Shown here: piece after piece, positions 1-64,000 of the stretch
How the letters are laid out: every line of letters begins with the position of its first letter
Position numbering within the stretch: position 1 is the first letter of the stretch
Source of the DNA: Trypanosoma brucei
Taxonomy: Eukaryota
Assembly: GCA_000002445.1 (NCBI GenBank)
Contig: CM000208.1
Span: 1,600,001 to 1,664,000 of the forward strand
DNA length: 64,000 nt
Direction: 5' to 3'
Program-made: the position numbers and the translations under genes
The notes under the pieces: generated by a model
Databases searched by the model: none
Told to the model about the DNA's origin: nothing
The model's input: only the letters and a program-made list of their open reading frames with translations

Positions 1-2553
1 CTGCCGTGTCTCCGCCCCCACCTCAGCCACGTCAGCACCCACGGACCGGCGAAAGATTACCATAACCATCTGCAAAGAGGTGTAGACAAGAGACACAAAG
101 CGACCGGGTGTGCTACGAGTTTGTTTCACCCAACTCGTTAACAAATGAAGCACAACGCGCGCGAGGGGTGGGCAGCGTCTGACTGTTTCATACGCCATGA
201 CAGCAAATAGCTCAGCTGTTGTTTCCTCACCAGTAATAGGCATACAAGAAACGGGCGAAGCAACACTGAAACGCCTTGTAACGCTCTTCACAAAGCTGGC
301 CAGGAGTGCCGTACGGGCAGGGGCCGATGTTTTCATTTGACGAAGGAAGAACGACCAGAAGGTGCTGTTGGCGCCAACGGGAAGGGCGTATTCCACAAGT
401 GAATTTAACGAGACAGGGACGGAGCCAAAAGGAGAAAGCAGGGCAGTAATGATATTGTCCGCCTGCATGTTGAAATCTTGGATGAGTTTGCATACGCAGC
501 AACCCACCAATTTACGCATCTGGGGACTGAAATAGTGAGCACGATGAATAATCTTCAGTAGCAACTGGGCGTTGTCAGCGGCTTCTTTGCATGTGGGGGC
601 GCAGTCCGGGTACTCTACACAGTAATTGTTCTCATCCGGAGCAGTCGGAAGAAGATCCACATTACTCCCTCCCCGGCGCAACAGTAAATTTGCCAAGTAC
701 CAAAGTACAAGAGCGTCATGATTGCTATGTATCTGAATGCAACTTAGGGCCTGAAGTAATGCATCCACATGGCTGCGGTCGACCGCATTGCCTAGTAATA
801 TAACCAATTTTGCGTGTAGCGTAAGCAAGCTTGCCCTTTCCTCACTGTCCAACACACCAAAAGCTCGCGACTTATTCAGCACTTCCACCAACGTGCTTCG
901 GATGTAAGGTTCTATCTCTAGATAAAGTTCCTTGCGGTGCGGTCCGGCATGAGCAAAAATATGAAATAGCAAGAGGTGAACTGCACTGTCCAATCGCCTG
1001 GATGAGTCACACATCAGGCTTTTCAACTTTTCCCTGACAACCTCTGACCCTGCGCATTCAGTAATGGTGACCAACACACGTCCCAAGGAAGCGGTACCCA
1101 CATAATGAGCTGCCCCACTTGCCTGACAGAGCGGTGACTGTCCCCGTGTTTCACCACACAGTGCACAAATGGAACCTATATTCCAATTGTGCTGCAATAT
1201 AATATCGATTGCCTCACAGACGTGCCTCCCGTGCAACACCATATCCATCTCTGCGCATAGCAACTGCGGATCAACAATATAGGGAAAGGCACCACCTCCG
1301 ACAAGAGAGTTGCAGGTATCTCCGCCACTAGGCAAAAACTTTTCAAACGCCTCCTTTGTCACCTTCCCAAGTGTTTTCATGACGCTTGGGTTAGCGACAG
1401 CCCCAATGCACTGCAACATAAGGGTGGCACGCTCTGACGACGAAATAGAGCAGCCACGCACGACTTCGCGAAGAAGGAAAAGAATGCTGTATACTGTTGC
1501 AGGACTTTCCACTGCCCGAGCAACGGGGGAGTTCATTAGAACCCTCTTCATCACTCTCGCACAACTGCCCACGAGCGATACGACGATACCCGCGAGTACT
1601 TCAGCCTGTAAACGCGTATCCAGAGTCAAGGTGGCTACAAAGTAGGCTGCATGTGGCATCAAGCACTTCACCAAGCTCACAATCTCCAGTGATCCTTCCG
1701 TGACATCATCCAGGAACGGCTGAATGATCGCACATATACACAAGTAATAAGGGTTACTAGTGCCCATGCCAGGCGTACATAGACGTAGCAGCTTTCGGTA
1801 CAGGTGCATTCGCACCGCAGGTTGGTTGAGCGTGTCCTTGACATCTTCACTGCAGAGACTTGGGTACAAAAAACTTTCCACGAACTCCTTCCGAATAGGA
1901 GACCGAAGGGTCAGAAACACGCTAGTTAGACGAATTGAAAGCGACCGCCCGTACATCGGCCCTGTGCTGATGCATGGAGCAGCCCGCTTCAACCGCTCAT
2001 AGCATGCCACGATCTGTTCAACATGCATTCTCCGTGGACTCGAGCGAATCACATTCATCAGTACCTCTACTTGTTCTTCTCGATCAACCTCCTCAGCTGT
2101 TTTTAAAATAAGCGTCAATGCACGGTTGGAAACAAGTGACGATGTGGCCCTGCACAATTCCCGCAGCTTCCGCTGCCACTGATTAATTATGTCAACGGGG
2201 ACGACACCATGCTCCACAAGCGTGACAGCAAGAAGAGAGAACGCACGATATTGCAAACTCGGCACAAGAACCACGTAGTGCGCAGGCCCCTCAAGGGAGG
2301 GGGAAGAAAGCCCAAAAACATCGCCACGTATCACATCACGTACAAACGGGTGTTCCGACCTTTGGGTATCAGGGATAATGTCAATTGCCGTTGCTATCAG
2401 CTGCGCATATCGCTGAATGTCTTCAATGCACACGTGCGGCATTTGCATGTGAAAAAGAAATGTGGCATAACTGAGGGAAACACAAAATGGGAAACCATTT
2501 ATTAAAGGTGCCGTGCGCGTATAATAGGATGCCAGTTCTCTAAGAAAATTCAT
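1..2553 (-). CDS. Hypothetical protein, 5' part of the CDS. The C-terminus lies beyond the left window edge.
   Basis: Manual translation of the minus strand from ATG (plus 2553-2551, 'MNFLRELASYY...') gives about 850 codons with no stop down to position 1. It is absent from the ORF track because it has no in-window stop. An in-frame TGA lies about 40 codons upstream of this ATG, so 2553 is the first possible ATG. The predicted protein is Leu/Cys-rich with no motif I can name. Confidence 0.6.
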   Translation of the reverse strand, partial: MNFLRELASYYTRTAPLINGFPFCVSLSYATFLFHMQMPHVCIEDIQRYAQLIATAIDIIPDTQRSEHPFVRDVIRGDVFGLSSPSLEGPAHYVVLVPSLQYRAFSLLAVTLVEHGVVPVDIINQWQRKLRELCRATSSLVSNRALTLILKTAEEVDREEQVEVLMNVIRSSPRRMHVEQIVACYERLKRAAPCISTGPMYGRSLSIRLTSVFLTLRSPIRKEFVESFLYPSLCSEDVKDTLNQPAVRMHLYRKLLRLCTPGMGTSNPYYLCICAIIQPFLDDVTEGSLEIVSLVKCLMPHAAYFVATLTLDTRLQAEVLAGIVVSLVGSCARVMKRVLMNSPVARAVESPATVYSILFLLREVVRGCSISSSERATLMLQCIGAVANPSVMKTLGKVTKEAFEKFLPSGGDTCNSLVGGGAFPYIVDPQLLCAEMDMVLHGRHVCEAIDIILQHNWNIGSICALCGETRGQSPLCQASGAAHYVGTASLGRVLVTITECAGSEVVREKLKSLMCDSSRRLDSAVHLLLFHIFAHAGPHRKELYLEIEPYIRSTLVEVLNKSRAFGVLDSEERASLLTLHAKLVILLGNAVDRSHVDALLQALSCIQIHSNHDALVLWYLANLLLRRGGSNVDLLPTAPDENNYCVEYPDCAPTCKEAADNAQLLLKIIHRAHYFSPQMRKLVGCCVCKLIQDFNMQADNIITALLSPFGSVPVSLNSLVEYALPVGANSTFWSFFLRQMKTSAPARTALLASFVKSVTRRFSVASPVSCMPITGEETTAELFAVMAYETVRRCPPLARVVLHLLTSWVKQTRSTPGRFVSLVYTSLQMVMVIFRRSVGADVAEVGAETRQ

Positions 2554-3366
2554 GGAACTGAGGCTCTCCTTCAATCGGCACTGAACCCGCCTCACACACT
2601 GCGTGAACAACAACCTGTCTTCCTCCGGAGCCCTCTCCCATAAGTCTCTGACGGTGAGACGGCGAGGCTGCTGGGATATTGACATTTGTCGGCGACTCCG
2701 CGCAAGTGAAGGGTCCGCCCCACTTGACAATGAAGATCGAGCCGTCACGGATGCGGCACGTCGCCGCACTTGGTTCCTGGTGTTGTACGAAGCGAAAGAA
2801 TCCATACGTACAAAAACAATAGGTAGAAGGAAATTCTAGTGAGAATGAGCAAAAACGAAGCCAAACTAAAGAAAACTAAGGTGAAAAGGGTTCAAACAAT
2901 ACTGTTTCTTATATAGTGGCTATTGGTGATTTAATCCCGGTGAGGAGTCCCTTCCTTCCCTTCTTCGCGAATCGCTGCCTTCACCTCCCTTTTTCCTCGC
3001 TTCGAAAATTGGCCAAAATGAACGCGGAGAGCCAAGAGTGAAAAAGGAAAAAAGTGTTCAGAATCCCATACAAGTGCACCTACTGGGTCCTCCGTAGATA
3101 GAAATGATTACAAACATGAACACCCTGTCTCATCTGTACCAAACATATGAAGGATCTCCACCTCTTGTGGGAGGGGAAAATGTGGGGAAGGGGACCAAGG
3201 GGTAAGATGGCACATAAGGGGGACAGATAAAGATAACAGTGAAAAAAGGAAGTAATAAACAGCACTCCAAGGCGGATGTCAAGCGTACTCAGACCCAATG
3301 ATAAACTGGCACTTTTCACATTTACGCGAACCGCACATGCATTCGTACATACATTCTACCTTCCCA

Positions 3367-3386
3367 AACACACACACACACACACA
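3367..3386. repeat. (AC)10 dinucleotide microsatellite in an intergenic region
   Basis: Direct read: 'acacacacacacacacacac'. Confidence 0.9.
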
Positions 3387-3460
3387 AACTTCTGCGAGGA
3401 TTCGCATCAAACAAACTCCCCGTGTGCAAATTCTGATCGCACCTTCACTACCAAATGGGA

Positions 3461-4672
3461 CTAAAAGCGCTTGGGCCGTTTGCTCTTCTCTGCGAAGTTC
3501 CGCGCAATGTTCTGGAAGACAGGCGTCAGCAGCGGCTTCGCGAGTTGGGGAGCCCCAAGAGAGCTCGTCGCACGCTTTGGTACCTTCGTTACGACACCCG
3601 TAATGAGAACACGTTCCACGCCGCGTGCATCACGAAGGCGGGGTGGCTGCCCGTATTCTTTAACCCCATGCTTCCCAATTGCGGCCAGTTTACGTGGCGT
3701 ACGCGCGGCTTGGAGCGACTGCGGTGGCCCCCACGATCCAGCTGCCTTCTTAGAGTCCTCAGTACCGTATATGCTCGGTTGGGAAAGAAATACAGAGTCA
3801 TTTACCTTCCGAGAAAATTGGGCCACGTTGTTGGTCCCGTTAGAGATGCGCTGCCCACAACTAACCTTCTCTGACGACGTAAAACCAGTGCCGCCATCCC
3901 TAGGCGCTGCATCTCGGTGGCACAACGCAGCTGACACCCCTAGAAGACGGTTTTGCATTGCCTGCATAACATTGCTTATCACAGGATCCACACGTTCAGG
4001 GGTTATCGGTGGCGCAGCGGTTTCCGTGCCGTCGTGAAGCCGAAATTTTTCCTCCTGCTCGGGACCCACCGAATCCTCATCAGCACCCGGAGGTATTGTC
4101 AGTTGAAGCTGGGAGCTAAATGTGCAATCACTCTCGGGGCCCCGAATTGCCTGATCCCCATTTTTCCAACAAGAAATGGTGTCGTTGCAAGCATCCCCCG
4201 TCTGCATGCAGGCTGGATCTCGAAACCCACCACAAATCGGAGTTCTAGACGTGCTGCAAGTGGTTGTGTTAACAATGTTTGGCGATGGGAAATCAAAAAG
4301 TGGTCTAGCAACGGCGTGCCCATCCTCACCCCGCTCTTTTCCTAATGGCGTATAGTCCTCAACGCCCGCCTTAAGGCCTCGGTTTTTTGCCTTCCGGCTT
4401 CGCATACGTCTGCGACCTGCACTGCTCCTGGGTGAGTGTGCTCCACCCGCACTGGACATCGACCCCGGACGCACAGAATGTGGACAGTCTCCCCTACCGC
4501 CACTGTTTCTGGCACTTGATCTTTTGGTCGATGAGCCGCGGGGACCACTCGTGGAGAACGTAGGACTGCGGTCATCCACTTTTTCTCTGTCAATTTTTAA
4601 CTTGGCGGTCGCTTTCAAAAGCTCTTCAACATCTACACAAAAAACACCTACCGGCGGCCTTCGACTCATCAT
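3461..4672 (-). CDS. Hypothetical Ser/Arg/Gly-rich protein, probably largely disordered
   Basis: ORF track 3461..4927, but its start at 4927-4925 is TTG (plus 'caa'). The first in-frame ATG is the tandem ATGATG at plus 4672-4667 ('MMSRRPPVGVFCVDVEELLKATAKLK...'). Orientation matches the minus-strand cluster. No recognisable domain. Confidence 0.5.
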   Translation of the reverse strand: MMSRRPPVGVFCVDVEELLKATAKLKIDREKVDDRSPTFSTSGPRGSSTKRSSARNSGGRGDCPHSVRPGSMSSAGGAHSPRSSAGRRRMRSRKAKNRGLKAGVEDYTPLGKERGEDGHAVARPLFDFPSPNIVNTTTCSTSRTPICGGFRDPACMQTGDACNDTISCWKNGDQAIRGPESDCTFSSQLQLTIPPGADEDSVGPEQEEKFRLHDGTETAAPPITPERVDPVISNVMQAMQNRLLGVSAALCHRDAAPRDGGTGFTSSEKVSCGQRISNGTNNVAQFSRKVNDSVFLSQPSIYGTEDSKKAAGSWGPPQSLQAARTPRKLAAIGKHGVKEYGQPPRLRDARGVERVLITGVVTKVPKRATSSLGAPQLAKPLLTPVFQNIARNFAEKSKRPKRF

Positions 4673-5332
4673 GTAGCCAATACTTGGGGACACAGTAACA
4701 AACAAAGCAAAAAAACAAGGAGTTTTGAGCCGCCGACACAACCCAACAGTTTCTGATAGTAATCCCCTTCTGTACTTCTCCGCCTTCAAGGGCCCTCCGC
4801 AGTAACACGCAAGGACGTACGCGAGCAATGGTGCCAAGCTTGCTGCAAAGTGTTCATTGTGTCGCAAAAATAAGAAAATAAGGGAAAGGGGAGAAACAAG
4901 CACGGAAAAAAAAAGTGGAGTGGACAAAGAAAACGAGCGGCTCCGCTACGAAGCCAGTAGCAGCAAAGGCGCTGCGGCCTGTGTTACACTTATTGGACAA
5001 CGAGAAACAGTAGTGAAATGACAATAAAGTGAGGTTACGAATGATAACCGGCCTCAATGTTTATAGGTTTCGCCTCGCAATCACTCACGCGTCTCACAAC
5101 GACGCTCGTCGCAGCAGCAACTGTCTCTATATCCGGCACGTAACAACATACATACCAAGGCGTGTGACGCGTAGTTCTACATTCACAGGTCCATAGGAAG
5201 CGCAGTGGCCCACTAGAAAGGGGAAAGAGGCAACAGGACAGAAGAAAAAAAAAACAGCCCACCACGCCCACGCGCGAATGCGAGCTGCAACAAAGCCGTA
5301 ACTTGGAACAACCAACGTGTGAACCACAACAC

Positions 5333-6694
5333 CTACTCAAAGTTGCTCCGTGGCAGTGAAGCAATGTTAGCCGCCTGGCAACGCCTCTCCATCTCGAGCA
5401 ACGTCGCGCTGTACAACTTTTCTCCTTTCTTAAGCTCAAAGTGTAAGTCTTTTATCAGTTGATTTTTTCGTTGAAGCCATTCGTCGACCTCAGTCGCGAT
5501 GAGTTCCAGCGTCTTTGGTTCGAGGTTCATGGCGCGCAAAACACCTTCAAGTTGTACATCCCTTTCCTCTACAAGAGCGTGAGACTCGATAAGCTTTTGC
5601 TGGAGAACCTCATTGCGCTCCTCGACTACCATCACCGCTTGCCGGAGCGCGGATTCAAACTTCCCCTTGAGCTCCTCGCGCTCCCGGTGCACGCAGGCGT
5701 AACGCTCCTCCAAGGCCTGATGTTCTTCACGCTGTCGGCGAATCTCCTCACGCAACGACCTTAACTTAACACGAGTGACCTCGAGACCCCGCTTGTTCTG
5801 TTCATTCTGCTTCCGTTTCTGCTGCAGCTCCGCAACCTCACGCTGAGCTTCTTCTAACGGTGCAACAAGATTTTGATTCTCCCGATCAATATCATACATT
5901 AAAGTCTCATTATGCTCGTCGTTCTGCTTCATCTGCGCTATTTCTTCCTTTAAGGAATGAATGATTTCTAGGTTATTTGTGGTTATTTGGTTGTAGTATG
6001 TCTTCATTTCATGAAATTTCTCTTCATGCTGCTTAATGAGGGCGTTTATGTGCTCATTCTTTCTTTCTTCAATCTCATGAATCTCCGCACGGCGTCTTAA
6101 CTCCAGTTCATCCCGCAACACTTTTAACTTGGCCTCACAGGATACCTGCAGTCGCGCGAGCTCCTTTTCATGACTCTGTGTTTTTGTAACGGTTACCATG
6201 TAGCTGTGCGAATCGCGCTTCTCGTACACGTTCATTTCATGGTCAGCCGCTGCTGCCCGGAGCTGCTGGTCTTGCTGTTGGAGCTTAGCCTGTATCTCAT
6301 TCATGCGCTGGAGGTGCCGGTCTTCCGCCTCGCGAAGCAGACGGTCACTTTCATCCTTGCACGCCTGCGCCTTCTTCTTCCGCTCATAAATGAGGTGACG
6401 CACCCTCTGCTTGTATACCTTCATCTCTACCTGGTGTGACCGCTCCAGTTCTTCAATGCTCGCCTCCGCATTGAACAGCCGATTGCGATAAGTCTCCACC
6501 TCCCCCTTTGTAATCGTCCAGAAGTCATTCACCTTGTCACGCTCTACCTGGAAGTAGTTCCGAAGTCGCTCGGCCTTCGCCAACGCGTCATGAACCGATT
6601 CTAAAGTTGTGAGCTCCACTAGAGGATCAACTGGTGGCGGGGCCTTGACTGACTTTCTCCTTCCACCGCGCTCAGCAGCGGTCCGTGGTGGCAT
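5333..6694 (-). CDS. GAS8: Trypanin / GAS8 (dynein regulatory complex subunit 4) homologue, a flagellar coiled-coil protein
   Basis: 453 aa. 'RNYFQVERDKVNDFWTITKGE...HQVEMKVYKQRVRHLIYE...ELELRRRAEIHEIEERKNEHINALIKQHEEKF...YYNQITTNNLEIIHSLKEE' aligns block-for-block with human GAS8 ('RNYFQLERDKIHTFWEIT...HQVEIKVYKQKVKHLLYE...[32 protein letters not shown]...YYNDITLNNLALINSLKEQ'). ATG start verified. Confidence 0.85.
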   Translation of the reverse strand: MPPRTAAERGGRRKSVKAPPPVDPLVELTTLESVHDALAKAERLRNYFQVERDKVNDFWTITKGEVETYRNRLFNAEASIEELERSHQVEMKVYKQRVRHLIYERKKKAQACKDESDRLLREAEDRHLQRMNEIQAKLQQQDQQLRAAAADHEMNVYEKRDSHSYMVTVTKTQSHEKELARLQVSCEAKLKVLRDELELRRRAEIHEIEERKNEHINALIKQHEEKFHEMKTYYNQITTNNLEIIHSLKEEIAQMKQNDEHNETLMYDIDRENQNLVAPLEEAQREVAELQQKRKQNEQNKRGLEVTRVKLRSLREEIRRQREEHQALEERYACVHREREELKGKFESALRQAVMVVEERNEVLQQKLIESHALVEERDVQLEGVLRAMNLEPKTLELIATEVDEWLQRKNQLIKDLHFELKKGEKLYSATLLEMERRCQAANIASLPRSNFE

Positions 6695-7212
6695 TCAAAA
6701 ACGAGAAGAGCCTACGGGGTACGCCACGATGCAGTCTGAAAAGTAGTGCAGTCGCAACGTACAAATATATACAAAATTAGCAACAATTGTGGTAAGAACG
6801 GGAATTGGAGAAAGGAAACATGCGAATAATCTCAGAGAATTCATCGAAAAGAAAATATGGCGATATGCCGGCATTCGCCTCTTGTGGAAACCAATCTACT
6901 CGACCACACAACGGAGAGTACTAAGTGGACAATTGATTGGCAGCGCAGCCAGTGCACACGGGAAAAGAGCCGCCATTAAAACAAAAGAAAGAGCGCATGA
7001 CTGAAGCGCATGTAGGTAGTTTGCCTTCCAGCGTAAGTCGAGAAAAACCTAGTGTGGAGAACGGATCAAAATCAAAGGGAAGTAAAGGTGCACATGCAAA
7101 TGTGTGGATACATGCTCTCCCTCTTAAACTATCTCAGCTATACCCTCCGCACACGAACGCGACGACACGGGCCCAAGTGCAAGAAAAAAGATTCTATTTC
7201 CACCTATCAAAA

Positions 7213-8676
7213 TTAAACCGGCTCCCCTCTGTGCCTCTGCAGTAGCTGATCTTGCTCAAGCAAATCCTTTATGTCTCGCACCTTGTCACGGATGTTGCGC
7301 CAAGAATCACAGCGAACCTTCTTTACCGCCCACTCTTGTAACTCGTAGACACATGCCTTATATTCTCCTTTGCGACGCGCTGCCTCCGCAAGCAACTCAG
7401 CAGACGACGAAAGATATGTCACATGGGAGAGCGCGGCTGCCCTGTAGCAATCGTATGCCTCGCGGTCGATTCTCAAGCGATCTGTTAGTTCTAAAAGCTG
7501 GCGGGAGAGCTTCTCGTACTCGGGCATCATCCCCCGTAACTCTCTGCAACTGTCAAGGAGTTGGATGCACCGCCCGCACGCAGATGACCTTACTTCACAC
7601 CACGGGGTCAATGTACACTCCAGCGCCCCGAGAACTGTGCCTAACTGCAGGCAGAATGCGCTTTGACCTTCCACCTGGTCCTCCAACAAGGAATCTTGGT
7701 GCACCTCAAACAGGGTACGCCGGAACTGTTCAAGCGCCTTCACCTGAAGGTGTAACCACGCTTCACTCGCCTCCAGCAGCCATTCCTGTACAGTTTCGTT
7801 ATCCATGTACGGTTCAGCCTTTTCTAGCACTACATGGTAATTATCTGACATCACATTATAGTGCTCAAGAAGCGACTTACAGAACTCTTGGATGTGGTCA
7901 GGCTCCGTCAGTACATCTAGGTTAGCCTGCTGCTGCCGGCACCACAACACCAACCGGCGCTGTTGGCTGCCGAGATGCTCCACATCTCTAGCCCGTTCAG
8001 TCTCAGCCCTCGATCCGCTACCGACGGCGGAAACCGCTTTTTTCCCAAGTTGCATAACATCAGACAACAGCTGCCGCACGGCAACTAGCGATGGCTCGTC
8101 CATAGATGCAGATGCAAGGCGCGCATCTTCCTCTAGTGATTTCCAACTCGCGTTTAGTTGCTTCTCCTTGGCCGACCAGGTCGCCTTATTTGCCACACCA
8201 AGCCACGTGACGATAGACTGTGCCTTTGATAAACGGGGTGGAGTAAGTGTTAGTATGTGGCGTAATCCCTCCAGCATAACTGACAGTTGCGCGGATAAAT
8301 CTACCGAACGCGTAACAAACGCCTGGTACGCGGCCAAAGAAACATCATTCACGGACGGCAGGGGGCAGCCAGCATCGTCACATCCCCGAGAAATTCTATC
8401 AAGCAAATGCAGTTCCTTCTCTAGCTCCTCGACCTCCTCCTCTATGTTCTCTGCCTCTTGCTCTTCATACGTCTTCAGTGCATCTATCTGATTCTGTAGT
8501 GTATCGGTATGAAAGACGAAGCAGTCATGCAGTACACGAAAAACATCAATGGTGGTGGCCCGCTCCTTACAGTCGTCGCCTGCACTCTTCACTTTATTGT
8601 ACAGGGCGTTGATCCTCTCGCTCGATTCCTCAAACGCCTCAAGGAGTGTCTGAATCGCAACAGTCTCACTGCTCAT
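7213..8676 (-). CDS. Hypothetical acidic coiled-coil protein
   Basis: 487-aa ORF, ATG verified (plus 'cat' 8674-8676). Glu/Leu/Gln-rich heptad-like stretches. No motif I recognise. Confidence 0.55.
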   Translation of the reverse strand: MSSETVAIQTLLEAFEESSERINALYNKVKSAGDDCKERATTIDVFRVLHDCFVFHTDTLQNQIDALKTYEEQEAENIEEEVEELEKELHLLDRISRGCDDAGCPLPSVNDVSLAAYQAFVTRSVDLSAQLSVMLEGLRHILTLTPPRLSKAQSIVTWLGVANKATWSAKEKQLNASWKSLEEDARLASASMDEPSLVAVRQLLSDVMQLGKKAVSAVGSGSRAETERARDVEHLGSQQRRLVLWCRQQQANLDVLTEPDHIQEFCKSLLEHYNVMSDNYHVVLEKAEPYMDNETVQEWLLEASEAWLHLQVKALEQFRRTLFEVHQDSLLEDQVEGQSAFCLQLGTVLGALECTLTPWCEVRSSACGRCIQLLDSCRELRGMMPEYEKLSRQLLELTDRLRIDREAYDCYRAAALSHVTYLSSSAELLAEAARRKGEYKACVYELQEWAVKKVRCDSWRNIRDKVRDIKDLLEQDQLLQRHRGEPV

Positions 8677-9040
8677 CTAGGCTGTTTTCAACTTTTCTCT
8701 CTTATTGCTCATCGTTTCATTTGATATAACATTATCATCATTGTTCCCATTGTTAATGAAGGGGGGAAAGGAAGGGAAGAGGGAAGAGATGGGATGTCAA
8801 GTACCAAAAAAAAAACGAATACAAGCGGGGTGGATGAGGTAGTGGAGGTGAAAGAGGTCTGAAACGAGACCTTCTTCACCGTCCATCTGCCCCCTAATTC
8901 CGATACTCTGATATCGGTTTGGTTAGCGCAAATATATACGTTAAGGGAAGTGCACACTTATACAAAAGGAGGAGCATCCCCGGGAACTAAAAAAAAACAT
9001 TCTGGAAGCCCACCGAATACTTTAAGTACGGAGGAGGCAT

Positions 9041-9322
9041 CTAGTTGCTCTGCTTCAACTCACGAAGTCGGCGGACCGTCGACCGCACGGTTGTGTTGTT
9101 CGGCGTACTCAGCGTGTAGGCGCCACCAGCAACCGTCTTGCTGCAACCATCGCAGCGCCAGATGCCAACGGCCTTGCGACGGAATGCGAACTTCCCGCAG
9201 AAGGAACAGAAGTGTTTCGCATGCTGAGACACCTCCAGCTTCTTGGCGCGCTTACGCGGGTTCGAACCATAGCGGGCGCCATAGCGCCCCATGACGCCCA
9301 TCTTGACGGTACGCTTCGCCAT
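9041..9322 (-). CDS. RPL37A: 60S ribosomal protein L37a (eL43)
   Basis: 93 aa. '[19 protein letters not shown]...[17 protein letters not shown]...[24 protein letters not shown]...RRLRELKQ' is collinear with human RPL37A, including the C4 zinc ribbon CSFC...CDGC. Confidence 0.93.
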
Positions 9323-10341
9323 TGCTACCTAAATCTCCAGGTGGTGCTCCTGCACAGACAAGAAAAATCACGAGAGGGCGGACGGATTCAAACATGGAGG
9401 ACAGTTGTCGAAAACTGTTGAATGGCAATTGAGGATAGAACGTAGTTGTAAACAACGGAAAGTGCGTACCACAAAGCAGAGACCTCTGCCTCCCCTCAAT
9501 TGGCGGGCTCTGACGCATCTGATCATACTTCAATACCTACCGGAGCGACCATGCCGGGAACGCCTTTCGGGGCACCCTCCCCCTGCTCTTTCAAGACCAC
9601 AAAACTTTTGGGAATAACTCTCATGTTAAAGCAACACCAGGCGAAGGCCAAGCACATCATCAGTGACCTGGTAATACAACTGCTTCCTTATGCCCCCGGC
9701 ACAGATATCGCACAAACATATCAATAAAATACCCCAGCAGAACAAGAAAAAATAAAAGAGAAAAAGGAAACTAACTCTCTTCCACCAAACGCGCGCACAC
9801 TTCACCCAACACAATTACGTTCACCGGTGGTACAGGGAGCCGCACCCCCATCTCCCCCCAAATCTCATGCCTTCTTCTTCGCCCCCAGGGGCACGCACGT
9901 GCACGCTGTCACCTCTGTTACAATGCCCGTGTTGCAAATGCCTACTAGAGAAATGCACATAGCGGTGCACAGAATTTGCCGACCCAAGAGCGTAAGTTTC
10001 ACGGAAAAAACAACGCATACGTACACGAAGTTGGTGGCCCAAAGGAGAAAAATGTACTAATGGTTGGGGAATACCCACTCTTCAGTAGGCGTGTCCACGG
10101 CATTCACACCATTCATCACAACTCACGTTGCGATGTCGTTCACGGATGGAAACAAACGAGCTCTCCGTCCACTGCGTCACGTCCACAGGAAAAAAATCTT
10201 TCCGTCTCTTACGTCATACCACAGAGCCTGAATACTTTTCATCCCTCTGCTCATCTCAACGGTGCTCATACTTCCACCAATCTTCACTGCGACTACGTGG
10301 TCACTGAGCTGTCCGCAAACGCTCTTCGGTGTCCATTTCTT

Positions 10342-11001
10342 TCACACCATAAAAAAAGATGTGGCTAACAAACCTAATGCTAACACCATTGCGCTTCGCA
10401 CGTGCCTCGTAATTGCCTCACCCACCTCTCGGGAGTGTAAATCGTCCGACCGCTGTGGTGAGGGCACGGCACCCACATTACTCCCGCCCTCATCTGCAGT
10501 AGGCACAGTGTTGCTCACACCTCCCAAATACGTACTCAGGTTCGTCAACCACTCCCTCCATGGAAGCTGGTACATAGCCCACAAAAGAGATATCGCAATC
10601 AGTGAATAAGGGTCGGAAGAAAAAAAGAAAAAAGAGGTACTGCTCAGAAAAGGAAATGCCCCTCGGAGTCGAAATGAATTCCCATCTGAACTGGATGGTA
10701 CTCTCGCAGCTGCCGGGCGTGGCGGCGGCCCGTGCGAAGCGCCTTGTGTCCACCGCGAAGAACGTTGAAACGAAGACGATGCACCCTCACTTCTCCCCTT
10801 ACCATATAATGGAATAATATCGCCATTAACATTCTCATCAACTCTTCCGCGACAGACCGGACACTCCGTGTTCACTGCTGATCTTGGGGGATGAAGCCAC
10901 CTGCTAAGGCACCTCCAACAAAAGAGATGCCCACAGCGAGTTACAACAGGCTCGCTAGCCACCTCATAGCATATGGCACATGAAAAGTCAGTACGAGACA
11001 T
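10342..11001 (-). CDS. RING-HC (C3HC4) E3 ubiquitin ligase of the RNF5/RNF185 (RMA1) type, with a C-terminal membrane anchor
   Basis: 'FSCAICYEVASEPVVTRCGHLFCWRCLSRWL...ECPVCRGRV...IIPLYGKGR' matches the RNF5 RING ('CNICLE...CGHLYCWPCLHQWL...ECPVCK...VVPLYGRG'). The C-terminal hydrophobic segment '...AMVLALGLLATSFFMV' is a likely membrane anchor. Confidence 0.8.
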   Translation of the reverse strand: MSRTDFSCAICYEVASEPVVTRCGHLFCWRCLSRWLHPPRSAVNTECPVCRGRVDENVNGDIIPLYGKGRSEGASSSFQRSSRWTQGASHGPPPRPAAARVPSSSDGNSFRLRGAFPFLSSTSFFFFSSDPYSLIAISLLWAMYQLPWREWLTNLSTYLGGVSNTVPTADEGGSNVGAVPSPQRSDDLHSREVGEAITRHVRSAMVLALGLLATSFFMV

Positions 11002-11418
11002 ACACTTTTACTGCTAAATACTTTTTGAACACTGCTAGAATTCGAAGCCACAGAAGCACAAAGAAAAGTCAGAAGTGGCAGAGTAAACCAGCAAAGCCAG
11101 TACAGATATTTAGAAAATTGGTAAAGGGCACAACTTTATAACCAGAGGCATACGAACATCACAATAAACTGTTAAACAAACACAAATGTAGTAATCTTAC
11201 GCAATAACAAACATTAAGATTTTTGCTCTTCCAAATGAAAGTAAGCGAAGAATAATCACACTACAACCTTCAGGACAAGGTTGCACAGATACAATTAACA
11301 AACCAGCAACTCTTCCATAATTAACCAATACCTTAAAATATAAAGAAACAAAAACATGAGAATTTATCATATGAACAGCAGTAATATCGACGACTGAAGA
11401 ATCCTGCAAAGAAAAAAA

Positions 11419-12315
11419 TCAACATTCCACAGGTTCACAGCTCACATTCTCCTCTATGAGATTCAAATGAGCCTCTTCAGTCGGACGATCCGTGGGATCA
11501 TTTGAGGTCGAAGGCGTCTCCGCACTTTTTTGCTTACATTCCTCTCTGATGTCAATCTCAAACATAAGTCTCTCAGCGTAATCTTCCAACACTTCCTTCT
11601 GTCGTTCCCAGTCATCATTGACGAGATGGCACCTCATCAGCCTGTCAATGTCGCCACGAGCAACGGCGCGTTGCTTAACAGCCTTACGACGACACAAGGC
11701 AACAAAAAAACGAAACACCACCAAAAAAAAACTTAAAGTAAGCAACCCCTGAGACACCGACATTAAAATAGAAATATAACTCTGCACAAACATCAAATCA
11801 GTATTCTGGCCCATGTTCAACTGTACAGTTTTCTCAGCGGAAGGCAGCAAACGGTCCCAAAAAACACCAACTGCAGCTGAATGCAACGACAAAGGCACCC
11901 AAAAAAGAGACATCTCCAATGCAAATACGGTCATCGTAGTTTTGGAGAAGGGAACCACACAGAACATACCAAAGAAAAATGACAGATAACTGGTGACAAC
12001 AGAGTAAAGCAGAATCCAGCCCACCACGTAAAACGACGAAACAAAGCGTGCACAACCCACAAAAATTTTATCACCATCGTCATTCATCTCACATATTTTT
12101 TTTCCACCCTCAAGGTACAGCACAAAGCTTGCTGAAACGTGAACAGCGTTATATCCACTGGTGCCAGGATGCTGGGGCTGAATGATGCCAACATCACGTC
12201 CGCTCACACGGCTCATAACGACAATAAGCTGAAGGATGCACGACGCAAAGAGAAAAGCGAAAGCAACCAGAATATAAATATCACGTGGCACCAGGTGGCA
12301 GAGGTGGAGTGCCAT
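11419..12315 (-). CDS. Hypothetical multi-pass membrane protein
   Basis: 298 aa, ATG verified. It has at least four hydrophobic helices ('ILVAFAFLFASCILQLIVV', 'VVGWILLYSVVTSYLSFFFGMFCVV', 'VFALEMSLFWVPL', 'LLTLSFFLVVFRFFVAL') and an acidic C-terminus. Confidence 0.55.
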   Translation of the reverse strand: MALHLCHLVPRDIYILVAFAFLFASCILQLIVVMSRVSGRDVGIIQPQHPGTSGYNAVHVSASFVLYLEGGKKICEMNDDGDKIFVGCARFVSSFYVVGWILLYSVVTSYLSFFFGMFCVVPFSKTTMTVFALEMSLFWVPLSLHSAAVGVFWDRLLPSAEKTVQLNMGQNTDLMFVQSYISILMSVSQGLLTLSFFLVVFRFFVALCRRKAVKQRAVARGDIDRLMRCHLVNDDWERQKEVLEDYAERLMFEIDIREECKQKSAETPSTSNDPTDRPTEEAHLNLIEENVSCEPVEC

Positions 12316-13829
12316 CTTTCACCCACAAGCAACCACCACTTTACTACACCCACTTGTACCGCTCAACTACTTAAAGGCGGCACACCGACGACACGGCAGA
12401 TTACCCTTCTAAGACACTGGTGCTTCCACCGATGCAACCAAGTCCCTGCTTGAAGGGGAAAAGGGAAAAGGGGGAGAAAATACGGGAGTGACACTCCACT
12501 ATAAATGGGTGCAATTTCCTACAAACTACAGACCATATATGTGAACCCACACAGATGGAAACAATTAGTTGAAATGCTTTCACAGGCACTACCTCAATGC
12601 TCACACCAAGCAAACGTGCAGGAAGCCGGCAGAAACATTGGAAACACTTTCGATGCCATTATCGGATAGAGTGGCTCAAGCGAAGGAAATCAGCACATCA
12701 TCTAGTAGTGCCTAACAAGGAACGAAAATATATATCATGTATTCCCTACGTGGAAAAATCAACGAACCGACAATATTTCACAGCGGAATTAGTTATTAGA
12801 AAAAAGAAAAAAAAAGTGATTTGTGCCAACGGGAAAAAGAAATCTCACAAAGGAAAAATAAGCACGTTCATTCCACACCGACACTACACCCGAGTGTAAC
12901 CATCACAGCACTGTGTGTGAGTGGGATGCTAAAGTCCATAATTAGTTTTACTGTCCTCGCTGAAACTGTAAGCACGTGAAAGCAGAAGTTGCTGATAACC
13001 CTTACGCAAAACCACAATAGCTACGCTCTGGTGCCAAGTAAGGCACGTACATAACAAAACTAATTTAAAGGATATGCGGGGTATCTCCTCAACAAATGGA
13101 GTACTTTATGCCCACCTCGCGGTTTTAGCGGCAGGCAGCACTCATTGACCAAAAAAAAAAAGGAGCTCACATACCAACGCATGGATCATCACTTAAGTTC
13201 GCCCTTTGTCACATCGAATTGTCAAACAACATTACAAGGAGGACAGCACAACACAGCAAAGAAGAACAAAAAAAAATTACCCGCAACACTCACACGCACC
13301 ACGGAATAAATCATCGCTCTTTAAACCAAATATCCTGCATCCGCAAAGAGATAAACAAACAGAAGTAATTAAAAAAAAGGAAAATAAATTCATAAAAAAT
13401 AACGTGGAAGGAGCATCAAGTGGACCAGTTGAGTAGAAACGGAAAAGAGTACCTCACACTCGAGCATACACAACTGTGAAGGGGGACGCACACTCCGCAA
13501 GAGAAACAGCATGCACACACAACATGAGTCAATAAGCACCGACCACAGAATTACGACATCAACCTCTCAGGACAAGCAGCAGCAGTAAAAGATCCGGTAT
13601 ACAAATATACACCAACGAAAGAGAAGATAGATTCACCAAAGAAAGAATAGGAAACGGAGCGGCACTCATCGCAAGGTGTGGTAAGCGGGAAGCGTTACGA
13701 CCAACACACAGTTGGGGACGGTAAGAGAAACTGGAACAACGGCCATGCTACCTTAGCTAACCAATAACTCACTCAAAAAGCGAAAATAGTGACAGACCAC
13801 TATAAGACTAGGAGCGAAATCAACAAAAA

Positions 13830-15851
13830 AAACAGAAAAATATATACATAATGATTGGAAGGCCAAAGACAAAAGACAAGTTGACGCTATCATCCATATC
13901 TACAACAAAATCTCAAACACAGTACCTCCCTCCAAGAGTCTCCCCCCCCCGCGAACCACAGACTCGACAACTCGAATAACCTGGAATTAGAACCCTACTG
14001 AAGCGACAATAATAATGATAATAATTAATTTAAAACACGAGCTGAATAATAATAAATAAATAAATAAATAATGATGACGTTCAATTCTGTGCGGAACATT
14101 ATGACCAGGACAACACCTGCTCAACGCTCTCAGGTTGCCTCAGCATCAATACATGCCGTCCATACCTCCCATACCACCCATGCCTCCCATACCACCTGCA
14201 GCAGGTGCATCATCCTTCGGTAAATCCACAACCGCGGCCTCTGCCGTCATCATGAGGCTGGCAACAGACGCAGCGTCAGTAAGCGCAACACGAACCACAC
14301 GCGCGGGGTCGATTATTCCGGCTTCAAACATGTTCACGTAGCGATCAAGCTGCGCATCGTAACCAACAGCGGCATCAGTGTTCTCGAGCACCTTCTCAAC
14401 AACAACAGCACCTTCCCTTCCAGCATTGGCAACAATGCGGTGGGCGGGCAACCGCACCGCGTTACGGATGATCTGCACGCCAGTCCGTTGATCAGCGGTG
14501 AGTGACTGATCCTGTAGTAATCCGTCCAATGCTTTGCTCGCACGCAGCAACGCAGCGCCACCACCAGGGACAATGCCTTCCTGCACCGCAGCGCGGGTCG
14601 AGCACAGGGCATCTGTGATGCGGTCCTTCTTCTCGTTCACCTCCACCTCAGAAGCACCACCAACGCGGATTACGGCAACGCCACCACTCAGTTTTGCAAG
14701 ACGTTCTTGAAGCTTCTCGCGGTTATAGTCACTCGTCTCGCGCTCAATGAGCCCGCGCAGCAGGTCCACGCGTTCTTTCATCATCGCAACGTCGCCACCA
14801 CCGTTCAACAGTACTGTATCGTCCTTCGTGATTGTTGCCTTCTTCACACTCCCCAAGATGCTGGCGTCGAATTTCTCAGCGTCAAGTTCCACACCACTGC
14901 CTTCCTCACCAACAACGCAGGCACCACTGAAAATGGCGATGTCTTGCAGCATCGCAGCCTTGTTGTCCCCGAAACCTGGAGCCTTCACGCACGCAATCTT
15001 CAGCTTTCCTTGAAGTTTATTGAAAATCATCGTCGTCAGGGCCTCACTCTCCACATCATCCGCAATGATCAGCAATGGTCGCCCACTGCGCACCACGTGA
15101 TTCAACACCGGTAAGATCGTATGAATGTTGTTCAACTTCTTTGCAGACACAAGCACGAACGCATCTTCAAGCTCGGCCTTCTGAGTCTTCGCGTCAGTTA
15201 CGAAGTACGGGCTGATGTAACCGCGGTCCACACTCATGCCTTCCACAACTTCCAGCTCAGTCGTCAATGTCTTCCCATCTTGTGTTGTGATCACGCCATC
15301 CTTCCCCACCTTCTCCATCGCCTCCCCAATCAGCTTGCCGAGTTCAACATCACCGTTCGCGGAAATCGTCGCAACCTGCACAACGTTCTCCGTATTTGTT
15401 ACCGTTCGGCTCTGAGATTCGATGTTCTTCAGGATCACCTCCACGGCGCGGTCCATACCACGCTTCATGTCAATGGGATTCGTCCCGGTTGCAATCGATT
15501 TGATACCCTCGCTAAAGATGCTTGCAACGAGGACAGCCGATGTCGTCGTTCCATCACCCGCGAGGTCATTTGTCTTATTGCACACCTGCCGCACGAGCTG
15601 CGCACCCATGTTCTCAAACGGGTCCTTGAACTCGATCGACTTCGCAACGGTTACACCATCCTTCGTGATCTTCGGAGCACCGTACGATTGCTCGATAATC
15701 ACGTTACGTCCCTTAGGCCCAAGGGTCGTTGCAACAGCCTCCACAGCGCGTTGTACGCCCTTCAGCATAGATTGACGTGCTTCCGTGCCAAAACGGATGT
15801 CTTTGGCACCAAAACGGACGACACAGCGGAACATGTTCGGATCTTATTGTT
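13830..15851. repeat. Left arm of an inverted duplication of about 2.02 kb (HSP60 CDS plus about 330 bp 3' flank plus 17 nt 5' of the ATG)
   Basis: The reverse complement of 13830-15851 matches 44431-46452 base for base where I compared them: the whole CDS (identical 562-aa product) and the flank from 'tgctgaggcaacctgagagcg...' to '...ccaatcattatgtatatatttttctg'. Identity ends 17 nt upstream of the ATG, and about 320 nt past the stop, at a T-run. Confidence 0.9.
14146..15834 (-). CDS. HSP60: Mitochondrial chaperonin HSP60 (GroEL/Cpn60), copy 1
   Basis: 562 aa. N-terminal '[16 protein letters not shown]' presequence, '[13 protein letters not shown]...[17 protein letters not shown]', 'DLAGDGTTT', and C-terminal '(GGM)n' repeat '[16 protein letters not shown]'. 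ATG verified. Confidence 0.96.
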
Positions 15852-16855
15852 TTGTGTTCTATGGTAAATATGATAAGAGGGAGGAAGGTAACCGATACCG
15901 GTTTTTTTGTTGTTGTGTCGTGATGTTTCTTGTGATCTTTTTGTTTTCAATGTTGTTTATGTATCTCTTCCAGTGTTTGAACGCCATCAGTCATCGCAAG
16001 CTGTTGTATAGTCAGTTTTGTTAGCTTTTTTTGTTATTGTTGCCTGCTGTGATTCGTTCTTCGTTTTAGTCTTTTAGAGACGAAAAAGGTAATTTTGTAG
16101 GGTTCCCCATATAAAACAAGCATTCTGTTGTTGTTGTTTTTTTGCGGCATGGTACTTCATCTGTACAGTGACCGTGACCTGTTGATCGTTCCTCCTTTCG
16201 TTACCAACAAGCAATGCACGCACTGAAATGTGTGTTATGCAAGAATTCCCTTTGTCTTGTATCTGCTGAGAAATTTTGTTGCGTATTGCTTGCGCACAGG
16301 ACGAAGACGGAACGTGCGAAGCATTTCTTCATGCGTTATGGCACGCAAACATACACTTTGCCGTGGCCTTTTTGTGTTGAGATAGCAACTTCCCCAACCC
16401 CCTCTTTGCTTATCCCTCCTGCCGCTTCTTAGTTTAGTGTTGCCCCTGTAACTTAGCTCTTTCGCCCTTTTCCCTCGTCTAGAACTCAAATCGTCTGGAG
16501 GCCGAGTCACGCTGTAATACAGACTGAATCTCCACTTCCCTGATATTTTGCTTCATTATGGCCCTGAACAAAAAGAAGATCACTCCATCCCACATATCCT
16601 TCCATTTGATCCATTTCCGACCGCGGTGGAATGCAAGTCTTTTGACGCACAACATAAAGGTTAATACTGCTCGTGAGTTTTCAAGATATCTGAATTCGGC
16701 CATAAAACACCACCGCAGAAACTCGCAATGGCTGGATTGACAACCTACACGGAGACGTTACAGTTCAAAGAGGGCATCAGAACAGGGGTGAAATTTGATC
16801 TATGTTCCTCTCCGCCAAGTCCTCGGACTCATTGGTAAAGGCGTCACCTGGGTTT

Positions 16856-19849
16856 CTACCGATGCGAGAACTGTGTCCCGCTGAGCGTGATGAACCCCCG
16901 AACCGTACCCAGGTCCCTTTGTCGTTCGTACCACTTGGCGAGCTCCAGAGACTTAACCCGTGCTGTGTTTACAACCCCGGGGGAAATACCGGCAAGCAGC
17001 GCCACCTCAACGCCATAGCTTCTCGCGCAGATTCCGGGCACAAGGCGATAAAGAAAAGTAATGGTCGGTATATTGCTGTCACTTGCAGCAGAAACGGCAA
17101 AGTCCATGTAACCGAGCTGAACCCCCCCAGTTTCAGATGCTGCTGAGGAAGTGGATTTCTGCATGGACTTGTGCTCCTCCTGCGCGAGCGCGTGGTAGTG
17201 GGTAGAGAAGAGTAGAAGGGGCGGCACTGGGTGCCTTTTCTTCATGGCGGCGAGCATTGCGTGCGCTATTGTGTAGCCGTCGTGCGTAGATGTCCCCCTG
17301 CCGAGTTCATCCACTAAACAAAGACTCCACGGACCGGCAAACCGCACAATCTCGGCTGTCTCACTTAACTCGACATAAAGGGTACTCTGTCCTTTGTGCG
17401 TTGCATCGCGAGCGCCAATCCTTGTGAAAACACGGGTAACGGGCGCCAAGCGCATAGACGTAGCAAACACTGGTCCACCCATTTGGGCTATTATAACATT
17501 CACGGCAACTGTGCGCATCAGCGTACTCTTTCCAGCCATATTCGGTCCGGTCAGCACCAAAATGCGTCCATGTGTAGCGTCAAGATTGACAGTGTTTGGG
17601 ACAGAATCGCTTTTGAGAAATGGATGTCGTAGTTCTTCCGCAAGCAGGTACGCACCGGCGTCACATTCTTGTACAACGGGGTAGCAAGTAGCGACACCAC
17701 TGGTATGTAGCGACGCCAGACTGAGCAAACAATCAAAATAGCAAAGAGCCGCTGTGGCTTCATAAAGGACGGGGAAGTAATTAAATATATGCGAGGCAAT
17801 GTTTCGAACAACAAGTAAGAGGGCATCTGCTTTCTTCGTTTTGGCACGCTTATGCTCCTCTACCAGAGGTTCCAAACCTGCGACTGTATATCTGACACAC
17901 GCTGAAGTACGGGATCGCTCGATGAACCCAGGGGGACATCTCTTAGGTGCCTCCATCAATGGAACCTCAACCAGAAAATTTTCACGACCGATATGAGAGT
18001 AGGTGATTGCAGCACCGTTGAAAATGTTGTCGCGCAGCTCCCCTAAAACTTCATCCAATTTTTTCTCTATGATATCTAAGCACTCCGTAGCTTCGTCGTA
18101 CGCGGGACATGCTCCCTGCGATGGTACAATCACCCCTGACACCTCAGCAGCTTTTCGATCGAAACAGGCCTTGATTGAGGCGACAGCAGGAGCCACTGCG
18201 CCCATGGTTCCCCACAGTTCCTGCAAAAGAGGGGGGGCACACTCCTTTTGGACGTTGTTAGACCAATCCAGCATCTCCTCGAATGCAACAACGGTTGAAA
18301 TAATAAGTTGAAGATGCTTCTTGTACTGCACGAGAGGATCTACGAAGGCTATTTGTTGCGAGTCACCCTTCAAATCGGCCAACCGTGAAAGATTGCGCTC
18401 GAAATCTGTGGCGAAAAGGTTTGTAAATCGAGATTCAAATGTGTTTGTTGTCCTCCCCCGCTTCGATCCACACTGCGTACCACTCGCCTGAGTGAATTCT
18501 TGGGTAGGGCCCTCGGAAGTACGAGTGCTCGAATTAGGGGTGCATATTGGTGTCGTAACATCGGCAGACTCCTCCGTTTTGGCCCAGAGATCATTCAAAT
18601 TATTTTCGATGATAAAGCGTACCGCTTCCTGCCTCGCATTGATAACACGCGGGGACGCGGAAGGTCGCAAAATCCAAGAACGGAAAAGACGCTTTCCACC
18701 GTTGGTGCAACAACGGTTGATCAGATTAAAAAGAGATCCGCGTTCACTATCGTCCCGCAGGTTACCCACGAGTTCAAGATTACTTACTGTCGCGGCATCA
18801 AGAACCAACCCGGGGTCTTCGCGACGTTCGTACCACAGAAGAGTTGAATCGGAGCAACGACTTCGATCATTCGACGGCACACCGCTGGTTACCTGCTGCT
18901 TTAAAAGGTGAAAGTTGTATGGTCGAGCCTCCAAAAGTATAGAGTCAACATTACTCAACTTTAACGATCTAAAATACTGAGCTAAGAAACGACCCGCCTC
19001 CTTTAAGCTCCTCTCCTCAAGGGGGAGTTTGCGAAGTGAGGTACCAACCTCTTCAACCAGTTCAACCTGGAAACCCTCCCCTTCTACCCATTCAAATAGA
19101 CGTCTCCCAAATGATCCCTTGGGCTCCTCACCAGGCGCATCAACAGCCCCACGCGGAATTATTATTTCACGGGGACGGATTTGTTGAAGGAGCGCAGAAA
19201 CTTCATTAAGCACCTCTTCAACAAAGCCTGCGGCGCTCTCCTTGCCATTCGTACCGCAGGGACAGTGGAAAACAACGCGACGGGAAAGATCGACGGCCAT
19301 TCCATCCACACTACCGCTCCCCATTGGATACAGTGCAAGTACGAACACTGCACCATAGCCGCTGATCATCATGGGATCGGTTATGGTGCCAGGGGTAAGT
19401 ATCTCAACTAGCTCTCGTGGCACGACTTTCGGACGAGCATTTTTTGATGACTCCCCTTCCTCCTTCATTTGCTCTACTCGACCCACCTTGTAGCCCCGAA
19501 AAACGAAGAGACGGGCCCATTCACTAAATGTTTGTTCAGGGACGCCTGCAAGCCGCATTTTCCCTCGGTTAGTGGTGTCAACAACTAGCTTCAACCCGAA
19601 CTCACGGTGAGCCATAGCGGCATCTTGGTCGTAAAGCTCATAAAATTTGCCCTTTTTGAAAAAAATTACCACATCGTAGTGCTTTGACTTCACTTCCCAG
19701 TACTGTCGTTCCATGGCAGCCATTGCCTCCAAGTCCCTAGGAGGGATAGTAATAGAAGAGGGCGGTCGCTTCGGATCAATACCCCTTAAAAACGGGTAAG
19801 AAACGTTTTCAGGGCAAATGTCCTCACATTCAAGCGAAACCTCAGGCAT
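16856..19849 (-). CDS. MutS homologue of the MSH6 type (DNA mismatch repair ATPase)
   Basis: 997 aa. The N-terminal mismatch-binding motif 'VVIFFKKGKFYELYDQDA' matches MSH6 'VICYKVGKFYELYHMDA' and retains the Phe-X-Glu mismatch-recognition residues. Walker A 'LTGPNMAGKSTLMRT', 'DELGRGTSTHDG' and 'FSTHYH' of the MutS ABC ATPase are present. Paralogue assignment (MSH6 versus MSH3) is tentative. Confidence 0.85.
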   Translation of the reverse strand: MPEVSLECEDICPENVSYPFLRGIDPKRPPSSITIPPRDLEAMAAMERQYWEVKSKHYDVVIFFKKGKFYELYDQDAAMAHREFGLKLVVDTTNRGKMRLAGVPEQTFSEWARLFVFRGYKVGRVEQMKEEGESSKNARPKVVPRELVEILTPGTITDPMMISGYGAVFVLALYPMGSGSVDGMAVDLSRRVVFHCPCGTNGKESAAGFVEEVLNEVSALLQQIRPREIIIPRGAVDAPGEEPKGSFGRRLFEWVEGEGFQVELVEEVGTSLRKLPLEERSLKEAGRFLAQYFRSLKLSNVDSILLEARPYNFHLLKQQVTSGVPSNDRSRCSDSTLLWYERREDPGLVLDAATVSNLELVGNLRDDSERGSLFNLINRCCTNGGKRLFRSWILRPSASPRVINARQEAVRFIIENNLNDLWAKTEESADVTTPICTPNSSTRTSEGPTQEFTQASGTQCGSKRGRTTNTFESRFTNLFATDFERNLSRLADLKGDSQQIAFVDPLVQYKKHLQLIISTVVAFEEMLDWSNNVQKECAPPLLQELWGTMGAVAPAVASIKACFDRKAAEVSGVIVPSQGACPAYDEATECLDIIEKKLDEVLGELRDNIFNGAAITYSHIGRENFLVEVPLMEAPKRCPPGFIERSRTSACVRYTVAGLEPLVEEHKRAKTKKADALLLVVRNIASHIFNYFPVLYEATAALCYFDCLLSLASLHTSGVATCYPVVQECDAGAYLLAEELRHPFLKSDSVPNTVNLDATHGRILVLTGPNMAGKSTLMRTVAVNVIIAQMGGPVFATSMRLAPVTRVFTRIGARDATHKGQSTLYVELSETAEIVRFAGPWSLCLVDELGRGTSTHDGYTIAHAMLAAMKKRHPVPPLLLFSTHYHALAQEEHKSMQKSTSSAASETGGVQLGYMDFAVSAASDSNIPTITFLYRLVPGICARSYGVEVALLAGISPGVVNTARVKSLELAKWYERQRDLGTVRGFITLSGTQFSHR

Positions 19850-22800
19850 TGGAAAGCGGAACTAGAGATCTCCTCAACTAATTAATTCAGGATACCAAGG
19901 GTCAGATCTCCCTCCAGCACTTAGGCAAGTAAACAAGGAGCGAAAGGCAATACTATCGTAAGTAACACAGGGCACCATGAGGTAAACAAACACGAAAAAA
20001 AGTAGTTGAAAAAATAAACACATATATGCCTTCTGAAACGGTATCCGAATCCTAGCATCCCGTGGTAATAGTTATTATAAGTGTTAGACGTAAAGTGTCA
20101 ACCACGAGGGTAAACGAAGGAAAAGAAACAATAAATAATCACGCTGATGTTTGAATATCATGTCATTCCTCACCACCGTTCCGAAGGTGACAAAAACATG
20201 TATCTGCTACCTCTAACTTGAGACAAAATTGAATATAATCGTAAAGGGTGTACCCGATACATACACGAATAACACTCAGTGTAAAAATTAAAAAATGAAT
20301 AAAACGAGAAGACCTTCGGTAATACCTAAGAAGACAGAACCTGTTTCAAACTCGCTGATTACATCCAACGTCCCTCTTATCCATCAATCCGGCTTGTAGT
20401 GATGACACATTCTAGTAATCAACTGTGAAAATGGGGTGAGATCATGAAAGCAGATGTTCATCCGCTGTTCATTCCGCGAGGATGTTAAACCTACACGGAA
20501 CCTTCCTTAGCTCTCCACACTGGGCACTATGAGGAAAACATGCCGTGCTACCTGTCACTGGAAACCTGTTGCTTCACCAGCAACGATAGACTAAAACGTG
20601 GCCCCAAACCCCCAAAAAGTTAGCGCCAGGACTGAAAGTTCGTACCATTTGCCCCGCAGAGCACATGTGTGCACGAGCGTATTGCCGGTGAGGAAAGAAA
20701 AATCCATAAACGTTTTCAGCAAAACATTGGAGGCCTCGGTTTTCCATGAAATACCATACATACAAGAAACAAGCGAAACGAAAAATAAAACAAAGCACCA
20801 TAGTTGTAGTCATGGATAATGCCCGTAGTTCCTTTTTTTTTTTGAGGAATAAATGAAAACATGTTCAGATTTTTTTGAAGAAAAGGGGGAGTTGCCGACC
20901 CTTAGAAAGCACCAATCAGCTTTTTCTCCTCAAAGGTTCGACATACCGCAAAGAATTGTTCATACGGTGCCCAACATCGGTTCGTATGCACCGCTATGAT
21001 CATTTTCGAATGCAACAACCACTAACGAGTCAACCCATTGCAACAGGGGAAAAGTATAAAAAAAACAAACTACACTATTGCTTCATTCAGAAATAAAAGT
21101 GATTGATGCGGGCACTAAATGTTAGAGGAAAGACTCGCTGAATTTTGTGAGCAGCGAGTCCTCTATTATATTACTACTCATCGATTTTATTATATTTTCC
21201 TTATATAATACAATTTATAAGGGGAGATGTGCCGCCGAATCATTGCATAAGTAAGGGAAGAAATCGAGAGAAAACGCAGTAGCTTCTGCATGTTATGCAG
21301 GACCCTAGACCATGGCTAAGCTAAACTCAAAGAATTAAAAAACAGTTAGAAAACACCGAAAGGCTTGATAACAAGTGAAAACCGCCACGATGCACCGTTT
21401 AGTGATATATCTAAAGTAACAGAGTTGAACAATAACTAGTGACAACGGAAACTGCATGGCCACCTTGAGACAAATATACCATAGCCCAATTTCACGGAAG
21501 AAAAAAGTCGATAGGAGCTAGTGGGCACGAGAGCTGTTGCCCTACGTGCTGGAGAGCAAAGCAATACTGAGCAATCACGTGTCCACAAGAAAATATTATA
21601 ATCAAGGGATAAAGCTCAGCAACCGTTCACCCTTTTGGTGCTTTTTGGGACACACAAAACCGAGGACAAAAGACGCAAAACGGTGAAGAGGTAAATATGT
21701 GCATGGCACATCATAAGCCATCAAAGATAGGCATCCAATACCCAGAGATGCCCCGCGGTTAAATCGGTTCCCAGCTTGTTTTTGTTTTACCGCGACCAGT
21801 TAGTACACCAAAACTTTTTTTCGTTAATTAAAAGAGTACCCCTCCAAACAAAACACTGAACCCATTAACACCAAATCAAAAAAGCCTTAGTGTTTCAAAA
21901 TAAAAAACGCAATATAGCATAAGGGTCAAGGTACAATAAATGGATTGTAAGTGTAAAGATTAAAAGGCAAGGGGGGAAACACGATCGTGGCGTGTAGCAC
22001 TTCCTTAGAAACACATATTGCACCGGTTGCCTCACAGAATGGAAGGAAAAAGATACCAGCACAATCGCACCGATACATACGTACGATGAACCAATTCGTA
22101 GAGCTTAAGTAATTAAAAAATATGAGCAGCTGGTGGCCAGGTTCGGGGAACTCAGCACAACGCATTACCAGGTTCAGCACATCGGGTAGACGGGGGAAGG
22201 GTTGTTTGTCTTCTTCATCAGCGCTGGAGCGGCCTGTCGCCCATACGTGTAACAAACCACAGTCAACAGACTAATGGGATATTGTGTCCACAAACTCTGC
22301 AAAATCGGCTGATATTTACACAGATTGGAAAGCGAAAATTAAAAAAAACCATGTAACCAAAGGAACCTCAACCATCTCTTTCCCCTTCAAAACATTAAAA
22401 TAATTTTCAGCGAGTATAACTAATCCCTTATTCATGAAGAATCGAGCGAAAGGGAAGAATAAATGTTGGAAACAGTGGTTGTGGTAAGCATATCTTCAAC
22501 TTTTCTATCACATAGAAAGGCATTTTAAAACCTTCCAACACGAAATTTTGACAAACATCCTCGCACGTACGGCCAACCCTCCGCAACAACACATGAACGA
22601 TGTTTACACACCTTACATGTATGGTTCCGGGAGTTCACCCTTCCCAGAGCCGCTGTTCGGTGAAAATCAAAAGAGGGCTATTATGTTATCCGTGACGATA
22701 TAAACAAACGCACAAAAGCGCAGTGAATCTCACCTATTTAAGAATAAGTTAAAGCTATGACAAAAATACAATAAGAAAGGGAAAGAGTTGGCTAGTGGAT

Positions 22801-25800
22801 TTTCTCCACGACTTTCCCCAATTCACTAAAAGCAAGAAAAAAGTGCATTACGGCCGGTCAGGGAAAGCATTCGGCTCAAACGTACCACAGGGTAGGGGGA
22901 AATAGAGCTAAAATTCCCTCCGTGCCGTAGGCTTGCGGCAAAATCGAGGGAAAGTGCGGATCGAAAAGAATATCGGCTACAAGCTAGCAAAAAAAAACGT
23001 ACCGACGTGCAGGGAGGAGACTGGGGATGCGGCATGTCTACTCGATCTTCACATACTTACAGGCATATGCACACCGTGGGATTCAACCTGAATAGAAAAA
23101 CAGCAAAGGAATGTCAGCCATTTAGACAGTGGGGAATTTTGGGTCCGCTGTCAAGGTCAGTATTAAGCTGCATACTGGTAGACTGGGATCGACTGATTAC
23201 TGCACGATTTACAAGCAGCGGTACACACACATCTAACCGCCAAAACATATTTGCGCATGGGCGGGAATACCGGTTGTACAATTCCCCCTCCAGATTAAGG
23301 ACCACTTTGCCAAGTAAGAACCGACGACCCAGCATAATGTTCCTACAATGAATTTTCAACAATGGTCGGACCAAATAAGTAAGAGTACGCTACACCACCT
23401 TTCAAAACGGTCCACTTTCCAACACACAGAGGAAGAAAAGAGGCATGTGTCTCGAGACGCCCACAGTAAGAGAGAAAGTGTGATACATATAATCCAGAAA
23501 AGTTAATACCACCAAAGATGACTACTAAGGGCAGATAGGTATCCAGATGTGTATCTCGATACCGTTAAGAGTGGCCAATCAACGAAGCAGCATAATCATG
23601 CGGCACATCGGAAGAGAAAAACAGCTAATATATAGGATTCACGGTACTTATCTATGAGAAACAAGCGAGTCAAAATCAATCTAAAGATAATTCGCGCGGC
23701 ACAACATAAACAATCGGTAACGGAAGGGAAATCGCGGTTGCACACACATTCAGAGATTCGTCCGCCCGATTCTCCTCGAGTCGAACAGGAAAAACTCGAG
23801 TCGTTAATCCGAACACTATTGATATACAAAGTGCGTATTTCAACAGTTTCACCGAAAGACAATCATTTTCATAACCCCCATGGGCGTCAACGGCTGGCAC
23901 ACCGATAACGAACCCTTGGCAAACTCGCGAAAAAGAGGTCGGCCGAATTATCCACCAGGCCGTATATCAAAAGGCATTCACAGCCGTGACGCCGACACGA
24001 AACAGGGCAACTGAAACTGGCATAAACTCACACATATATAGTCACTTTAATTACGCCAGTTAGTAAAAATGAATAAACAATGCAACAGTTAACAGTGAGC
24101 ACAAAAGAGTGTATACATAATAATGGCGTGTTGTGCAAGGGCAATGCAACTTAACTAGCGCTACTACACGTGCAGCCATCATAACTCCCTTTTTCGAGAC
24201 GTTTCAGAGCATTTCAACGAAAAACGGCACACGTACATGCACATGAAGATGCGTCTGTTTTAAACAGTAGTAACCTACAGCGTTAAATTCCCCTAGGGAA
24301 GCAAGACGTCATGGCACCACAAGCTGCGGCCGAACGGATGCGCAACACGACATTTATGAGAACTTAAAGTCAGGCGGAAGTAATCCCTGTAAACAAAAGA
24401 GAACACTCGTTGACAAACGCAACAGAAAGGGGAAATTACAAGAAAAAACCACTAACCCAGTTACTGAAAGCGCCCCTTATATGTTTTTTTCCTTTTTTTA
24501 ATGCAACTGCAGGTAGCTTCTCGCAACAGCAAAACGAATACCACATCTCCGCCCATATGCGCAGGTATACATCGACTCCGGTTCAAAACTCTTTGTCGTG
24601 CATGATGGCTCAATACCTTCAGCGGTTGCGTCAAATTGCTTCCACACCAACCAACGACATGTTGATAAACCCGGGTGTGACGCCAACAAACAATCAAGCC
24701 CCGGGTGGTAATGTACCCAGTGCCACCGCGTCTGCAAATAATGACGCCGCTTAAAAAACATGTTAATCCACAAACTTGCCACTGTAAAGGCAAAAGGCTC
24801 ACAATCGCCGCCAGCCTAGAGTCACAACACGACCCGCCAACTCCCCAAACCGTCCAAAAAAAAAAAGATTCGACACAGCAGGGGCCAGTACTACGTAATC
24901 GCGTCCTGCATGACCCTTTCGAGCAACCCCTCGCCCCCGGCTCCGAGATTTTCTGGACAGACGCCCTCAGGCCAGAAACAAGAGGTGCGCACCCCATACC
25001 AATACACCGACGCCCCGTGCCACACCGTGTCACATCATACACTTGCGAAATGCATACTCAACATCATCGCGGGGGGATCTCCAGCGAAAGCTGCCGCTAC
25101 GGGTGTTCCCTCGGTGAAGGGTCCCTCTGGCGTCCCCATCGCTCCAAGTGGTAAAAGCGGCCGAAAATAAATTGACTACAAAGGGGGCCCCGACGTGTAA
25201 CTCGCGCGCCGCCCGAACAAACGCATTTTCGGGCAGCAGTTTATGGGGAAACCTTGTGTAAATAGTACCCCCTTGCTTAGAATCATAACCGCCGACATGC
25301 GGAAACAACTGTGGCCCACGGCGGCTGAACCACTGTGGCGCCTTGCAATGTAGCGGCCTCGACGAACACTAACACGGAGAAGTAGGGAAAAGAATTATGC
25401 AAAAAGCCCCACCCCCACGCTCACTATACACAGAGAAAAGCGGAAGCCCAAAACGCATGCGCCCGCACGCACAGCTCTGAGAACTGCGAATGAAGCCGCG
25501 CGAACGGCCAAACCTTATTTGACTTTCCCTGCTTCCGGACATTATCCTCTCCGATGCTGGGAGCGGGCCCCTTTCCTGGTCCGGTGCTTGTGCGCTCTTC
25601 CTGTCGCAGGCACTACTTGGACCATTCACCGGGACGGCGGGTAGCGGGCAAGCGTTGGGTAAGAAAACTCCTTGACGCAGTGCGAATGGTCCGCCAGACA
25701 CTCTTTCCGGAGGAGACCATGAGCAGGCAACGCTAGCCACCAAGAGGACACTGCTGTGCTCGGGACCCTGTATTGCACAGCTTTTGGGTCAACGGCGTAG

Positions 25801-26766
25801 CGCTGGGACGCCGTTTTCCACTCGTCAGTCCCTGAGGGAAAAATACAACTGCATCGGGCCGTCGGCCAGGACAGATTCGGGTCAGGCACTTACAGTCCAT
25901 CACCCTAAGCTAAATGAGAAGCTCGTACACATGCCTGCGCTGTGTTGCGGAAAATGTTTTTTGTAAATCCGTTGATTGATCGTTTTCACGCAGACAGCAG
26001 TCGAGAAACGTTAGGAGCACATCGCAACAGATGTCGAGCGGGACCCTTTTGGCTCCGGCAGTAAGATCGCGTATTTTATCCCCCTGTGCACGACCATTCC
26101 TTATCTTTTTGACTGTGCTGCTGAGGTACGGCCGACTCAGGTGCAAACGACTATTTATTTATTTTTTTTCGCCGGCGCCGGATGGAGGGGTCACAATGCC
26201 GTCCACAAAACGAGAACACCCAACGGCGGGCACCGCCAGACTGACCAGACTGTTACTGCGCGCGCCAGATAACTTTTGAAATCTCTCCGATATCCACCAT
26301 GCCGAATTCAGTTGTACCGGGTTAAAGGACCCCTACCGCCTTTTTTTGCGGACAAAACTAGAGGGAGCAGCGGCAGTTGCTGCAACTCCGTTGCGTAGAC
26401 TGGAATGCACCTCTCACGTGAAGGAGGTTTCAGCCAAGGTGTGTGTTTTGGCGAGCACAGGGGGAAATTGCGGCAGTCTCTTCCTTAACAGAACCCTCCG
26501 TGGCGCCCCGCTCTCCAGTCCGTAGTGGTGGGGAAGACTTCTTGATCCCGGACGCAGGGGCATGTGAAAGAATTTCTCTTTACGTACATTGTTGTCATTA
26601 CATTTCCTTCACATGGAGAGACCATTTCCGGCACACACGTGTATCGAGTGACACCCTTCAAAGCAGCGTCGACTTACATGTTCTCAGATCACAAAACGCA
26701 GCTGCGACGTCTCGAGAGTGAAAGCGTCCAACAATAAATTAGAGGGCTTGAATGTAAGTACGGGTC

Positions 26767-26768
<2 letters not shown>

Positions 26769-26804
<36 letters not shown>
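26769..26804. repeat. (GT)18 microsatellite at the strand-skew switch point
   Basis: Direct read: 36 nt of uninterrupted 'gt'. Confidence 0.95.
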
Positions 26805-26806
<2 letters not shown>

Positions 26807-27106
26807 AAACCGCCCTAGAGCCCCCAGTTCTAGGGATAGTTTGTTATGGAATCGTAGCCGTCATCACGGTTGATAGCATGTTATTCTCGGTGCATAGGTG
26901 ACCGCACTTAGTATCGATGTGACTCAGTGAGCCGAGCGTGACTGCGTTGTGTTTTATCGTAAAACTAGTCCTCCTTTGGGCGTAGAAAAGTAAATTTGGC
27001 GTCAGCGTTGCAGTGGGCTTGGTACAGTATTACAATGCGCGTCTGAAAGCAGGGTGGTTTACACGAAAGTTGGGACTCACTCCCTACATTTTCTTTGGTT
27101 TCTGTC

Positions 27107-27126
27107 TTTTTTTTTGGGGGGGGGGG
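27107..27126 (+). repeat. T9G11 composite homopolymer tract
   Basis: Direct read: 'tttttttttggggggggggg'. Confidence 0.9.
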
Positions 27127-27504
27127 TGAACTGATCAACGTCTCGGGGATATTACACGATTCATAATGGGAACGTTTTCTTAGTCCCTGGTTGAAATTCA
27201 CAAATCCGACAACACAGCAAACTACTTACCACCGCCCCTCCTACAAAAAAAAGACGTTTCAACCAGTGCTGAGGAGAAAAAAGATTTCTGTTTGGCTATG
27301 GCGGGCCGTCACCTTGTTTGTACCATTGACCCACTGGCTGTCTACTTCAAAAACATACACTGCGAAATGTCACCTCAGGAAGGTAGCACCAGTTGTCTCT
27401 TGGCCAATCCATTTCTTGCCCACCCGCCTTCGGAGGAGCGTTGCAATGGAAACCGGAGATATACTGATTAGTCTTTAGGGTTTGACTGAGTTCCAAAGCC
27501 ATAG

Positions 27505-27523
27505 TTTAGAGTTAGGGTTAGGT
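27505..27523 (+). repeat. Short interstitial telomere-like hexamer cluster (TTAGAG-TTAGGG-TTAGGT), with another TTAGGG at 27475-27480
   Basis: Direct read of 'tttagagttagggttaggt'. The trypanosomatid telomere unit is TTAGGG. Confidence 0.5.
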
Positions 27524-30500
27524 GCGAGTTGGTGTACCAGTCCAAATTGCGAACATCATCTTATCTAGTGCAGCGCTTCATTACAGCTGCACCGCGTTTC
27601 CAGTAAACGTGCGTCGCTGCAACACATTGGGTGGCCAATGCCTCTCTACGGTATGGGCACGATGGCTCCCTCCTCTTGCATGTGATAGCGTGTGGGTCAT
27701 CGTTCCTTTGGTCCTATTCCTCAAATGCGGAGCAACCCCTTGGTCACTTTCTTTGAACTGAACTTCAGACTCATCGACTTGTCGAGTCATCCAATCATAA
27801 AAACGCCAGAGCCTCTCCGTGGAACTCCGCGAGCGGTCAGACTCCTCCTGAGTCAGCGTTGGACCCTTCTTGTTGGCCGTCCGGTAGTTTGCGAACAGCC
27901 CCTCTCCACTTGCAATCGGAATCTTTTTTTGGCGTCGCTTGACTGGAGCAAAGGTTCTGTAGGTAGTGCTGCGTTCAGCTTCGTCTCTTGCCCCCATCCC
28001 TCAAGGTTGATTTTTTGTTTTACTCCAGTGAGAAACCAGAACCTGTAGTGGAATGCGAGCGTCACAGTGTGAGACTAAAAAATACCCTTACGTTATACGG
28101 AGCTCTCTCGAACACTACGCCAAGATCTGTTCGAGGCACCATGGGTAGTGTTCGAGAGTCTGGTATTATACACTTTACACAAACAGGGCATATAATTATG
28201 CGGAGATTTCCCTAGTGTTCGATACTATTCAAGATGTGAGAATGCATTTCCTATGGTGACTAAAAGTGTGTTATATCGGCTTAGTTCCCCTGCACATAAT
28301 ATACCATGAGGCGTTATGTACACAATATGGGAAGTGTGGCTACTGTATATGTTATTTGTTAACTCTTCCTTCGAATGAAACTACAGTCACAGCTCTCCTT
28401 CTCACATCATATGTATCTGCTTTACCTCACATTATTACTCTATACCATCGTGTTCTAATGGGAAAAATGATGTGGAATGACGGATTGGGTGAAAAAAGAA
28501 AAGATCAGAAAGGCATGACTATCTCTCTCTATGGTGTGTGGTATACGCTGTTGATGCTTTGAAAGTTCTGCGTCATCACGTGATATCGTATATCCACATG
28601 CTGTGTGCATGTATTCGTGTGATGCATGCTTGGAACAATGGAGAGTGTGACCATGTCAGTTTGTGTTCACCACCGTGCTCTTCATCTGTAGGAGTAGGTA
28701 AAACTAACAACAGATCATCAATATTTCAACGAAGGGAAGACAGGGTCGGTTTTAATCTGCGGCCACCGAGTGTCGGAGCAACGGTGGAGCCCCAACGTAT
28801 CCGTAGTGTTCAACCCCCTCCGTTGCGGTCTCCGCGTCCCCGCTCCTCATTGTTCGGCCGCTTTTGAAGACGCCACGTTGAGACTGGAACCTGTGTCTTG
28901 CCGCTTTTGCTGGAAAGAGGAAGGAAGATCACTGTGGCCACTAACAGTGGAGGGTCGGGTGTCGTGAGATGTGTCTATCTTCCGTTGGGGTTTTCTTCTT
29001 GGGAAAGCGGTTTACCTTAGTGGGCGGCGGTAACCTGTTCTATTTGGAAGGATGTCGTGCAGGGGGTGAGTGAGTTTTCTTGACCAAGTTTACGAATTTG
29101 TTGTGCACCCCTGTTTTATCCCACTGCTTGAAGTGTTTCGGAATAGATGATAGGGAGGATGGTATGGCAAGAAACCTGCCGGGACCTTTACCGTTTCACC
29201 GCTGACTACATGTTCCCACAATTTTCTACCATATCCTTCGGGCGGCATTGCAGTGAGAGTGCCATGTGGGACAGGGGACAGATTGGAACTTGATCTTCCG
29301 GAGGTCTTCGGAGTTATAGAGTGATTGCTTCTCTTCTCCTTTCCTTTGGCGTGACTCTCATACGGAGGCTCTTGGTGAGCAGGATACAATTCGCCTGCTG
29401 ACTTTTTGGTTTATTTTTTTCCATATTTCAGTGTTGCGGGGTCACTTTCGGCACCGTTGGGAATCGAGAAGTGACGTATAAAGGTGTTCGCTTCTGCAGC
29501 AAAAAGTGGTTCCGTTTGGTATTCGTTTGTGGAGACATTTTCCCTCCTTCCCATTTCGGACAACTTTTTGTCCCGGAAGAAGGGCTTTTGGTATTGTCCC
29601 GTCCGATGATCTTTGCCCCGATCGTTCCATCATGAATAATAGCTACAACTGTGTGTGTCTGTACGGCTGTGGATATTTCCGCAGTCCCCAATCGCTTCGG
29701 TCGCTTTTACTCTTTTATAGCACGGTTTAGAGTTGGTAAGCCGGCACCGTTCCATGGAAATAGCACTCATAGACATGATATCGGCGCCCCCTCAGAGCTT
29801 ACGCGGGCATCGAAGAGTATGACTTGATTGTCGCTGTGCGATGCGGATTGGAGGGTCATGTTTCTAACGAGGCAGCACCTCGAGAGGGTCACGCTGCTGC
29901 CTGAACTAATGGCACGCGCATGGCCACATTTTACACGCTCCCATATGCCTTCAATGTTTCACATATTTTCCGCATACCGAAGGACGACGAAATCACTCCC
30001 TCTGCGTGAAGGGACATCTTTATCCCGCTCCAAAGGGTTGGAAGTTGGAGCCGTTAGTGCTTACCTCTGTTCCTGCAGAGTTGGATCGCGGAACTGTTCA
30101 GTTATCGCTATTTTTCCGTGGGGGAATTTAACGGGGGTAAGGGTGATTTTGAGGGATCCTGCAAGGTGGGTTCTTGCGTGGACAAATTCGCGCGAATCAA
30201 CACTCGAGACACCCATCTCCGGTGACAGGTTTTAGAAGAAGTTTAAGGGTACAATAACAGAGCGTTCATGCATAGCTATGCCTATTTGCTTCATATCCCT
30301 GAGGAAGTGATGCGGCAACACATCCTCGTGGGGGAAGGGACCCAAGGAGTACGAAGGGTTTCGAGTGCCTTTTATTGTTATCGAGGCATATGTCCCACTC
30401 CACTACCAAAACATCCCCGCACAACGACGGGGGCCCTTCGGGTAGTAAGCCGATCTTGCTAACCTTCTCTTTTTTCAATACATACGCGCCCACTTCTCTT

Positions 30501-31596
30501 CTCTTCGTGATGGTGTACGTGGGGGCCACCGGAATGGCGCCTGTTATGGCCCTGGAGGTTGCAAAATAAGGAGGGAACACTTTGTATAAAGGGATGGGCA
30601 ACCGGACTCGTTGTAGCAGAAAGTCGGAGGGGTCACACTCAGTTTTCGGCCCGCTGCAGGAACAACGCTTGAGGGGCGAGTCGCTAGGAAGCGTAGCGGT
30701 GAGAGCTTTCCCGTTTCTGGAGGGGTTTTGGAGAGCTGACACCGAGAATGCCGGTAGGTTCGCCTCGGCCGGGACATGACAACTGACACTATTGAATTGA
30801 GTACTTGGAGGGGTGACGGTGTGAAGGTGAGGTATCAACCGATGGAGGTCGCGCGTCCCAGCGTCCCAGGTGGCCGTCAACCTGGAACTGACAGGCCCTG
30901 TGCCTGGGCTTTTGCCGAGCTGCTCGTCTGACAGAAAGGGAAGCTGCGTCAATACTGAGGCCCTTGTCGCTGTGTTTGATGTTTTGTCGCAGATGCTGCT
31001 TTTTGTTTTATTTTTCCCCCATGGGGACTCCAAATTGAGTTAGAGCGGCGCCTGCTACAAAGAGATTTGGTCGTTTTTCGTGATAAAGTTAGGGCTCTGC
31101 TCGGTGCATTTTTTTAAAAAAAATTCTAGGAGGCAAGGGTCCTGGGCGCGGGGGCGGGGACACCACTACGTGGGCTGCAGCATGTGGACTCTGCCGGCCC
31201 CTTTTCTTTTCACCGAAACGCTAGCTGACCTATGCTCGCCGCGCACGTCCAAGGTGCCATGGAAGTACCCCCTCAGTTGTTTGCCCGGAAAGTGATGAGG
31301 GAGCAGCCGGCCATTACTAATCCGTGGGCTGCCGGTGGGACATCAGGAAGGTGATATTGCTGCCGGTTTTGTAAAGAGCAAGGTGAGACCGGCGCATCCC
31401 GACATCTCTTTGAGAGTGCCACAGCCCATCGCTAGAGAAGGCAGCGGTTTGCAGTACGCTGTTGGGGTGCGCGCCTGTCTGAGGACTTCCCTAATGTAAA
31501 CATGTTGTGGCTGCCTCTTTGGGCATGAGCGTCTTAGGTGCGATTGTTTTTTCCTACGTTTCGCGGTCGTCACAGTGGTAGGTGGTAGACTGCATG

Positions 31597-31624
31597 TTTT
31601 TTTTTTTTTTTGGGGGGGGGGGGG
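31597..31624 (+). repeat. T15G13 composite homopolymer tract
   Basis: Direct read: 'tttttttttttttttggggggggggggg'. Confidence 0.9.
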
Positions 31625-32098
31625 TGATTATCTATGCCTCTCCTCGTTTTAGGTGCGAGCATCAGCAGCGCCGGCGGACGTGTTCTTGACTCCTAGTGGG
31701 CGCGTAAAAGACGGTTTGTTTCGAGTTGTTCGGTCCACGCGGCCTGGAGCTACGTTGGCGGAAGTGGGTGGGTTCCTCCTTGTCGTATGCTCGGACAGTC
31801 CTAGCGATAAGACCGCGGGAAGGGACTTCTGTCGCGTGTGGGTGATCTGGGTTTATCGCTGTTGCTCAATGGAGCTTTTTTTAAAGGCCTCCCAAGAGGG
31901 TCCTTTTACTCTGTACTGTTCAACGTTGGCGCCCACTCGCTTAGTATTCACAGTCTTCGTGAGAAGAGGTTGGTTGCGGATACTGTAGAATGGCATCCGG
32001 CTGAAGTGCTGTGGTCTTTCTGTTGCGATGTTAAAGATACTGGCCCTCGAATCAATGTTTACCGGTGGAAGCTGTACACCTGTGTTGTGTCTGACAAT

Positions 32099-32134
32099 CT
32101 CTCTCTCTCTCTCTCTCTTTTTTTTGGGGGGGGG
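32099..32134 (+). repeat. (CT)10-T8-G9 composite tract
   Basis: Direct read: 'ctctctctctctctctctct' + 'tttttttt' + 'ggggggggg'. Confidence 0.9.
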
Positions 32135-32553
32135 AACGTGGATGTAAGTTCGCAGTCGCTTTGTTTAAGAGTTTAGTAATATCTTCGCGTGTGTCCACGA
32201 GGTGGGCGACAACTAGATTGTTCTGAGCCGCTACTGCGTATGTGCTCCGTCACCGATTCCTGTTGTTGGATGTTCAGATAATGGTGCGGGGAAACTTTCC
32301 ATGAATCACCTGGGATGCCTTGTGTAGAAGTGTCCTTTGTCTTTGTGGTTTGGTGGCACTGCCTCTCATTTCTTCAACCATCTTTTCATTTTTTAAATGG
32401 ACTATTTTCTCTTCATTTTAATGGATATCATCACTCTTGGTATGTATGTGGAGCCATTTGCATCGTCATCGTTACTTTCCCCATGCATGAAGTAGGTATT
32501 TACATCAGTTCTTGTTCCTTTGCCGCTTCATTTTGATAACAAAGCCACACGCT

Positions 32554-33291
32554 ATGAAAAGAGTTCTTTTACTCTTTGACGTTGACGGAACGCTAACCCC
32601 TCCTCGACTTTGCCAAACGGACGAAATGAGGGCTTTGATAAAGCGAGCGCGGGGTGCAGGGTTTTGTGTGGGTACAGTTGGAGGATCTGACTTTGCAAAG
32701 CAGGTTGAGCAACTCGGACGTGACGTCCTCACTCAGTTCGATTACGTATTTGCAGAAAATGGTCTACTGGCGTACCGGAATGGATTAGAGATTCATCGGC
32801 AAAGTTTGTTGAATGCACTTGGAAACGACCGCATTGTAAAATTTGTTAAGAAAACGCTGCGGCTTATTGCTGACCTTGATATTCCGGTCCAGAGGGGCAC
32901 ATTTGTCGAATATAGGAATGGTATGATAAACGTTTCGCCGATAGGACGCAACTGCTCCCAGGCTGAGAGAGATGAATTTGAAGTTTATGATAACGAACAC
33001 AGAGTCCGTGCAAGCTTAATTGCGGAGCTGGAGAATAGCTTCCCCGATTTTGGGCTGAAATACTCTATTGGTGGACAGATAAGCTTTGATGTCTTTCCAG
33101 TAGGCTGGGACAAAACCTATTGTTTGCAGTTTGTTGAAGACGACTTCGAGGAGATCCACTTTTTTGGCGATAAGACCCAAGAAGGTGGAAATGACTACGA
33201 AATTTACACGGACAAGCGGACTATTGGGCACAAAGTTACTTCCTACAAAGATACCATTGCAGAGGTGGAAAAAATAATTGCCATGAAGTAA
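32554..33291 (+). CDS. PMM: Phosphomannomutase (eukaryotic PMM, HAD superfamily)
   Basis: '[14 protein letters not shown]...[16 protein letters not shown]...[12 protein letters not shown]...[29 protein letters not shown]...[22 protein letters not shown]...[17 protein letters not shown]' is collinear with human PMM2. The ORF-track start at 32512 is TTG. The first ATG is 32554 ('[15 protein letters not shown]'), which matches the PMM2 N-terminus. Confidence 0.92.
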
Positions 33292-33638
33292 GCTACCAGG
33301 CTTTCTTCACAGTTTTTTCGAAGACAACGTACAAACACCCTTACTTACCGTTGGTTTCTGATGGGATGGAACTCAATTGCTTTGGCACCGTTTTCTTTTA
33401 GCATCCAGGAAGAACCATGGCACATTGAGTGTACCGAAGTTTGTGGATGCGGTTTACCTTTTTTGATTTTATATTTCCTAGTTCATGGAGACACATCCCT
33501 TCTTTTTGGTGGTGGACTGTGCTGTTCATATTCAATCAAGTGTCTTTCCAAACCATATGTAGCGGGATGCTTTAAAATATTCACTAGAGTAACTATTCTC
33601 TTTCGCCCTTATCGACCGAAGAAATTGAGGCAGCGATA

Positions 33639-34553
33639 ATGGATCACCCTCCCGCAGGACCGTTTGGAGGAGGGGAGTGCCGCTGCACTGGTATACGTTT
33701 TTGCCAGCACTGCATAGATTCAGATCGTGCACAGTCTATAGTCAGGCGGCACGTTTCACTCGCAAACGCATCTGATGTCGTTCTACGGCAATATACTGAC
33801 CAGCGAATGTCCTCATGCTCCTTCGCTTGCGTGGGACCTAGTCTGCTTTCTATGTGCTGCGCATGTAGGACCGTTTTTGAAACGGCTGGTGGAGTACTAA
33901 AGTGCTGCGGAGATCACAAAGGTTTTATCGCGCGAACTGATATCGAACTATCCGGATTAACGATCCAACCAGGGTTTGTTTCTCCTAATGAAGAAGAGTA
34001 CCTGGTGGCATTCTTTGATAATCCAGCCCCCTTTGCTGCCTGGAAAGTTTCACAAAGCGGAAGGAGGAAACAGGAGTACGGGCCTAAGGCCAATTTTAAG
34101 AAACGGAAGTTGAAGGTGGGTGATTTCCGAGCCTTGCCGCATCAGATGAAAACGACTCTGGACAGGGTCCGGTCCTTTGTTGCAGAACAAACGATGAGGG
34201 AATATTGTATTGTGGAAGTATCAGTTTTGGAATATACGGCTGAGTGTAGTTGTTTGGATCCTCACATCGACGACACGTGGCTATGGGGTGACCGCATTGG
34301 TGGTCTTAACTTGTTGGATGACGTTACTTTAACATTTGTGAGCGCTGATGAGGTCGCAGTGACCGTGTTTGTCCCACGTGGTGCTTTTTTTCTGCTAACC
34401 GGTGTAAGCCGCTACGAATGGATGCATGGCATACGGCGTGAGGATGTTAAAAACCGTCGTGTGTCTGTCACATTCCGGGAGTTTGCCGACAATTTGGTCG
34501 TTGATCAAGAAATACTTAAAACTATCGTAATGTCCGCTACGACATTCATTTAG
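33639..34553 (+). CDS. AlkB-like 2-oxoglutarate/Fe(II) dioxygenase (ALKBH-type)
   Basis: C-terminal half has the double-stranded beta-helix signature 'DPHIDD...WGDRIGGLNLLDD...VSRYEWMHGI...RRVSVTFRE' (HxD...H...RxS). The N-terminus is Cys-rich ('CRCTGIRFCQHC'). ATG verified. Confidence 0.65.
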   Translation: MDHPPAGPFGGGECRCTGIRFCQHCIDSDRAQSIVRRHVSLANASDVVLRQYTDQRMSSCSFACVGPSLLSMCCACRTVFETAGGVLKCCGDHKGFIARTDIELSGLTIQPGFVSPNEEEYLVAFFDNPAPFAAWKVSQSGRRKQEYGPKANFKKRKLKVGDFRALPHQMKTTLDRVRSFVAEQTMREYCIVEVSVLEYTAECSCLDPHIDDTWLWGDRIGGLNLLDDVTLTFVSADEVAVTVFVPRGAFFLLTGVSRYEWMHGIRREDVKNRRVSVTFREFADNLVVDQEILKTIVMSATTFI

Positions 34554-34804
34554 TGGCGTTCTGAGTCAGCAACTCGTGTTTCTCCCCCTTAAAGGTTTTT
34601 TTGCATGCAATTGCACTTACAGCGCAGTGACGTGGTAGTTGTTTTGTTTTGCGTGACGGTGTTGGAGTATCCGATCAACTATTTCCCCCCTGATAAATTT
34701 TATGCCCTTTATATATTGTTTCTACTGATATTTTCCGTACTCTAGGTTGACGACCGGAAGGGATTTTACATCCGTGAGGATAGTAGTAAGATATTGTTTC
34801 CGCT

Positions 34805-35980
34805 ATGCTGCCTATACTAAAGGCCGGGGAAGACGAGGGGGGTCCCCGGATCCCCCCTCCTCTATGGTGTGAGGCGAAGCGTGAGGCGTTAATCGATGGC
34901 AAAGGAAAAGTTAATCTTGAGGTAATGCTTGTTCATTTTCTTCGGCAAGGACGTTTGAGCAAGCACGATGCACTCAACATAATTCAAAATGCATCAAGTG
35001 TACTTCGTACGGAACCCAACGTCCTGAGGATTGCTGATCCTTCGGTTGTAGTCGTCGGCGACGTTCGGGGACAGTTCTACGATTTAGCAAAAATTATATT
35101 TATAGGTAATATGTTCAGTAGGGCAAAAACGTATTTGTTTCTAGGTAATTATATTGACTCATGTTTTTTTAGCACCGAGTGTATACTCCTTTTGCTTGCG
35201 GCGAAACTAACCCACCCGAGTTGTGTATTTTTGCTTCGTGGAAACCATGAATGCCGTTTTATGTCGAATATTTTCGATTTTCGGGGAGAGTGTCTGAAGA
35301 AATATAATGACGATGTTTACGAAGCCATTATGACAGCGTTTGATTGTCTTCCACTGGCAGCTGTTGTAAACAATCAGTATTTTTGTGTACATGGAGGTCT
35401 TTCACCTGACGTTACGAGTGTTGACAATATTCGCTTAATTTATCGATTTCGGGAACCCCCGTCGAAAGGGGCTATGTGTGATTTATTATGGTCTGATCCG
35501 TTTTGGGATGTAGAGAATCCGTCGTCAGTTTGCGAAGGTTCTAGAGATGATTATTACACCCCTGGAAATGGCCCATCGTACGGTACGGCGCCATGCTTTC
35601 TTGACAACGAGCAGAGAGGTTGCAGTTATTTGTTTAACTATCATAGTGTAAAGCACTTTTTGTTGACGAATGGTCTTCTTTGCGTCGTACGTAGCCATGA
35701 GGTTCAAGATGATGGTTATAAGTTGTATAGGTTCAACAGTGTTTCCAATTTTCCGTGCATGATGTCCGTTTTTTCTGCCCCTAATTACTGTGATAACTTG
35801 CACAACAAGGGTGCAGTCCTCATTCTTGAGGGGAAACAAATAGGTATAAAGCAGTTTTGTTGCTCGCCTCATCCTTATGTTCTCCCAAAGCATCTTAACG
35901 CATTTGAATGGTCATTCTCTTACCTGTTGGATAGTGTTCGCGACATATTTGCTTCCATCATTTCGTGTGAGGGAGCATGA
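34805..35980 (+). CDS. PPP-family Ser/Thr phosphatase-like protein with degenerate catalytic motifs (candidate pseudophosphatase)
   Basis: PPP fold markers are present in order, but several are altered. GDxHG becomes 'GDVRGQ', GDxVDRG becomes 'GNYIDSC', GNHE is intact ('RGNHECR'), HGG is intact ('CVHGGLSP'), 'RG' is intact, 'RSHEV' is present, and SAPNY is intact ('FSAPNYCD'). Confidence 0.75.
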   Translation: MLPILKAGEDEGGPRIPPPLWCEAKREALIDGKGKVNLEVMLVHFLRQGRLSKHDALNIIQNASSVLRTEPNVLRIADPSVVVVGDVRGQFYDLAKIIFIGNMFSRAKTYLFLGNYIDSCFFSTECILLLLAAKLTHPSCVFLLRGNHECRFMSNIFDFRGECLKKYNDDVYEAIMTAFDCLPLAAVVNNQYFCVHGGLSPDVTSVDNIRLIYRFREPPSKGAMCDLLWSDPFWDVENPSSVCEGSRDDYYTPGNGPSYGTAPCFLDNEQRGCSYLFNYHSVKHFLLTNGLLCVVRSHEVQDDGYKLYRFNSVSNFPCMMSVFSAPNYCDNLHNKGAVLILEGKQIGIKQFCCSPHPYVLPKHLNAFEWSFSYLLDSVRDIFASIISCEGA

Positions 35981-38900
35981 TGAGACTCAAGTTTCCTGTT
36001 TGTAGAACTTACATTGTCGACCCCCTTTCCGTTCTATGCCTACGAGTGCCAGCAGCGAGAGGGTATATATACGCACATATAAGCTTCTTTCTTTTATCTC
36101 GCATTTTTGATTTTAACACCGCTCCGTTGTATTTAGGTGTGGGTTAGTATTTAGTTTAAAATTCTTTCAAGTCCTCTCAACTCAGCCAGGGTCGTAAAGA
36201 GCAAGACACAGAGGGGAAAGCTGCCCTATAATCGCCTGTGGCGCATTTTCATGAGTCCTCATTAGGTGTTCCTGCGCCAGCGGCCAAAACATTGCATCAT
36301 TCCGTCGCCGTATGGAACCAACAATTGTGAAAAAAAAAAAGGATTTAATCGGGGGATCCCCTTGGAGCAGATCACTGTTATGAGGTTTATTATGAGTGTT
36401 GCGAACAGGGAAACAGCTGGTGATGTTTATAGACGTTCTGCTTTGGTATTGAGTATATGATTGCTGTACCAACTGCCATGAGGCAGTCATTAATACTTTT
36501 TTTGACTTTTAATTCGTTCTTTGATCAAAAGTGTACGTGTATGGAATCATCTTGAATATTTGGAGAATTAATCATACGTCCGGAAGATTTGAATATAGTA
36601 ACTTCTTCTACCAGAGACCGAAATACCGGGATGTGTGATTTTATGCGGTTGCCGCTGGGAGCACGCTTCTATGCGTGCCTTTTACGAGGGCGCCTACGTT
36701 GTTGCAAGTGTGATCTGTGCGGCATTTACTCGTACAGCGGAGAGCGGGGATATCGCTTCTGGGGTATGCGGGAACGGGACATTGAATGCCTTCTTTTCAT
36801 CGTTAACACTCAACTTATTGAACATCTGTAGATGTCAAAGGGTGCCGATGCCGACTGATCATCGAGATAGCGACGGAGTTACCGTTGTTCCCTGGAGTGA
36901 TGTCCGATTTTACCAAATATGAGAGGAGGAGGTCTGTGTTTTCTCTTTTGACCGGACCGGTTATGAAATGAGTGATTTACCACTGCATTCAGCATGTGCA
37001 ATGACAGCAGTAAGGTTTGTAACTCCGCTTAAATCACCACGAGTATGTGAGTGCTCGTGTGATATGTTGTACTGCGCAAGAAAGAAACACGTGGACCCAA
37101 TTCCTGCCGTATCGACCCTCGGCAAAAACGTTTCGAGCACCTCTTCGTTAAATATACGCTTGTGGATGGGCTTGAACGAGAGCGTTCGGCATCAAGATAT
37201 ATGTTTCCTGTGTAGGTAAAGACAATAGATTCGAAGTTGACGTTTCCAGAAGTGTGCAACACGCTGTGGGAAGATTCCACTGGAAGCTGCATAATTTTGT
37301 TATGTACAGATGCCGTAGGTTCATTCGGTTGCTTCTAGAACCTCGTTGGAGGATTAGATAGGCATACAGGGAGTACGCCGTTGCTTGCTCGAGGTTATAG
37401 TGCACCTCCTGTTGACACGAACGGACATACGCACGTGTGTGAACACGAAGTGCCCTTCAAACCTTAAGGATTCGATGTTTCAGTCTACTTTATCATGCTG
37501 AGGGGTTAAACTGACCTATGCGTTTTTGCACTTGGGTGTGGTTTTAGAATTCTTTGAGAGGCGGGATATTAGCATGCAGTGCCTCTGTGCTCTATATCTT
37601 CCATGCACATCCGGTCTGGTGAATGACCCTATCTCTTTACTACGCGGTGTCATGCGGCTTATACTGACAGTTGTTAACTCTGGTGCATCCTGCTGGCGTG
37701 TTAATGGCCCTCGTTGAGCGGTGAGATGTGGAGCTCCCCTCCTTTTCAAGTGGTTCTGTAAATGGTGGCTAATCGTAACTCATTCTACAGATTTGCAGCT
37801 ATGTTTTTTCCGCAGGCGCGCTGTGCAGAGATGTGTGATGCTTACAGGTGGATACCACATACTGCTCCGTTGCTGTGCGGGTTATGCTTGGGATGCAGAC
37901 ATGGAAGGGTTGGGGAATACTGACTTCCACGATGTGGGTGGCGTTAACGCTGACGAAGAAAAATATTGTTTTTGTAGATTGATTGTCAAACGAGCTGCGC
38001 GGGTGGCGTGGTGGGGGAAGGGCGTTGTTTTATTCTCTGTGTCGCTCAAGCGCTAGATCATGCACTTGAAGGAGTGTCCACCAGCGTCATCGGTGGGGTG
38101 GCTGCGCCCTTCGTTGACCATCTACATGTTTGGGTCGAAATCACTGGCGTTGTCGTCTGCTGTATTCGTGTTGGATTGCTTTACGATGGGGCGGAAGCAA
38201 CGACTCCTCTCAGCAGTGGTAAATGTTCCTCTGACGTTGCGTCTGATGCTGTATTTCTCAGCTTCATACAAGGGGGAGGAACCGAGATTACCACCATCTA
38301 CATGTGTTCTTGGGTCTTCACAGGGCAACAATTTTCTTCTTTTACCCGGCGCCTTTGCGGAGAGTGGCTGCACCACGTTCTTCCCAGGTCGAGAGGGCTT
38401 AATGAGTGAATTACAGGATGAATTGTGGCTACAGTTGCCGTCGAGGCTACTGATTTTAGCTAGATTAGATTTAGCGAACTTTTTATTTGCAGTTGTAGGT
38501 CGTTTGCCGAATAGTGGGATCAACCTCTTTCAGCAAAGGCCCCCTTCATCACTGGCAGTTTTACCCAAACGTTGCATGGGCATGACTCTTGTTGCCCTTA
38601 CAACGTTGTAACTCCTCGCGGAAATGTCTCGATTGTGTCTCTTTCGTATGGACACTTCATTTGGAGGAGGTTTTATCCCTTTTTTCTGATAAATTGATTT
38701 GTTGCAGCAACCTCGTCGTCCCCCAACATGAGTTGCACGGATCAATATTAAAGTGGAAAGAAGGGGTGCTACGACGCAGTGCTTTTGGTCGATGTCGGTA
38801 AGGTATCGCTTTGCTTCGCACTACAGGTTTTTTGTTTGGGGGTATTGCGCGGACGGTGTGTTTGTGTGTGTGTGAAAAGACTATGGGGGTAGCGAAGAAG

Positions 38901-39440
38901 GCCCGGTAAAGGGTCAGATCGTGATGGAGCCGTGACAAACAGTAGGAGTGGTGGTAACATCGAGAGGTGTCGCAACTCGGGCTTCGGTGCGCACAATATA
39001 TGGGAAACGTTGCCCTCAAGGACCCCGCTGCCAGCTACTCGGTATTGGGGCGAAGGGACAAACTTGAAGTCATGGAGTTTGCTGAATTCCCTTCCAGTGA
39101 GAGCCTGCGGGTTGATCAGTTTAGACCAGTTTTAGGATACCCAAAATCTGGAACTTCAATATCCCACTGTTTTGTCTCCGCACAGCCTTAAGGTTGTGAA
39201 ACGTCACGAACAGGGAGTGCCGTAGGACCACGTGGGTACCCGCTTTAATAACCGCAGGGGCTAGCCGTGTTTTACTATTCCCCTCCCCGATAAAAGAGGC
39301 AGTAGCACTGTTCCTTCTTGTTTTCATATTTGTTTTCGTTTTGTAAAAAAAAATTCCTTGGATGCTCTTCTTTTTCCTCCTAACCTTTTATCAATTATTC
39401 CAATGGAAAAAAAAAGCAGCAACAGGACTCACCGGCCACT

Positions 39441-40460
39441 ATGGTGGATAAACTAACCCCACCATTCGTTCCTCCGTTTCAGCACACGAAAATGCCTGCA
39501 GTGCCGTGCCGGGCAAGCAAAGGGCATCATCAGGTTCAGCTGCAGCACTCCGTGATAACGTTTGGTTCACCAAATGTGGAGGATGGTTCAAGATTCTTCA
39601 GGCAGGTAGTCGAAGGCGTGCGCACAGGTTCAGAGCGAGTGCTACCAAAGGATGAAAGTAGACGATGCCTCAGTGGTGAGAGCGATGGCGCGACTAGTCG
39701 AAGGTTACAGCAGCTGAATACTGACCTTCAGCAGGCGCTACAGAAGCTACGGCAGAGGGACCGGGAAGAAACTAAGCTACGACGAAGGTTGTCTGTAGTT
39801 CAACTCAAGCTAGAGGAAGCGGCTGAGCGTCACAGTGCTACGATAGAACACGTCCTCGGGCTGATGGACGTGTACGGATCACGTATGGAGGAACAGAGGA
39901 TGGAGCTTCAGCGATTGCGCGCAAAGGTAAATAACTGTGATAAAACCTCCGAAGGGCTTAGAAACGAGGGGGTAATCAGTGCTCCAGTTGGAGTCCGTGG
40001 GTTGAAGGCTAGTGCTGTGCAGGCAGAGAATGAAAGCCTGAAGAATCGCGTTAAGTCACTCACTGATGAGAGGGAGGAGTTGAGGAAAATGACACAAAGG
40101 CTACAGGATGAAAAGGAGGAGAACCTACAAACTTTTTCCAACATACGGAACAAGTTAACGGCCGATATCATGGATAAACAAGAACAAATACATCAAGCTA
40201 ACAAAAAATTGAAAGAGTTATCGGATGAAGCTGCGGCTAGGGATATCTTGGTTCAACAAGTGCGACTTTTCGTGCAAATGGTTTGCCAGCCTGATTTCCA
40301 CGTGGTTAAGGACACCTCTCTCCAACCAGTCGACCGGAGCAGGACCGAACCAACAGGTTTTGTTTTAGTTCCCCTGACGCTGATGCTGCAGGGTTACTCT
40401 CTACTTTCAAACGAAGACCGCGATGACCTTGTAGAACTGTACCGGCAACGGCTCACTTGA
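39441..40460 (+). CDS. Hypothetical coiled-coil protein
   Basis: 339 aa, ATG verified. The central Glu/Lys/Leu/Gln-rich region is predicted coiled-coil. The conserved-looking C-terminus is 'GFVLVPLTLMLQGYSLLSNEDRDDLVELYRQRL'. Confidence 0.55.
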   Translation: MVDKLTPPFVPPFQHTKMPAVPCRASKGHHQVQLQHSVITFGSPNVEDGSRFFRQVVEGVRTGSERVLPKDESRRCLSGESDGATSRRLQQLNTDLQQALQKLRQRDREETKLRRRLSVVQLKLEEAAERHSATIEHVLGLMDVYGSRMEEQRMELQRLRAKVNNCDKTSEGLRNEGVISAPVGVRGLKASAVQAENESLKNRVKSLTDEREELRKMTQRLQDEKEENLQTFSNIRNKLTADIMDKQEQIHQANKKLKELSDEAAARDILVQQVRLFVQMVCQPDFHVVKDTSLQPVDRSRTEPTGFVLVPLTLMLQGYSLLSNEDRDDLVELYRQRLT

Positions 40461-41318
40461 AAAGTAACACCCACGCCGGCTGATACCTCGTACTAAAACC
40501 ACGTGGAGTAGTGTGTGAAACAGTATTTTTTCTCCCCGTTCTTTCTCATCAGCACGCTAATATAACTTCTTTACCTCGCTACGCAACGGGTGCGTACGCC
40601 GAGAGGGTCAGAAACGCATGTTAGCCACTTATTTTTAAAAAAAGAAAAAGAGAGCAAACACTTCTCGGTCCTGTGGGGAAGAAGTGTCCCTATTTTTCAC
40701 CACATTTTAGTGTTGGTTACTTAAAACATTTGCTCGGGGTATCTGCGCATACATTGGGCAAACTGTGTATCAGCCGTTTGGTGATGTATGTGGTGGCATA
40801 AACATGGTGGTACACGAACTCCCCACCCCCATCCCCGCGGTAGAAGAAGTCTACCATGTGTCACTAGCGTTCATGTGCAATTTTTGTTTTTGTGATGGCA
40901 ACAACAGAGAGGACCATTGGCAGTAACAGTTTTCTCTCTTTTTTTTGTTATTTTGTGCACACAAATGGACATTGTCTTTTTTCGTGTATTCCATAATGGT
41001 TTTAGCAGATCGTACGTGTACGTTTTGGCCTGCCTCTGTGTTTCTTTCCCGTACTATTGCTCTCCGTTCTGTCCCCTCTCCGGCGTATTGTCGTTCAGGT
41101 TTAGGTCACCAAAGGTGACGTAGCTTGCTGTGGCCATCAATACGGAAGGAAAAGAAGGGAAAAGGACGTTTATAACTCGGAAAACAGGGCCCCGGTAGCG
41201 TAGTCTAGTGACCAGTGTGAGCACCTCTAAGCAAAAAAGAAGTTAAGGGAGAGAAAGATAGGACAAAGTACGAGCGTGTGGAAGAAAGGGGAGGTAATCG
41301 ACGCAACACCTTGGTTAA

Positions 41319-41804
41319 ATGTCTGTCGCACCAAAACGTACGGCCGAGTTGCTGTGGCTAGAGCAGCAGCGGGCGAGGCAGTATGAACAGCATCGGAAAC
41401 GTGTGGAGCAACAGAAACCATGTGTCGACAACAAGACTCCCCGAAATCTAAGCTTGAGCAACAAGCGCGCCCTCATGGAACAAGAACGACGAAAATGCAT
41501 TGACGAGGAAAACAGACGGTTAGTTGTGAATATGTCCGCTATTATGGAACGTGGAGGCGGCATCGACAACAAGGAACCTTGGCGTCGTACCAACGGCCCC
41601 CGCGACGCAGAAATTCGTCGGAGAAGAGAACAGCAAAAGCTTGCGGAGGAGAACTTAAAATTACTTCACCGTTTAGAGAACGTCAAGCCTGTGTATCGCC
41701 TTGAAAAGTGGGAAATGGAGCGAGATGAAAACGAGATACTCGTCGACCGAATCAGCCGCTACCCGTATATACCAATGAATAGAAGGAAGGGCGTGGGTGA
41801 GTAG
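41319..41804 (+). CDS. Hypothetical small basic/charged protein
   Basis: 161 aa, ATG verified, Arg/Glu/Lys-rich ('EQQRARQYEQHRKRVEQQK...'). No motif recognised. Confidence 0.45.
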   Translation: MSVAPKRTAELLWLEQQRARQYEQHRKRVEQQKPCVDNKTPRNLSLSNKRALMEQERRKCIDEENRRLVVNMSAIMERGGGIDNKEPWRRTNGPRDAEIRRRREQQKLAEENLKLLHRLENVKPVYRLEKWEMERDENEILVDRISRYPYIPMNRRKGVGE

Positions 41805-42327
41805 TAGATAATGTTCTGCAGCCCCACTCTGCGTGCTGGCTGTTACTTCTTTGCAAGTACTTAGTCGCCCACTTTTACCCCTCTCCCTTGGGCTGCGGCA
41901 TCCTTTTTTTTTTTTTTAGCAGGCTACCGCTCCACTTATGTATGTATTCTGTGAAGTTTACTAGAGACCCTGCATATTTTATCCGTGTGGCGTCTCAAGT
42001 CGTGGCCCACCCGCCATATATGTGAGCACACACGCATATATAAATATATATATGAATCTGATTGTTTGTGAAATAGATGTGTCAACTACTGGGGAAAGAG
42101 CAACGACACAAACGGAGGAAACGCCACTCACTTAGCCGACGTTGTCTTTCTCGTGCCTTTTTTTTACGGTCTAACATATGGCAGCTCACAAACTCGTTAA
42201 TATATGAATTTTTTGCACACGTATCAAATCTTCTTTACTCCTTTTCTTTACGGGGTGCAGCTTCCAATTCACACAGAACAAATAAATAAGCATCCATACA
42301 CAGTTGCAAGGGCTAAGTGTCCGATCG

Positions 42328-43689
42328 ATGGTTGTGAATTCTGATGGGGTGCTTAAGGACAACTACACAGATGATCAAACATCGGAAGAAGACCCTAACG
42401 GTGATAACATAAGGACAAACAGGTCAAGCGATGATGGCCCAAGGAGGGGCATAATGAGATTTACTGAGCCGCTGTTTAGTCGGGTGATACCACACGGTGG
42501 AACCCTTTCCAACACTTTCACTTTTGCCTCGGCTACCCTCGGTGGAAGCATAGTCGCCCTGCCATGGGCTTTCCACGCGGTGGGAATAGTGATGGGTACC
42601 GTCTACCTGTTTTTGATGACATTAGTGACTGCATACACCGTCACCATTATTGGATTTGTCATGAAGAAGTCGCGATTCAGTGGCTTCGAGCAGATGTCCC
42701 TAGTTGTGCTGGGCCGGGGTGCTGCCTACTTGATGTCCGTTGTTATGGGCGCCAGTTGTCTTGGTGCTGCTGTCGCTTATGTCATCGCCGTGCGCACTTT
42801 GCTTGAACCGCTACTGCAGCAGTCTCCGTTGACGTCAAATTTTTTTGGAACGACCGCGGGTGTCCGCCTAACAACATTTTTTGTTTGGCTGTTGGGGATG
42901 CTTCCGCTTGTTCTGCCAAAACAGATCAATTCCCTGCGCTACTTCTCGGCGATTGGAGTAGTTTGTGTGGTTTACTTTTCAGTCGCCATAATTGCACACG
43001 CCACTATGGCTGGAGTACCGAAGCGTGGTGACGTTTCAATGTTTCAGGGTGGAAACATCGCAGTTGAGGGATTTGGTATTTTTATCTTTGCGTATCTATG
43101 TCATTGTGTTGCATTCCAAACATACTATGAAATGAGGATTCCCAGTGTGAGAAAATTATTTATTTCAACTACCATCGCCATGATATTTTGCTCTGTACTG
43201 TACTGGTTTGCAGGCGTGTTCGCCTATTTGGAGTTCGGCCCGGAGGTTAAAGACTCAGTGTTGTACATGTATGATCCCATCAGTGATCCCATGATGTTCG
43301 TTGCGTACGTGGGGCTCGTTGCCAAATTATGTGTTTCCTACGCGATGAATATGCTTCCTTTGCGAAACACAGTGTATTTCCTCCTTCAGTGGGAGATTCA
43401 GCAGCTACCATATTGGAAGCACACAGCTGTAGTGACGGTAATGTCCATATTGGTACTTATTTGTGGCATTTTCTTTCCCAAGATCAGCACTGTGTTTGGT
43501 TTCGTAGGCTCTGTTTGTGGCGGCCTCATTGGCTTTATTTACCCCGCTCTTTTCTACATGTATTCAGGAAACTGGTCATTGGCGACTGTTGGATGGTTTC
43601 ACTACATCATGACCTACTGCGTCTTAATGCTTGGTGTCGCCAGCGTGGTGTTCGGCACGGCGGCGACGATTTATGCGATTATCAATTAG
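42328..43689 (+). CDS. Amino-acid transporter (AAAP/Aa_trans family permease)
   Basis: About 11 predicted transmembrane helices. The N-terminal cytosolic region is followed by 'SNTFTFASATLGGSIVALPWAFHAVGIVMG', which is typical of trypanosomatid AAT permeases. The ORF-track start 42304 is TTG. The first ATG is at 42328. Confidence 0.8.
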   Translation: MVVNSDGVLKDNYTDDQTSEEDPNGDNIRTNRSSDDGPRRGIMRFTEPLFSRVIPHGGTLSNTFTFASATLGGSIVALPWAFHAVGIVMGTVYLFLMTLVTAYTVTIIGFVMKKSRFSGFEQMSLVVLGRGAAYLMSVVMGASCLGAAVAYVIAVRTLLEPLLQQSPLTSNFFGTTAGVRLTTFFVWLLGMLPLVLPKQINSLRYFSAIGVVCVVYFSVAIIAHATMAGVPKRGDVSMFQGGNIAVEGFGIFIFAYLCHCVAFQTYYEMRIPSVRKLFISTTIAMIFCSVLYWFAGVFAYLEFGPEVKDSVLYMYDPISDPMMFVAYVGLVAKLCVSYAMNMLPLRNTVYFLLQWEIQQLPYWKHTAVVTVMSILVLICGIFFPKISTVFGFVGSVCGGLIGFIYPALFYMYSGNWSLATVGWFHYIMTYCVLMLGVASVVFGTAATIYAIIN

Positions 43690-44266
43690 TCACACTTTGT
43701 GTGAGGTTTCATGTGCGTACGTAATGCCTGGTTTTCTTGGCACCGCAGTTTGTTTGTACACACAAACTTTTGGAGCGTCTGCCCTTTGTTTTTTCGCCGC
43801 GGGGCGAGGGGGGAGTTAATAGGAGGGATACGGCGAAAGGCGCGTGTTCGCTGTCGTTTTTCTTGATGTTTCTTCCACAGCTGCTCCTGTTCCCCATTTT
43901 TCCACACATAGAAATAGATGCGTCTTCACTAACCAAATGCGTCCAGGGGGTTCGCCCCATATTTGTTTTATTCCTCTCTCTTTTAACGAACATTAATTGT
44001 GAATCGTGGTCCCATAGCGGTGAATAAATAACGGATATACCCACTTTGGCCACTGATAAAAGCGACCGTGATAACCTTGCTTGACAGTGAAGGGAGTATG
44101 AGTCATATTGCGCTACTGAAAGAATCACAAGATAAGTGCGGCAGGATGCAAAGTGCCATAACGCTCGAGAGGAGGGGAGAGGGAGTGCGGGGTCAATTGT
44201 ACCAATAAAGTAAGTCGATTCCTATGCTTCCCTGTGCAGCGAATGTGGAAAACGCAGAAGAATTTA

Positions 44267-44294
44267 ACTTTTTTCCTTTTTTTTTTTACTGAAG
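44267..44294 (+). promoter_or_regulatory. Polypyrimidine tract plus AG: candidate spliced-leader acceptor for HSP60 copy 2
   Basis: 'cttttttcctttttttttttactgaAG' lies about 150 nt upstream of ATG 44448. Trypanosomatid trans-splice sites sit at the first AG downstream of a polyY tract. This is inference only. Confidence 0.4.
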
Positions 44295-44430
44295 CCGCGT
44301 GACACAATCAACCATTGCTCCATCAAATACGTGGGGAAAACAACAACAACAACCAGACTTACTCTTCGCCCCACCCCCTACTACCACAAAAAGTTAACAG
44401 GTAACATTAAAAGTGAAAACGCAGACTAAT

Positions 44431-46452
44431 AACAATAAGATCCGAACATGTTCCGCTGTGTCGTCCGTTTTGGTGCCAAAGACATCCGTTTTGGCACGGA
44501 AGCACGTCAATCTATGCTGAAGGGCGTACAACGCGCTGTGGAGGCTGTTGCAACGACCCTTGGGCCTAAGGGACGTAACGTGATTATCGAGCAATCGTAC
44601 GGTGCTCCGAAGATCACGAAGGATGGTGTAACCGTTGCGAAGTCGATCGAGTTCAAGGACCCGTTTGAGAACATGGGTGCGCAGCTCGTGCGGCAGGTGT
44701 GCAATAAGACAAATGACCTCGCGGGTGATGGAACGACGACATCGGCTGTCCTCGTTGCAAGCATCTTTAGCGAGGGTATCAAATCGATTGCAACCGGGAC
44801 GAATCCCATTGACATGAAGCGTGGTATGGACCGCGCCGTGGAGGTGATCCTGAAGAACATCGAATCTCAGAGCCGAACGGTAACAAATACGGAGAACGTT
44901 GTGCAGGTTGCGACGATTTCCGCGAACGGTGATGTTGAACTCGGCAAGCTGATTGGGGAGGCGATGGAGAAGGTGGGGAAGGATGGCGTGATCACAACAC
45001 AAGATGGGAAGACATTGACGACTGAGCTGGAAGTTGTGGAAGGCATGAGTGTGGACCGCGGTTACATCAGCCCGTACTTCGTAACTGACGCGAAGACTCA
45101 GAAGGCCGAGCTTGAAGATGCGTTCGTGCTTGTGTCTGCAAAGAAGTTGAACAACATTCATACGATCTTACCGGTGTTGAATCACGTGGTGCGCAGTGGG
45201 CGACCATTGCTGATCATTGCGGATGATGTGGAGAGTGAGGCCCTGACGACGATGATTTTCAATAAACTTCAAGGAAAGCTAAAGATTGCGTGCGTGAAGG
45301 CTCCAGGTTTCGGGGACAACAAGGCTGCGATGCTGCAAGACATCGCCATTTTCAGTGGTGCCTGCGTTGTTGGTGAGGAAGGCAGTGGTGTGGAACTTGA
45401 CGCTGAGAAATTCGACGCCAGCATCTTGGGGAGTGTGAAGAAGGCAACAATCACGAAGGACGATACAGTACTGTTGAACGGTGGTGGCGACGTTGCGATG
45501 ATGAAAGAACGCGTGGACCTGCTGCGCGGGCTCATTGAGCGCGAGACGAGTGACTATAACCGCGAGAAGCTTCAAGAACGTCTTGCAAAACTGAGTGGTG
45601 GCGTTGCCGTAATCCGCGTTGGTGGTGCTTCTGAGGTGGAGGTGAACGAGAAGAAGGACCGCATCACAGATGCCCTGTGCTCGACCCGCGCTGCGGTGCA
45701 GGAAGGCATTGTCCCTGGTGGTGGCGCTGCGTTGCTGCGTGCGAGCAAAGCATTGGACGGATTACTACAGGATCAGTCACTCACCGCTGATCAACGGACT
45801 GGCGTGCAGATCATCCGTAACGCGGTGCGGTTGCCCGCCCACCGCATTGTTGCCAATGCTGGAAGGGAAGGTGCTGTTGTTGTTGAGAAGGTGCTCGAGA
45901 ACACTGATGCCGCTGTTGGTTACGATGCGCAGCTTGATCGCTACGTGAACATGTTTGAAGCCGGAATAATCGACCCCGCGCGTGTGGTTCGTGTTGCGCT
46001 TACTGACGCTGCGTCTGTTGCCAGCCTCATGATGACGGCAGAGGCCGCGGTTGTGGATTTACCGAAGGATGATGCACCTGCTGCAGGTGGTATGGGAGGC
46101 ATGGGTGGTATGGGAGGTATGGACGGCATGTATTGATGCTGAGGCAACCTGAGAGCGTTGAGCAGGTGTTGTCCTGGTCATAATGTTCCGCACAGAATTG
46201 AACGTCATCATTATTTATTTATTTATTTATTATTATTCAGCTCGTGTTTTAAATTAATTATTATCATTATTATTGTCGCTTCAGTAGGGTTCTAATTCCA
46301 GGTTATTCGAGTTGTCGAGTCTGTGGTTCGCGGGGGGGGAGACTCTTGGAGGGAGGTACTGTGTTTGAGATTTTGTTGTAGATATGGATGATAGCGTCAA
46401 CTTGTCTTTTGTCTTTGGCCTTCCAATCATTATGTATATATTTTTCTGTTTT
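44431..46452. repeat. Right arm of the inverted duplication (reverse complement of 13830-15851)
   Basis: See the left arm. The 5' boundary is 17 nt before the ATG ('aacaataagatccgaac'). The 3' boundary is at a T-run near 46450. The only difference I noticed is a homopolymer G8 at 46332-46339 against C9 at 13944-13952. Confidence 0.9.
44448..46136 (+). CDS. HSP60: Mitochondrial chaperonin HSP60 (GroEL/Cpn60), copy 2
   Basis: The predicted 562-aa protein is identical to copy 1. ATG verified. Confidence 0.96.
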
Positions 46453-46511
46453 TTTTTTGCCTCTTCTGTCTAGGTGTTTTATTTTGTCTTTTTTTGATTC
46501 ATCGATAGGTA

Positions 46512-48305
46512 ATGGACGGTGGCTTCCCTTGGACCAAACACGTGGAATGGAACCGTTTTCGAAACTTAGGTGAAGGTGTTGGTGGGTTTAAAGGCTTTAG
46601 GTGTTGTGGGGGCGGTCAAATGCGTGGTCTATGTGGCACGGAGCTCAGTGTGTGTTGTGACTGTTGTTTAGCTGTTAACGAGAGCGTACATAATCGCCTT
46701 GCGGTTGGCTTGAAAAGGGCAACACCTGAGCCGTTGTGGCAGCCCACCCGTTTAACTTCACCGTACTGCATTTTGTGTGCGAATGGCCTTCGGGATGATT
46801 TCTACACTTCGTGTATGTCCTGGGGTAGGGAAAGTGTTGCCCTCTCTTTGGGTGAAAAAGTCCTTTTGTTTAAATCGTCTTCCCCACGTGAGAGTGCGGT
46901 TTCTCTGAATTTGAGCGGGGAAGCCTGCGGTTATTCAGAGTCAATATCATCAGTAGCTGTTTCCCAGTTTTCGGATTCTCATTGCTTTCTTGGCGGCGTA
47001 AATGGGGCTGTTGGGTTGTATGAGTCACATGGGGGTGGAGAATTATCACTATCGAGCTCCTTTGAGATGCCGCCCCCTCTCTTTGGGGGTGATTTGGCTT
47101 CCGAGGCTGCTTTTAGTGGTGCAACCACCAGTATACGCTGCCTATCGACAACTAATGTTCATCCGTGGGTGGTAGCTGCCGGGACGGCGGCGCATGGACT
47201 TTTTGTACTTGATAGCCGTTTTACAACCCCTGCTGCACGGATGTGTGGCTCCGACCTGTGGAACTCAGTTGATTGTAGACATTCTCAGAGACCACTGTAT
47301 CCTTCTGAGGCGATTTCGCTGCTTTCGTCTTTGAATGGCATTTGCGGTGTGTCGTGGAACTCGTCTGGTTCCCTGGTTGCGACAGGGGAAAGTGGCGGCT
47401 TGGTGAACATATGGTCCCTTTCTAACACTCGTTCTCCTGTGCAGCGGATTAGATTGCCCAGCGCTCATACGACGGTGAAGGCCGTTGCGTTTCACCCGAC
47501 CAACCCATACGAGCTAGTTCTTGGTGGGGCTGCAGATGATGGCTGTGTCCGCGTTTATGATGTCTCATCTGCGACGCCGCATTACAAGTGGGGCGTATCT
47601 ACGGGATGCCAAGTGACACAGGCATTGTATTCTCCTGACGGTTCATTCATTGTTTCTGCACACGGCGCACGGCTCAAGGCCAGTGTAGCCATTGACGCGG
47701 CCAGTGCTCAGTCGCACGCGACAAGAGCCGGTGTATCGCGTACTGATAGCGGTGGAGGGGGTTGGGGAGCAGGTGATGAGTTGCAGTGGTTGACAGAGAA
47801 GTTTGAGCGGGCTATGAAATGTAGCGAGAATGCGGCAGAGTCCTCGATCGACACGTGTTTAGGGTTCAACAGGGCGTCGAGTTCTGGACTGAACGAGGCT
47901 AAGCCCTTATTGTCGGAGGCGCCACCTTTCTCTCTTGTGATGTGGAGGAAAGGTACGCAGCACCAGGGAACGACCCCAATGAGTTTCACCCACGGGAGTG
48001 GTATCCATCATCAGTGTGCCGCAGGTTCACCTTCACGCCGGTGTGAACCACTTCCACTTGTTTCTATGTACACGATGATGGGCCATCGATCGCGACCGCT
48101 GCAACTTGCAGTCCCTTTCTCACAAACTGCAGACCAGGGCTGTATTGCCTCAATCGCTGGCGGTGCTGATTGTACAATTCGGTTCTGGAAGTGTTTTTAT
48201 TCTAGAAGCGAAATGGTAAACTGGGGGCAGCGTGTGTGCGCCTCGTTAAGGACTGCGATCACAGAAGAGGATGTTGAAGAAATGACGGCCATGCCTCTGC
48301 GCTAA
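46512..48305 (+). CDS. WD40-repeat protein with Cdc20/Fizzy-family features (tentative)
   Basis: The first blade, 'ILCANGLRDDFYTSCMSWGRESVALSLGEKVLLF', follows the Cdc20 pattern 'ILDAP.L.DD.Y.N..DWS..N.LAV.L...VYLW'. Later WD-like blades include 'GSLVATGESGGLVNIWS' and 'GGAADDGCVRVYDV'. The protein ends '...MPLR', a possible IR-tail variant. The N-terminus is Cys-rich and the exact start is uncertain. Confidence 0.6.
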   Translation: MDGGFPWTKHVEWNRFRNLGEGVGGFKGFRCCGGGQMRGLCGTELSVCCDCCLAVNESVHNRLAVGLKRATPEPLWQPTRLTSPYCILCANGLRDDFYTSCMSWGRESVALSLGEKVLLFKSSSPRESAVSLNLSGEACGYSESISSVAVSQFSDSHCFLGGVNGAVGLYESHGGGELSLSSSFEMPPPLFGGDLASEAAFSGATTSIRCLSTTNVHPWVVAAGTAAHGLFVLDSRFTTPAARMCGSDLWNSVDCRHSQRPLYPSEAISLLSSLNGICGVSWNSSGSLVATGESGGLVNIWSLSNTRSPVQRIRLPSAHTTVKAVAFHPTNPYELVLGGAADDGCVRVYDVSSATPHYKWGVSTGCQVTQALYSPDGSFIVSAHGARLKASVAIDAASAQSHATRAGVSRTDSGGGGWGAGDELQWLTEKFERAMKCSENAAESSIDTCLGFNRASSSGLNEAKPLLSEAPPFSLVMWRKGTQHQGTTPMSFTHGSGIHHQCAAGSPSRRCEPLPLVSMYTMMGHRSRPLQLAVPFSQTADQGCIASIAGGADCTIRFWKCFYSRSEMVNWGQRVCASLRTAITEEDVEEMTAMPLR

Positions 48306-48999
48306 GAGGGGCGCGCACATATCGAAACGTGTGCGTGCTTATAGATATAGAGATAATTTGGTGAGTCGCCCCAGTGGCGGTTCCGTCCCTCTCCTCCTTC
48401 ATAACGTTATATGTTGTTTGTTTGACACGCTTGAAGTCCCTCGCGTTTTTTCACACCCTAATAGCGAAGTAAGCCATTCACCCGCGGGACTCCCCGATCC
48501 CTCATTTTTTTGATTGGTTACCTCGTTGCATAGACACATGGCAAGAACATTATTTTCTTGAGCAAACATGTGGCCGGCGTTGTTTTATTTATATTTTTTC
48601 CCCTTAGAATGAAAGAGAGCGATGACAGTAAGGATGATGTTTTAAAGACCATGTGGGTCCTTTTCACTTTGTATCAAGTCTCACAACGGCTGTAGAGATA
48701 GCGGCCGAATTTCGGGCGAAGATTTTTCAAAAAAGTAATTAGTTAGAACGCGTGCCGCAAATGGTGGTGCAACTCCTCCTATTTCTTTTTTTTAAAAAAA
48801 CATCGATTATTGTTTCAGCTACGAGCGTGTGGTAAACTAGTTGGTGGTGCACCCCGCATCAATTCATCTTTGGAACGTCTGCATGGAGGTTGGTTGGTTG
48901 TGGCCACCTAGAAGAACTCTTCTTTACACACCCTTTTTTTTATTCGTAGAATATCTTAGACACGAGGGTTTGTAGCGTATTTGTCCCCACCAGTGAGGA

Positions 49000-50214
49000 A
49001 TGGAGTATCGGTGGCTGAATAGGGTTCTCACTGTGGAATTATGCATGTCCATCATAGCCTTTCATCTCGTGCATTTCACCGGAATCGACTGGAATGCTTA
49101 CATGCAGGAGGTGAAGGGCTTTCTGGATGGGGAGCTCGACTACATGAAGTTGAAGGGTGACACCGGCCCTTTGGTGTACCCCGGCGGTTTCGTATGGTCC
49201 CATTCCGCACTTTATTTCATGACGAAAGGTGGTGTTGATGTCGAGATGGCACAGTGGCTGTACTTGGGGATCTATGTGATGGTGCTGGTGTTAGTTGCAC
49301 ATTTGTACTACAACTCGGGGCTTCGTGGGAGGTTGTTCATTCGTCTCCTCCTTTCCAAGCGAATCCGGTCACTCTTCATGTTCCGGCTCTTCAACGATTG
49401 TTGGGCCATGTTTCTGGTCTACTTGTCGGTTATCTGTTTCGCCAGGGGGCGGCGATGGACTGTTGGATGTTTGTTGTACAGTATGGCCGTGTCAGTAAAA
49501 ATGAACATTTTTCTCTTTGCTCCTGGTCTTCTACTGATTCTGTGCAAATCACTTCCTTTTACCGGGGTGGTCAGATGTCTCGCAGTGTGTGCATTGTGGC
49601 AAGTAGTTGCGGGGCTGCCCTTTCTTCTCCACAATCCACGGTCATATATTGTACGGTCGTTTGACCTTGGTCGTGTATTCACGTATCGATGGACTGTCAA
49701 TTTCAAGCGCATCTCGGAAGAGATATTTTTTTCGTCCAAGTTTAGCAGGAGTTTGTTGGTGATGCTAGCTGTCAGCTGGTTGTTAGTGTGTTTCCGGCGT
49801 TGGTCCAAGCGTGCTTACCGGCGTGGCCGGTGTGAGAAGCGAGAGGGGACTGTGGTACTTGTGGGTGCGTCAGATGAAGAGGTCTTTCACAATGTCACCT
49901 TAACCCTGATGGAGTCTAATATGATCGGCGTTATCTTCGCTCGTTCATTACACTATCAGTTTTTTCTGTGGTTTTTCTACTTCGTACCGTTTGTCCTCTC
50001 TGCCACACGACTACCGCTGGTGGTGAAAGTGGTTGCCTTTTTAGCAATCCAATACGGATTCGAGGTGTACCCGAGCACAACCGCGTCATCCAGTGTTCTT
50101 CTGAGTGGCTTTTTGTGTGTGTGGCTGGGCATGCTCCTTTTTCCCTCTGAATATAGCGAGACTACTGGAAAAGAGACGACGATAACCCTTACAGCTGTGA
50201 AAAGGGGAAAGTAG
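49000..50214 (+). CDS. ALG3: ALG3, dolichyl-P-Man:Man5GlcNAc2-PP-dolichol alpha-1,3-mannosyltransferase
   Basis: 'FTGIDWNAYMQEVKGFLDGELDYMKLKGDTGPLVYPGGF' matches the ALG3 family hallmark 'EIDW.AYM.QV..F..GE.DY..L.GDTGPLVYPAGF'. It is a multi-pass membrane protein of about 400 aa. ATG verified. Confidence 0.82.
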   Translation: MEYRWLNRVLTVELCMSIIAFHLVHFTGIDWNAYMQEVKGFLDGELDYMKLKGDTGPLVYPGGFVWSHSALYFMTKGGVDVEMAQWLYLGIYVMVLVLVAHLYYNSGLRGRLFIRLLLSKRIRSLFMFRLFNDCWAMFLVYLSVICFARGRRWTVGCLLYSMAVSVKMNIFLFAPGLLLILCKSLPFTGVVRCLAVCALWQVVAGLPFLLHNPRSYIVRSFDLGRVFTYRWTVNFKRISEEIFFSSKFSRSLLVMLAVSWLLVCFRRWSKRAYRRGRCEKREGTVVLVGASDEEVFHNVTLTLMESNMIGVIFARSLHYQFFLWFFYFVPFVLSATRLPLVVKVVAFLAIQYGFEVYPSTTASSSVLLSGFLCVWLGMLLFPSEYSETTGKETTITLTAVKRGK

Positions 50215-50840
50215 GCAACCGGAACAAGTGATCTTGGAAACAGTGGCACATGGGCGGAACGACATCACCGTGCGCAACGCAAATCGTCGTTGGTGGACCG
50301 TTATCGTTCGCTGTTTCATCTTTGAACTGTCCAGGTGGTTTCCGCTCGTCGTTTTGCTGTACTTCGTAATGCGATGATCGGCTGTAGTTCACCTGAATGT
50401 TGTTAACACGCGGAGCGGTATGGCCTTGATAAGATGGCAGGCCTCACTACTCCCTCTGATTTATAATTTCCATTTGGGCCATTAGTGTGTGTTCTGGCTG
50501 TTCCATCGTTTTTTGTGGCCTTTGTTTTTTTTTTTTCGAACCCTCAAAGCATTCTTTCCTACGTGTTTGTCTCCCCGTATTCTTTGCATCGTTGGCATAG
50601 CGACGTGTAAGAGCGGTTGCCGTAGTTTAAAGGATCAGAAACGATAGGAAGGGACGGAGGGAAAGGTGTGTCGAAGAGACTAAGAGAAACAAAGGGCAAT
50701 TGGGTCGCGTCGGGGTCAGGCCAGAGGTGTTCTCTGCAGTTCCTCTCCATCGTTTTGGGTGACGATTGGACCCGCAGAGCCGTGGTGCAGTGGAGCGCAT
50801 CCTCGACCCCCTTAGCCTTCCCTCTCAGCAGTTGTCTGTG

Positions 50841-52754
50841 ATGGGATTCTTCTCGTTTAAGAGCAACGAGAAACTGAAAAGTGGCGCTGATGGAAGGAAT
50901 GCCACCGGAAGTGGAAGTATCAAACCGTCTGGTCCCACCGATGGCGACGGCGGATTCTCAGGTTCGTCCGGCCGTCCTGTTGCACTAACTGCAGAGGAAC
51001 ATCACGAGGGCGTCGACCCACTAGGATATATGTCACACTTGCCCGTCACTGATATCATAGAGCTCTACACCAGTTTCCGCAACTCACTGCAGGAGTGCCC
51101 CGATCTTGTGCAAAAGAGGTATTTCGTGAGCACCGTGAAGACTCTTTCCTCCCAAATGAAACTGAGAGATTTCAGTGAAAAGAGTATCAGCACACATGAC
51201 GGCACAAAACTGCCGATAGTTAAGCGTGTCTTGAGGGAAGTTCCTTCCGTGCGCTCGCGGCTAGCACTTGCGTTGCAAAATTTCTGTCACGTCACCGATT
51301 GGGAGCTGGAAAATGAGGAAATCGAGTGCGGAACTGGTCTTCTTGCCACTCTCCGTGGCGAGTCATCGCGCTTGAGGAGCGGCCATGAAGTAGATGAGGG
51401 CGAGAGTGCGGCCAGATTGATCCCGCGTATGGATTCCTTTGATCCAACCCATATATACAACCTGGTTTCGACAACTGATAAGTTACCTTCGATGCAGGAG
51501 ATGGCCGAACTGATCCGGAGGACGAATGAGTTGCTCCTTCAGGAGGTTAACGTTGTGCTGGTGTCTGCACCATGCGTTGTGGTAGGTGACATACATGGAC
51601 AGAAAAAGGATCTCATAGACAATGTTCTTGCGGCGGGTGGGCCAATAGCCCCGTGCGGCACCGATGCGGTACCCGAGGGTAAACCTGATGATGGAGCAGC
51701 GAAACCCGCAGGGCGGAATTACTTATTTCTAGGGGATATCGTCGACCGAGGTCCAGAAAGCTTGGGTTGCCTCGCGCTTTTGTTTGCTGCTAAGCTAATG
51801 GCACCCAAAAGCGTTCATCTTCTCCGGGGGAATCACGAGAGCTCTGAGACAAACCGCAATTATGGTTTCCTGAGAGAGTGCTGGGAGCGGTACCCGATTA
51901 ATAGTCCGGGGGGCGGTGGTCCTACAGCCTGTACTGGTGGTAACACCGCAATGGACTGCGTGTGGGAGCTTCAAAGTCATCCCCTGTGGGTACTGGCGAA
52001 TGAGACGTTCCGCAGTCTTCCTCTTTGTGCAGTTGTGACAGGGGAGGCTGCCTCTCCTTCTGCTCTCCCCAATTGCGGCAAACACAGGGAAGGTGACCGT
52101 CAGGGCGGCCTCACTTTGTGTGCGATGCATGGTGGCCTTTCGCCTTTCATCGCCGAGAGTCTCGACGGTATTTTGGCTGTTAATCGGTTCCGTGACATTG
52201 TCGATGGTCCACTTGCGGACCTAACGTGGGCCGATCCCGTATCAGCGCTGGCTCTGTTTTCTCCTGGAAATGTAGCTGCTGCGGCAACAACAGCTGGAAA
52301 TGTCGGAAGTGAATTGAGCGATACCAACAACGGTGCCCCGCCTCAACAGCAAGAAGGAAGGTTTCAACATCATCGCATGGCCGTCCAGCGCAGTGAACCC
52401 GTTCCCACAACCAGCGCGACTGTTGGCCACGTGCTAAGCTCCAGAGGCCGCGGTCACAATTTCGGTGAGGACGTAACGCTGCGGTTCCTTCGGAAGAATA
52501 AAATGGATTTTATTGTGCGTGCCCATCAGTGTGTGATGGAGGGTTATGAGTGGCAGCACCAGCGGCGGCTTTTGACGCTATTTTCCGCCCCCAATTACTG
52601 CGGCTGCGGCAACAAGGGTGCTATTCTCATCGTACACGAACGCGGAGACCCCGAGCTGGTGCAGTTTGAAGCAGCTGGTATTCAGATTTGCGGTGCCATT
52701 GCGGCAGTGAGTCCGAAACCGTCACCGGTCCCACCAAAGGAATTTTGTAGTTAA
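50841..52754 (+). CDS. PPP-family Ser/Thr protein phosphatase with intact catalytic motifs, a long N-terminal extension and insertions
   Basis: 'VVGDIHGQ', 'LFLGDIVDRGPES', 'LLRGNHES', 'CAMHGGLSP', 'RGRGHNFGED', 'VRAHQCVMEGY' and 'FSAPNYCG' are all present in canonical order. The ORF-track start 50766 is TTG. The first ATG is at 50841 ('MGFFSFKSNEK'). Confidence 0.85.
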   Translation: MGFFSFKSNEKLKSGADGRNATGSGSIKPSGPTDGDGGFSGSSGRPVALTAEEHHEGVDPLGYMSHLPVTDIIELYTSFRNSLQECPDLVQKRYFVSTVKTLSSQMKLRDFSEKSISTHDGTKLPIVKRVLREVPSVRSRLALALQNFCHVTDWELENEEIECGTGLLATLRGESSRLRSGHEVDEGESAARLIPRMDSFDPTHIYNLVSTTDKLPSMQEMAELIRRTNELLLQEVNVVLVSAPCVVVGDIHGQKKDLIDNVLAAGGPIAPCGTDAVPEGKPDDGAAKPAGRNYLFLGDIVDRGPESLGCLALLFAAKLMAPKSVHLLRGNHESSETNRNYGFLRECWERYPINSPGGGGPTACTGGNTAMDCVWELQSHPLWVLANETFRSLPLCAVVTGEAASPSALPNCGKHREGDRQGGLTLCAMHGGLSPFIAESLDGILAVNRFRDIVDGPLADLTWADPVSALALFSPGNVAAAATTAGNVGSELSDTNNGAPPQQQEGRFQHHRMAVQRSEPVPTTSATVGHVLSSRGRGHNFGEDVTLRFLRKNKMDFIVRAHQCVMEGYEWQHQRRLLTLFSAPNYCGCGNKGAILIVHERGDPELVQFEAAGIQICGAIAAVSPKPSPVPPKEFCS

Positions 52755-54663
52755 CGTATCTCAGGGTATGGGCACTAGGGCGGTGAAAAGAAAAAAGGAG
52801 AGTGGGAACGTTTAGCGCAAAGTTGAGGCATGTAGGCACTTTCTTGTTTTTCTTTACTTTTCCATATTTGTTTGCTTGACGCTGTGCTGTGCTGTGCTTC
52901 CTGTGAAGAGGAAGAAATGTGATGGTGTGTGCGGGTACCACCGCATCGATTTTGTAGCAATGACATATTTGAGTTATGCCCTCCTCCCTCTGTAATTACT
53001 TTTTGACTGGTGTCTACGAGAGACCCTCCAACTAACGACGACATCTGGAGGCAGGAGTGCTGCTTGGAATCCGAGCGGATACGGTATTGAAACCGAGCGA
53101 CCTCGCGCGACTCGCCCGCAGCGTTTGAAATCAATGCAACAGGAATAGGCATCTTTCCTTGGAATCTAATAAGGTTGGAATGCCCATGAAATTACAAGCT
53201 TCCTCCACATTTTCTACGCGTAGCTACGCGACAGGGAGAGCTGCAGGCATTAAAGGTTGTGCCGTAAAGATAGCAGTGTTCTCGAGAGAAAGACGGAAAG
53301 GCAAAAGGGGTTTGATGCGAAGGTAAATTCTGTATTACTGTGAGTTTTGAAGTCTTCTGCACGTTTGGGAGACGGCGCCAGTTCTGGGGCTTGCAACACC
53401 TCCAAAAACTTTCTTGCATGGGCCTCTTGAGTGTAGGGTCTCAGAAGATCTCATATTTATTTGATACAACCTTTAAATTTTTTTGTTTTGTGTGTATTCC
53501 TCCAATTTTTTTGAATCTTGGCATGCTGTTTAGTTGCTGACGGTGCAGTCCTTCACATGCGGCAGGCTCAAATCTACGCGTGTGTGCTCGTTGCAACCCT
53601 TTGCTTGTGTTGCGGTAACGCATTGTGGGGAGATGCATATGACGCCAGTGAGAGTCGTACGATTAATTCTATCATTTACTGATGCACGTTCATGGGTTCG
53701 TTGTTGTGTTCTGGGTGTAATCGTTGGGAAGTGATGCACACAATCACACAACTCCGTCACTGAAAAAATACCTTTTGAGTCATGTACTTGACTTCGTGGG
53801 TGCATCAATTGACCTCGCCACTGCGTTCTGCCGGCCGTTTGCCCCTCCATTTATAGGGGAAGGGGGGAAGCGCTGAGGAAGTTGAGGATTGCAACGTTGC
53901 AAAGTGCGACATTGTCCGCAAGGTGGATGAAGTTAAGCCTCCCTTCCCCCATCCGTGCTGCTTCTTGTGTCCTGCATCCTTTCGAATTCGTTTCTTTTTT
54001 TTTTAATTGTTATTGTTGTTGTTGTTTTGGACCCTCCTCGTCTCAGAGGAAGGTCGAGGATGAGAGGATCGGCTGGGTGCCGCGGACATTGGTGTGTTGA
54101 ATGAGACGAGCCTCTTCGTGTGAGTTGGAACAAATTGCTGCCAAGCATCGTTGTGGTACGGCCACTTAATCTCCAGGATTGTTATGGTTGTTCTATTTTT
54201 GCATTATTAGTGGAGCCTTTAGTGCATTATTTGTTTGTTTCAGCTACGGGCTTTTGGTTGGGGCAGTTTATAAAGCGTCCAGAAGGAATTAGGAAGCGCG
54301 TACTTTTCTTCTATGGCTTGCAGGCCGTGTCCCGTTTTTGTTACTAGTGGCATCTGACATTTCGATGGGGGCTACTGCATTATTTTGTTTTCTCCTTTTT
54401 CATTTTGGGGTGCTGGTGGTGAAAGCAACGATACCTAGTATTTTTTTCTAACGTCGAACTCTCTGTTCCGCAGCTCGGCGAGGCAGAATAAAATAAAATC
54501 ACGAGCATGAAGTTGCTGTGCAATTGGGGTTTTAAATGGCGACAACGCAAAACACGAAGATCTTCCACTTTTCCCCCCTGACCCAGTTAATAGCGGGTTC
54601 GAGTACAGATATTAGTGTGTACACAAGTGCAAAAGCGCGCACATATTATTCTGCGGAAGCGTA

Positions 54664-55386
54664 ATGCCGCAGCTGCGGGTGGAGTATGCCAAGTCCGGAC
54701 GCGCGAAGTGCTCTGCCGCATCGTGCAATAAACCGATCTCCAAGCACGAGGTGCGCGTTGGCATTGCCGTTATGTTCCAACCCGTGGGGAGCACTAGCGG
54801 TGAACCAACTCTGTCTTACAAGTGGCGTCATGTCTGTTGTTTCACTGAGCGTCAAATAAAGAACGCTGAAGCTGAGGGTGGACTCGACGCTATTGAGGGC
54901 CTTGAAGAACTGGCGGAGGTGGATAGAGATCTTATAGCACAAATGATGCGCGGGGAGTTGATTGACCGGATGGATGTTATGGGGCGCGTTGGAGATGTCG
55001 AGAACTCGCCTGCCAGCCGTGGTTCCCTAAAGGGAGAGAAGTTTTCCCATTCCGACGGGAGGGCCGCGACAAAACGCAAACGAGGTGATGGGTCCGAGTC
55101 AAGGGAGACGGGTTCTCCACCAGACCTATCAAAAAGAGGCAAGTCCAAAAAGGGTGGTGTGGTCAGCCTGACCCCCAGTCGTGACAAAGATACGAATGAG
55201 GGTGAGATATCAGATTCTACAACAGAGGAGTTTGAAGTTTCCGTTGAGGCGACGAGACCACCTTGCCCATACGGCAAGGAGTGCTTCCGCACCAGCGTGA
55301 GCCACATGGCAGAGTATTCTCACGGGGCAGAATCCGACAGGGCGGTGCCAGCGCGGCTTCGGGCTGTTATAAGGCATTCAGTTTAA
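54664..55386 (+). CDS. Zinc-finger protein with an N-terminal PARP-type DNA-nick-sensing finger (zf-PARP) and a C-terminal PBZ (poly-ADP-ribose-binding) finger
   Basis: N-terminal '[29 protein letters not shown]...WRHVCCF' matches PARP1 Zn1 '[27 protein letters not shown]...WYHFSCF'. C-terminal '[20 protein letters not shown]' fits the PBZ consensus C-x-YG-xx-C-x-R...H-x4-H of APLF/CHFR. The middle is acidic, Ser-rich and basic low-complexity. Confidence 0.75.
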   Translation: [240 protein letters not shown]

Positions 55387-55475
55387 AAAGTTGTGTGGAG
55401 ATTTATTATTACAAAGAACGAGGGGGGAAAAGGCTCGTGAAATACGAACCTTGCTGCGCTCTTCCTTCCTCTTCC

Positions 55476-55486
55476 GGGGGGGGGGG
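55476..55486 (+). repeat. G11 homopolymer preceded by a CT-rich tract
   Basis: Direct read: 'cttccttcctcttcc' + 'ggggggggggg'. Confidence 0.9.
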
Positions 55487-56494
55487 TGTCAAAAATTAAA
55501 AATAAACCTCTTTCTGTCGTTGTTAAACCTGGATATGCATGTGCTTTTACATTTTTACCGGCACCCTTTTTAGTAGTGCGGCTACCTCCCATTTACACCT
55601 CTCTTTGGTTGCTCTTTTCCCCTTCCCGCCTTCTATTAATACCTTTGTGCAACTTATATACTACCCTTCTATCAGCTCGTTTCTTGCCTGTCACAACATT
55701 TGCTTTTTTTCAAAAAAAAGCAGGGGAAGGGAATGATATCAGTGTACCGCAGGTGGTGATTTGTCAGAACGCAGGGGTGCTTTAGTTGGCGGGTTATTAA
55801 GCTGCGTGTGTACCGTATTTTTACCCTTTACAGATCTGGTGCTGCAGTCACGCTGGTTACTAGGTTCTACTGACCACAACGTATGTGCGGTATTAAGCTC
55901 TATGGCGGCTGATCAAAAGAAATTGCGGAAATCGAAAAAAGAAAAAGTGTTACGTACGCTTTCACCGCAGTGTATCGCAATCCCTAGAAGCCCGAGGCGT
56001 TTAACAGTTCGCGCCGCGATTGTGCAGCTGCCTGGCGTCGCGTCATTGGTGATTTGATTACCATCATTTTTACTTTGAAGTTAAGTTGCCTTCTTCGCCT
56101 GGTCTCTGCATGCTATCCGTCTGATTTTTGCTCCACCTCATGGTGTGGGGGGTTACCGTTAAGGGTGGTGAAGAATGCATTACTTCCCAACTTTCAGCAT
56201 ATGAGCTAAGTGTGTGTGTGGGTCAAACGTTGGCGTTGAAATCCGTATGTTCTGCCACCAAATGCACACTGCGAGGAGGAGTTGTATATTGTATACTTTT
56301 TCCAGAAATAATAATTGTGCTCAATCGTCTTTCCGTATCCCCTTGGAGGTGCGTGTCGTGTGTGTCATTCGCCTAACTGTTGGTTAGCTTCTTTTTGATT
56401 AAGCAACTCCTCTGACACCACATCTGCACACACCCTAAAATATGTGTATATATGCGCCCATATTTATTGGTAGCACCGAAGCAGTAAAGGCATC

Positions 56495-57826
56495 ATGTCC
56501 GGGCCTGGGGTTGATTTAACTCCAGTGGGAGCAGTTGCACCAGCGGGAGTTGTACTTCACTCCGGGCAACAGTTTGTAACACCCGGTGCTAATGGCCATG
56601 TGATACGTAACTCTCCCTATGGTTCCAAGCGCCCGTTGTACGGGTGGGGTGACCTTTTTCGTCCTGGAAAGACAGCAATTGTCCCCGGGTGGTCAAATAT
56701 TCACATTGGCGTAAGTTCTCTTAACGCCGTCCCAGGAGCGGACAGACGCATGAGGACGCTGATGACAAAGTACCAAAAAAAGTTTAACTGCCTCGAGCAC
56801 TGCTATACTTTTCACAATGTGGGTGATGAGGACATGTGGCGAACTTGGAGGGAACTCGCCTTGCTTCCTATGAATTCGGGACCTTCGTCGTCGCCAGCAC
56901 AGTCTCCGCGCCAGAGGGATAAAGGCACAGGTGTAAAGGAAAAAGCAGATACTCCCTGCAAGTATGCCTGCGGCGAGAAGAGGAGGAGAGCGAGCCAGAA
57001 TGAAGTCACCACTGCTGATGTTGAAGCCTCCTTCGGTTACGACGATGACGTTGACAGCTGTGCCAACTGTGGTAACCAACACTCGCCTTTTATGTACACA
57101 ATAAAAGCAAATCGGTACCTCACCCATAACCGTTTGCTGGTCATGGACGATGCCACCAAGGAGCACATTACACAGTTTTTTGTTCAGCGTTGCACCTTAC
57201 TGGAACATATCCTCGGCCCCGTACTGTTTCAGCTTCCCCCACACTTTCCGAAAACAGGCGAGCATGTGGCTCGCATTGAAGCAGTTGCTGCCTGTTTACC
57301 TAAAAATATTCGTGTGGCTGTTGAATTTCGTCATGTGTCGTGGTATGCTGAAGACACTCGAGAGCTCTTGCAGCGTTTGCAGTGGGCACAAGTGGTGGCA
57401 CATAACCTTGACGTTTCCGCTGGCTCCGTACATGTCGACACGGGAGTTCCTTTCATGTACGTTCGTATGCATGGCCCGCTGGGTCGCAATGTCGGGGATT
57501 ACGGCCCATTGATTCTTTCGTCGTGGGCAAAACGCATCGTCGAATTTGTGCGTGCCGACCGGGATGGTACCGATGGGAAGGTGGACGGTGCGGTCACACC
57601 GAAGCGAGAGGTTTTCTTTTTCTTTAACAATGGTGACTCCAGCGTGGGTGGCACAACCAGCTCTGTTGTGGACGCTACCTGTTTGGCAGAAAAGGTGAGA
57701 ATGCTCCTGGCGAGGCAGCGCGGAGCCATCCAAGGGGTTGACTATGTCGACGTGAACAGCAGTGAGAGCAGTTGTAACGAAGACGACAGGCGTACTGTAA
57801 AGGAGACATTCATAATAAGTGATTAG
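56495..57826 (+). CDS. DUF72 (YecE/UPF0759)-domain protein with an N-terminal extension of about 200 aa
   Basis: 'LGPVLFQLPPHFPKT...VAVEFRHVSWYAED...FMYVRMHG' resembles, from memory, the conserved DUF72 blocks (LGP.LFQ.PP.F ... vEFRH.SW). ATG verified. The N-terminus has a Cys cluster 'CANCGNQHSPF'. Confidence 0.5.
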   Translation: MSGPGVDLTPVGAVAPAGVVLHSGQQFVTPGANGHVIRNSPYGSKRPLYGWGDLFRPGKTAIVPGWSNIHIGVSSLNAVPGADRRMRTLMTKYQKKFNCLEHCYTFHNVGDEDMWRTWRELALLPMNSGPSSSPAQSPRQRDKGTGVKEKADTPCKYACGEKRRRASQNEVTTADVEASFGYDDDVDSCANCGNQHSPFMYTIKANRYLTHNRLLVMDDATKEHITQFFVQRCTLLEHILGPVLFQLPPHFPKTGEHVARIEAVAACLPKNIRVAVEFRHVSWYAEDTRELLQRLQWAQVVAHNLDVSAGSVHVDTGVPFMYVRMHGPLGRNVGDYGPLILSSWAKRIVEFVRADRDGTDGKVDGAVTPKREVFFFFNNGDSSVGGTTSSVVDATCLAEKVRMLLARQRGAIQGVDYVDVNSSESSCNEDDRRTVKETFIISD

Positions 57827-58496
57827 TACACTTTTCTTGGGTTCAGCACACACACATATATATGGGTACATTCTTATATGCGTTTGTGCACGTATTGGCA
57901 GGGTAGAGAGGAGCACATTGTGGATCAGTGTTTGGAAGGTTTCATCTTTCTCAACTCTTCGTTGTCGTTGGTCGCTAACGTATGGAGCACCAACAGAAGG
58001 GTCTCTCAGTAATATACAAACAAAAAACATGTTCCCTTTCCCACATTATAGTTAGACCTTTTAGTTTATGGGCTTATTTTTGACTTTTTTTTTTGACACT
58101 TAAAAGTGCACATAGACCTGATTTGGTTGTGTGCTAAGTGTCGCGCACCAATCACAGTACATAGTTGCTTGGTATTTCCACCCATCTTCTTGCAGTACAG
58201 CCTGAGGCGACGTCCCTCAGCACGTATGTCGTTCCCTAACAAGTTTACACACTTGCATAAGGCGCGTGAGTTTCATATTCAGATGTGCTATTAGGCCGTG
58301 GGTTTAATTAAATAACACTTTCGATGCTTACTTGTTTGGACACTTCTCTCCTTTACATTCTGAATGTGAGCAGGGCGTACAGTAGGTGTTTTTTACCTTT
58401 TTTTTTTTGCGACGGAGAGAACTGCCTGCTTCTGGTATTTGCGTTAGGTGCCAGTTTCTGTAAGAGGGTCACGGAAACAAGAACGATTATCCGTCA

Positions 58497-59459
58497 ATGC
58501 GAGCTGCGAAGGAACCACCTTTGCCAGAGGATATTCGTGTTCGTCTCGACAATCTGAATGGTGGAAGCACCGCTGATGAGTGGAAGGCTGTCGGTAACGA
58601 TTGCTTTTCTCGGGGCTTTTATCTTAGCGCCATCCGATGTTACACAAAAGCCCTCGATTTGGACTCTAGTAGTGCCGCGGTGTATAGCAACCGGAGTGCT
58701 GCTTATCTGAAGAGTACAATGTTTGCTGGACCGGCTCTTGCATTAAAAGACGCGGAGCACGCCGTGCGTTTGGATCCCGGGTGGTACAAGGCTCACCTCC
58801 GTGTTGCCGATGCGCAGTTTGGACGAAAGAAGTATGAGGAAGCGAAGGCCGCGTACCAAAAGGTACTGGAGCTGAACAATTCCTGTGTTGCTGCAAAGGA
58901 CTCCCTGAAGCTTGTGGAGCAAGAGCTTTTTTTGCAGTTTCTTGATGATCAAAAGAAGAAAGAACGTAAAGATGAGCTAAACGGGGGTGATCAAGATGGG
59001 GTGAGCAAAGGTGATTCCTTCAGTTGGTCACACAATACTACAGGAAGCGGCAATAATGTAACGGCATCACCAACGCCAAGCAACGACAGGGCGCAAGTTG
59101 AGGTTAGTGAAAGCGAGGTCGAGCGTCACATCCGCCTGTGGACACAAGATACCGTCCTTCGCGAGGACCGCACTGGCATGCGTGCATTTGGTGCAACCAT
59201 AGACGAAGCCGACAGGGAGGCGGGTGTGGAATACAAGAAAAATCTTCTGTCGAAGTTTCGCAACCGACTAGAAACTGATGAGCCACTGCGTTCCAACGTC
59301 GAGAGGAGGCTTGACCGGCAGATGCGGCTTGGTGAGAATGTTGACTACCGGAACCCTGAAAAACACCGCGCGATACTCATGCGAGGGACTGATGGTGTGG
59401 GGTTGGGCATATCAACAGACGCGTACAAATCTTATAAGTATGAGAGTACGATGTGGTGA
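58497..59459 (+). CDS. TPR-repeat protein (three N-terminal TPR units) with a charged C-terminal region
   Basis: 'EWKAVGNDCFSRGFYLSAIRCYTKALDLD...AVYSNRSAAYLK...ALKDAEHAVRLDPGWYKAHLRVADAQFGRKKYEEAKAAYQKVLEL' are three canonical TPR motifs (W-LG-Y-A-F-A-P pattern). Confidence 0.7.
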   Translation: MRAAKEPPLPEDIRVRLDNLNGGSTADEWKAVGNDCFSRGFYLSAIRCYTKALDLDSSSAAVYSNRSAAYLKSTMFAGPALALKDAEHAVRLDPGWYKAHLRVADAQFGRKKYEEAKAAYQKVLELNNSCVAAKDSLKLVEQELFLQFLDDQKKKERKDELNGGDQDGVSKGDSFSWSHNTTGSGNNVTASPTPSNDRAQVEVSESEVERHIRLWTQDTVLREDRTGMRAFGATIDEADREAGVEYKKNLLSKFRNRLETDEPLRSNVERRLDRQMRLGENVDYRNPEKHRAILMRGTDGVGLGISTDAYKSYKYESTMW

Positions 59460-60433
59460 GATTGTTATTATTATTATTATTGTTGTTATTTATTTTTGTT
59501 TGTTTGTCTGTGCGGAAGAGAAGGTAAGTATTGGTGGGGATGTAGTACGAGAAGTAAGGAAGAGTTGGTAACTGGTTTTGGCAACGCTATGGGGCAGGTG
59601 AGGAAAGGATGGGCTGCAAGTATGAGTTGTAGATGTCTACATATTTTTCTTGTTTTTTTTATTTTCTTCAACCACTCGCCCACTGTTGTCGTTTTTTTTT
59701 TAATTGTTCAGACTTCCCTTCTCTTTTTTTTTTTCACCCTTATCAACTTCAGGTGATGTGATGTGCCTACGTATTCATCCCACCTTCTTGCGAATGGGTG
59801 ATTAGGTAGTATTTACTTTGTTATGTGCACAACGTTGCTTTTCTTTTCTTTCACTTGCGCGTGTGGGCAATGCGAATTCATCTACGGTCGCCACCTTCAT
59901 AAATGAAAAGACTCCTCCATTCGTTGCGTAGGGCTCGACACCTGTATATAAATGTTTATTTATGAACTGTTTTTTTTTTTATGTTTGTGTGACAGTTGAA
60001 AGAAAGAGTTTTGCATGCGCGGTTGTAGTTGGTGGTGTGTGGCCCGCCTTCACTTTGTGGGGTGAGTTTCCTCCGTTATTTTTGTACTAAAGAATGGCGA
60101 TATTCATACCAACAAACATGAACGGGTGATGCTTGAAACAATCGGGGGAGACGGAGGGTCTACCCTTTTTTTTTTTTGCATCAAGGGGGATATCGTAAGG
60201 GAACGGGGTCAAGAACAACAGAGCAAACGGAAAAGAAAGAAATGCAACCCGACCGAAGTCAATAGTCGCTAATATTATTAATAAAATAGGCCGTTATTCT
60301 CCTTGTTATTCTATTTCCCTCCTCCATTCTATTTACTCTTTGTACCCTCTACCACACTAAAATTGGTTGGTAGGTTAAAGATGTTGTTGGTGTTGGGGGG
60401 AAATGAAATGTAACTGACAGGACAGCCAAAGAT

Positions 60434-60473
60434 ACAACAACAACAACAACAACAAGAACAGCAGCAGCAGCAA
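60434..60473. repeat. (ACA)n followed by (CAG)n trinucleotide microsatellite
   Basis: Direct read: 'acaacaacaacaacaacaacaagaacagcagcagcagca'. Confidence 0.85.
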
Positions 60474-61684
60474 TATTGCGAGACGGTCAAGGGAGAAAGG
60501 TGAAAGGAAGAGCAAAAAAACCAAGGGGAAGTAAAAATGTTGAACCTGAAAGAAATTTGCGGAATAAAAGGTTCACTCCCTGAGGGGACTAACCGGATGG
60601 ACTGAATTTTTTACGCACTGAATTTTGATCCTTTCCTTTTAACCCCCTCGCTTTGTTTTCCGTGGAAGTGACGAAGAAAGTTGCGTAGTGTGGGTGTATG
60701 TTTTTGTGGTGCTTCCGTGTGGTTGCGGTGAATGATTTTCCCCAACAACCGGCGGTTCTCTTTAATTTTTTTTTCCCCTTCCCTTCTTCTCCCTTCCTCT
60801 TTCCTATTGATTTTATAGCCTTATTCCGTAAGACGAAACACTACAAATCACCATGGACACATCCAAGCGTCACATTATTTCTCATCGCTCGGGGTTGTAA
60901 GGAATTCTGTTTTACCCGTTTTTTTTTTCCCCACCGTTAACCCTCCTGTCCTCTAACTTTCCATTTCCTTCTCTCCACAGTTTTTTTATACGAGTGGTGT
61001 ACCCGTGCGTAAGAGCAGGCGAATTCAGGTGTATGTATATATGCATTCCTCTTTCTCTCTTTCTCTCTCTCTATATATATGTGTGTACATGTTTTCTTTT
61101 GTTTGGTATTACCTTCGTGAACAGCTGCCTAATATGGTGGAAAATACTCTTTTTTTTTCCCCCTCTCTCTCTCCATTTTTGATTCTGCTACGGAAAAGGA
61201 TATTAAGGAAGGAGGGAGGAGCGTAGTTCCACCTGAGAGACCGTACGACAAGTGCTAACAACCGGATAACGTCAGCTCAGAGAGGGAAGTAACGAAGAAG
61301 AGGGAGAGAACAGAACCCGAGTAACGAAATCGACATCGACATTAGGTAACACTTTCTGGAGGAATATTTGTCGTCTTCTTTAATATTATTTTTTTTTTGT
61401 ATTTTACGTGTTGCTTTTGTTTATCTTTCGTGTTCGCGTGGTTGGCAGCTGCGGGTGATTAAGAGTCATACGAAACAAAGGCGAGAGTGCAAGGAAAGGT
61501 CACACAGCAAACAGAAAAAAAAAATTACGATATTAATAGCAGGAGAAATACGCTGTTGGGTAAGCTCACAAAACGTTGTCGCAGCTGTACAATCCCCCCT
61601 ACAAGCGCACACATTTATACGAGTAATAATCACCTAAACGCTACACGGGTTCAGGTGTGTAGGTGTGTGTGTAGGTGAGTACCA

Positions 61685-63334
61685 ATGAGCTTAAGACTTG
61701 GTCAGCCGACATCCGAGCAGAGAAACCGACGGGTGTTTCTCCGCTTCACCCCCATTGTTAATGAGGGAACTGAAGAAGGCAAACTGTCCTCTAGCCTTTC
61801 AACAACTACGATGACTTCGAACACGTCATTAGTTGAGGAGCAGTCGCGCAATATCGCCACTAACGTCGATTCAACCCCCAAGTCAAGTATGCCACCTCTT
61901 CCTATCCCTGAAAAGATCGGGAGTAAAAGCAACACACCTCAGGGACTGCTGTCACCGCACAAAGTCATGAAGGAAGAGGCAGGTGCCATGCAATCACCGG
62001 ACAACATACGCTCCCCTGGAAATAGAAAAAAGAAAAATGATGAATCTCCTGTTCGGCTAAGCACTGATTCCTTAACTCAGCAGGAGAGTATGCACCTTGG
62101 GACCATATACACTCGTTACGCCTCCTTTTCACCAAAGGAGGGTTGTTTGGTTAATCTCCTGAATGATGTCACTGGTGCGGGATCTGTTAGCGAATGTGAT
62201 GTGTGGCTTTACCAACTTGAAAATGTCTTGGGGGTGCCCCGCAGAGAACTGTGCGGCGGAACTCTTGGTATCAGACCAGAATCATCTGAGTCCCCGAAAC
62301 AACAATCATATGGACCCAGACGCATGTTGACGTATGGTGAGGTGTTGCGTTTCGCAACCTGGTTGAAGTCTGCGCATAAAATGCGCATTGGACCAAGACA
62401 TGCGTCACTGCCGTCTAATTCTACCCCGGTGAAAGGTGCAGGTAAAGCGGCCGATGACACACCAAGTAAGACTGCCACGCATTCCGGGCGAGAGGTAAAA
62501 AAACTGGACGGCATTAAGAGGCCAAAAGAGAGTGCGAAGTTCAATATTGGCTCTGGAAAGGGAAAGCGGGATAGTGGACCCTCCAGGCTGTTCACACCAA
62601 CTACGGGGAGTAGTGAAGTTCACATGCCCTCCATTGGCAAACGACCGGGTTCGACATCTGTTAGCACGACCACACGCGGTTACAATTTGGAGTTGCAATC
62701 TTTCGCCGAATTGGGCGGTGGCTCGGATGGCACCGGAACCATCCGCCTCATTGATTTGAAGCGGATGTTGCAGTCTTTCAGCATCGAGGCCACCTTTGGC
62801 ACGTGTGTGGGACGGGTGATTGATAAAAATAACACGGGATGCATTACCTTTGAAGAGTTTTTGTGGGTTCTCGAGTTTGGTGTGCGAGGGATGGGCCCAG
62901 CGGCTGCTATCCATGACCATCTGGCTGCGCCTCTCACACCTCAAAATGTAGTCACGCCCCCAGTATCCACGGAGAGGTCTCCGGCCTCTGGCAACAAAGG
63001 GAGGTCGACCAAACCGTCACCATCAAAAAAAGGCCGACTGGCGGCAACACTTGAAGCAATACGCAAGTCATTTGCAGCCCAGTCCGAGAAGTTGTCTCCA
63101 TATTTGACCAGCCTCAAGACCGAGCGCAGGTCGAGGAGCGGCAGGCGGTCACCCAACAACCTTCGAAAAGACCGCAGGAAGCTGAGCATCTCACCCTGCC
63201 GAGGTCTGCTCACACGCTCTACGCCCGGACGACGCTGTTCCTCACGCAAGAAGAGCCGTGGTAGGTCTCCGACAAATAGAGGTACCGGCAAGAGATTACA
63301 TACGGCCAGAAAGGATGTAGCACTCGGGGCGTAG
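61685..63334 (+). CDS. Hypothetical protein with an EF-hand-like Ca-binding loop and an Arg/Ser-rich basic C-terminal tail
   Basis: 549 aa, ATG verified. 'VIDKNNTGCITFEEFLWVL' fits the 12-residue EF-hand loop (D-x-N-x-T-G-x-I-x-x-E-E). The C-terminus is 'RRSRSGRRSPNNLRKDRRKLSISP...SSRKKSRGRSPTNRG'. Confidence 0.5.
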   Translation: MSLRLGQPTSEQRNRRVFLRFTPIVNEGTEEGKLSSSLSTTTMTSNTSLVEEQSRNIATNVDSTPKSSMPPLPIPEKIGSKSNTPQGLLSPHKVMKEEAGAMQSPDNIRSPGNRKKKNDESPVRLSTDSLTQQESMHLGTIYTRYASFSPKEGCLVNLLNDVTGAGSVSECDVWLYQLENVLGVPRRELCGGTLGIRPESSESPKQQSYGPRRMLTYGEVLRFATWLKSAHKMRIGPRHASLPSNSTPVKGAGKAADDTPSKTATHSGREVKKLDGIKRPKESAKFNIGSGKGKRDSGPSRLFTPTTGSSEVHMPSIGKRPGSTSVSTTTRGYNLELQSFAELGGGSDGTGTIRLIDLKRMLQSFSIEATFGTCVGRVIDKNNTGCITFEEFLWVLEFGVRGMGPAAAIHDHLAAPLTPQNVVTPPVSTERSPASGNKGRSTKPSPSKKGRLAATLEAIRKSFAAQSEKLSPYLTSLKTERRSRSGRRSPNNLRKDRRKLSISPCRGLLTRSTPGRRCSSRKKSRGRSPTNRGTGKRLHTARKDVALGA

Positions 63335-64000
63335 AACCTTAACTTTCTGTGTGGTGGAGACAGACAGGGATAGCTAAAGTACGCAATGTGTCTGTGCGTG
63401 TGTATGTGTACGTGTAGGTGTAGGTGGGTGGTTATACTTTTCTAGCAACGCTCTTACATGTAGTGAGAGTGCTCCTAAGTGTTTGAGGAATTATGAAGTC
63501 AGGAGCAGATGGTAACCGGGGGCGTGCTTGTTGTATGTAGAGGCCCTGTTGCTAATTTTTCATCCGCAAATGCGTGCAAATATTTGAGCAGTGTGGTGTT
63601 GGAGGGCGGTACCTATTGAGTAGTTGCTGCGAGGTGGAGGAGTGAGTGTCCTAGTAGCACTGTAAAGGTTACTGTCGAGTGTAGCGGAAATTCGTGTGAA
63701 TGAAAATCGAAATGGAAGGCAATGGTTGCTGTGCGCGTATGCTCCAGCGTACATTTCTTCTCTTTCGATTATTTAGAGGGGAAACAAGAGGACAAGGACG
63801 AGGGAAGTGGTAGAGTGCAAAGAGGGGGGGGGCGGGCCGAGTGATGGTTTCCCCCTTTTCAGTGTTTTACGGTGAGAAGTGGACAGACATGATGGGGGAG
63901 TGAGAAGAGGAAAGAGGATGTGTGGGGTAGTGGAATGTAAATATGTGTGATCACTTCTAGCTTATTGTGTTGTATCGGTAAACCGGTCCTGCATGTGAGG

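Follow-up and report, generated by a model that had tools for sequence, protein, structure and literature searches.

In plastid genomes, gene conversion homogenises the repeats IRa and IRb, and a crossover between them flips a single-copy region without harm to expression. At FLNA-EMD on the eutherian X chromosome, recurrent inversion has reportedly taken place between inverted duplications of about 11 kb. DUP/INV-DUP rearrangements reportedly involve template switching between inverted repeats with a return at microhomology. Within the trypanosomatids, highly expressed duplicates in polycistronic units form tandem arrays that recombination keeps identical and that serve dosage (Jackson 2007, PMC1855330), and a Leishmania study describes amplicons driven by inverted repeats (PMC5031125).

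The HSP60 locus of Trypanosoma brucei is a new example of this known kind of structure. As at FLNA-EMD, inverted duplicates surround a segment that contains genes and is some tens of kilobases long, the arms appear to convert one another, and lineages seem to differ in the orientation of the segment through recombination in the arms. Unlike FLNA-EMD, each HSP60 arm is a single 2-kb housekeeping gene unit, and the enclosed cassette holds a predicted bidirectional polycistronic start region, so that no gene would be affected by its orientation. FLNA-EMD has documented recurrence and polymorphism within species, whereas the HSP60 locus is known from fixed lineage states. The arms also resemble the plastid repeats, being probably converted inverted repeats in which a crossover would invert the enclosed segment harmlessly, but they are 10 times shorter and nuclear. 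While the plastid isomers coexist equally in every cell, the HSP60 orientations are compared across the assemblies of different lineages. In T. cruzi and T. melophagium HSP60 is tandemly arrayed, much like the genes described by Jackson, but in T. brucei the two copies are inverted, separated by 28.6 kb and placed in separate transcription units; HSP60 is mentioned nowhere in that paper (0 occurrences, PMC1855330). Literature searches returned no description of this inverted repeat or of inversion at the locus, and the only inversions that the T. b. gambiense genome paper lists for chromosome 10 are those at 275-330 kb and 3250-3350 kb.

The window, by which we mean the whole 64-kb stretch of DNA analysed, is a T. 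brucei-group chromosome 10 locus (Tb927.10.6400/6510). Its 298-aa protein is 100% identical to the TREU927 entry, its 339-aa protein is 100% identical to TREU927 and T. equiperdum OVI entries, and the exact HSP60 protein is present in DAL972, Lister 427 and OVI. An exact-match look-up with the MutS protein of the window returned no record. To judge from its sequence, the chaperonin is mitochondrial HSP60, a member of group I: Pfam PF00118 spans residues 32-535 at 1.2e-66, a C-terminal GGM repeat is present, and identity to the T. vivax 'Chaperonin HSP60, mitochondrial' is 94%. Genes left of 19849 are all minus-strand and those right of 32512 all plus-strand, which together with the skew marks the 12.7-kb region between them as a trypanosomatid divergent strand-switch region and a predicted Pol II start region. 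Eight of its largest ORFs (114-255 aa) gave no match in Pfam, and degenerate retroelements may be present. Scans of the window for tRNA and Rfam families gave no matches. In T. cruzi and T. melophagium, MutS is separated from the start region by Sec7, LicD and 201/204-aa genes, of which tblastn detected no remnants in the 12.7-kb region of the window.

Table 1. Features of the HSP60 locus, in window coordinates
Feature	Position	Strand	Remarks
Outer-left markers	10342..12315	-	298-aa kinetoplastid-specific gene 11419-12315; RING-finger gene 10342-11001
Left inverted-repeat arm	13825..15851	-	2027 nt: 17 nt 5' leader + HSP60 CDS + 321 nt 3' flank
HSP60 (Cpn60) CDS, MutS-side copy, Tb927.10.6400-type	14146..15834	-	562 aa; Pfam Cpn60_TCP1 1.2e-66
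MutS homologue	16856..19849	-	first gene of leftward unit, inner-left marker; Pfam MutS_I/III/IV/V
ORF-poor divergent strand-switch region, 12.7 kb	19850..32511		AT and GC skew change sign at ~25.4-26.6 kb
Inner-right gene block	32512..43689	+	PMM, 2OG oxygenase, metallophosphatase, 183aa, 339aa, CFAP97-like 161aa, amino-acid transporter (AAT)
Right inverted-repeat arm	44431..46456	+	2026 nt; from repeat search, blastn and direct comparison
HSP60 CDS, transporter-side copy, Tb927.10.6510-type	44448..46136	+	562 aa; protein identical to left copy
Shared 3' flank, probably 3'UTR	46137..46456	+	(UAUU)n/(AUU)n repeats, type bound by ZC3H11; mirror copy 13825-14145
Outer-right markers	46512..50214	+	WD40/CDC20-like gene 46512-48305; ALG3 49000-50214
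Sole substitution between arms	15001 (partner 45281)	-	synonymous, Leu278, CTG vs CTA
Sole indel between arms	C9 at ~13943-13951 (-) vs G8 at 46332-46339		homopolymer

A repeat search, blastn and direct comparison put the spacing between the arms at 28,579 nt, and the arms are the sole repeat of at least 40 nt that the repeat search found in the window. They are reverse-complementary to one another on one chromosome; the window holds no direct repeat and no head-to-tail tandem array. The sequence-only reading had described two complete, outward-facing HSP60 genes in arms of about 2.02 kb lying 28.6 kb apart, with identity covering the CDS and about 320 nt of 3' flank and stopping 17 nt before the ATG. 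The called genes and measured limits agree with it (Table 1), identity ending 17 nt 5' of each ATG and 321 and 320 nt past the respective stop codons. It had also taken the arms to be identical save for a possible homopolymer difference. The homopolymer difference is real (C9 against C8), but a synonymous substitution had been overlooked, making one substitution and one homopolymer indel in all; and seven called plus-strand genes, rather than six, are enclosed. The shared 3' flank of the right arm ends at the start of the next gene's polypyrimidine tract, and its TTAT repeat number differs among arms and strains in the cross-strain comparison. HSP60 6400/6510 are among the targets of ZC3H11 (PMC3616968). 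The arrangement would double HSP60 dosage, giving identical protein and 3'UTR regulation with copy-specific splice-acceptor regions. Short reads, RNA-seq and proteomics are unable to distinguish the two genes.

Both arms are genuine rather than products of assembly. The inverted duplication first noticed in the window is real, as HSP60 occupies both positions in assemblies made independently by Sanger (DAL972), PacBio (Lister 427) and ONT (T. melophagium) sequencing. An arm, or the identity between arms, could in principle be created by repeat collapse, copy-paste or polishing, and in the short-read assembly of OVI the repeat is indeed collapsed and the wrong flanks are joined. For the arms described here such an origin is extremely improbable: those of the window differ at two sites and hence were assembled separately, and the two-position layout recurs in several strains and species, whether assembled from Sanger, PacBio or ONT data.

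As judged from gene order, both HSP60 positions are shown to predate the Trypanosoma radiation. The order is MutS-HSP60-321aa-RING-GAS in T. vivax and Sec7-LicD-MutS-HSP60 array-PLAC8x2-322aa-RING-L37ae on the MutS side of T. cruzi, whose transporter side reads PMM...AAT-HSP60. L. major has 339aa orthologue-HSP60-HSP60-WD40-ALG3, and T. melophagium carries both HSP60 sides on one ONT contig. HSP60 followed by the 298-aa gene and RING is thus common to T. brucei, T. vivax and T. cruzi; HSP60 followed by WD40 and ALG3 is common to T. brucei, T. melophagium and L. major; and AAT-HSP60 is present in T. cruzi, T. theileri and T. melophagium. The comparison with related trypanosomatids that the sequence-only reading had proposed therefore finds both positions positionally orthologous elsewhere. 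In length the T. brucei arm roughly matches a single 2.1-kb unit of the tandem arrays in T. cruzi and T. melophagium. A recent duplication confined to T. brucei, with arms still alike for lack of time and no gene conversion, would give near-perfect identity and sharp edges. It is very improbable given that both positions hold HSP60 in T. vivax, T. cruzi, T. melophagium and T. theileri, and the right-hand one in L. major, and that variants younger than the split of T. brucei strains occur in both arms.

Sequence comparison shows the copies to be kept near-identical within each genome, in what appears to be concerted evolution. HSP60 copies group by species, with identity of 99-100% within species against 78-85% between them. 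Within the T. brucei genome dS is 0.002, against 1.43 to T. vivax, 1.59 to T. cruzi and 1.71 to T. melophagium; silent sites show 1 difference in 405 within the genome and are saturated between species. Five substitutions and one TTAT indel split the window/OVI lineage from 427/DAL972 and are found in both arms of each genome, and the 427_R2 HSP60 copy is a mosaic of strain variants in the one assembly. Repeats in long-read assemblies can be made artificially alike by short-read polishing, a caveat from which the Sanger-based DAL972 is exempt. HSP60 protein is highly conserved (dN of 0.04-0.08 between species), and purifying selection on an essential chaperone might preserve identity without any exchange of sequence. 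It almost certainly does not suffice here: silent sites that are saturated between species (dS 1.4-1.7) differ at a single position within the genome, the 320 nt of non-coding 3' flank are identical as well (apart from the C9/C8 run), and in Lister 427 the arms differ at 0 of 2027 nt while the adjoining duplicated flank differs at 50 of 2974 (Fisher p = 8e-12). Old orthologous positions, a within-genome dS of 0.002 and strain variants common to both arms strongly support gene conversion between the arms, which is what had been proposed from the window in preference to recent duplication.

Conversion would have acted on a single HSP60 expression unit, comprising the 17-nt leader, CDS and 3'UTR, that was duplicated in inverted orientation long ago. 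One copy is found downstream of MutS in the leftward polycistronic unit and the other downstream of the amino-acid transporter in the rightward one, so that the pair brackets the predicted divergent RNA polymerase II start region. Homogenisation probably proceeded by repeated non-crossover homologous recombination between the arms, whose edges would be sharp because conversion cannot extend past the original duplication boundaries. In T. brucei, T. melophagium and T. cruzi alike, the copies cease to match on their 5' side at about -17 to -28 nt. The locus offers a clean, datable trypanosome case of dispersed, inverted gene copies evolving in concert, in which HSP60 homogenisation would span the entire history of the genus and extend beyond tandem arrays.

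Comparison with T. theileri and T. melophagium shows that at least one crossover-type exchange in the arms has, within the genus, inverted a cassette of about 29-35 kb relative to the outer flanks. MutS-HSP60 is followed by the 298-aa gene in T. brucei, T. vivax and T. cruzi, and T. brucei also has AAT-HSP60-WD40. T. melophagium instead reads MutS-HSP60-WD40-ALG3-730aa-zfPARP, in which ALG3, 730aa and zfPARP match window positions 49000-55374, and PMM...AAT-HSP60x3 is found on the other strand of that contig, the inner segment measuring about 34.6 kb; the locus as covered ends inside this right-hand HSP60 array. T. theileri has AAT-HSP60-PLAC8-PLAC8, a junction call that leans on PLAC8 as an outer-left marker by way of T. 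cruzi, since T. brucei is without PLAC8 there. Both reciprocal junctions are therefore found, one in each of two sister species rather than both in one assembly. Flank genes abut HSP60 on both sides at normal intergenic spacing, which places the breakpoints within the arms. Each junction comes from a single assembly, T. melophagium has on one side a tandem array of three or more copies that is difficult to assemble, and its MutS-side HSP60 copy carries frameshifts; misassembly at the repeat, or independent translocations that broke beside HSP60 by chance, might thus be suspected. We regard this as unlikely, because the complementary junctions expected of one inversion come from two assemblies built independently and with different technologies, the HSP60-WD40 spacing is T. 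brucei-like (392 nt in T. melophagium against 376 nt in T. brucei), and the outer-right flank is colinear over four genes with the window.

On this comparison the inverted orientation is the apparent fixed state in the T. theileri/T. melophagium lineage. The cassette holds the divergent start region, so all genes would be co-directional with transcription in either orientation. The expectation of a viable cassette inversion by crossover between the arms is thereby supported at the evolutionary scale. Taken together, an ancient inverted HSP60 unit that was homogenised by conversion, and whose cassette was inverted by exchange between the arms, is the likely history of this locus. A complete divergent start region with its first genes could then invert relative to the chromosome and reach fixation, which fits the view of polycistronic units as orientation-neutral modules.

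Salivaria and T. cruzi bracket the T. theileri clade in the trypanosome phylogeny. Which orientation is derived is judged by parsimony and from L. major. The T. theileri-type order could instead be ancestral, produced by an inversion that broke between tandem HSP60 copies, with the order in T. brucei, T. vivax and T. cruzi derived. L. major does have a tandem HSP60 pair upstream of WD40, and a break between tandem copies would directly yield inverted copies and the MutS-HSP60-WD40 and AAT-HSP60-298aa junctions. This polarity is doubtful, as MutS-HSP60-298aa occurs in both Salivaria and T. cruzi, requiring two flips rather than one, and L. major retains the 339aa orthologue-HSP60-WD40 order. 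Either polarity requires at least one arm-mediated inversion.

Within T. brucei, the inverted isomer was absent from three long-range assemblies (window, DAL972 and Lister 427), all of which share one orientation. The suggestion that two orientations may coexist in a population thus finds no support among the three or four genomes compared, all as assemblies. An apparent inverted isomer in T. equiperdum OVI, where contig CZPT02002007.1 joins AAT-HSP60 to the outer-left flank, was rejected as a collapsed repeat, because the assembly was built from 2x150-bp Illumina reads with Velvet and SSAKE (PMC5278650), because the WD40 contig begins exactly at the arm edge, and because the long contig stops at the other arm edge by coordinate arithmetic. 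The warning that the repeat is an assembly-collapse hazard is borne out by this genome. It is rather unlikely that the arms form a live recombination switch in T. brucei, with the 28.6-kb cassette flipping at a measurable rate and both orientations coexisting in strains or populations; an insertion in Lister 427 with its AAT-HSP60-298aa junction would then be a by-product of inter-arm events. If true, such a switch would be a natural experiment on whether a trypanosome Pol II start region, together with any replication origin inside it, works regardless of its orientation relative to the rest of the chromosome.

The HSP60 locus has demonstrably misled assembly in OVI and varies in structure in Lister 427, both of which matter for knock-outs, copy-number calls and synteny. 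The one Lister 427 assembly carries a third HSP60 copy and has an inverted copy of the left flank attached to the right arm, and the arms may be a hot spot for such variation. The variant resembles DUP/INV-DUP rearrangements and, unlike the Leishmania amplicons, implies no extrachromosomal amplicon. The inverted left-flank copy rejoins the original template at a 13-nt microhomology, yielding a direct duplication of AAT'-HSP60 and two HSP60 copies on the right side.

Protein matches and nucleotide identity assign the locus to chromosome 10 of the T. brucei group. The window's 298-aa protein is 100% identical to a TREU927 entry, and its 339-aa protein matches a cluster labelled T. equiperdum OVI at 100% identity. 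At the nucleotide level the window is ~99.9% identical to OVI contigs and ~99% to T. brucei gambiense DAL972 (FN554973.1) and Lister 427 (CM010681.1). The two HSP60 genes are Tb927.10.6400 and Tb927.10.6510, treated in the literature simply as a multi-copy gene (PMC3616968). DAL972 and Lister 427 each have two chromosome 10 genes for this exact HSP60 protein, and OVI also encodes it. From the start region, a divergent strand-switch region, the leftward unit runs MutS homologue, HSP60, 298aa, RING, L37ae, 487aa and GAS. The rightward unit runs PMM, 2OG oxygenase, metallophosphatase, 183aa, 339aa, CFAP97-like, amino-acid transporter (AAT), HSP60, WD40/CDC20-like and ALG3. Six enclosed plus-strand genes had been counted from sequence; gene calls in the sister assemblies give seven between the start region and the right arm. 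Within the switch region, AT and GC skew flip sign at ~25.4-26.6 kb. A perfect (GT)18 microsatellite sits at this point of sign change and adjoins the GC-richest part of the region (25.0-26.2 kb, GC 0.55-0.57). Elements rich in GT have been associated with Pol II promoters in trypanosomes.

Features of the HSP60 locus, in window coordinates
Feature	Position	Strand	Size or remark
RING gene	10342-11001		outer-left flank
298aa gene	11419-12315		outer-left flank
Left arm	13825-15851	-	2027 nt
C9 run, left arm	13943-13951		
(TTAT)n/(ATT)n runs, left arm	14007-14077		
HSP60 ORF, left	14146-15834	-	562 codons
MutS homologue	16856-19849		
Start region	19850-32511		12.7 kb, ORF-poor
(GT)18 microsatellite	26769-26805		
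Inner-right block, including PMM and AAT	32512-43689	+	
Right arm	44431-46456	+	2026 nt
HSP60 ORF, right	44448-46136	+	562 codons
(TTAT)n/(ATT)n runs, right arm	46205-46275		
C8 run, right arm	46332-46339		
WD40 gene	46512-48305		outer-right flank
ALG3	49000-50214		outer-right flank

A repeat search of the 64 kb returned one long repeat, the inverted pair, with 28,579 nt between its arms. The HSP60 ORF matches Pfam Cpn60_TCP1 (1.2e-66). Base-level comparison bore out the sequence-only reading on the extent and edges of the arms, whose identity runs from 17 nt 5' of the ATG to 321/320 nt 3' of the stop, with a T-run at the end. That reading had the arms identical apart from a homopolymer. The C9/C8 length difference is confirmed, but a substitution at 15001/45281, a synonymous Leu codon change (CTG/CTA), had been missed. 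The two HSP60 proteins are identical.

Comparison with orthologous loci in related trypanosomatids, a check originally proposed, found both HSP60 positions. T. brucei carries junctions J1 (MutS-HSP60-298aa) and J2 (AAT-HSP60-WD40). T. vivax has J1, in the order MutS-HSP60-321aa-RING-474aa-GAS. Several strains of T. cruzi have J1 with a tandem array (Sec7-LicD-MutS-HSP60 array-PLAC8x2-322aa-RING-L37ae) of 4 to >10 copies at a 2.1-kb period and, at a separate locus, PMM-...-AAT-HSP60 with further degenerate copies. On T. cruzi CM026586.1 (comparison sequence L023, 17700-21014), copies past the first AAT-side HSP60 are fragmented, with 56-61% protein identity to T. brucei HSP60 by tblastn; these are either degenerate copies or an assembly error. 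L. major reads 339aa orthologue-HSP60-HSP60-WD40-ALG3. Because the HSP60-to-298aa and HSP60-to-WD40 adjacencies both recur across species, both are older than the Trypanosoma radiation and the duplication is ancient, not recent.

Despite this age, HSP60 coding sequences group strictly by species, not by genomic position, with 99-100% identity within each of T. brucei, T. melophagium and T. cruzi vs 78-85% between species. The T. brucei copies differ at 1 of 405 synonymous sites (dS = 0.002, Nei-Gojobori), vs a dS of 1.43 to T. vivax, 1.59 to T. cruzi and 1.71 to T. melophagium. Five substitutions and a TTAT indel separate window/OVI from 427/DAL972, each present in both arms of every genome, and 0-1 substitutions separate the arms inside any one genome. 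In Lister 427, the left arm and first right arm differ at 0/2027 nt vs 50/2974 in a duplicated flank just beyond (Fisher p = 8e-12). Purifying selection as the cause of arm identity fails on the silent sites and on the identical 320-nt 3' flank. Ongoing gene conversion, as first proposed over a recent duplication, is thus strongly supported by the sequence comparisons: the ancient positions, the contrast in dS and the strain variants shared by both arms. The mechanism would be non-crossover homologous recombination between the arms. The 5' edge of identity between positions falls at a similar point in three species: -17 nt for T. brucei, close to -17 for T. melophagium and roughly -23 to -28 for T. 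cruzi. Conversion that stays within the unit first duplicated would be expected to give this pattern. This unit, 2.03 kb, is about as long as one 2.1-kb period of other species' tandem arrays.

A single ONT-based contig of T. melophagium, JAJSEB010000048.1 (assembly method PMC9099014), carries both sides. One strand reads 201aa-453aa-...-Sec7-LicD-98aa-MutS-HSP60-WD40-ALG3-730aa-zfPARP, the opposite strand PMM-2OG-metallophosphatase-1008aa-339aa orthologue-CFAP97-AAT followed by three or more HSP60 copies, with a divergent switch of 0.8 kb between the units and an inner segment of ~34.6 kb between the inverted HSP60 genes. ALG3, 730aa and zfPARP match window 49000-55374, the T. brucei outer-right flank. 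As assembled, this is the same architecture as in T. brucei, but with the WD40 flank joined to the MutS side (J3, MutS-HSP60-WD40). The MutS-side HSP60 of T. melophagium (comparison sequence L009, 10001-11681) lacks 8 nt and has lost its reading frame; the annotated product has 544 aa, and the gene is not directly translatable. The frame loss comes either from an error in the ONT consensus or from pseudogenisation of the copy. The 108 nt 5' of this gene match the spacer that separates the HSP60 copies of the AAT-side array.

An independent assembly of the sister species T. theileri (contig NBCO01000002.1) reads AAT-HSP60-PLAC8-PLAC8. Since the T. cruzi PLAC8 pair has the MutS-side HSP60 array on one side and the 298aa orthologue on the other, this order reads as the reciprocal junction, J4 (AAT-HSP60-(PLAC8)-298aa). 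PLAC8-domain genes are absent from the matching 1.8-kb interval in T. brucei (window 12316-14145). The pairs occupy 16187-17860 and 17626-20953 of comparison sequences L014 and L022. In the simplest account, a single crossover between inverted HSP60 arms would have flipped the start-region cassette, the segment between them. Parsimony (J1 in Salivaria and T. cruzi) and the L. major order favour an ancestral T. brucei orientation and a derived one in the T. theileri clade. The T. theileri clade is placed nearer T. cruzi. The opposite polarity, with the T. theileri-clade orientation ancestral and the T. brucei orientation derived, is a less probable alternative. Whichever polarity holds, the inverted isomer predicted from sequence exists and is viable in the T. 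theileri/T. melophagium lineage, with J3 in T. melophagium and J4 in T. theileri.

Within T. brucei, the long-range assemblies contain no inverted isomer. The window, DAL972 and 427 all carry J1 and J2, so that the suggested coexistence of two orientations in a population meets three assemblies sharing one. The T. b. gambiense genome paper describes chromosome 10 inversions elsewhere and none at the HSP60 locus. We consider active flip-flop of the cassette within T. brucei improbable.

One contig, T. equiperdum OVI CZPT02002007.1, does join the inner-right genes to the outer-left flank (AAT-HSP60-298aa-RING-L37ae). We rejected it as an inversion because the assembly is 2x150-bp Velvet/SSAKE and the neighbouring WD40 contig, CZPT02001439.1, begins at the arm edge; the junction is a collapsed repeat. 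The assembly-collapse hazard anticipated from the sequence is realised here by the merging of both arms, and gene order at the HSP60 locus is unreliable in the public OVI assembly.

Lister 427 carries a 5.96-kb insertion after the right arm (positions 9984-17985 of CM010681.1 1650990-1672678; junction ~14984-14999), in the order AAT-HSP60(R1)-298aa-RING' (to window 10873)/AAT' (from 43477)-HSP60(R2)-WD40. Directly after the right arm comes an inverted 3-kb copy of the outer-left flank (298aa and partial RING); at a microhomology of 13 nt, CCCAAGATCAGCA, the sequence then switches back to the transporter gene, giving a second AAT 3' end and a third HSP60. It looks like a genuine structural variant. 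Template switching or break-induced replication between the inverted arms, then a microhomology-mediated return, would be expected to yield such a product. The flank copy and the 427 left flank have diverged by 1.7%, whereas the AAT' duplicate has 1 differing site in 957. Two explanations fit: a divergent allele served as template, or an old event was followed by homogenisation of the direct repeats. A G4 run in the third HSP60 lacks 1 nt; the copy may be a pseudogene, or the deletion a PacBio error.

The start region itself differs between species. The switch is 12.7 kb and ORF-poor in T. brucei vs ~0.5-1.3 kb for its homologue in T. melophagium, T. theileri and T. cruzi. Between switch and MutS, T. 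melophagium has genes of 201 and 453 aa and, beyond a gap in the sequence compared, Sec7 and LicD; in T. cruzi and T. theileri a Vps41-like gene adjoins the 201/204-aa gene. By tblastn with the 201/204-aa, Sec7 and LicD proteins, the T. brucei window shows no trace of any of these three, and LicD and Sec7 are absent upstream of MutS in the T. vivax sequence (L012). A salivarian-specific rearrangement is implied. A ~1010-aa gene lies between metallophosphatase and the 339aa orthologue in T. cruzi, T. theileri and T. melophagium, and a homologous 1278-aa gene lies upstream of the 339aa orthologue in L. major. At its place in T. brucei (window 35981-39440) are only a 183-aa ORF and weak, roughly colinear tblastn traces (E 0.04-1), which may be the remnant of a decayed pseudogene.

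The nearest counterparts of the pair are inverted-repeat systems whose arms convert one another and occasionally give inversions: the FLNA-EMD repeats on the X chromosome of eutherians, the IRs of plastid genomes and the palindromes of the Y chromosome. The HSP60 genes had been annotated, and T. brucei tandem arrays were known to evolve in concert; we found no description of the inverted pair, its age or the lineage-specific cassette flip in the searchable literature. The pair is mechanistically not unexpected, and offers lessons on the architecture of trypanosome genomes and on how they are assembled and annotated.

The arms span the whole CDS and a 3' flank with (UAUU)n and (AUU)n runs. ZC3H11 binds motifs of this type, and its targets include the HSP60 6400/6510 mRNAs (PMC3616968). 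Repeat number in these runs differs between arms and strains, and because they are of the ZC3H11-binding AUU-repeat type, copy- or strain-specific differences in heat-shock regulation are conceivable. The right arm stops where a polypyrimidine tract begins, ~55 nt 5' of the WD40 ATG, and so probably contains the entire HSP60 3'UTR. Upstream of -17 the two copies are unrelated in sequence and each has its own candidate polypyrimidine/AG, in support of the proposal that each has its own splice-acceptor region. With one copy in each of two transcription units, the layout would double the dose of an identical mRNA body, which fits the dosage logic of trypanosomatid arrays (PMC1855330).

Follow-up and report, generated by a model that had tools for sequence, protein, structure and literature searches.

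In the divergent strand-switch regions of Trypanosoma brucei, two gene clusters lie head to head with no coding gene between them, the G+T bias of the sense strand flips inside the region, and processed non-coding RNAs are found at the cluster starts, with a non-transcribed spacer (Siegel 2009; Kolev 2010; Wedel 2017; Staneva 2022). Start regions are 5-10 kb wide, and where they diverge, one promoter peak or two can be seen (Staneva 2022); the two start regions of a divergent pair are described as separated by DNA that is not transcribed (Wedel 2017). It should be noted that broad, bidirectional initiation was reported as well, which runs against a model with two separate start zones (Kolev 2010). 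In Kieft 2020, one chromosome 10 example lies around Tb927.10.8340, and a second one, with Tb927.10.6430, is presumably the locus studied here; the situation described is that of a silent annotated ORF between two start sites, derepressed when the termination complex is lost.

We analyzed a window of 64,000 nucleotides from chromosome 10 of T. brucei TREU927 (Tb927_10_v4 1,600,001-1,664,000; positions below are counted from its first nucleotide). It contains a gene-free interval of 12,704 bp, which is a divergent strand-switch region between the genes MSH8 and PMM. This locus is an ordinary feature of chromosome 10 that was documented before, in Kolev 2010 and presumably in Kieft 2020.

Locus and flanking genes

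The interval covers positions 19850-32553 (Tb927_10_v4 1,619,850-1,632,553) and no other gap between long ORFs of the window is as wide, the second largest being 3,460 bp and the median 758 bp. Over the whole window, the long ORFs up to 19849 are without exception on the minus strand, and from 32554 onward they are without exception on the plus strand. The two genes that border the interval are as follows.

16856-19849 (-): MSH8/MSH6-like mismatch-repair gene, Tb10.70.0420 (assumed to be Tb927.10.6410); the protein-coding genes of the minus-strand unit begin here
32554-33291 (+): PMM, phosphomannomutase, Tb927.10.6440 / Tb10.70.0370; the protein-coding genes of the plus-strand unit begin here

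The MSH8 ORF encodes 997 aa with 100% identity to a T. equiperdum protein and contains MutS_I/III/V domains. The identity of the locus was established by two window ORFs that equal TREU927 proteins (Tb927_10_v4 coordinates are window coordinates + 1,600,000), by the AG found directly before four of the four published minus-strand 5' ends, and by a published TbPMM cloning primer that matches exactly at 32554. The assignment of Tb927.10.6410, 6420 and 6430 to window genes relies on accession numbers that run consecutively, together with gene order and strand. Both flanking units, Tb10.70.0420 to Tb10.70.1270 (-) and Tb10.70.0370 to Tb10.6k15.3550 (+), are classed as 'Divergent' in Table S14 of Kolev 2010.

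Coding and structured RNA signals

No protein-coding gene lies between the two clusters. Pfam families, including reverse-transcriptase and endonuclease domains, were not detected in the interval in six frames with stops masked. Using a codon model trained on the genes of the window itself, the ORFs of the interval scored 0.121, compared with 0.085 for off-frame and antisense controls and 0.276 for real genes, and a stop-blind scan of the interval found no residual coding signal or codon bias. No nucleotide conservation with T. vivax was found across the interval. A stop-free run of 257 codons at 30269-31039 (-) exceeds 300 of 300 block shuffles. ARAGORN predicted no tRNA genes, and Rfam gave no match at the gathering score in the whole window and none at E<=1 in the interval; a tRNA, snoRNA or snRNA cluster at the unit boundary was rejected on these grounds.

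Two ORFs inside the interval are annotated as hypothetical proteins in TREU927, T. b. gambiense and T. equiperdum, and are lineage-specific.

24461-24997 (-): 178-aa ORF Tb10.70.0410 (presumably Tb927.10.6420), 'T. brucei spp.-specific protein', regarded as non-coding
29858-30235 (+): 125-aa ORF Tb10.70.0380 (presumably Tb927.10.6430), silent in wild type

They match EAN78056/XP_822884 and EAN78057/XP_822885 exactly, and the former has no Pfam match. Their codon scores (0.038 and 0.090, respectively), like a third score of 0.109, are at background level. Neither has a detectable transcript (Kolev 2010 Table S2), and both annotated ORFs are spurious.

These results bear out the original prediction in its main structural points: an interval of 12.7 kb without credible coding sequence, on which the Pfam, codon-model and stop-blind scans agree, lying between a minus-strand cluster that ends with MSH at 19849 and a plus-strand cluster that begins with PMM at 32554, in a divergent strand-switch region, a type known for broad start zones that carry histone variants. 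Several details need correction. The interval is not unannotated, given Tb10.70.0410 and Tb10.70.0380. The ORFs over 100 aa, all said to run antisense to the local skew, are about half sense, for example 21926-22255 (-), 24461-25042 (-), 27692-28048 (+) and 29828-30235 (+). The very short or degenerate genes that had been considered possible, and the snoRNA, snRNA or tRNA genes for which covariance-model searches had been suggested, did not appear in these searches.

Strand composition and sequence tracts

As predicted, the plus strand is A-rich (up to ~25.4 kb), then balanced with a GC content of 0.52-0.58 (24.6-26.6 kb), and then G+T-rich. Both halves carry the G+T excess on the sense strand of their own transcription unit, the usual bias for such units. 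The flip was thought to be off-centre; it is in fact at the midpoint of the interval (26,201). Three features are found in this central part.

25600-26400: strand-composition flip, where the plus-strand G+T fraction crosses 0.5 within the GC-rich island at 24.6-26.6 kb
26769-26805 (+): (GT)18 microsatellite, sole tandem repeat of the interval
27107-27126 (+): T9G11 tract, one of three T8G9-containing tracts

It should be noted that the skew flips at ~26 kb and not at the edges of the transcript-free core described below, an observation that speaks against two separate start zones and would fit unstable nascent transcription from the centre. Sense-strand G+T reaches 0.61-0.64 at 24.6-25.2 kb (minus) and at 31.4-32.4 kb (plus). 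Since ordinary intergenic DNA inside the units reaches 0.65-0.66, these values give no specific support for GT-rich promoter elements. The T8G9-containing tracts number three in 64 kb, with none expected, and are found only on the plus strand, as is (GT)18, the length of which differs in T. equiperdum. The other two are a T15G13 tract at 31597-31624 (+), which adjoins the reported 5' end of transcript Tb10.NT.67, and a (CT)10T8G9 tract at 32099-32134 (+), which contains the 5' end of Tb10.NT.68. No tandem array besides (GT)18 was found in the interval, and no repeats were found that it has in common with the rest of the window.

Published transcripts and the silent core

Six novel trans-spliced, polyadenylated transcripts were mapped in the interval, four on the minus strand at 20016-24044 and two short ones on the plus strand at 31595-32419 (Kolev 2010). 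Their coordinates are given here as the Table S7 positions minus 1,600,000.

20016-21199 (-): Tb10.NT.63, processed non-coding transcript, 1183 nt (Table S7)
21328-22426 (-): Tb10.NT.64, processed non-coding transcript, 1098 nt, AG acceptor at the 5' end (Table S7)
22550-23414 (-): Tb10.NT.65, processed non-coding transcript, 864 nt, AG acceptor at the 5' end (Table S7)
23524-24044 (-): Tb10.NT.66, processed non-coding transcript, 520 nt, AG acceptor at the 5' end (Tables S7 and S11)
24045-31594: core without stable wild-type transcript, a spacer with a proposed start zone at each edge (minus left, plus right)
31595-32032 (+): Tb10.NT.67, 437 nt, 0.13 copies per cell (Table S7)
32129-32419 (+): Tb10.NT.68, 290 nt, 3.74 copies per cell (Tables S7 and S11)

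The four minus-strand transcripts are separated by gaps of 109-128 nt: the 3' end of NT.64 lies 128 nt ahead of the splice site of NT.63, and NT.65 is 123 nt from NT.64. An AG and a pyrimidine-rich tract precede the 5' end of NT.63, whose longest ATG ORF (79 aa) is without coding character. NT.66, which lies furthest upstream among the stable RNAs of the minus-strand unit, has no ORF of at least 25 aa (Kolev 2010 Table S11). On the plus side, no AG precedes the reported 5' end of NT.67, and the 3' end of NT.68 is 134 nt from the PMM ATG. None of the six is in the conserved-ORF and peptide tables, and two of the six were classed as non-coding (Kolev 2010). No novel transcript was reported from the core (Kolev 2010 Table S7), and both annotated ORFs lie inside it and are in Table S2.

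The original prediction that the interval could hold unannotated non-coding RNAs is thereby borne out. Its proposal that transcription diverges from 26-27 kb with roughly 6 kb of RNA on each side does not agree with the stable RNA, which spans ~4 kb on the minus side and ~0.8 kb on the plus side. Nor do these RNAs form one giant 5' UTR: they are separate processed units, and 134 nt lie between the end of the last and the PMM ATG.

Additional data come from Kieft 2020, where Tb927.10.6430 is placed upstream of the site at which plus-strand transcription starts in wild type, and is found to rise 4- to 7.5-fold when PNUTS, JBP3 or Wdr82 is knocked down. The presumed same region is displayed there with 5'-triphosphate RNA (PPP-seq) and H2A.Z data.

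Taken together, this map points to two separated RNA polymerase II start zones and not to one divergence point, with a silent core of ~6-7.5 kb. The start sites are bracketed only by the transcript ends and by the statement of Kieft 2020 on Tb927.10.6430. The minus-strand unit would start just above 24.05 kb, the likely site being the GC-rich stretch at 24.6-26 kb, and coupled trans-splicing and polyadenylation split its first 4 kb of RNA into four non-coding RNAs of low abundance, followed by MSH8. The plus-strand unit would start between ~30.2 and 31.6 kb; it yields two short non-coding RNAs, followed by PMM. The middle ~6-7.5 kb gives no stable RNA in wild-type cells, with the PNUTS-JBP3-Wdr82/PP1 complex probably ending upstream or antisense transcription into it early.

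Synteny of the MSH8-PMM region

Between MSH8 and PMM, T. cruzi and T. melophagium have five minus-strand genes: a 204-aa gene, Vps41, TLD, a Sec7/BIG-like gene and LicD. This block is 15.4 kb long in T. cruzi, and the gap from its last gene to PMM is ~0.5 kb in T. cruzi and 0.8 kb in T. melophagium. The matching position in L. tarentolae has 3.8 kb with a TLD pseudogene carrying at least 9 in-frame stops, and in T. vivax at least 10 kb of ORF-poor DNA lies upstream of MSH8. Using the T. cruzi Sec7/BIG-like protein as a query, orthologues with E<=1e-100 were confined to the group of T. cruzi, T. grayi and T. melophagium.

The five genes of the T. cruzi clade and the TLD pseudogene of L. tarentolae at this position indicate that the T. 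brucei gap probably reflects the loss of ancestral genes (at least TLD) from the position. Such loss, in the African trypanosome lineage, is the most likely source of its length. A tblastn search of the interval with the T. cruzi-clade genes (E<=10) gave only scattered chance-level matches, the best (E 0.058) being out of order, and the single in-frame match to the 204-aa protein is to its non-conserved N-terminus. The interval as pseudogenes of the 204-aa gene, Vps41, TLD, Sec7 and LicD was rejected, as no collinear minus-strand protein similarity was found. With no sequence trace of the lost genes, the origin of the present DNA by gene loss is inferred from position only.

Discussion

We put the probability of the preferred explanation as a whole (two start zones, non-coding RNAs, silent middle and origin by gene loss) at about 0.8.

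A tentative variant, doubtful but compatible with it as an account of origin, is that the interval is an eroded remnant of the ancestral minus-strand gene block, with NT.63-66 as fossil processing units of dead genes. The interval does take the place of the five-gene block, TLD is decaying in place in L. tarentolae, the Sec7/BIG-like gene is restricted to one group, and NT.63-66 are tiled like genes with a normal distance from poly(A) site to next splice site. However, neither leftover protein similarity nor leftover codon bias was found, the RNAs match the lost genes neither in size nor in number, and the right half is plus-strand biased, yet the ancestral block was all minus-strand.

It is unlikely that a single broad bidirectional initiation zone at 26-27 kb serves both units, with ~6 kb of largely unstable non-coding leader on each side. 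The position of the flip, the bias of each half toward its own unit and the sense and antisense 5'-triphosphate reads that accompany broad initiation (Kolev 2010) would fit such a zone, and the plus-strand (GT)18 and T9G11 tracts at 26.8-27.1 kb resemble synthetic GT-rich promoter sequences (Wedel 2017). Nevertheless, stable RNA is absent from the lists for plus 27-31.6 kb and minus 24.05-26 kb, and both ORFs of that zone are untranscribed according to Table S2.

Less probable still is that the interval encodes real small or lineage-specific proteins, either in the annotated pair of ORFs or in short reading frames of the novel transcripts. Annotation in three genomes, the 257-codon stop-free run and the 6430 mRNA detected after PNUTS loss (Kieft 2020) speak for it; the background codon scores, the lack of Pfam matches, of wild-type transcripts of the annotated ORFs, of entries in the conserved-ORF and peptide tables and of conservation with T. 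vivax speak against it.

Decayed retroelement clusters and centromere-type domains have been reported from some trypanosome strand-switch regions, in general from long, partly GC-rich, gene-free ones. For the present locus such an origin is effectively refuted, as the interval has no Pfam domain of any kind (retroelement domains included), no arrays besides (GT)18 and no repeats common to the rest of the window, and the locus, at 1.62 Mb, is not among the four early-replicating origins of chromosome 10 (0.80, 1.25, 1.92 and 2.65 Mb).

Compared with its relatives, T. brucei has the same flanking genes in the same orientation as T. cruzi, T. melophagium and L. tarentolae, and the order downstream of PMM (a 2OG-Fe(II) oxygenase-like gene, a metallophosphatase and a 337-aa gene) is common to them. 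The divergent gap, directly upstream of PMM, is only ~0.5-0.8 kb in T. cruzi and T. melophagium, compared with 12.7 kb in T. brucei. Kieft 2020 takes up neither the region's length and composition nor its row of four tiled non-coding RNAs, nor its synteny with other trypanosomatids. The length, which had been considered unusual, fits the known class, since start regions take 5-10 kb each and two separate promoters are possible (Wedel 2017; Staneva 2022). The interval is therefore a standard T. brucei divergent strand-switch region, with no essential difference from those described and a length at the long end of published descriptions.

The interval between MSH8 and PMM is a divergent transcription start region

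The long interval separating the minus-strand MSH8 gene from the plus-strand phosphomannomutase (PMM) gene (19850-32553) is a real feature and a textbook divergent start region. It is already in the literature, where its transcripts, the silence of its ORFs and the effect of losing a termination complex are on record, and the experiments proposed with the original prediction are likewise already published for the region. Its importance beyond correct annotation is small.

The window corresponds to Tb927_10_v4 1,600,001-1,664,000, because Table S2 of Kolev 2010 (PMC2936537) places the two small annotated ORFs of the interval, Tb10.70.0410 and Tb10.70.0380, at Tb927_10_v4 1624461-1624997(-) and 1629858-1630235(+), respectively. 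A published cloning primer for TbPMM (Tb927.10.6440) matches at 32554. Look-ups by exact sequence returned no record for the MSH8 and PMM of the window. From gene order, consecutive accession numbers and strand, MSH8 is taken to be Tb927.10.6410, and the small ORFs Tb927.10.6420 and Tb927.10.6430. The original prediction recognised the interval correctly as a divergent strand-switch region: both flanking units, Tb10.70.0420 to Tb10.70.1270 (-) and Tb10.70.0370 to Tb10.6k15.3550 (+), are classified as Divergent in Table S14 of the same study.

Features of the locus (window coordinates and strand; NT, novel transcripts from Kolev 2010 Table S7)
14146-15834 (-), HSP60 copy, inside an inverted duplication
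16856-19849 (-), MSH6/MSH8-type gene (MSH8), 997 aa, 100% identical to a T. equiperdum protein
20016-21199 (-), NT.63
21328-22426 (-), NT.64
22550-23414 (-), NT.65
23524-24044 (-), NT.66
24461-24997 (-), Tb10.70.0410, exact match to a TREU927 protein
29858-30235 (+), Tb10.70.0380, exact match to a TREU927 protein
31595-32032 (+), NT.67
32129-32419 (+), NT.68
32554, start (+), phosphomannomutase ORF (PMM), 100% identical to Trypanozoon phosphomannomutase
44448-46136 (+), HSP60 copy, inside the inverted duplication

The interval carries no coding signal

At 12,704 bp, the MSH8-PMM gap far exceeds every other gap between long ORFs in the window (next 3,460 bp, median 758 bp), and its description as a long ORF-free gap held up, as neither Pfam nor a codon model nor a stop-blind scan gave a credible coding signal. 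No Pfam family was found in the six stop-masked frames at E≤1. The codon model, trained on 20 long genes of the window and applied to the 91 stop-to-stop ORFs of at least 60 codons in the interval, gave scores of 0.121 ± 0.064 for these ORFs, 0.276 ± 0.069 for real genes and 0.085 ± 0.084 for control off-frame and antisense ORFs inside genes. The annotated ORFs scored 0.038 (24461-24997(-)) and 0.090 (29858-30235(+)). In a sliding scan blind to stops, the frame-specific codon bias of the interval was lower than that of the antisense strand of real genes. The coding-potential scan suggested with the original prediction has in this way been carried out, with a negative outcome, and the presumed Tb927.10.6420 and Tb927.10.6430 are better regarded as non-coding.

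The covariance-model search suggested alongside it recovered no known non-coding RNA family: Rfam gave no match in the interval, either at the gathering score or at E≤1, and ARAGORN found no tRNA. The only tandem repeat in the interval is (GT)18 at 26769-26805, and no repeats are common to the interval and the remainder of the window.

Several other explanations for the gap were considered. An early replication origin is rejected, as the locus is absent from the four early origins of chromosome 10 (Tiengwe 2012). A retroelement or centromere is rejected on the lack of Pfam domains in six frames, of arrays and of repeats recurring elsewhere in the window; the six-frame Pfam result excludes recognisable retroelement remnants. 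Young pseudogenes in general are rejected because the stop-blind codon bias falls below even the antisense background.

Two further observations concern reading frames. A 257-codon stop-free run at 30269-31039(-) exceeds the longest run of every one of 300 block shuffles that preserved composition (mean 161, maximum 251); its codon score is at background (0.109) and it has no Pfam match. A second ORF-poor gap (35981-39440, 3.46 kb) lies between a metallophosphatase gene and a 339-aa gene, at a position where T. cruzi and T. melophagium carry a gene of ~1010 aa. No counterpart of that gene turned up in the window (best E 0.35), nor does the gap show a codon-bias signal.

Stable non-coding transcripts flank a silent core

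The suggestion that the interval could hold unannotated non-coding RNAs proved right: Table S7 of Kolev 2010 (PMC2936537) lists six novel trans-spliced and polyadenylated transcripts here, at 0.13-3.7 copies per cell. NT.66 and NT.68 are tabulated there as having no ORF of at least 25 aa, and none of the six appears in the conserved-ORF and peptide-match tables. Both annotated ORFs of the core, the stretch between the stable minus-strand and plus-strand RNAs (24045-31594), are included in Table S2 of that study, which lists ORFs without a detectable transcript. When the published coordinates were checked on the sequence, an AG and a pyrimidine-rich tract were found to precede the 5' ends of all four minus-strand transcripts. 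The distance from poly(A) site to next splice site among these transcripts is 109-128 nt, the usual spacing for coupled processing.

Stable minus-strand RNA runs from 24044 or above, via four processed non-coding units, into MSH8, and stable plus-strand RNA runs from ~31.6 kb, via two short units, into PMM. The 5' region of PMM is short, since the 3' end of NT.68 lies 134 nt before the ATG.

The 5' ends of NT.67 and NT.68 (31595 and 32129) fall on T15G13 and (CT)10T8G9 tracts with no preceding AG, whereas an AG acceptor is present at the 5' end of all four minus-strand novel transcripts, of NT.62 and of the plus-strand NT.69. These two ends may be homopolymer mapping artefacts or true unspliced ends near the plus-strand start site. 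The published Tb10.NT.62 (12512-13807(-), 1295 nt, 6.4 copies per cell, with an AG acceptor before its 5' end) occupies most of a 1.8-kb gap between two minus-strand genes.

Comparison of TREU927 with T. equiperdum revealed nine single-base differences clustered in a ~430-bp part of the silent core (28333-28765). Over longer stretches, there were 21 differences in 5.8 kb of the core, 4 in 4.2 kb of the transcribed non-coding zone and 3 in 4.0 kb of the MSH8 part.

Synteny and origin of the long region

Five minus-strand genes lie between MSH8 and PMM in T. melophagium and in two assemblies of T. cruzi; they encode a conserved 204-aa protein, Vps41, a protein with a TLD domain, a Sec7/BIG-like protein and LicD. 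Between the last of these genes and PMM is a gap of roughly 0.5 kb (T. cruzi) or 0.8 kb (T. melophagium), and 15.4 kb separates MSH8 from PMM in T. cruzi. The corresponding spacer of L. tarentolae measures 3.8 kb and harbors, on the same strand as MSH8, a TLD pseudogene (~8000-8590(-) of locus L007, from BLBS01000057.1) with at least nine in-frame stops, which is absent from the called genes (35% identity over ~200 aa, E 5e-21). TLD at least therefore occupied the locus in the common ancestor.

No remnant of the five genes was detectable in the T. brucei window (tblastn at E≤10 gave chance-level matches), so syntenic pseudogenes in the interval are rejected as undetectable. The 257-codon run is similarly rejected as a remnant of the 204-aa gene, with chance-level BLASTP and a single in-frame match in a non-conserved segment. 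At the nucleotide level, comparison with T. vivax, T. cruzi, T. melophagium and L. tarentolae yielded nothing beyond low-complexity matches. Orthologues of the 1668-aa T. cruzi Sec7/BIG-like protein (locus L003, 2846-7852) are limited, at the strict threshold of E≤1e-100, to T. cruzi, T. c. marinkellei, T. grayi and T. melophagium; the next match is fungal, with none from African trypanosomes or Leishmania. This distribution suggests lineage-specific loss. A literature search found no gene location for T. brucei Vps41.

In T. vivax, the DNA upstream of MSH8 is poor in ORFs and biased towards the MSH8 strand over at least 10 kb, with a very AT-rich 3.5 kb directly upstream of the gene (6000-9500 of locus L002, GC 0.26-0.33) and a GC-rich island further upstream (1000-3500, 0.60-0.64). 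This layout is similar to that of T. brucei, but the sequence is not shared. The PMM contig of T. vivax ends 1.15 kb upstream of the gene and does not overlap the MSH8 contig, so the region would exceed 11 kb if MSH8 and PMM are syntenic there.

Judged from these sequence comparisons, the long region looks like a trait common to African trypanosomes that followed gene loss. A more specific and rather unlikely version is that the salivarian MSH8-PMM region is the in-place wreck of the ancestral minus-strand block (TLD and its neighbours), NT.63 to NT.66 being surviving splicing and polyadenylation units whose coding sequences are dead. If true, the death of genes can give rise to transcription-unit leaders in trypanosomes, and a promoter can come to lie several kb from the first gene that is still alive. 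The comparative picture, in which five genes occupy the position in the T. cruzi clade and a TLD gene is decaying there in L. tarentolae, is the one modestly new point, and it could make the locus a small case study of strand-switch growth by gene loss.

A separate observation is an inverted duplication of 2,027 bp with 99.9% identity (13825-15851 and 44431-46456) that carries HSP60. Its copies flank the strand-switch region, ~28.6 kb apart. T. cruzi and T. vivax carry HSP60 copies downstream of MSH8; within 10 kb beyond PMM, none was called in T. cruzi. The inverted repeats could mediate gene conversion and flip the entire segment.

Strand composition and comparison with known start regions

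The predicted composition pattern was found along the plus strand: AT skew ranges from +0.15 to +0.32 as far as ~25.4 kb, the stretch at 24.6-26.6 kb is balanced and GC-rich, and a G+T excess lies beyond. Two details were wrong. The flip, described as off-centre, occurs at 25.6-26.4 kb, which is the midpoint of the interval (26.2 kb), and of the ORFs longer than 100 aa, all said to be antisense to the local skew or low-complexity, roughly half are sense. The central flip suggests that, over evolutionary time, each half has served as sense strand for the unit to which it belongs, and it could stem from unstable nascent transcription. Composition alone cannot place the promoters, because the G+T bias of the flanks is not above that of ordinary intergenic regions inside the transcription units; a GT-rich promoter signature defined by composition is indistinguishable here from the usual intergenic bias of the sense strand. 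Start sites judged by strand composition alone are off by several kb.

The original prediction had a single divergence point at ~26-27 kb with about 6 kb of transcribed leader per side. The minus side is partly supported by stable RNA over 20016-24044; the plus side is unsupported, stable RNA beginning at ~31.6 kb. Kieft 2020 (PMC7055916), in its account of Tb927.10.6430, describes the gene as silent and raised 4- to 7.5-fold on depletion of PNUTS, JBP3 or Wdr82; the second chromosome 10 example of that study (S10 Fig) is taken to be this region. The minus-strand start would lie within ~24.05-26 kb and the plus-strand start within 30.24-31.6 kb, bounded by the published statement on this gene (Kieft 2020) and by NT.67. 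A spacer of 6-7.5 kb would separate the starts, with upstream or antisense transcription ended early by the PNUTS-JBP3-Wdr82/PP1 complex.

Divergent regions have been described as two H2A.Z-marked start regions with a non-transcribed stretch between them (Wedel 2017), and start regions as 5-10 kb wide, with one or two promoter peaks in divergent ones (Staneva 2022). Three tracts containing T8G9 (27108, 31604 and 32118, versus none expected) are confined, together with (GT)18, to the plus strand of the right half of the interval, and these elements resemble, as a resemblance only, blocks of Wedel's synthetic GT-rich promoters.

What the first reader, a model, noticed from the sequence alone, without database searches (positions are those of the whole stretch)
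27107..32134. Three strand-specific T(n)G(n) tracts confined to the plus-transcribed half of the start region
T9G11 (27107-27126), T15G13 (31597-31624) and (CT)10T8G9 (32099-32134) share the same architecture: a pyrimidine run followed by a 9-13 nt G-run. All three read that way on the plus strand, the presumed sense strand here. None occurs in mirror form (C-run then A-run) in the minus-transcribed half. Similar CT-rich-then-G tracts lie in plus-strand intergenic DNA at 55461-55486 (G11), and a G9 run lies at 63824-63832. From memory, runs of nine or more guanines oriented with transcription are among the few sequence features reported near T. brucei pol II start regions. Runs this long could form G-quadruplexes or R-loops on the non-template strand, or act as polymerase or replication pause sites. 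The composite T-then-G form is distinctive, and its strand bias here is what makes it notable.
Basis: partly seen in the sequence, partly recalled or inferred. Interest (0 to 1): 0.5.

Follow-up and report, generated by a model that had tools for sequence, protein, structure and literature searches.

The report
Known GT-rich trypanosome promoter tracts
The three T-run/G-run tracts are real and strand-specific, but they are the already-described coding-strand "GT-rich" elements at the upstream edge of a Trypanosoma brucei RNA polymerase II start region, and two of them lie inside the chromosome-10 fragment (regB1) that Wedel et al. 2017 showed to be an orientation-dependent promoter.

Summary
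The window is Trypanosoma brucei-group chromosome 10 and holds a divergent strand-switch between a MutS gene (minus strand) and phosphomannomutase (plus strand). T9G11, T15G13 and (CT)10T8G9 are exactly where stated. They are far beyond chance and are kept, with length changes, in two sister assemblies. Runs of at least 8 G are 7 of 7 on the sense strand, while G5-7 runs show no bias.

Wedel et al. 2017 (Dataset EV1, 199 start regions) count G10 203 times on the coding strand and 41 times on the non-coding strand, with 65% of coding-strand hits in the 5'-most fifth. T-to-G junction 10-mers are also listed (TTTTGGGGGG 19:2). Their primers map here: "regB" is window 31284-37972, and regB1 (31284-33083), which holds tracts 2 and 3, was the most active regB fragment and 3.3-fold weaker when inverted.

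Caveats:
- Tract 1 lies about 4.2 kb upstream of that start region.
- regB fragments with no G-run longer than 6 were still active.
- No tract is a canonical 3-tetrad G4 motif.
- The "no mirror form" claim is assembly-specific: sister assemblies carry C11 and C18 where the window has C4 (25013-25016).

Verdict: observation confirmed, interpretation supported, already known, low interest.

The parts
27107..27126 (+). Tract 1, T9G11. It lies about 4.2 kb upstream of the 5' boundary of the mapped plus-strand start region (regB), in the DNA between the two divergent start regions.
   Evidence: T8G11 and T10G10 in sister assemblies. Searches give its position relative to regB. G4Hunter 1.8. The first downstream AG is 56 nt away.
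31597..31624 (+). Tract 2, T15G13. It lies 313 nt inside the 5' boundary of start region regB, within fragment regB1.
   Evidence: T16G10 and T16G13 in sister assemblies.. G4Hunter 2.12. It is followed by CCTCTCCTCGTTTT-AG, with the AG 27 nt downstream.
32099..32134 (+). Tract 3, (CT)10T8G9. It lies within regB1, 420 nt upstream of the phosphomannomutase ATG.
   Evidence: (CT)7T11G9 and (CT)8T11G8 in sister assemblies. One search shows that other pyrimidine tracts at 32360-32425 lie nearer the ATG. The first AG is 13 nt downstream.
31284..37972 (+). Plus-strand transcription start region, 'regB' of Wedel et al. 2017 (Tb427_10_v5:1,634,960-1,641,653).
   Evidence: All ten regB primers from Table EV1 map here in the expected order and spacing. 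The full regB gave 9.6-fold luciferase over a promoter-less control.
31284..33083 (+). Fragment regB1, the 5'-most and most active regB fragment. It is orientation-dependent and contains tracts 2 and 3.
   Evidence: highest luciferase among the regB fragments and a 3.3-fold decrease when inverted. It has the only G run longer than 6 in regB.
26769..26805 (+). (GT)18 dinucleotide repeat ending in GG, 300 nt upstream of tract 1. This is another coding-strand GT-rich 10-mer class (GTGTGTGTGG, 18:1 in Wedel's region 1).
   Evidence: Its length is polymorphic among assemblies.
25013..25016 (-). Site of the mirror-image G-run on the minus-sense strand. It is C4 here, C11 in GCA_003543875.1 and C18 in T. 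b. gambiense DAL972.
32554..33291 (+). Phosphomannomutase CDS, the first gene of the plus-strand polycistron.
   Evidence: Pfam PMM hit, 5e-97. 100% identity to the T. brucei / T. equiperdum protein. ATG position read.
16856..19849 (-). MutS-family gene, the last confidently identified gene of the minus-strand polycistron.
   Evidence: Only short ORFs without a Pfam hit lie between it and 25042.
55461..55486 (+). Polycistron-internal, sense-strand CT-rich tract followed by G11, in intergenic DNA.
63824..63832 (+). Polycistron-internal sense-strand G9 with no pyrimidine tract upstream.

Best explanation
The tracts are coding-strand G and T homopolymers of the 'GT-rich' dispersed RNA polymerase II promoter class. 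They sit at the 5' edge of a Trypanosoma brucei transcription start region on chromosome 10, upstream of phosphomannomutase.

Shown by published experiment on this DNA: the 1.8-kb fragment holding tracts 2 and 3 (regB1) drives reporter transcription better than the other regB fragments. It is 3.3-fold weaker when inverted.

Shown for the class: synthetic arrays of coding-strand-enriched 10-mers, which include T-to-G junctions, are sufficient for orientation-dependent transcription and H2A.Z deposition, and they are nucleosome-depleted.

Inferred for these particular tracts: the rigid oligo(dT) and oligo(dG) runs exclude nucleosomes and so help set the upstream boundary of the open, H2A.Z-marked start region. 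Their strand asymmetry, G and T on the non-template strand, biases productive initiation towards the plus direction. The T-runs of tracts 2 and 3 may also serve as polypyrimidine tracts for the first trans-splice acceptors. Tract 1, with the (GT)18 repeat beside it, lies between the two divergent start regions. It is best read as an upstream outlier of the same class, in a position like the G-tracts under TBP/SNAP50 peaks a few kb upstream of acetylated-histone domains in Leishmania major.
For: Organism and locus: PMM is 100% identical to the T. brucei group protein, which lies on a 4.05-Mb contig. Gene order and skews show a divergent switch.

Direct link to experiment: all regB primers map to 31284-37972, and regB1 is 31284-33083. 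regB1 was the most active regB fragment and was 3.3-fold lower when inverted.

Class definition met:
- Every T-to-G junction 10-mer and G10 on Wedel's Dataset EV1 occurs at the tracts, on the coding strand only.
- The published 10-mer set peaks on the plus strand at 26-28 kb (12 against 1) and at 30-32 kb (15 against 0).
- Tracts 2 and 3 fall in the 5'-most fifth, where 65% of coding-strand G10 hits lie genome-wide.
- The GT_416 synthetic promoter contains T6G7 and T4G7 junctions and is directional, H2A.Z-depositing and nucleosome-depleted.

Oligo-d(A.T) and oligo-d(G.C) runs are under-represented in T. brucei nucleosomes.

The long-run strand bias is not explained by composition: G5-7 runs are 58:51 and G>=8 runs are 7:0.

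Leishmania parallel for tract 1.
Against: No experiment has deleted or mutated these tracts.

All five regB fragments were active above background, including regB2-regB5, whose longest G run is 6. The tracts are therefore not necessary for basal initiation.

Tract 1 lies outside the mapped start region.

The orthologous switch regions of T. cruzi, T. theileri and T. grayi have only G5-G6 runs and no T(n)G(n). The long runs are therefore lineage-specific and not under deep conservation.

The sister assemblies are only about 1% diverged, so retention of the tracts there says little about selection.

Sense-strand G-runs also occur inside polycistrons, at 46332, 55476 and 63824. In L. major, G-tracts were judged neither universal nor sufficient.
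Confidence: 0.65

Rival explanations
1. The tracts are neutral by-products. Strand-asymmetric, transcription- or replication-associated mutation enriches G and T on the coding strand, and polymerase slippage then expands short runs into long homopolymers. On this reading the tracts mark the start region but do nothing there.
For: The tracts behave like microsatellites. Most of the 14 indel blocks between three assemblies in the 10.7-kb switch region lie in homopolymer or dinucleotide runs, and the two largest are the C-run (4/11/18) and the GT repeat. Tract lengths differ among assemblies. The long runs are absent at the orthologous locus of T. cruzi, T. theileri and T. grayi. regB fragments lacking long G-runs are still active. 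GC and AT skews follow transcription direction across the whole window.
Against: G5-7 runs show no strand bias (58:51) while G>=8 runs are 7:0. A simple skew-plus-slippage model would bias the short runs too. Genome-wide, G10 concentrates in the 5'-most fifth of start regions (132 of 203 coding-strand hits) and is not spread along them. Synthetic arrays of such 10-mers are sufficient for directional transcription.
Confidence: 0.2
2. The pyrimidine part is the functional element. The T and CT runs are polypyrimidine tracts that direct spliced-leader trans-splicing at the first AG downstream, together with coupled polyadenylation of upstream RNA. The G-run beside them is incidental.
For: T>=7 runs pile up on the coding strand upstream of splice-acceptor sites, especially the first one of a polycistron. 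The first AG lies 27 nt after tract 2 and 13 nt after tract 3, within the usual 10-40 nt. T>=8 runs are strongly sense-biased throughout the window.
Against: This does not explain why three of six G>=8 runs directly abut a T>=8 run (p~5e-9), or why G-runs themselves are strand-biased and concentrated at start-region edges. Tract 1 has no AG within 56 nt and no downstream ORF. Better-placed pyrimidine tracts lie nearer the PMM ATG, at 32360-32425. Wedel's reporter carried its own GPEET splice signals, so regB1 activity was not due to splicing signals alone.
Confidence: 0.12
3. The tracts are replication-related. They would be part of an origin or a fork or polymerase pause site, since T. brucei origins coincide with some strand-switch regions and G4s lie near mapped origins.
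For: ORC1/CDC6 binds all strand-switch regions, and a subset of about 45 act as origins (background). SNS-seq origins are flanked by strand-specific G4s and homopolymers. G4Hunter scores of the tracts are 1.7-2.1.
Against: The published origin signature pairs poly(dA) with G4 on the same strand. Here G-runs are paired with poly(dT) on the same strand, which is the opposite arrangement. R-loop mapping found no origin-specific signal at switch regions. None of the tracts meets the canonical 3-tetrad G4 motif.
Confidence: 0.03

Closest known systems
GT-rich dispersed RNA pol II promoters of Trypanosoma brucei (Wedel, Forstner, Derr & Siegel 2017, EMBO J; PMC5579346)
   Same: Same organism group, and the same locus for tracts 2 and 3 (regB1). 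The tracts lie on the coding strand in the 5'-most fifth of the start region. Their 10-mers are on the published enriched list (G10, TTTTTTTTGG, TTTTTTTGGG, TTTTGGGGGG, TTTGGGGGGG). The functional synthetic promoter contains T-to-G junctions.
   Different: The paper treats G and T stretches as a loose 10-mer class and does not single out an abutting T(n)G(n) composite. Tract 1 lies about 4.2 kb outside the mapped start region. No mutation of these particular tracts was reported.
Strand-specific guanine runs at T. brucei divergent strand-switch regions (Siegel et al. 2009, Genes Dev; not held in the library, recalled from memory and cited by Wedel for the G/T skew)
   Same: Long G-runs lie on the sense strand at the upstream edges of the histone-variant and H4K10ac domains of divergent start regions. 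With the C11/C18 run of the sister assemblies, this locus shows that two-sided arrangement.
   Different: I could not read the paper, so the exact run lengths and positions it reports are unverified here. In this window's assembly the left-hand run is only C4.
G-tracts at presumed pol II initiation sites in Leishmania major (Thomas et al. 2009, BMC Genomics; PMC2679053)
   Same: A G-tract of about 10 nt or more was the only motif recovered. It is associated with TBP/SNAP50 peaks a few kb upstream of the acetylated-histone domain, a position like that of tract 1 relative to regB.
   Different: Different genus. Those authors found G-tracts throughout the genome, absent from almost half of the sites, and judged them insufficient. 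No T-run partner was described.
Polypyrimidine tracts of spliced-leader trans-splicing signals
   Same: Sense-strand T/CT runs lie 10-40 nt upstream of an AG, and oligo-dT piles up before the first acceptor of a polycistron and helps form a nucleosome-depleted region. Tracts 2 and 3 fit this geometry.
   Different: A 9-13-nt G-run inserted between the pyrimidine tract and the AG is not part of the described signal. Tract 1 does not fit the geometry.
Poly(dA)/G4-enriched elements at T. brucei replication origins (eLife 2026, PMC13179062)
   Same: These are strand-specific homopolymer-plus-G-rich composites in intergenic DNA of the same organism.
   Different: There A-runs and G4s share a strand. 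Here T-runs and G-runs share a strand.
Poly(dA:dT) and poly(dG:dC) nucleosome-excluding tracts of constitutive promoters in yeast and other eukaryotes (as summarised in Wedel 2017)
   Same: The proposed mode of action is the same: intrinsically rigid homopolymers keep promoter DNA open without a sequence-specific factor.
   Different: That mechanism alone is symmetric with respect to strand and does not explain the orientation dependence seen in trypanosomes.

Membership tests
T. brucei GT-rich dispersed pol II promoter element (Wedel 2017) | Lies within an H2A.Z-defined transcription start region, preferentially in its 5'-most fifth | tested here: met
   Met for tracts 2 and 3. The regB primers place the start region at 31284-37972, and its region 1 is 31284-32620. 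Not met for tract 1 (27107), which is about 4.2 kb upstream of the boundary.
T. brucei GT-rich dispersed pol II promoter element (Wedel 2017) | On the coding (non-template) strand relative to the downstream polycistron | tested here: met
   All three tracts read T(n)G(n) on the plus strand, upstream of plus-strand genes.
T. brucei GT-rich dispersed pol II promoter element (Wedel 2017) | Built of 10-mers from the published list that are >=6-fold enriched on the coding strand | tested here: met
   TTTTTTTTGG, TTTTTTTGGG, TTTTGGGGGG and TTTGGGGGGG occur at all three tracts. GGGGGGGGGG occurs at tracts 1 and 2 only, because tract 3 has G9. Of these five 10-mers, only TTTTTTTTGG occurs on the opposite strand of the window, four times in the minus-transcribed half, where that strand is the sense strand. 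The whole list peaks on the plus strand at 26-28 and 30-32 kb.
T. brucei GT-rich dispersed pol II promoter element (Wedel 2017) | Drives orientation-dependent transcription | not testable with these tools
   Published for the 1.8-kb regB1 fragment that contains tracts 2 and 3 (most active, 3.3-fold lower when inverted), and for synthetic 10-mer arrays. Never tested for these tracts alone. regB2-5, which have no G run longer than 6, were also active.
T. brucei GT-rich dispersed pol II promoter element (Wedel 2017) | Promotes H2A.Z deposition and is nucleosome-depleted | not testable with these tools
   Shown for the synthetic elements. No chromatin data are available here for these coordinates.
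Intramolecular G-quadruplex-forming sequence | Canonical motif G3+ N1-7 G3+ N1-7 G3+ N1-7 G3+ (a single G-run needs >=15 nt) | tested here: not met
   None of the three tracts matches. All match the weaker 2-tetrad pattern. G4Hunter scores in a 25-nt window are 1.8, 2.12 and 1.68. The only canonical plus-strand motif in the switch region is at 31137-31159.
Intramolecular G-quadruplex-forming sequence | Experimental G4 signal (G4-seq or G4 ChIP-seq) | not testable with these tools
Trans-splicing polypyrimidine tract | Sense-strand pyrimidine run with an AG acceptor about 10-40 nt downstream | tested here: met
   Tract 2: AG 27 nt after the G-run. Tract 3: AG at 13 nt. Tract 1: 56 nt, so not met.
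Trans-splicing polypyrimidine tract | Spliced-leader addition observed at the downstream AG | not testable with these tools
   No RNA-seq data are available. Other pyrimidine tracts lie nearer the PMM ATG.
Replication-origin poly(dA)/G4 element (SNS-seq, eLife 2026) | Poly(dA) and G4 on the same strand, upstream of the origin centre | tested here: not met
   Here poly(dT) and the G-run share the strand.
Leishmania-type G-tract at TBP/SNAP50 sites | G-tract of >=10 nt a few kb upstream of the acetylated-histone or start-region domain | tested here: inconclusive
   Tract 1 (G11) is about 4.2 kb upstream of the regB boundary, which matches by position. TRF4/SNAP50 occupancy cannot be tested, and the comparison is across genera.

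The most novel reading that the evidence does not exclude
The abutting T(n)G(n) composite, and not G-runs or T-runs separately, could be a discrete functional unit that sets both the upstream boundary and the direction of a start region. One possible mechanism is that a weak rU:dA stretch followed at once by a very stable rG:dC stretch seeds a co-transcriptional R-loop or non-template-strand G-structure in one orientation only. This locus carries three of what appear to be only about 20 such junctions in all T. brucei start regions, and would then be an unusually strongly insulated or directional promoter. Strain differences in run length, together with the C4/C11/C18 polymorphism on the other side, would tune promoter strength.
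Probability: 0.1. Interest if true: 0.45.

Novelty: already known. Interest (0 to 1): 0.13.

Why it matters
Trypanosome pol II promoters were long thought to lack sequence determinants. GT-rich coding-strand tracts are one of only two promoter-type elements described so far, the other being a 75-bp element. This finding rediscovers that element from raw sequence and lands on the locus used to define it, so it validates the scan but adds no new biology. Three small points are left over. T-to-G junctions are a rare subclass that clusters at this locus. One tract lies outside the mapped start region. The G-run on the opposite side of the switch varies from 4 to 18 nt between assemblies. These could motivate a targeted tract-deletion experiment in an existing reporter system.

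Tried and rejected
- Exact-protein look-ups with window ORFs and with the TREU927 PMM found nothing. The T. b. gambiense allele worked.
- Rfam and tRNA scans of the switch region found no RNA gene that could explain the tracts.
- The flanks of the three tracts share no similarity, and the switch region has no dispersed repeat. Duplication or a retroposon-tail origin is therefore rejected.
- No ORF of note lies in 25-32.5 kb. The 255-aa minus-strand ORF at 30266-31033 and the 193-aa ORF at 24461-25042 have no Pfam hit.
- The canonical G4 reading is rejected for the tracts themselves.
- The replication-origin signature is rejected because the strand pairing is wrong.
- Wedel's chr1, chr9 and chr10 insertion-site primers and the regA primers do not map to the window. 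Only regB does.
- Deep conservation was tested and not found. T. cruzi, T. theileri and T. grayi keep the switch in front of PMM but have only G5-6 runs. The T. vivax contig ends 1.1 kb upstream.
- Siegel et al. 2009, Maree & Patterton 2014 and Cordon-Obras et al. 2022 are not held. Statements about them rest on memory or on how other papers cite them.
- I could not scan a whole T. brucei genome, because no eukaryotic genome collection is searchable. The genome-wide numbers are Wedel's and not mine.

Full report
**1. Observation**

The three tracts are exactly as described: T9G11 at 27107-27126, T15G13 at 31597-31624 and (CT)10T8G9 at 32099-32134.

They are not chance events. The window has six G/C runs of at least 9 nt against 0.23 expected from dinucleotide-preserving shuffles. 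T>=8 directly followed by G>=8 occurs three times against none in 200 shuffles. Given 24 T>=8 runs in 38 kb, three of six G>=8 runs abutting one has p of about 5e-9. The flanks of the three tracts share no similarity, so they arose independently and not by duplication.

**2. Context**

ORFs, Pfam hits and skews show a divergent strand-switch. Minus-strand genes run up to a MutS homologue (16856-19849). Plus-strand genes start with phosphomannomutase (PMM; ATG at 32554). GC and AT skew change sign at about 26-27 kb.

PMM is 100% identical to the T. brucei TREU927 / T. equiperdum protein, which lies on a 4.05-Mb contig. The window is therefore Trypanozoon chromosome 10. The switch region holds no tRNA, no Rfam family and no convincing ORF.

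**3. Strand bias**

All seven G runs of at least 8 nt lie on the sense strand. This count includes the C9 at 13942-13950 in the minus-transcribed half. That run is the inverted-duplicate copy of the G8 at 46332.

G5-7 runs are unbiased (58 sense, 51 antisense). The bias is therefore a property of long runs and not of base composition, with p of 0.012, or 0.023 if the duplicated run is counted once.

Enrichment of long runs in the switch region is only suggestive within this one window: p=0.024 against all DNA and p=0.11 against non-coding DNA.

**4. The mirror-form claim is assembly-specific**

Two sister assemblies are about 99.1% identical over 20.7 kb: GCA_003543875.1 and T. b. gambiense DAL972. 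Both keep all three tracts with small length changes:

| Tract | Window | GCA_003543875.1 | T. b. gambiense DAL972 |
|---|---|---|---|
| 1 | T9G11 | T8G11 | T10G10 |
| 2 | T15G13 | T16G10 | T16G13 |
| 3 | (CT)10T8G9 | (CT)7T11G9 | (CT)8T11G8 |
| Site 25013-25016 | C4 | C11 | C18 |

At 25013-25016, on the left edge of the switch region, the sister assemblies carry a long G-run on the minus-sense strand. The locus therefore has, or recently had, the two-sided arrangement of sense-strand G-runs. Whether C4 is real or a collapsed homopolymer cannot be decided here.

Most indels among the three assemblies fall in homopolymer or dinucleotide runs, so the tracts behave like microsatellites.

**5. What it is**

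Wedel et al. 2017 (PMC5579346) divided all 199 T. brucei start regions into fifths. They listed the 10-mers that are at least 6-fold more frequent on the coding strand (Dataset EV1; totals):

| 10-mer | Coding strand | Non-coding strand |
|---|---|---|
| GGGGGGGGGG, all five fifths | 203 | 41 |
| GGGGGGGGGG, 5'-most fifth only | 132 | 17 |
| TTTTTTTTGG | 35 | 9 |
| TTTTTTTGGG | 16 | 2 |
| TTTTGGGGGG | 19 | 2 |
| TTTGGGGGGG | 17 | 4 |

Synthetic promoters assembled from these 10-mers include T6G7 and T4G7 junctions. They drove orientation-dependent transcription, attracted H2A.Z and were nucleosome-depleted.

Scanning the window with the published list gives plus-strand peaks at 26-28 kb (12 hits against 1) and at 30-32 kb (15 against 0). 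Each listed T-to-G junction 10-mer occurs at all three tracts.

**6. This locus has been tested experimentally**

The primers of Wedel's Table EV1 for start region 'regB' (Tb427_10_v5:1,634,960-1,641,653) all map to the window in the expected order. regB is 31284-37972, and its first fragment, regB1, is 31284-33083. Tracts 2 and 3 lie in regB1 and in the 5'-most fifth of the start region.

The paper reports four relevant results:
- The full regB gave 9.6-fold luciferase over a promoter-less control.
- All fragments were active above background.
- The 5'-end fragments regA2 and regB1 were the most active.
- Inverting regB1 lowered activity 3.3-fold.

regB2-regB5 contain no G run longer than 6. 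Long G-runs are therefore not required for basal activity, but the fragment that has them is the strongest and is directional.

One mismatch and one 1-nt deletion in two primers indicate that the window is not the Tb427 v5 sequence itself.

**7. Mechanism**

What is shown:
- Fragment-level promoter activity and orientation dependence for regB1.
- Sufficiency of the 10-mer class for directional transcription.
- Depletion of oligo-d(A.T) and oligo-d(G.C) runs from T. brucei nucleosomes.

What is inferred: these particular tracts help keep the upstream edge of the start region open and bias initiation towards the plus strand.

The T-runs of tracts 2 and 3 also have the geometry of trans-splicing polypyrimidine tracts, with an AG at 27 and 13 nt. 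A dual role is therefore plausible, although better-placed pyrimidine tracts lie nearer the PMM ATG.

R-loops do peak at the boundaries of divergent switch regions and correlate with H2A.Z there. G4 signals are enriched about 2- to 5-fold at start regions. None of the three tracts reaches the canonical 3-tetrad G4 motif, however. They meet only the 2-tetrad pattern, with G4Hunter scores of 1.7-2.1.

The published replication-origin signature pairs poly(dA) with G4 on one strand, which is the opposite of the T-with-G arrangement here.

**8. Tract 1**

Tract 1 lies about 4.2 kb upstream of the regB boundary, next to a (GT)18 repeat whose GTGTGTGTGG end is the second most enriched 10-mer in Wedel's list. 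It belongs to the same sequence class but is outside the mapped start region. Its position resembles the G-tracts under TBP/SNAP50 peaks a few kb upstream of acetylated-histone domains in Leishmania major. The authors of that study judged those G-tracts neither universal nor sufficient. This parallel is an inference.

**9. Evolution**

PMM is also the first plus-strand gene at a divergent switch in T. cruzi, T. theileri and T. grayi. There the switch region is only 0.5-1.3 kb wide and the left-hand genes differ from those of T. brucei. The polarity is kept, C/A-rich on the left and G/T-rich on the right, with G5-6 runs and long T runs. There is no G run of 7 or more and no T(n)G(n). The long runs at this locus are therefore specific to the T. 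brucei lineage. That fits either a lineage-specific promoter style or neutral expansion.

**10. Verdict**

The feature is already known, and two of the three tracts lie in the fragment used to define it.

Three points are not in the literature I could read:
- The abutting T(n)G(n) form is a rare subclass, with about 19 TTTTGGGGGG sites on the coding strands of 199 start regions, and it occurs three times at this locus.
- One tract lies outside the mapped start region.
- The opposite-side G-run varies from 4 to 18 nt between assemblies.

These are modest points. Interest is low.

Noticed in passing
window 13825-15851 (-) and 44431-46456 (+): There is a perfect inverted duplication of about 2.03 kb that carries a 562-aa Cpn60/HSP60 gene on each arm of the divergent switch. 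Both copies are transcribed away from the switch. The arms are 100% identical except for a 1-nt homopolymer difference (C9 against G8) in the 3' flank. This suggests recent gene conversion or an inverted duplication spanning the start region.
   Followed up: partly
window 25013-25016; L004 2459-2469; L005 2433-2450: A C-run at the left edge of the switch region is C4 in the window, C11 in GCA_003543875.1 and C18 in T. b. gambiense. This is either a striking length polymorphism of the minus-side sense G-run or a collapsed homopolymer in one assembly. In gambiense a 231-aa 'gene' is called across it, and that call looks spurious.
   Followed up: partly
window 26769-26805: A (GT)18 repeat ending in GG lies on the plus strand 300 nt upstream of tract 1. 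It is 6 nt shorter in L004 and 8 nt longer in L005. It matches the second most coding-strand-enriched 10-mer class of Wedel's list (GTGTGTGTGG, 18:1).
   Followed up: partly
window 31137-31159: The only canonical 3-tetrad G4 motif in the switch region (GGGtcctGGGcgcGGGGGcGGGG, plus strand) lies about 125 nt upstream of the regB 5' boundary. It immediately follows a T7A8 palindromic run at 31109-31123.
   Followed up: no
window 19850-32553 versus L002 9506-10000, L007 8741-10000, L008 8257-9143: Synteny breaks at this switch region. T. cruzi, T. theileri and T. grayi have a ~203-aa gene and Vps41 to the left of PMM, with a gap of 0.5-1.3 kb. T. brucei has MutS and HSP60 to the left. Its gap is 7.5 kb from the no-Pfam ORF that ends at 25042, or 12.7 kb from the last confidently identified gene, MutS.
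   Followed up: partly
window 46332-46339, 55461-55486, 63824-63832: Sense-strand G8-G11 runs lie in intergenic or 3'-flank DNA well inside the plus polycistron. I did not check whether they mark internal start sites.
   Followed up: no
Wedel 2017 Table EV1: The row for pCW24v2_regB1rc lists the coordinates of regB2 (1,636,267-1,638,057), but its primers are the regB1 pair. By primer mapping, the inverted fragment is regB1, window 31284-33083.
   Followed up: yes
L006 1-24 (Logan contig ERR7929163_1996): A short-read assembly contig of this locus starts exactly in tract 3 (T12G12), so the homopolymer breaks assemblies. Run lengths in any assembly should be treated with caution.
   Followed up: no

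Follow-up and report, generated by a model that had tools for sequence, protein, structure and literature searches.

The closest described counterpart of the gene considered here is TcCaNA2 of Trypanosoma cruzi. The recombinant protein is reported to hydrolyse pNPP, stimulated by Mn2+ or Ni2+ and inhibited by EGTA, and TcCaNA2 is reported to associate with CaNB in vivo (Orrego et al. 2014; PMC3907409); activity, CaNB association and a knockdown are known for T. cruzi only. The T. brucei protein, TbCaNA2, is its orthologue, with 68% identity and nearly the same length (391 aa versus 392 aa), and both genes lie in the order PMM (phosphomannomutase), 2OG-oxygenase-like gene, CaNA2. The two proteins share the substitutions H92R and D118N (numbering of human calcineurin A), an insertion, and an end placed right after the calcineurin B (CnB)-binding helix, but Arg122 is kept in T. 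cruzi (GNYTDRS) and is Ser in T. brucei (GNYIDSC).

Pseudophosphatases are uncommon in the PPP family. STYX, the inactive myotubularins and the kinetoplastid kPPP proteins (Brenchley 2007; Szoor 2010), pseudophosphatases that pair with active family members or trap substrates, resemble TbCaNA2 in combining a conserved fold and mutated catalytic residues with purifying selection, and the roles proposed for those such as STYX, scaffold or trap, are also alike. STYX and the myotubularins, however, have the Cys-based PTP fold, whereas CaNA2 is a degenerate binuclear-metal PPP that has kept its CnB interface and whose inactivity is suggested by its sequence. Neither the T. brucei gene nor the pseudophosphatase idea is new: both are already published, and the protein has been a possible dead phosphatase since 2007, when that status was suggested by Brenchley et al. 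(PMC2175518). TbCaNA2 is Tb927.10.6460, for which a TrypTag localisation is cited (PMC8470620). A literature search on this gene yielded an in-silico paper from 2021 only; neither biochemistry nor genetics of the T. brucei protein came to light.

TbCaNA2 as a calcineurin A gene

The window, the whole stretch of 64,000 nt that was analysed, carries TbCaNA2 as a complete coding sequence with an ATG start, 391 codons and a stop; its product matches Q38AW0_TRYB2 (EAN78060.1) at 100% identity over 391 aa. No matches were obtained when the window was scanned for Rfam families and tRNAs. The features of the gene, and of a second PPP gene downstream, are as follows.

34805..35980, + strand: coding sequence of T. 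brucei calcineurin A2, TbCaNA2 (reading frame of 391 aa)
34871..35860, + strand: PP2B-type metallophosphoesterase catalytic domain, aa ~23-352 (Pfam, phmmer, AF2, Foldseek)
35057..35071, + strand: motif 1, GDVRG, aa 85-89, with Asp86 (human D90) retained
35144..35164, + strand: motif 2, GNYIDSC, aa 114-120 (alignment to human calcineurin A)
35240..35251, + strand: motif 3, GNHE, aa 146-149 (alignment)
35387..35398, + strand: VHGG, aa 195-198, with His196 (human H199, M2 ligand) retained
35528..35587, + strand: A2-lineage-specific insertion of ~20 aa, aa 242-261, between LWSDP and RG (alignment)
35615..35698, + strand: segment with RG and SHE, Arg271 and His298 retained (alignment)
35774..35788, + strand: SAPNY, aa 324-328 (sequence)
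35837..35860, + strand: counterpart of calcineurin strand beta14, at whose edge PxIxIT motifs dock (alignment, AF2)
35900..35968, + strand: calcineurin-B-binding helix, aa 366-388 (alignment to human 349-370, AF2 helix)
50841..52754: second PPP, 637 aa, ATG start (reading frame)

The Pfam domain Metallophos (PF00149) matches aa 81-301 with E=6.7e-29 and 102 bits (cutoff 21.5), and this together with an E of ~1e-104 to calcineurin A structures puts the match far beyond chance. The motifs stand in the canonical PPP order (GDxxG, GxxxDxx, GNHE, HGG, RG, H, SAPNY), with GNHE, VHGG and SAPNY kept, as the initial annotation had said. That annotation had called the gene a PPP paralogue; the fold is indeed that of a PPP, but the protein is neither a generic PPP nor a near paralogue of the downstream gene. 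It is a calcineurin A (PP2B), the trypanosomatid-specific second calcineurin A subunit. In the PDB comparison, PP1 and PP5 reached only ~1e-55; phmmer aligned aa 23-387 with residues 30-370 of human CNA; with the AF2 model (pLDDT 87.9), Foldseek returned calcineurin A at all ranks from 1 to 36, with TMt values of 0.85-0.94; and in the CNA tree TbCaNA2 is placed in the A2 clade. The calcineurin A identity, with a CnB helix present and the calmodulin-binding and autoinhibitory domains absent, was missed earlier and shapes any mechanism.

The downstream gene has the canonical residues, the long N-terminal extension and the long inserts between motifs that had been described for it (GDIHG at aa 249, GDIVDRG at 298, GNHE at 330, HGG at 430, RAHQ at 560, SAPNY at 582). 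It is a divergent member of the PPPs that lies as far from PP2A as from PP1 (E~1e-41), and a close paralogy with TbCaNA2 was rejected, the downstream gene not being of PP2B type.

Active site and calcineurin B interface

With canonical calcineurin A (human PPP3CA, trypanosomatid CaNA1), TbCaNA2 shares the catalytic fold and 7 of the 10 residues of the catalytic set D90, H92, D118, D121, R122, N150, H151, H199, R254 and H281. The full set is broken by H92R, D118N and R122S, and the three changes read from the motifs in the initial annotation, His to Arg in GDxHG and Asp to Asn and Arg to Ser in GDxVDRG, all proved correct. In motif 1, Arg88 (CGG, 35066-35068) stands at the place of His92, a ligand of the M1 metal. 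In motif 2 the metal-bridging Asp118 has become Asn115 (AAT), the phosphate-binding Arg122 has become Ser119 (TCA) and Gly123 has become Cys120, while Asp118 of the T. brucei protein, the equivalent of human D121, is unchanged. Two of the three protein ligands of the M1 site and one of the two phosphate-binding arginines have thus gone. Everything else in the set is present: Asp90, the M2 ligands Asn150 (Asn147), His199 and His281 (His298 of SHE, 35696-35698), the general acid His151 (His148), and the other phosphate-binding arginine, Arg254 (Arg271 of RG, 35615-35617).

Outside the active site, the insertion of ~20 aa after LWSDP is a further difference from canonical calcineurin A. It can be aligned in all A2-type proteins, including the canonical Bodo-like ones, and is absent from A1 and from other eukaryotic CNAs; in TbCaNA2 it is predicted to be flexible (pLDDT 50-59). 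At the PxIxIT edge, human N330-I331-R332 corresponds to G-I-K, so that N330 is not conserved, and the first of these residues is variable among A2 orthologues. The predicted CnB-binding helix has kept its hydrophobic positions, and the residues of the LxVP pocket are W369, S370 and Y373, for human W352, S353 and F356; W352 and S353 are at least 95% conserved in both the canonical and the degenerate clades. The T. brucei protein therefore probably binds CnB, by this conservation and by analogy with its T. cruzi orthologue. The polypeptide ends 3 aa past the helix, without calmodulin-binding or autoinhibitory domains, and the tail beyond the position of W352 is 23 aa long, compared with 110-270 aa in canonical CNAs. 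The CaNA1 of Trypanosoma is also short, and that of Leishmania is long.

Orthologues, decay and selection

At least 8 Trypanosoma species, along with many trypanosomatids outside that genus, have intact syntenic orthologues, recognised by identity, conserved synteny, and the insertion and D118N that they have in common; identity to the Trypanosoma proteins named ‘PP2B catalytic subunit A2’ is 66-80%. The substitutions are genuine, as they are conserved or extended in all trypanosomatid orthologues. In a neighbour-joining tree on Kimura distances with bootstrap, all 26 degenerate sequences group together (99.5%), nested in an A2-type clade of 36 sequences (100%) whose other members include Bodo-like proteins with canonical residues. 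The latter, of the type of Bodo saltans CUE73349 with environmental relatives (P0019, P0125, P0016, P0014, P0021), have the homologous insertion and the short C-terminal tail, but their catalytic residues are fully canonical (DHDDRG-NH-H-R-H), the state before decay. The canonical active site of the Bodo saltans protein places the start of decay in the trypanosomatid stem. That the A2 lineage is older than the decay is a contribution of the present analysis, drawn from these alignments.

Asp118 is Asn in 25 of the 26 degenerate orthologues of the tree set; in the conservation count, which covers 33 members of the degenerate clade, Asn stands in 32. Position 92 is Arg in all nine Trypanosoma sequences and Gln in Leishmaniinae, and across the clade it may be R, Q, H, N, C or E. 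The general acid is lost (H151N) in T. congolense (GNNE) and in Leishmaniinae (GSNE) with the gene retained; the Ser codon of R122S is TCA in T. brucei and AGT in T. vivax, and Arg is still present in T. congolense. These patterns imply that the additional catalytic losses were independent between lineages. The present analysis adds that D118N was the first hit, common to the clade, and that later losses were specific to lineages and in some cases independent. In stercorarian trypanosomes D121, R122, N150 and H151 have stayed unchanged over a long divergence. The positions conserved at 95% or more in canonical CNAs and below 50% in the degenerate clade include H92, D118, D121, R122, N150 and H151, whereas D90, H199, R254, H281, W352 and S353 are still at least 95% conserved there. 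On this evidence from aligned residues, constraint has been released at the catalytic residues themselves.

The gene as a whole is under strong purifying selection, with dN/dS of 0.07-0.14 compared with 0.06-0.12 for the neighbouring PMM. The codons equivalent to Arg88 in Trypanosoma are CGG, CGT and CGC, and such synonymous changes in the codons for Arg and Asn, taken with the low dN/dS, indicate that selection acts on a protein whose active site is non-canonical. A further result of this analysis, limited to Trypanosoma, is that the degenerate A2 is more conserved and slower evolving than the canonical A1. TbCaNA1 is known from the literature as Tb927.9.1540 (PMC2175518, PMC8470620); in a search for homologues that started from T. 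cruzi CaNA1, the best 120 matches listed include no CaNA1 of T. brucei, T. congolense or T. vivax.

Function and rival readings

Our preferred reading, with a probability of roughly 0.6, is that TbCaNA2, bound to CaNB, serves as a Ca2+-responsive subunit with no catalysis or only a vestige of it. Essential catalytic residues have been lost and the loss is conserved across orthologues, as in a pseudophosphatase, and the active-site residues make it likely that the protein is catalytically dead. When the equivalent metal ligands of lambda phosphatase, PP1 or calcineurin are mutated, kcat falls by orders of magnitude; a literature search on metal-ligand mutagenesis of calcineurin (D118N, H92) found nothing useful. 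The selected function would then be something other than efficient phosphoester hydrolysis. Partners might dock via the conserved CnA/CnB composite (LxVP-type) pocket and the residual phosphate-binding pocket, and the protein might serve as a scaffold, trap substrates, or compete with canonical CaNA1 for CaNB and substrates. A dead scaffold or substrate trap was also the proposal of the initial annotation; the conserved substitutions and the purifying selection agree with it, but the pNPP activity of the T. cruzi orthologue does not. That annotation had named measurable phosphatase activity as evidence against its proposal, and recombinant TcCaNA2 is reported to be active on pNPP (PMC3907409). 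This is the only published assay, and it speaks against strict inactivity in T. cruzi. Other observations against a dead enzyme are that Asn can still ligate metal, that T. brucei retains the general acid and all M2 ligands, and that the retention of D121, R122, N150 and H151 in stercorarian species could mean that residual catalysis is still selected there.

It is possible, though somewhat unlikely, that TbCaNA2 is a genuine weak calcineurin, constitutively open as it has no autoinhibitory domain, which uses Mn2+-type metals at the remodelled site and dephosphorylates substrates in vivo, a mode of action already put forward for TcCaNA2. The stimulation of recombinant TcCaNA2 by Mn2+ and Ni2+ fits this, as does the reduced host-cell invasion on morpholino knockdown in T. 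cruzi, both as reported (PMC3907409), and so do the presence in T. brucei of D90, D121, N150, H151, H199, R254 and H281 and the stability of R122, N150 and H151 in stercorarian Trypanosoma. Yet two of the three M1 ligands, including the bridging Asp, are lost, as is Arg122 in T. brucei; the sister species T. congolense and all Leishmaniinae have lost the general acid and still keep the gene; and the TcCaNA2 assay, as far as it is described in the available part of the paper, used 80 mM pNPP with neither a catalytic-dead control nor a comparison with the canonical enzyme (PMC3907409). Alternatively, the pocket with Arg for an M1 ligand and Asn for the bridging Asp could have been remodelled for new chemistry or a new ligand, for example as a mononuclear hydrolase of another phosphoester or as a phosphate or nucleotide sensor. 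The strict conservation of Arg88 in Trypanosoma despite synonymous codon turnover, the near invariance of Asn115 in the degenerate clade, and the persistence of D90, H199, R254 and H281 while catalysis-specific residues drift would suit such a pocket, but the variability of position 92 argues against one common mechanism, D121, R122, N150 and H151 drift by lineage as expected under relaxed constraint rather than redesign, and there is no experimental hint of it, so that we regard it as very unlikely. That the substitutions are artefacts of sequencing or of the strain, or that the gene is a decaying pseudogene, is next to impossible. Nothing except the unusual residues themselves speaks for it; it was rejected because several Trypanozoon genomes encode the identical protein, the syntenic orthologues are intact and dN/dS is low, and it is opposed also by the localisation of the T. 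brucei protein by TrypTag (PMC8470620) and by the expression and localisation reported for the T. cruzi protein (PMC3907409).

A bolder form of the preferred reading, a CaNB-bound subunit with little or no catalysis, would make CaNA2-CaNB a calcineurin that, gated by Ca2+, acts as a ‘reader’ and not as an eraser: an ancient A2 calcineurin whose M1 site was lost in the ancestor of the trypanosomatids and which now binds LxVP-type or phosphorylated partners without dephosphorylating them, being the more constrained, and hence functionally dominant, CaNA within Trypanosoma; or else Arg88 may replace the M1 cation that was lost, and the protein would be a mononuclear PPP whose chemistry has changed. 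We consider this quite unlikely as it stands.

Calcineurin is a drug target and a hub of Ca2+ signalling. If TbCaNA2 is indeed non-catalytic, part of trypanosomatid ‘calcineurin’ biology would be non-catalytic too, including phenotypes ascribed to CsA or FK506 or to deletion of CaNB, and the reading of inhibitors and knockouts would change.

A second calcineurin catalytic subunit

The initial annotation read the following gene as a degenerate PPP phosphatase paralogue.

34805-35980, + strand: CaNA2, a 391-aa ORF with an ATG start, called in the window

All the motifs it quoted are found in this ORF. They comprise GDVRG (aa 85-89), GNYIDSC (aa 114-120), GNHE (146-149), VHGG (195-198) and SAPNY (324-328), to which can be added RG (R271) and SHE (H298). 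These motifs and a match to Pfam Metallophos (PF00149; E=6.7e-29) uphold the PPP assignment, but the gene is a calcineurin A (CNA) rather than a generic PPP. In a search of all PDB sequences the best matches are CNA chains (E~1e-104, query aa 23-387 against human 30-370), while PP1 and PP5 reach only ~1e-55. An AlphaFold2 model built from an alignment of 60 sequences is confident (mean pLDDT 87.9, pTM 0.87), and the 36 best matches in a Foldseek comparison of this model with the PDB are all CNA, with a target-normalised TM of up to 0.94.

Over its full length the protein shows 100% identity to a cluster member with the annotation T. brucei Q38AW0 / EAN78060.1, and records of T. b. gambiense and T. 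equiperdum carry the same sequence; in the literature the gene is TbCaNA2, Tb927.10.6460 (PMC8470620). The orthologues are annotated ‘PP2B catalytic subunit A2’. Identity to the T. brucei protein is 80% in T. congolense, 75% in T. vivax, 73% in T. grayi (a shorter model of 350 aa covering 89% of the query), 67-69% in T. melophagium, T. cruzi, T. conorhini, T. rangeli and T. theileri, and 47-53% in Strigomonas, Phytomonas, Novymonas, Leptomonas, Porcisia and Leishmania.

The alignment to human CNA stops within the calcineurin-B-binding helix (human ~349-370). As the protein ends three residues beyond a predicted C-terminal helix (aa 366-388 in the model), both the calmodulin-binding and the autoinhibitory domains are absent; the tail past the equivalent of W352 is 23 aa long, compared with 110-270 aa for canonical CNAs. 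The calcineurin-B-binding helix keeps its hydrophobic face, and in the LxVP pocket W352 and S353 are conserved and F356 is replaced by Tyr.

In calcineurin and PP1, the M1 metal is held by D90, H92 and the bridging D118, and the M2 metal by D118, N150, H199 and H281; phosphate is bound by R122 and R254, and H151 acts with D121 as the general acid. When CaNA2 is aligned to CNA, four active-site residues are changed (human numbering first): H92 to Arg88, D118 to Asn115, R122 to Ser119 and G123 to Cys120. D90, D121, N150, H151, H199, R254 and H281 are kept. Given the roles of these ligands, H92R and D118N leave M1 short of two of its three protein ligands and M2 largely intact, and R122S removes one phosphate-binding Arg. 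An antisense ORF of 122 aa (35525-35893, − strand) lies wholly inside the coding sequence and is most likely a chance ORF opposite a conserved gene.

Decay of the active site and its origin

Ten catalytic positions were tabulated over the retrieved homologues, a set that includes Logan, JGI and ENA sequences. The substitutions are conserved across trypanosomatid orthologues, a point that the initial annotation had left to be checked.

Distribution of catalytic-site substitutions (human numbering)
D118N: all trypanosomatid A2 proteins but one (25/26 degenerate proteins in the tree set)
H92R: all 9 Trypanosoma
H92Q: Leishmaniinae and Phytomonas
H92 to N, C or E: single sequences each
H92 still His: Strigomonas and several further sequences
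D121G; R122 to G, N or S: non-Trypanosoma lineages
N150S and H151N (GSNE), in addition: Leishmaniinae
H151N (GNNE): T. congolense
R122S: T. brucei and T. vivax

The codons for Arg88 (CGG, CGT, CGC) and Asn115 (AAT, AAC) vary synonymously, which argues that the non-canonical states are upheld by selection and excludes sequencing error. The serine codon of R122S is TCA in T. brucei (35159-35161) and AGT in T. vivax (motif 2 of the retrieved locus), and Arg122 persists in T. congolense, which is sister to T. brucei; two independent losses are most simply suggested. Among 33 degenerate and 27 canonical sequences, 17 positions are at least 95% conserved in the canonical group and <50% conserved in the degenerate clade. 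Six of these are catalytic (H92, D118, D121, R122, N150 and H151) and the others include V120, L156, F160, C256, D313, Y341 and F346, while D90, H199, R254, H281, W352 and S353 are at least 95% conserved in both groups. Two members of the degenerate clade, both from Logan assemblies, are extreme. P0017 reads S-N-G-G-N-G-S-N-Y-R-H at eleven positions (the ten catalytic plus G123), with D90 and H199 gone too, and P0022 has H281N and lacks the Tyr of SAPNY. In such lineages the pocket is almost wholly erased with the ORF still intact.

Nei-Gojobori dN/dS for CaNA2, read from pairs other than those with T. brucei, which are saturated at synonymous sites, is 0.074 (T. cruzi / T. rangeli), 0.140 (T. 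theileri / T. melophagium) and 0.114 (T. cruzi / T. theileri); the adjoining phosphomannomutase (PMM) gives 0.055-0.118 for the same three pairs. Judged by its sequence, the gene is clearly functional. The sequence comparisons demonstrate an erosion of catalytic residues that is clade-wide, ongoing and partly independent, against a background of strong purifying selection on the gene as a whole. Artefact and pseudogene are both ruled out.

The canonical paralogue, CaNA1 (A1), was compared with CaNA2 (A2) in T. cruzi, T. theileri and T. melophagium (retrieved sequences P0152, P0162 and P0198 for A1; P0005, P0008 and P0004 for A2). T. theileri and T. melophagium are 91% identical in A2 and 66% in A1, and T. 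cruzi and T. theileri 74% and 66%. Within Trypanosoma the canonical A1 thus seems to evolve faster than the degenerate A2, although errors in A1 gene models or paralogy may contribute. No CaNA1 of T. brucei, T. congolense or T. vivax is found among the 120 best matches to T. cruzi CaNA1; T. brucei CaNA1 and calcineurin B (CaNB) are known here from the literature alone (PMC2175518, PMC8470620).

In a neighbour-joining tree (49 sequences, 379 trimmed columns, 200 bootstrap replicates) all 26 degenerate sequences group together as a clade (99.5% of replicates) nested in a 36-sequence ‘A2-type’ clade (100% support). The latter also holds proteins with completely canonical catalytic residues, for example P0019, which shares a 90%-identity cluster with Bodo saltans CUE73349. 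A homologous insertion of ~20 aa after LWSDP is common to all A2-type proteins. It has the form WDV.NP...Y.P..G..Y/F..P.F, is of low confidence in the model (pLDDT 50-59) and is absent from canonical CNAs, kinetoplastid CaNA1 paralogues included. Canonical motifs are present in all CaNA1 paralogues of T. cruzi, T. theileri, T. melophagium, Porcisia and Leishmania. The most parsimonious history would be an A2 paralogue with an intact active site in the bodonid-trypanosomatid ancestor, D118N in the trypanosomatid stem and then decay lineage by lineage.

Genomic surroundings

33639-34553, + strand: 304-aa ORF directly upstream of CaNA2 (ORF calling)
50841-52754, + strand: second PPP gene, 637 aa from the ATG at 50841 (ORF calling, motif positions)

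The order PMM, ~300-aa 2OG-Fe(II)-oxygenase-like gene, CaNA2 is kept in five other Trypanosoma genomes. The 304-aa ORF is syntenic in T. cruzi, T. rangeli, T. theileri and T. melophagium, has a dN/dS of 0.11-0.16, and its orthologues in T. theileri and T. melophagium match Pfam 2OG-FeII_Oxy_2 (AlkB-like) weakly; in T. vivax a shorter call of 201 aa occupies its position. Directly 3′ of CaNA2, the same four species carry a gene of ~1008-1033 aa without a Pfam match. It is absent from the T. vivax locus, and a tblastn search of the whole window with the 1010-aa protein of T. cruzi gives no match at E<=1e-3; salivarian trypanosomes may have lost the gene, or it may have diverged extremely. The sole ORF of at least 180 aa in 35981-39440 (3.46 kb) is 38060-38611 (183 aa).

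Long ORFs occupy the minus strand over 3461-31033 and, from 32512 on, the plus strand. The interval ~31033-32512, just upstream of the PMM-oxygenase-CaNA2 block, is a divergent strand-switch region and likely a polycistron start zone. The ~10 kb of 19850-30265 hold one ORF of at least 180 aa (24461-25042, minus), and tRNA and Rfam scans gave no match anywhere in the window.

The second PPP gene is as the initial annotation described it, canonical (GDIHG aa 249, GDIVDRG 298, GNHE 330, HGG 430, RAHQ 560, SAPNY 582), with an N-terminal extension of ~250 aa and long inter-motif inserts. It is equidistant from PP2A and PP1 (E~1e-41), is not PP2B and appears to be a kinetoplastid-specific PPP.

Possible function of CaNA2

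Given earlier publications on CaNA2, the degenerate active site is a rediscovery. Pseudophosphatase status was suggested by Brenchley et al. (PMC2175518); a 2010 review repeated the two-group picture and proposed substrate-trap or scaffold roles for other kinetoplastid PPPs (PMC2994645); and Orrego et al. (2014, PMC3907409) discussed this status for the T. cruzi orthologue, TcCaNA2, and argued against it. What is added here, and was not found in these papers, is that Bodo-type A2 proteins are canonical, together with D118N as the putative common first lesion, the apparently independent losses that followed (the additional R122S of T. brucei among them), the statistical concentration of released constraint on catalytic residues, and the seemingly slower evolution of A2 than A1 within Trypanosoma.

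A dead scaffold or substrate trap, as first proposed for this gene, agrees with clade-wide erosion under purifying selection but sits uneasily with published catalysis. According to Orrego et al. (PMC3907409), recombinant TcCaNA2 hydrolyses pNPP, stimulated by Mn2+ or Ni2+ and inhibited by EGTA. CaNA2 could accordingly be a weak but real Mn2+-type phosphatase, the main rival, which we hold to be rather unlikely. Stercorarian trypanosomes stably keep D121, R122, N150 and H151, leaving room for residual activity there, but the assay used 80 mM pNPP and 1 ug protein, its available description mentions no inactive-mutant control or canonical comparator, and since T. cruzi has Arg122 the result cannot simply be carried over to T. 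brucei. A neofunctionalised pocket is disfavoured as improbable, because position 92 and other pocket residues vary between lineages.

The same paper reports that TcCaNA2 is cytosolic and associates with CaNB in the parasite, and that its morpholino knockdown lowers invasion (PMC3907409). We favour, with a probability of about 0.6, a CaNB-bound, Ca2+-responsive docking subunit that would be non-catalytic or only vestigially catalytic, efficient catalysis probably being no longer its selected function. The lasting conservation of D90, H199, H281 and R254 points to a pocket that still binds metal and/or phosphate. Such a subunit might serve as a scaffold, as a substrate trap or as a rival of CaNA1 for CaNB and substrates.
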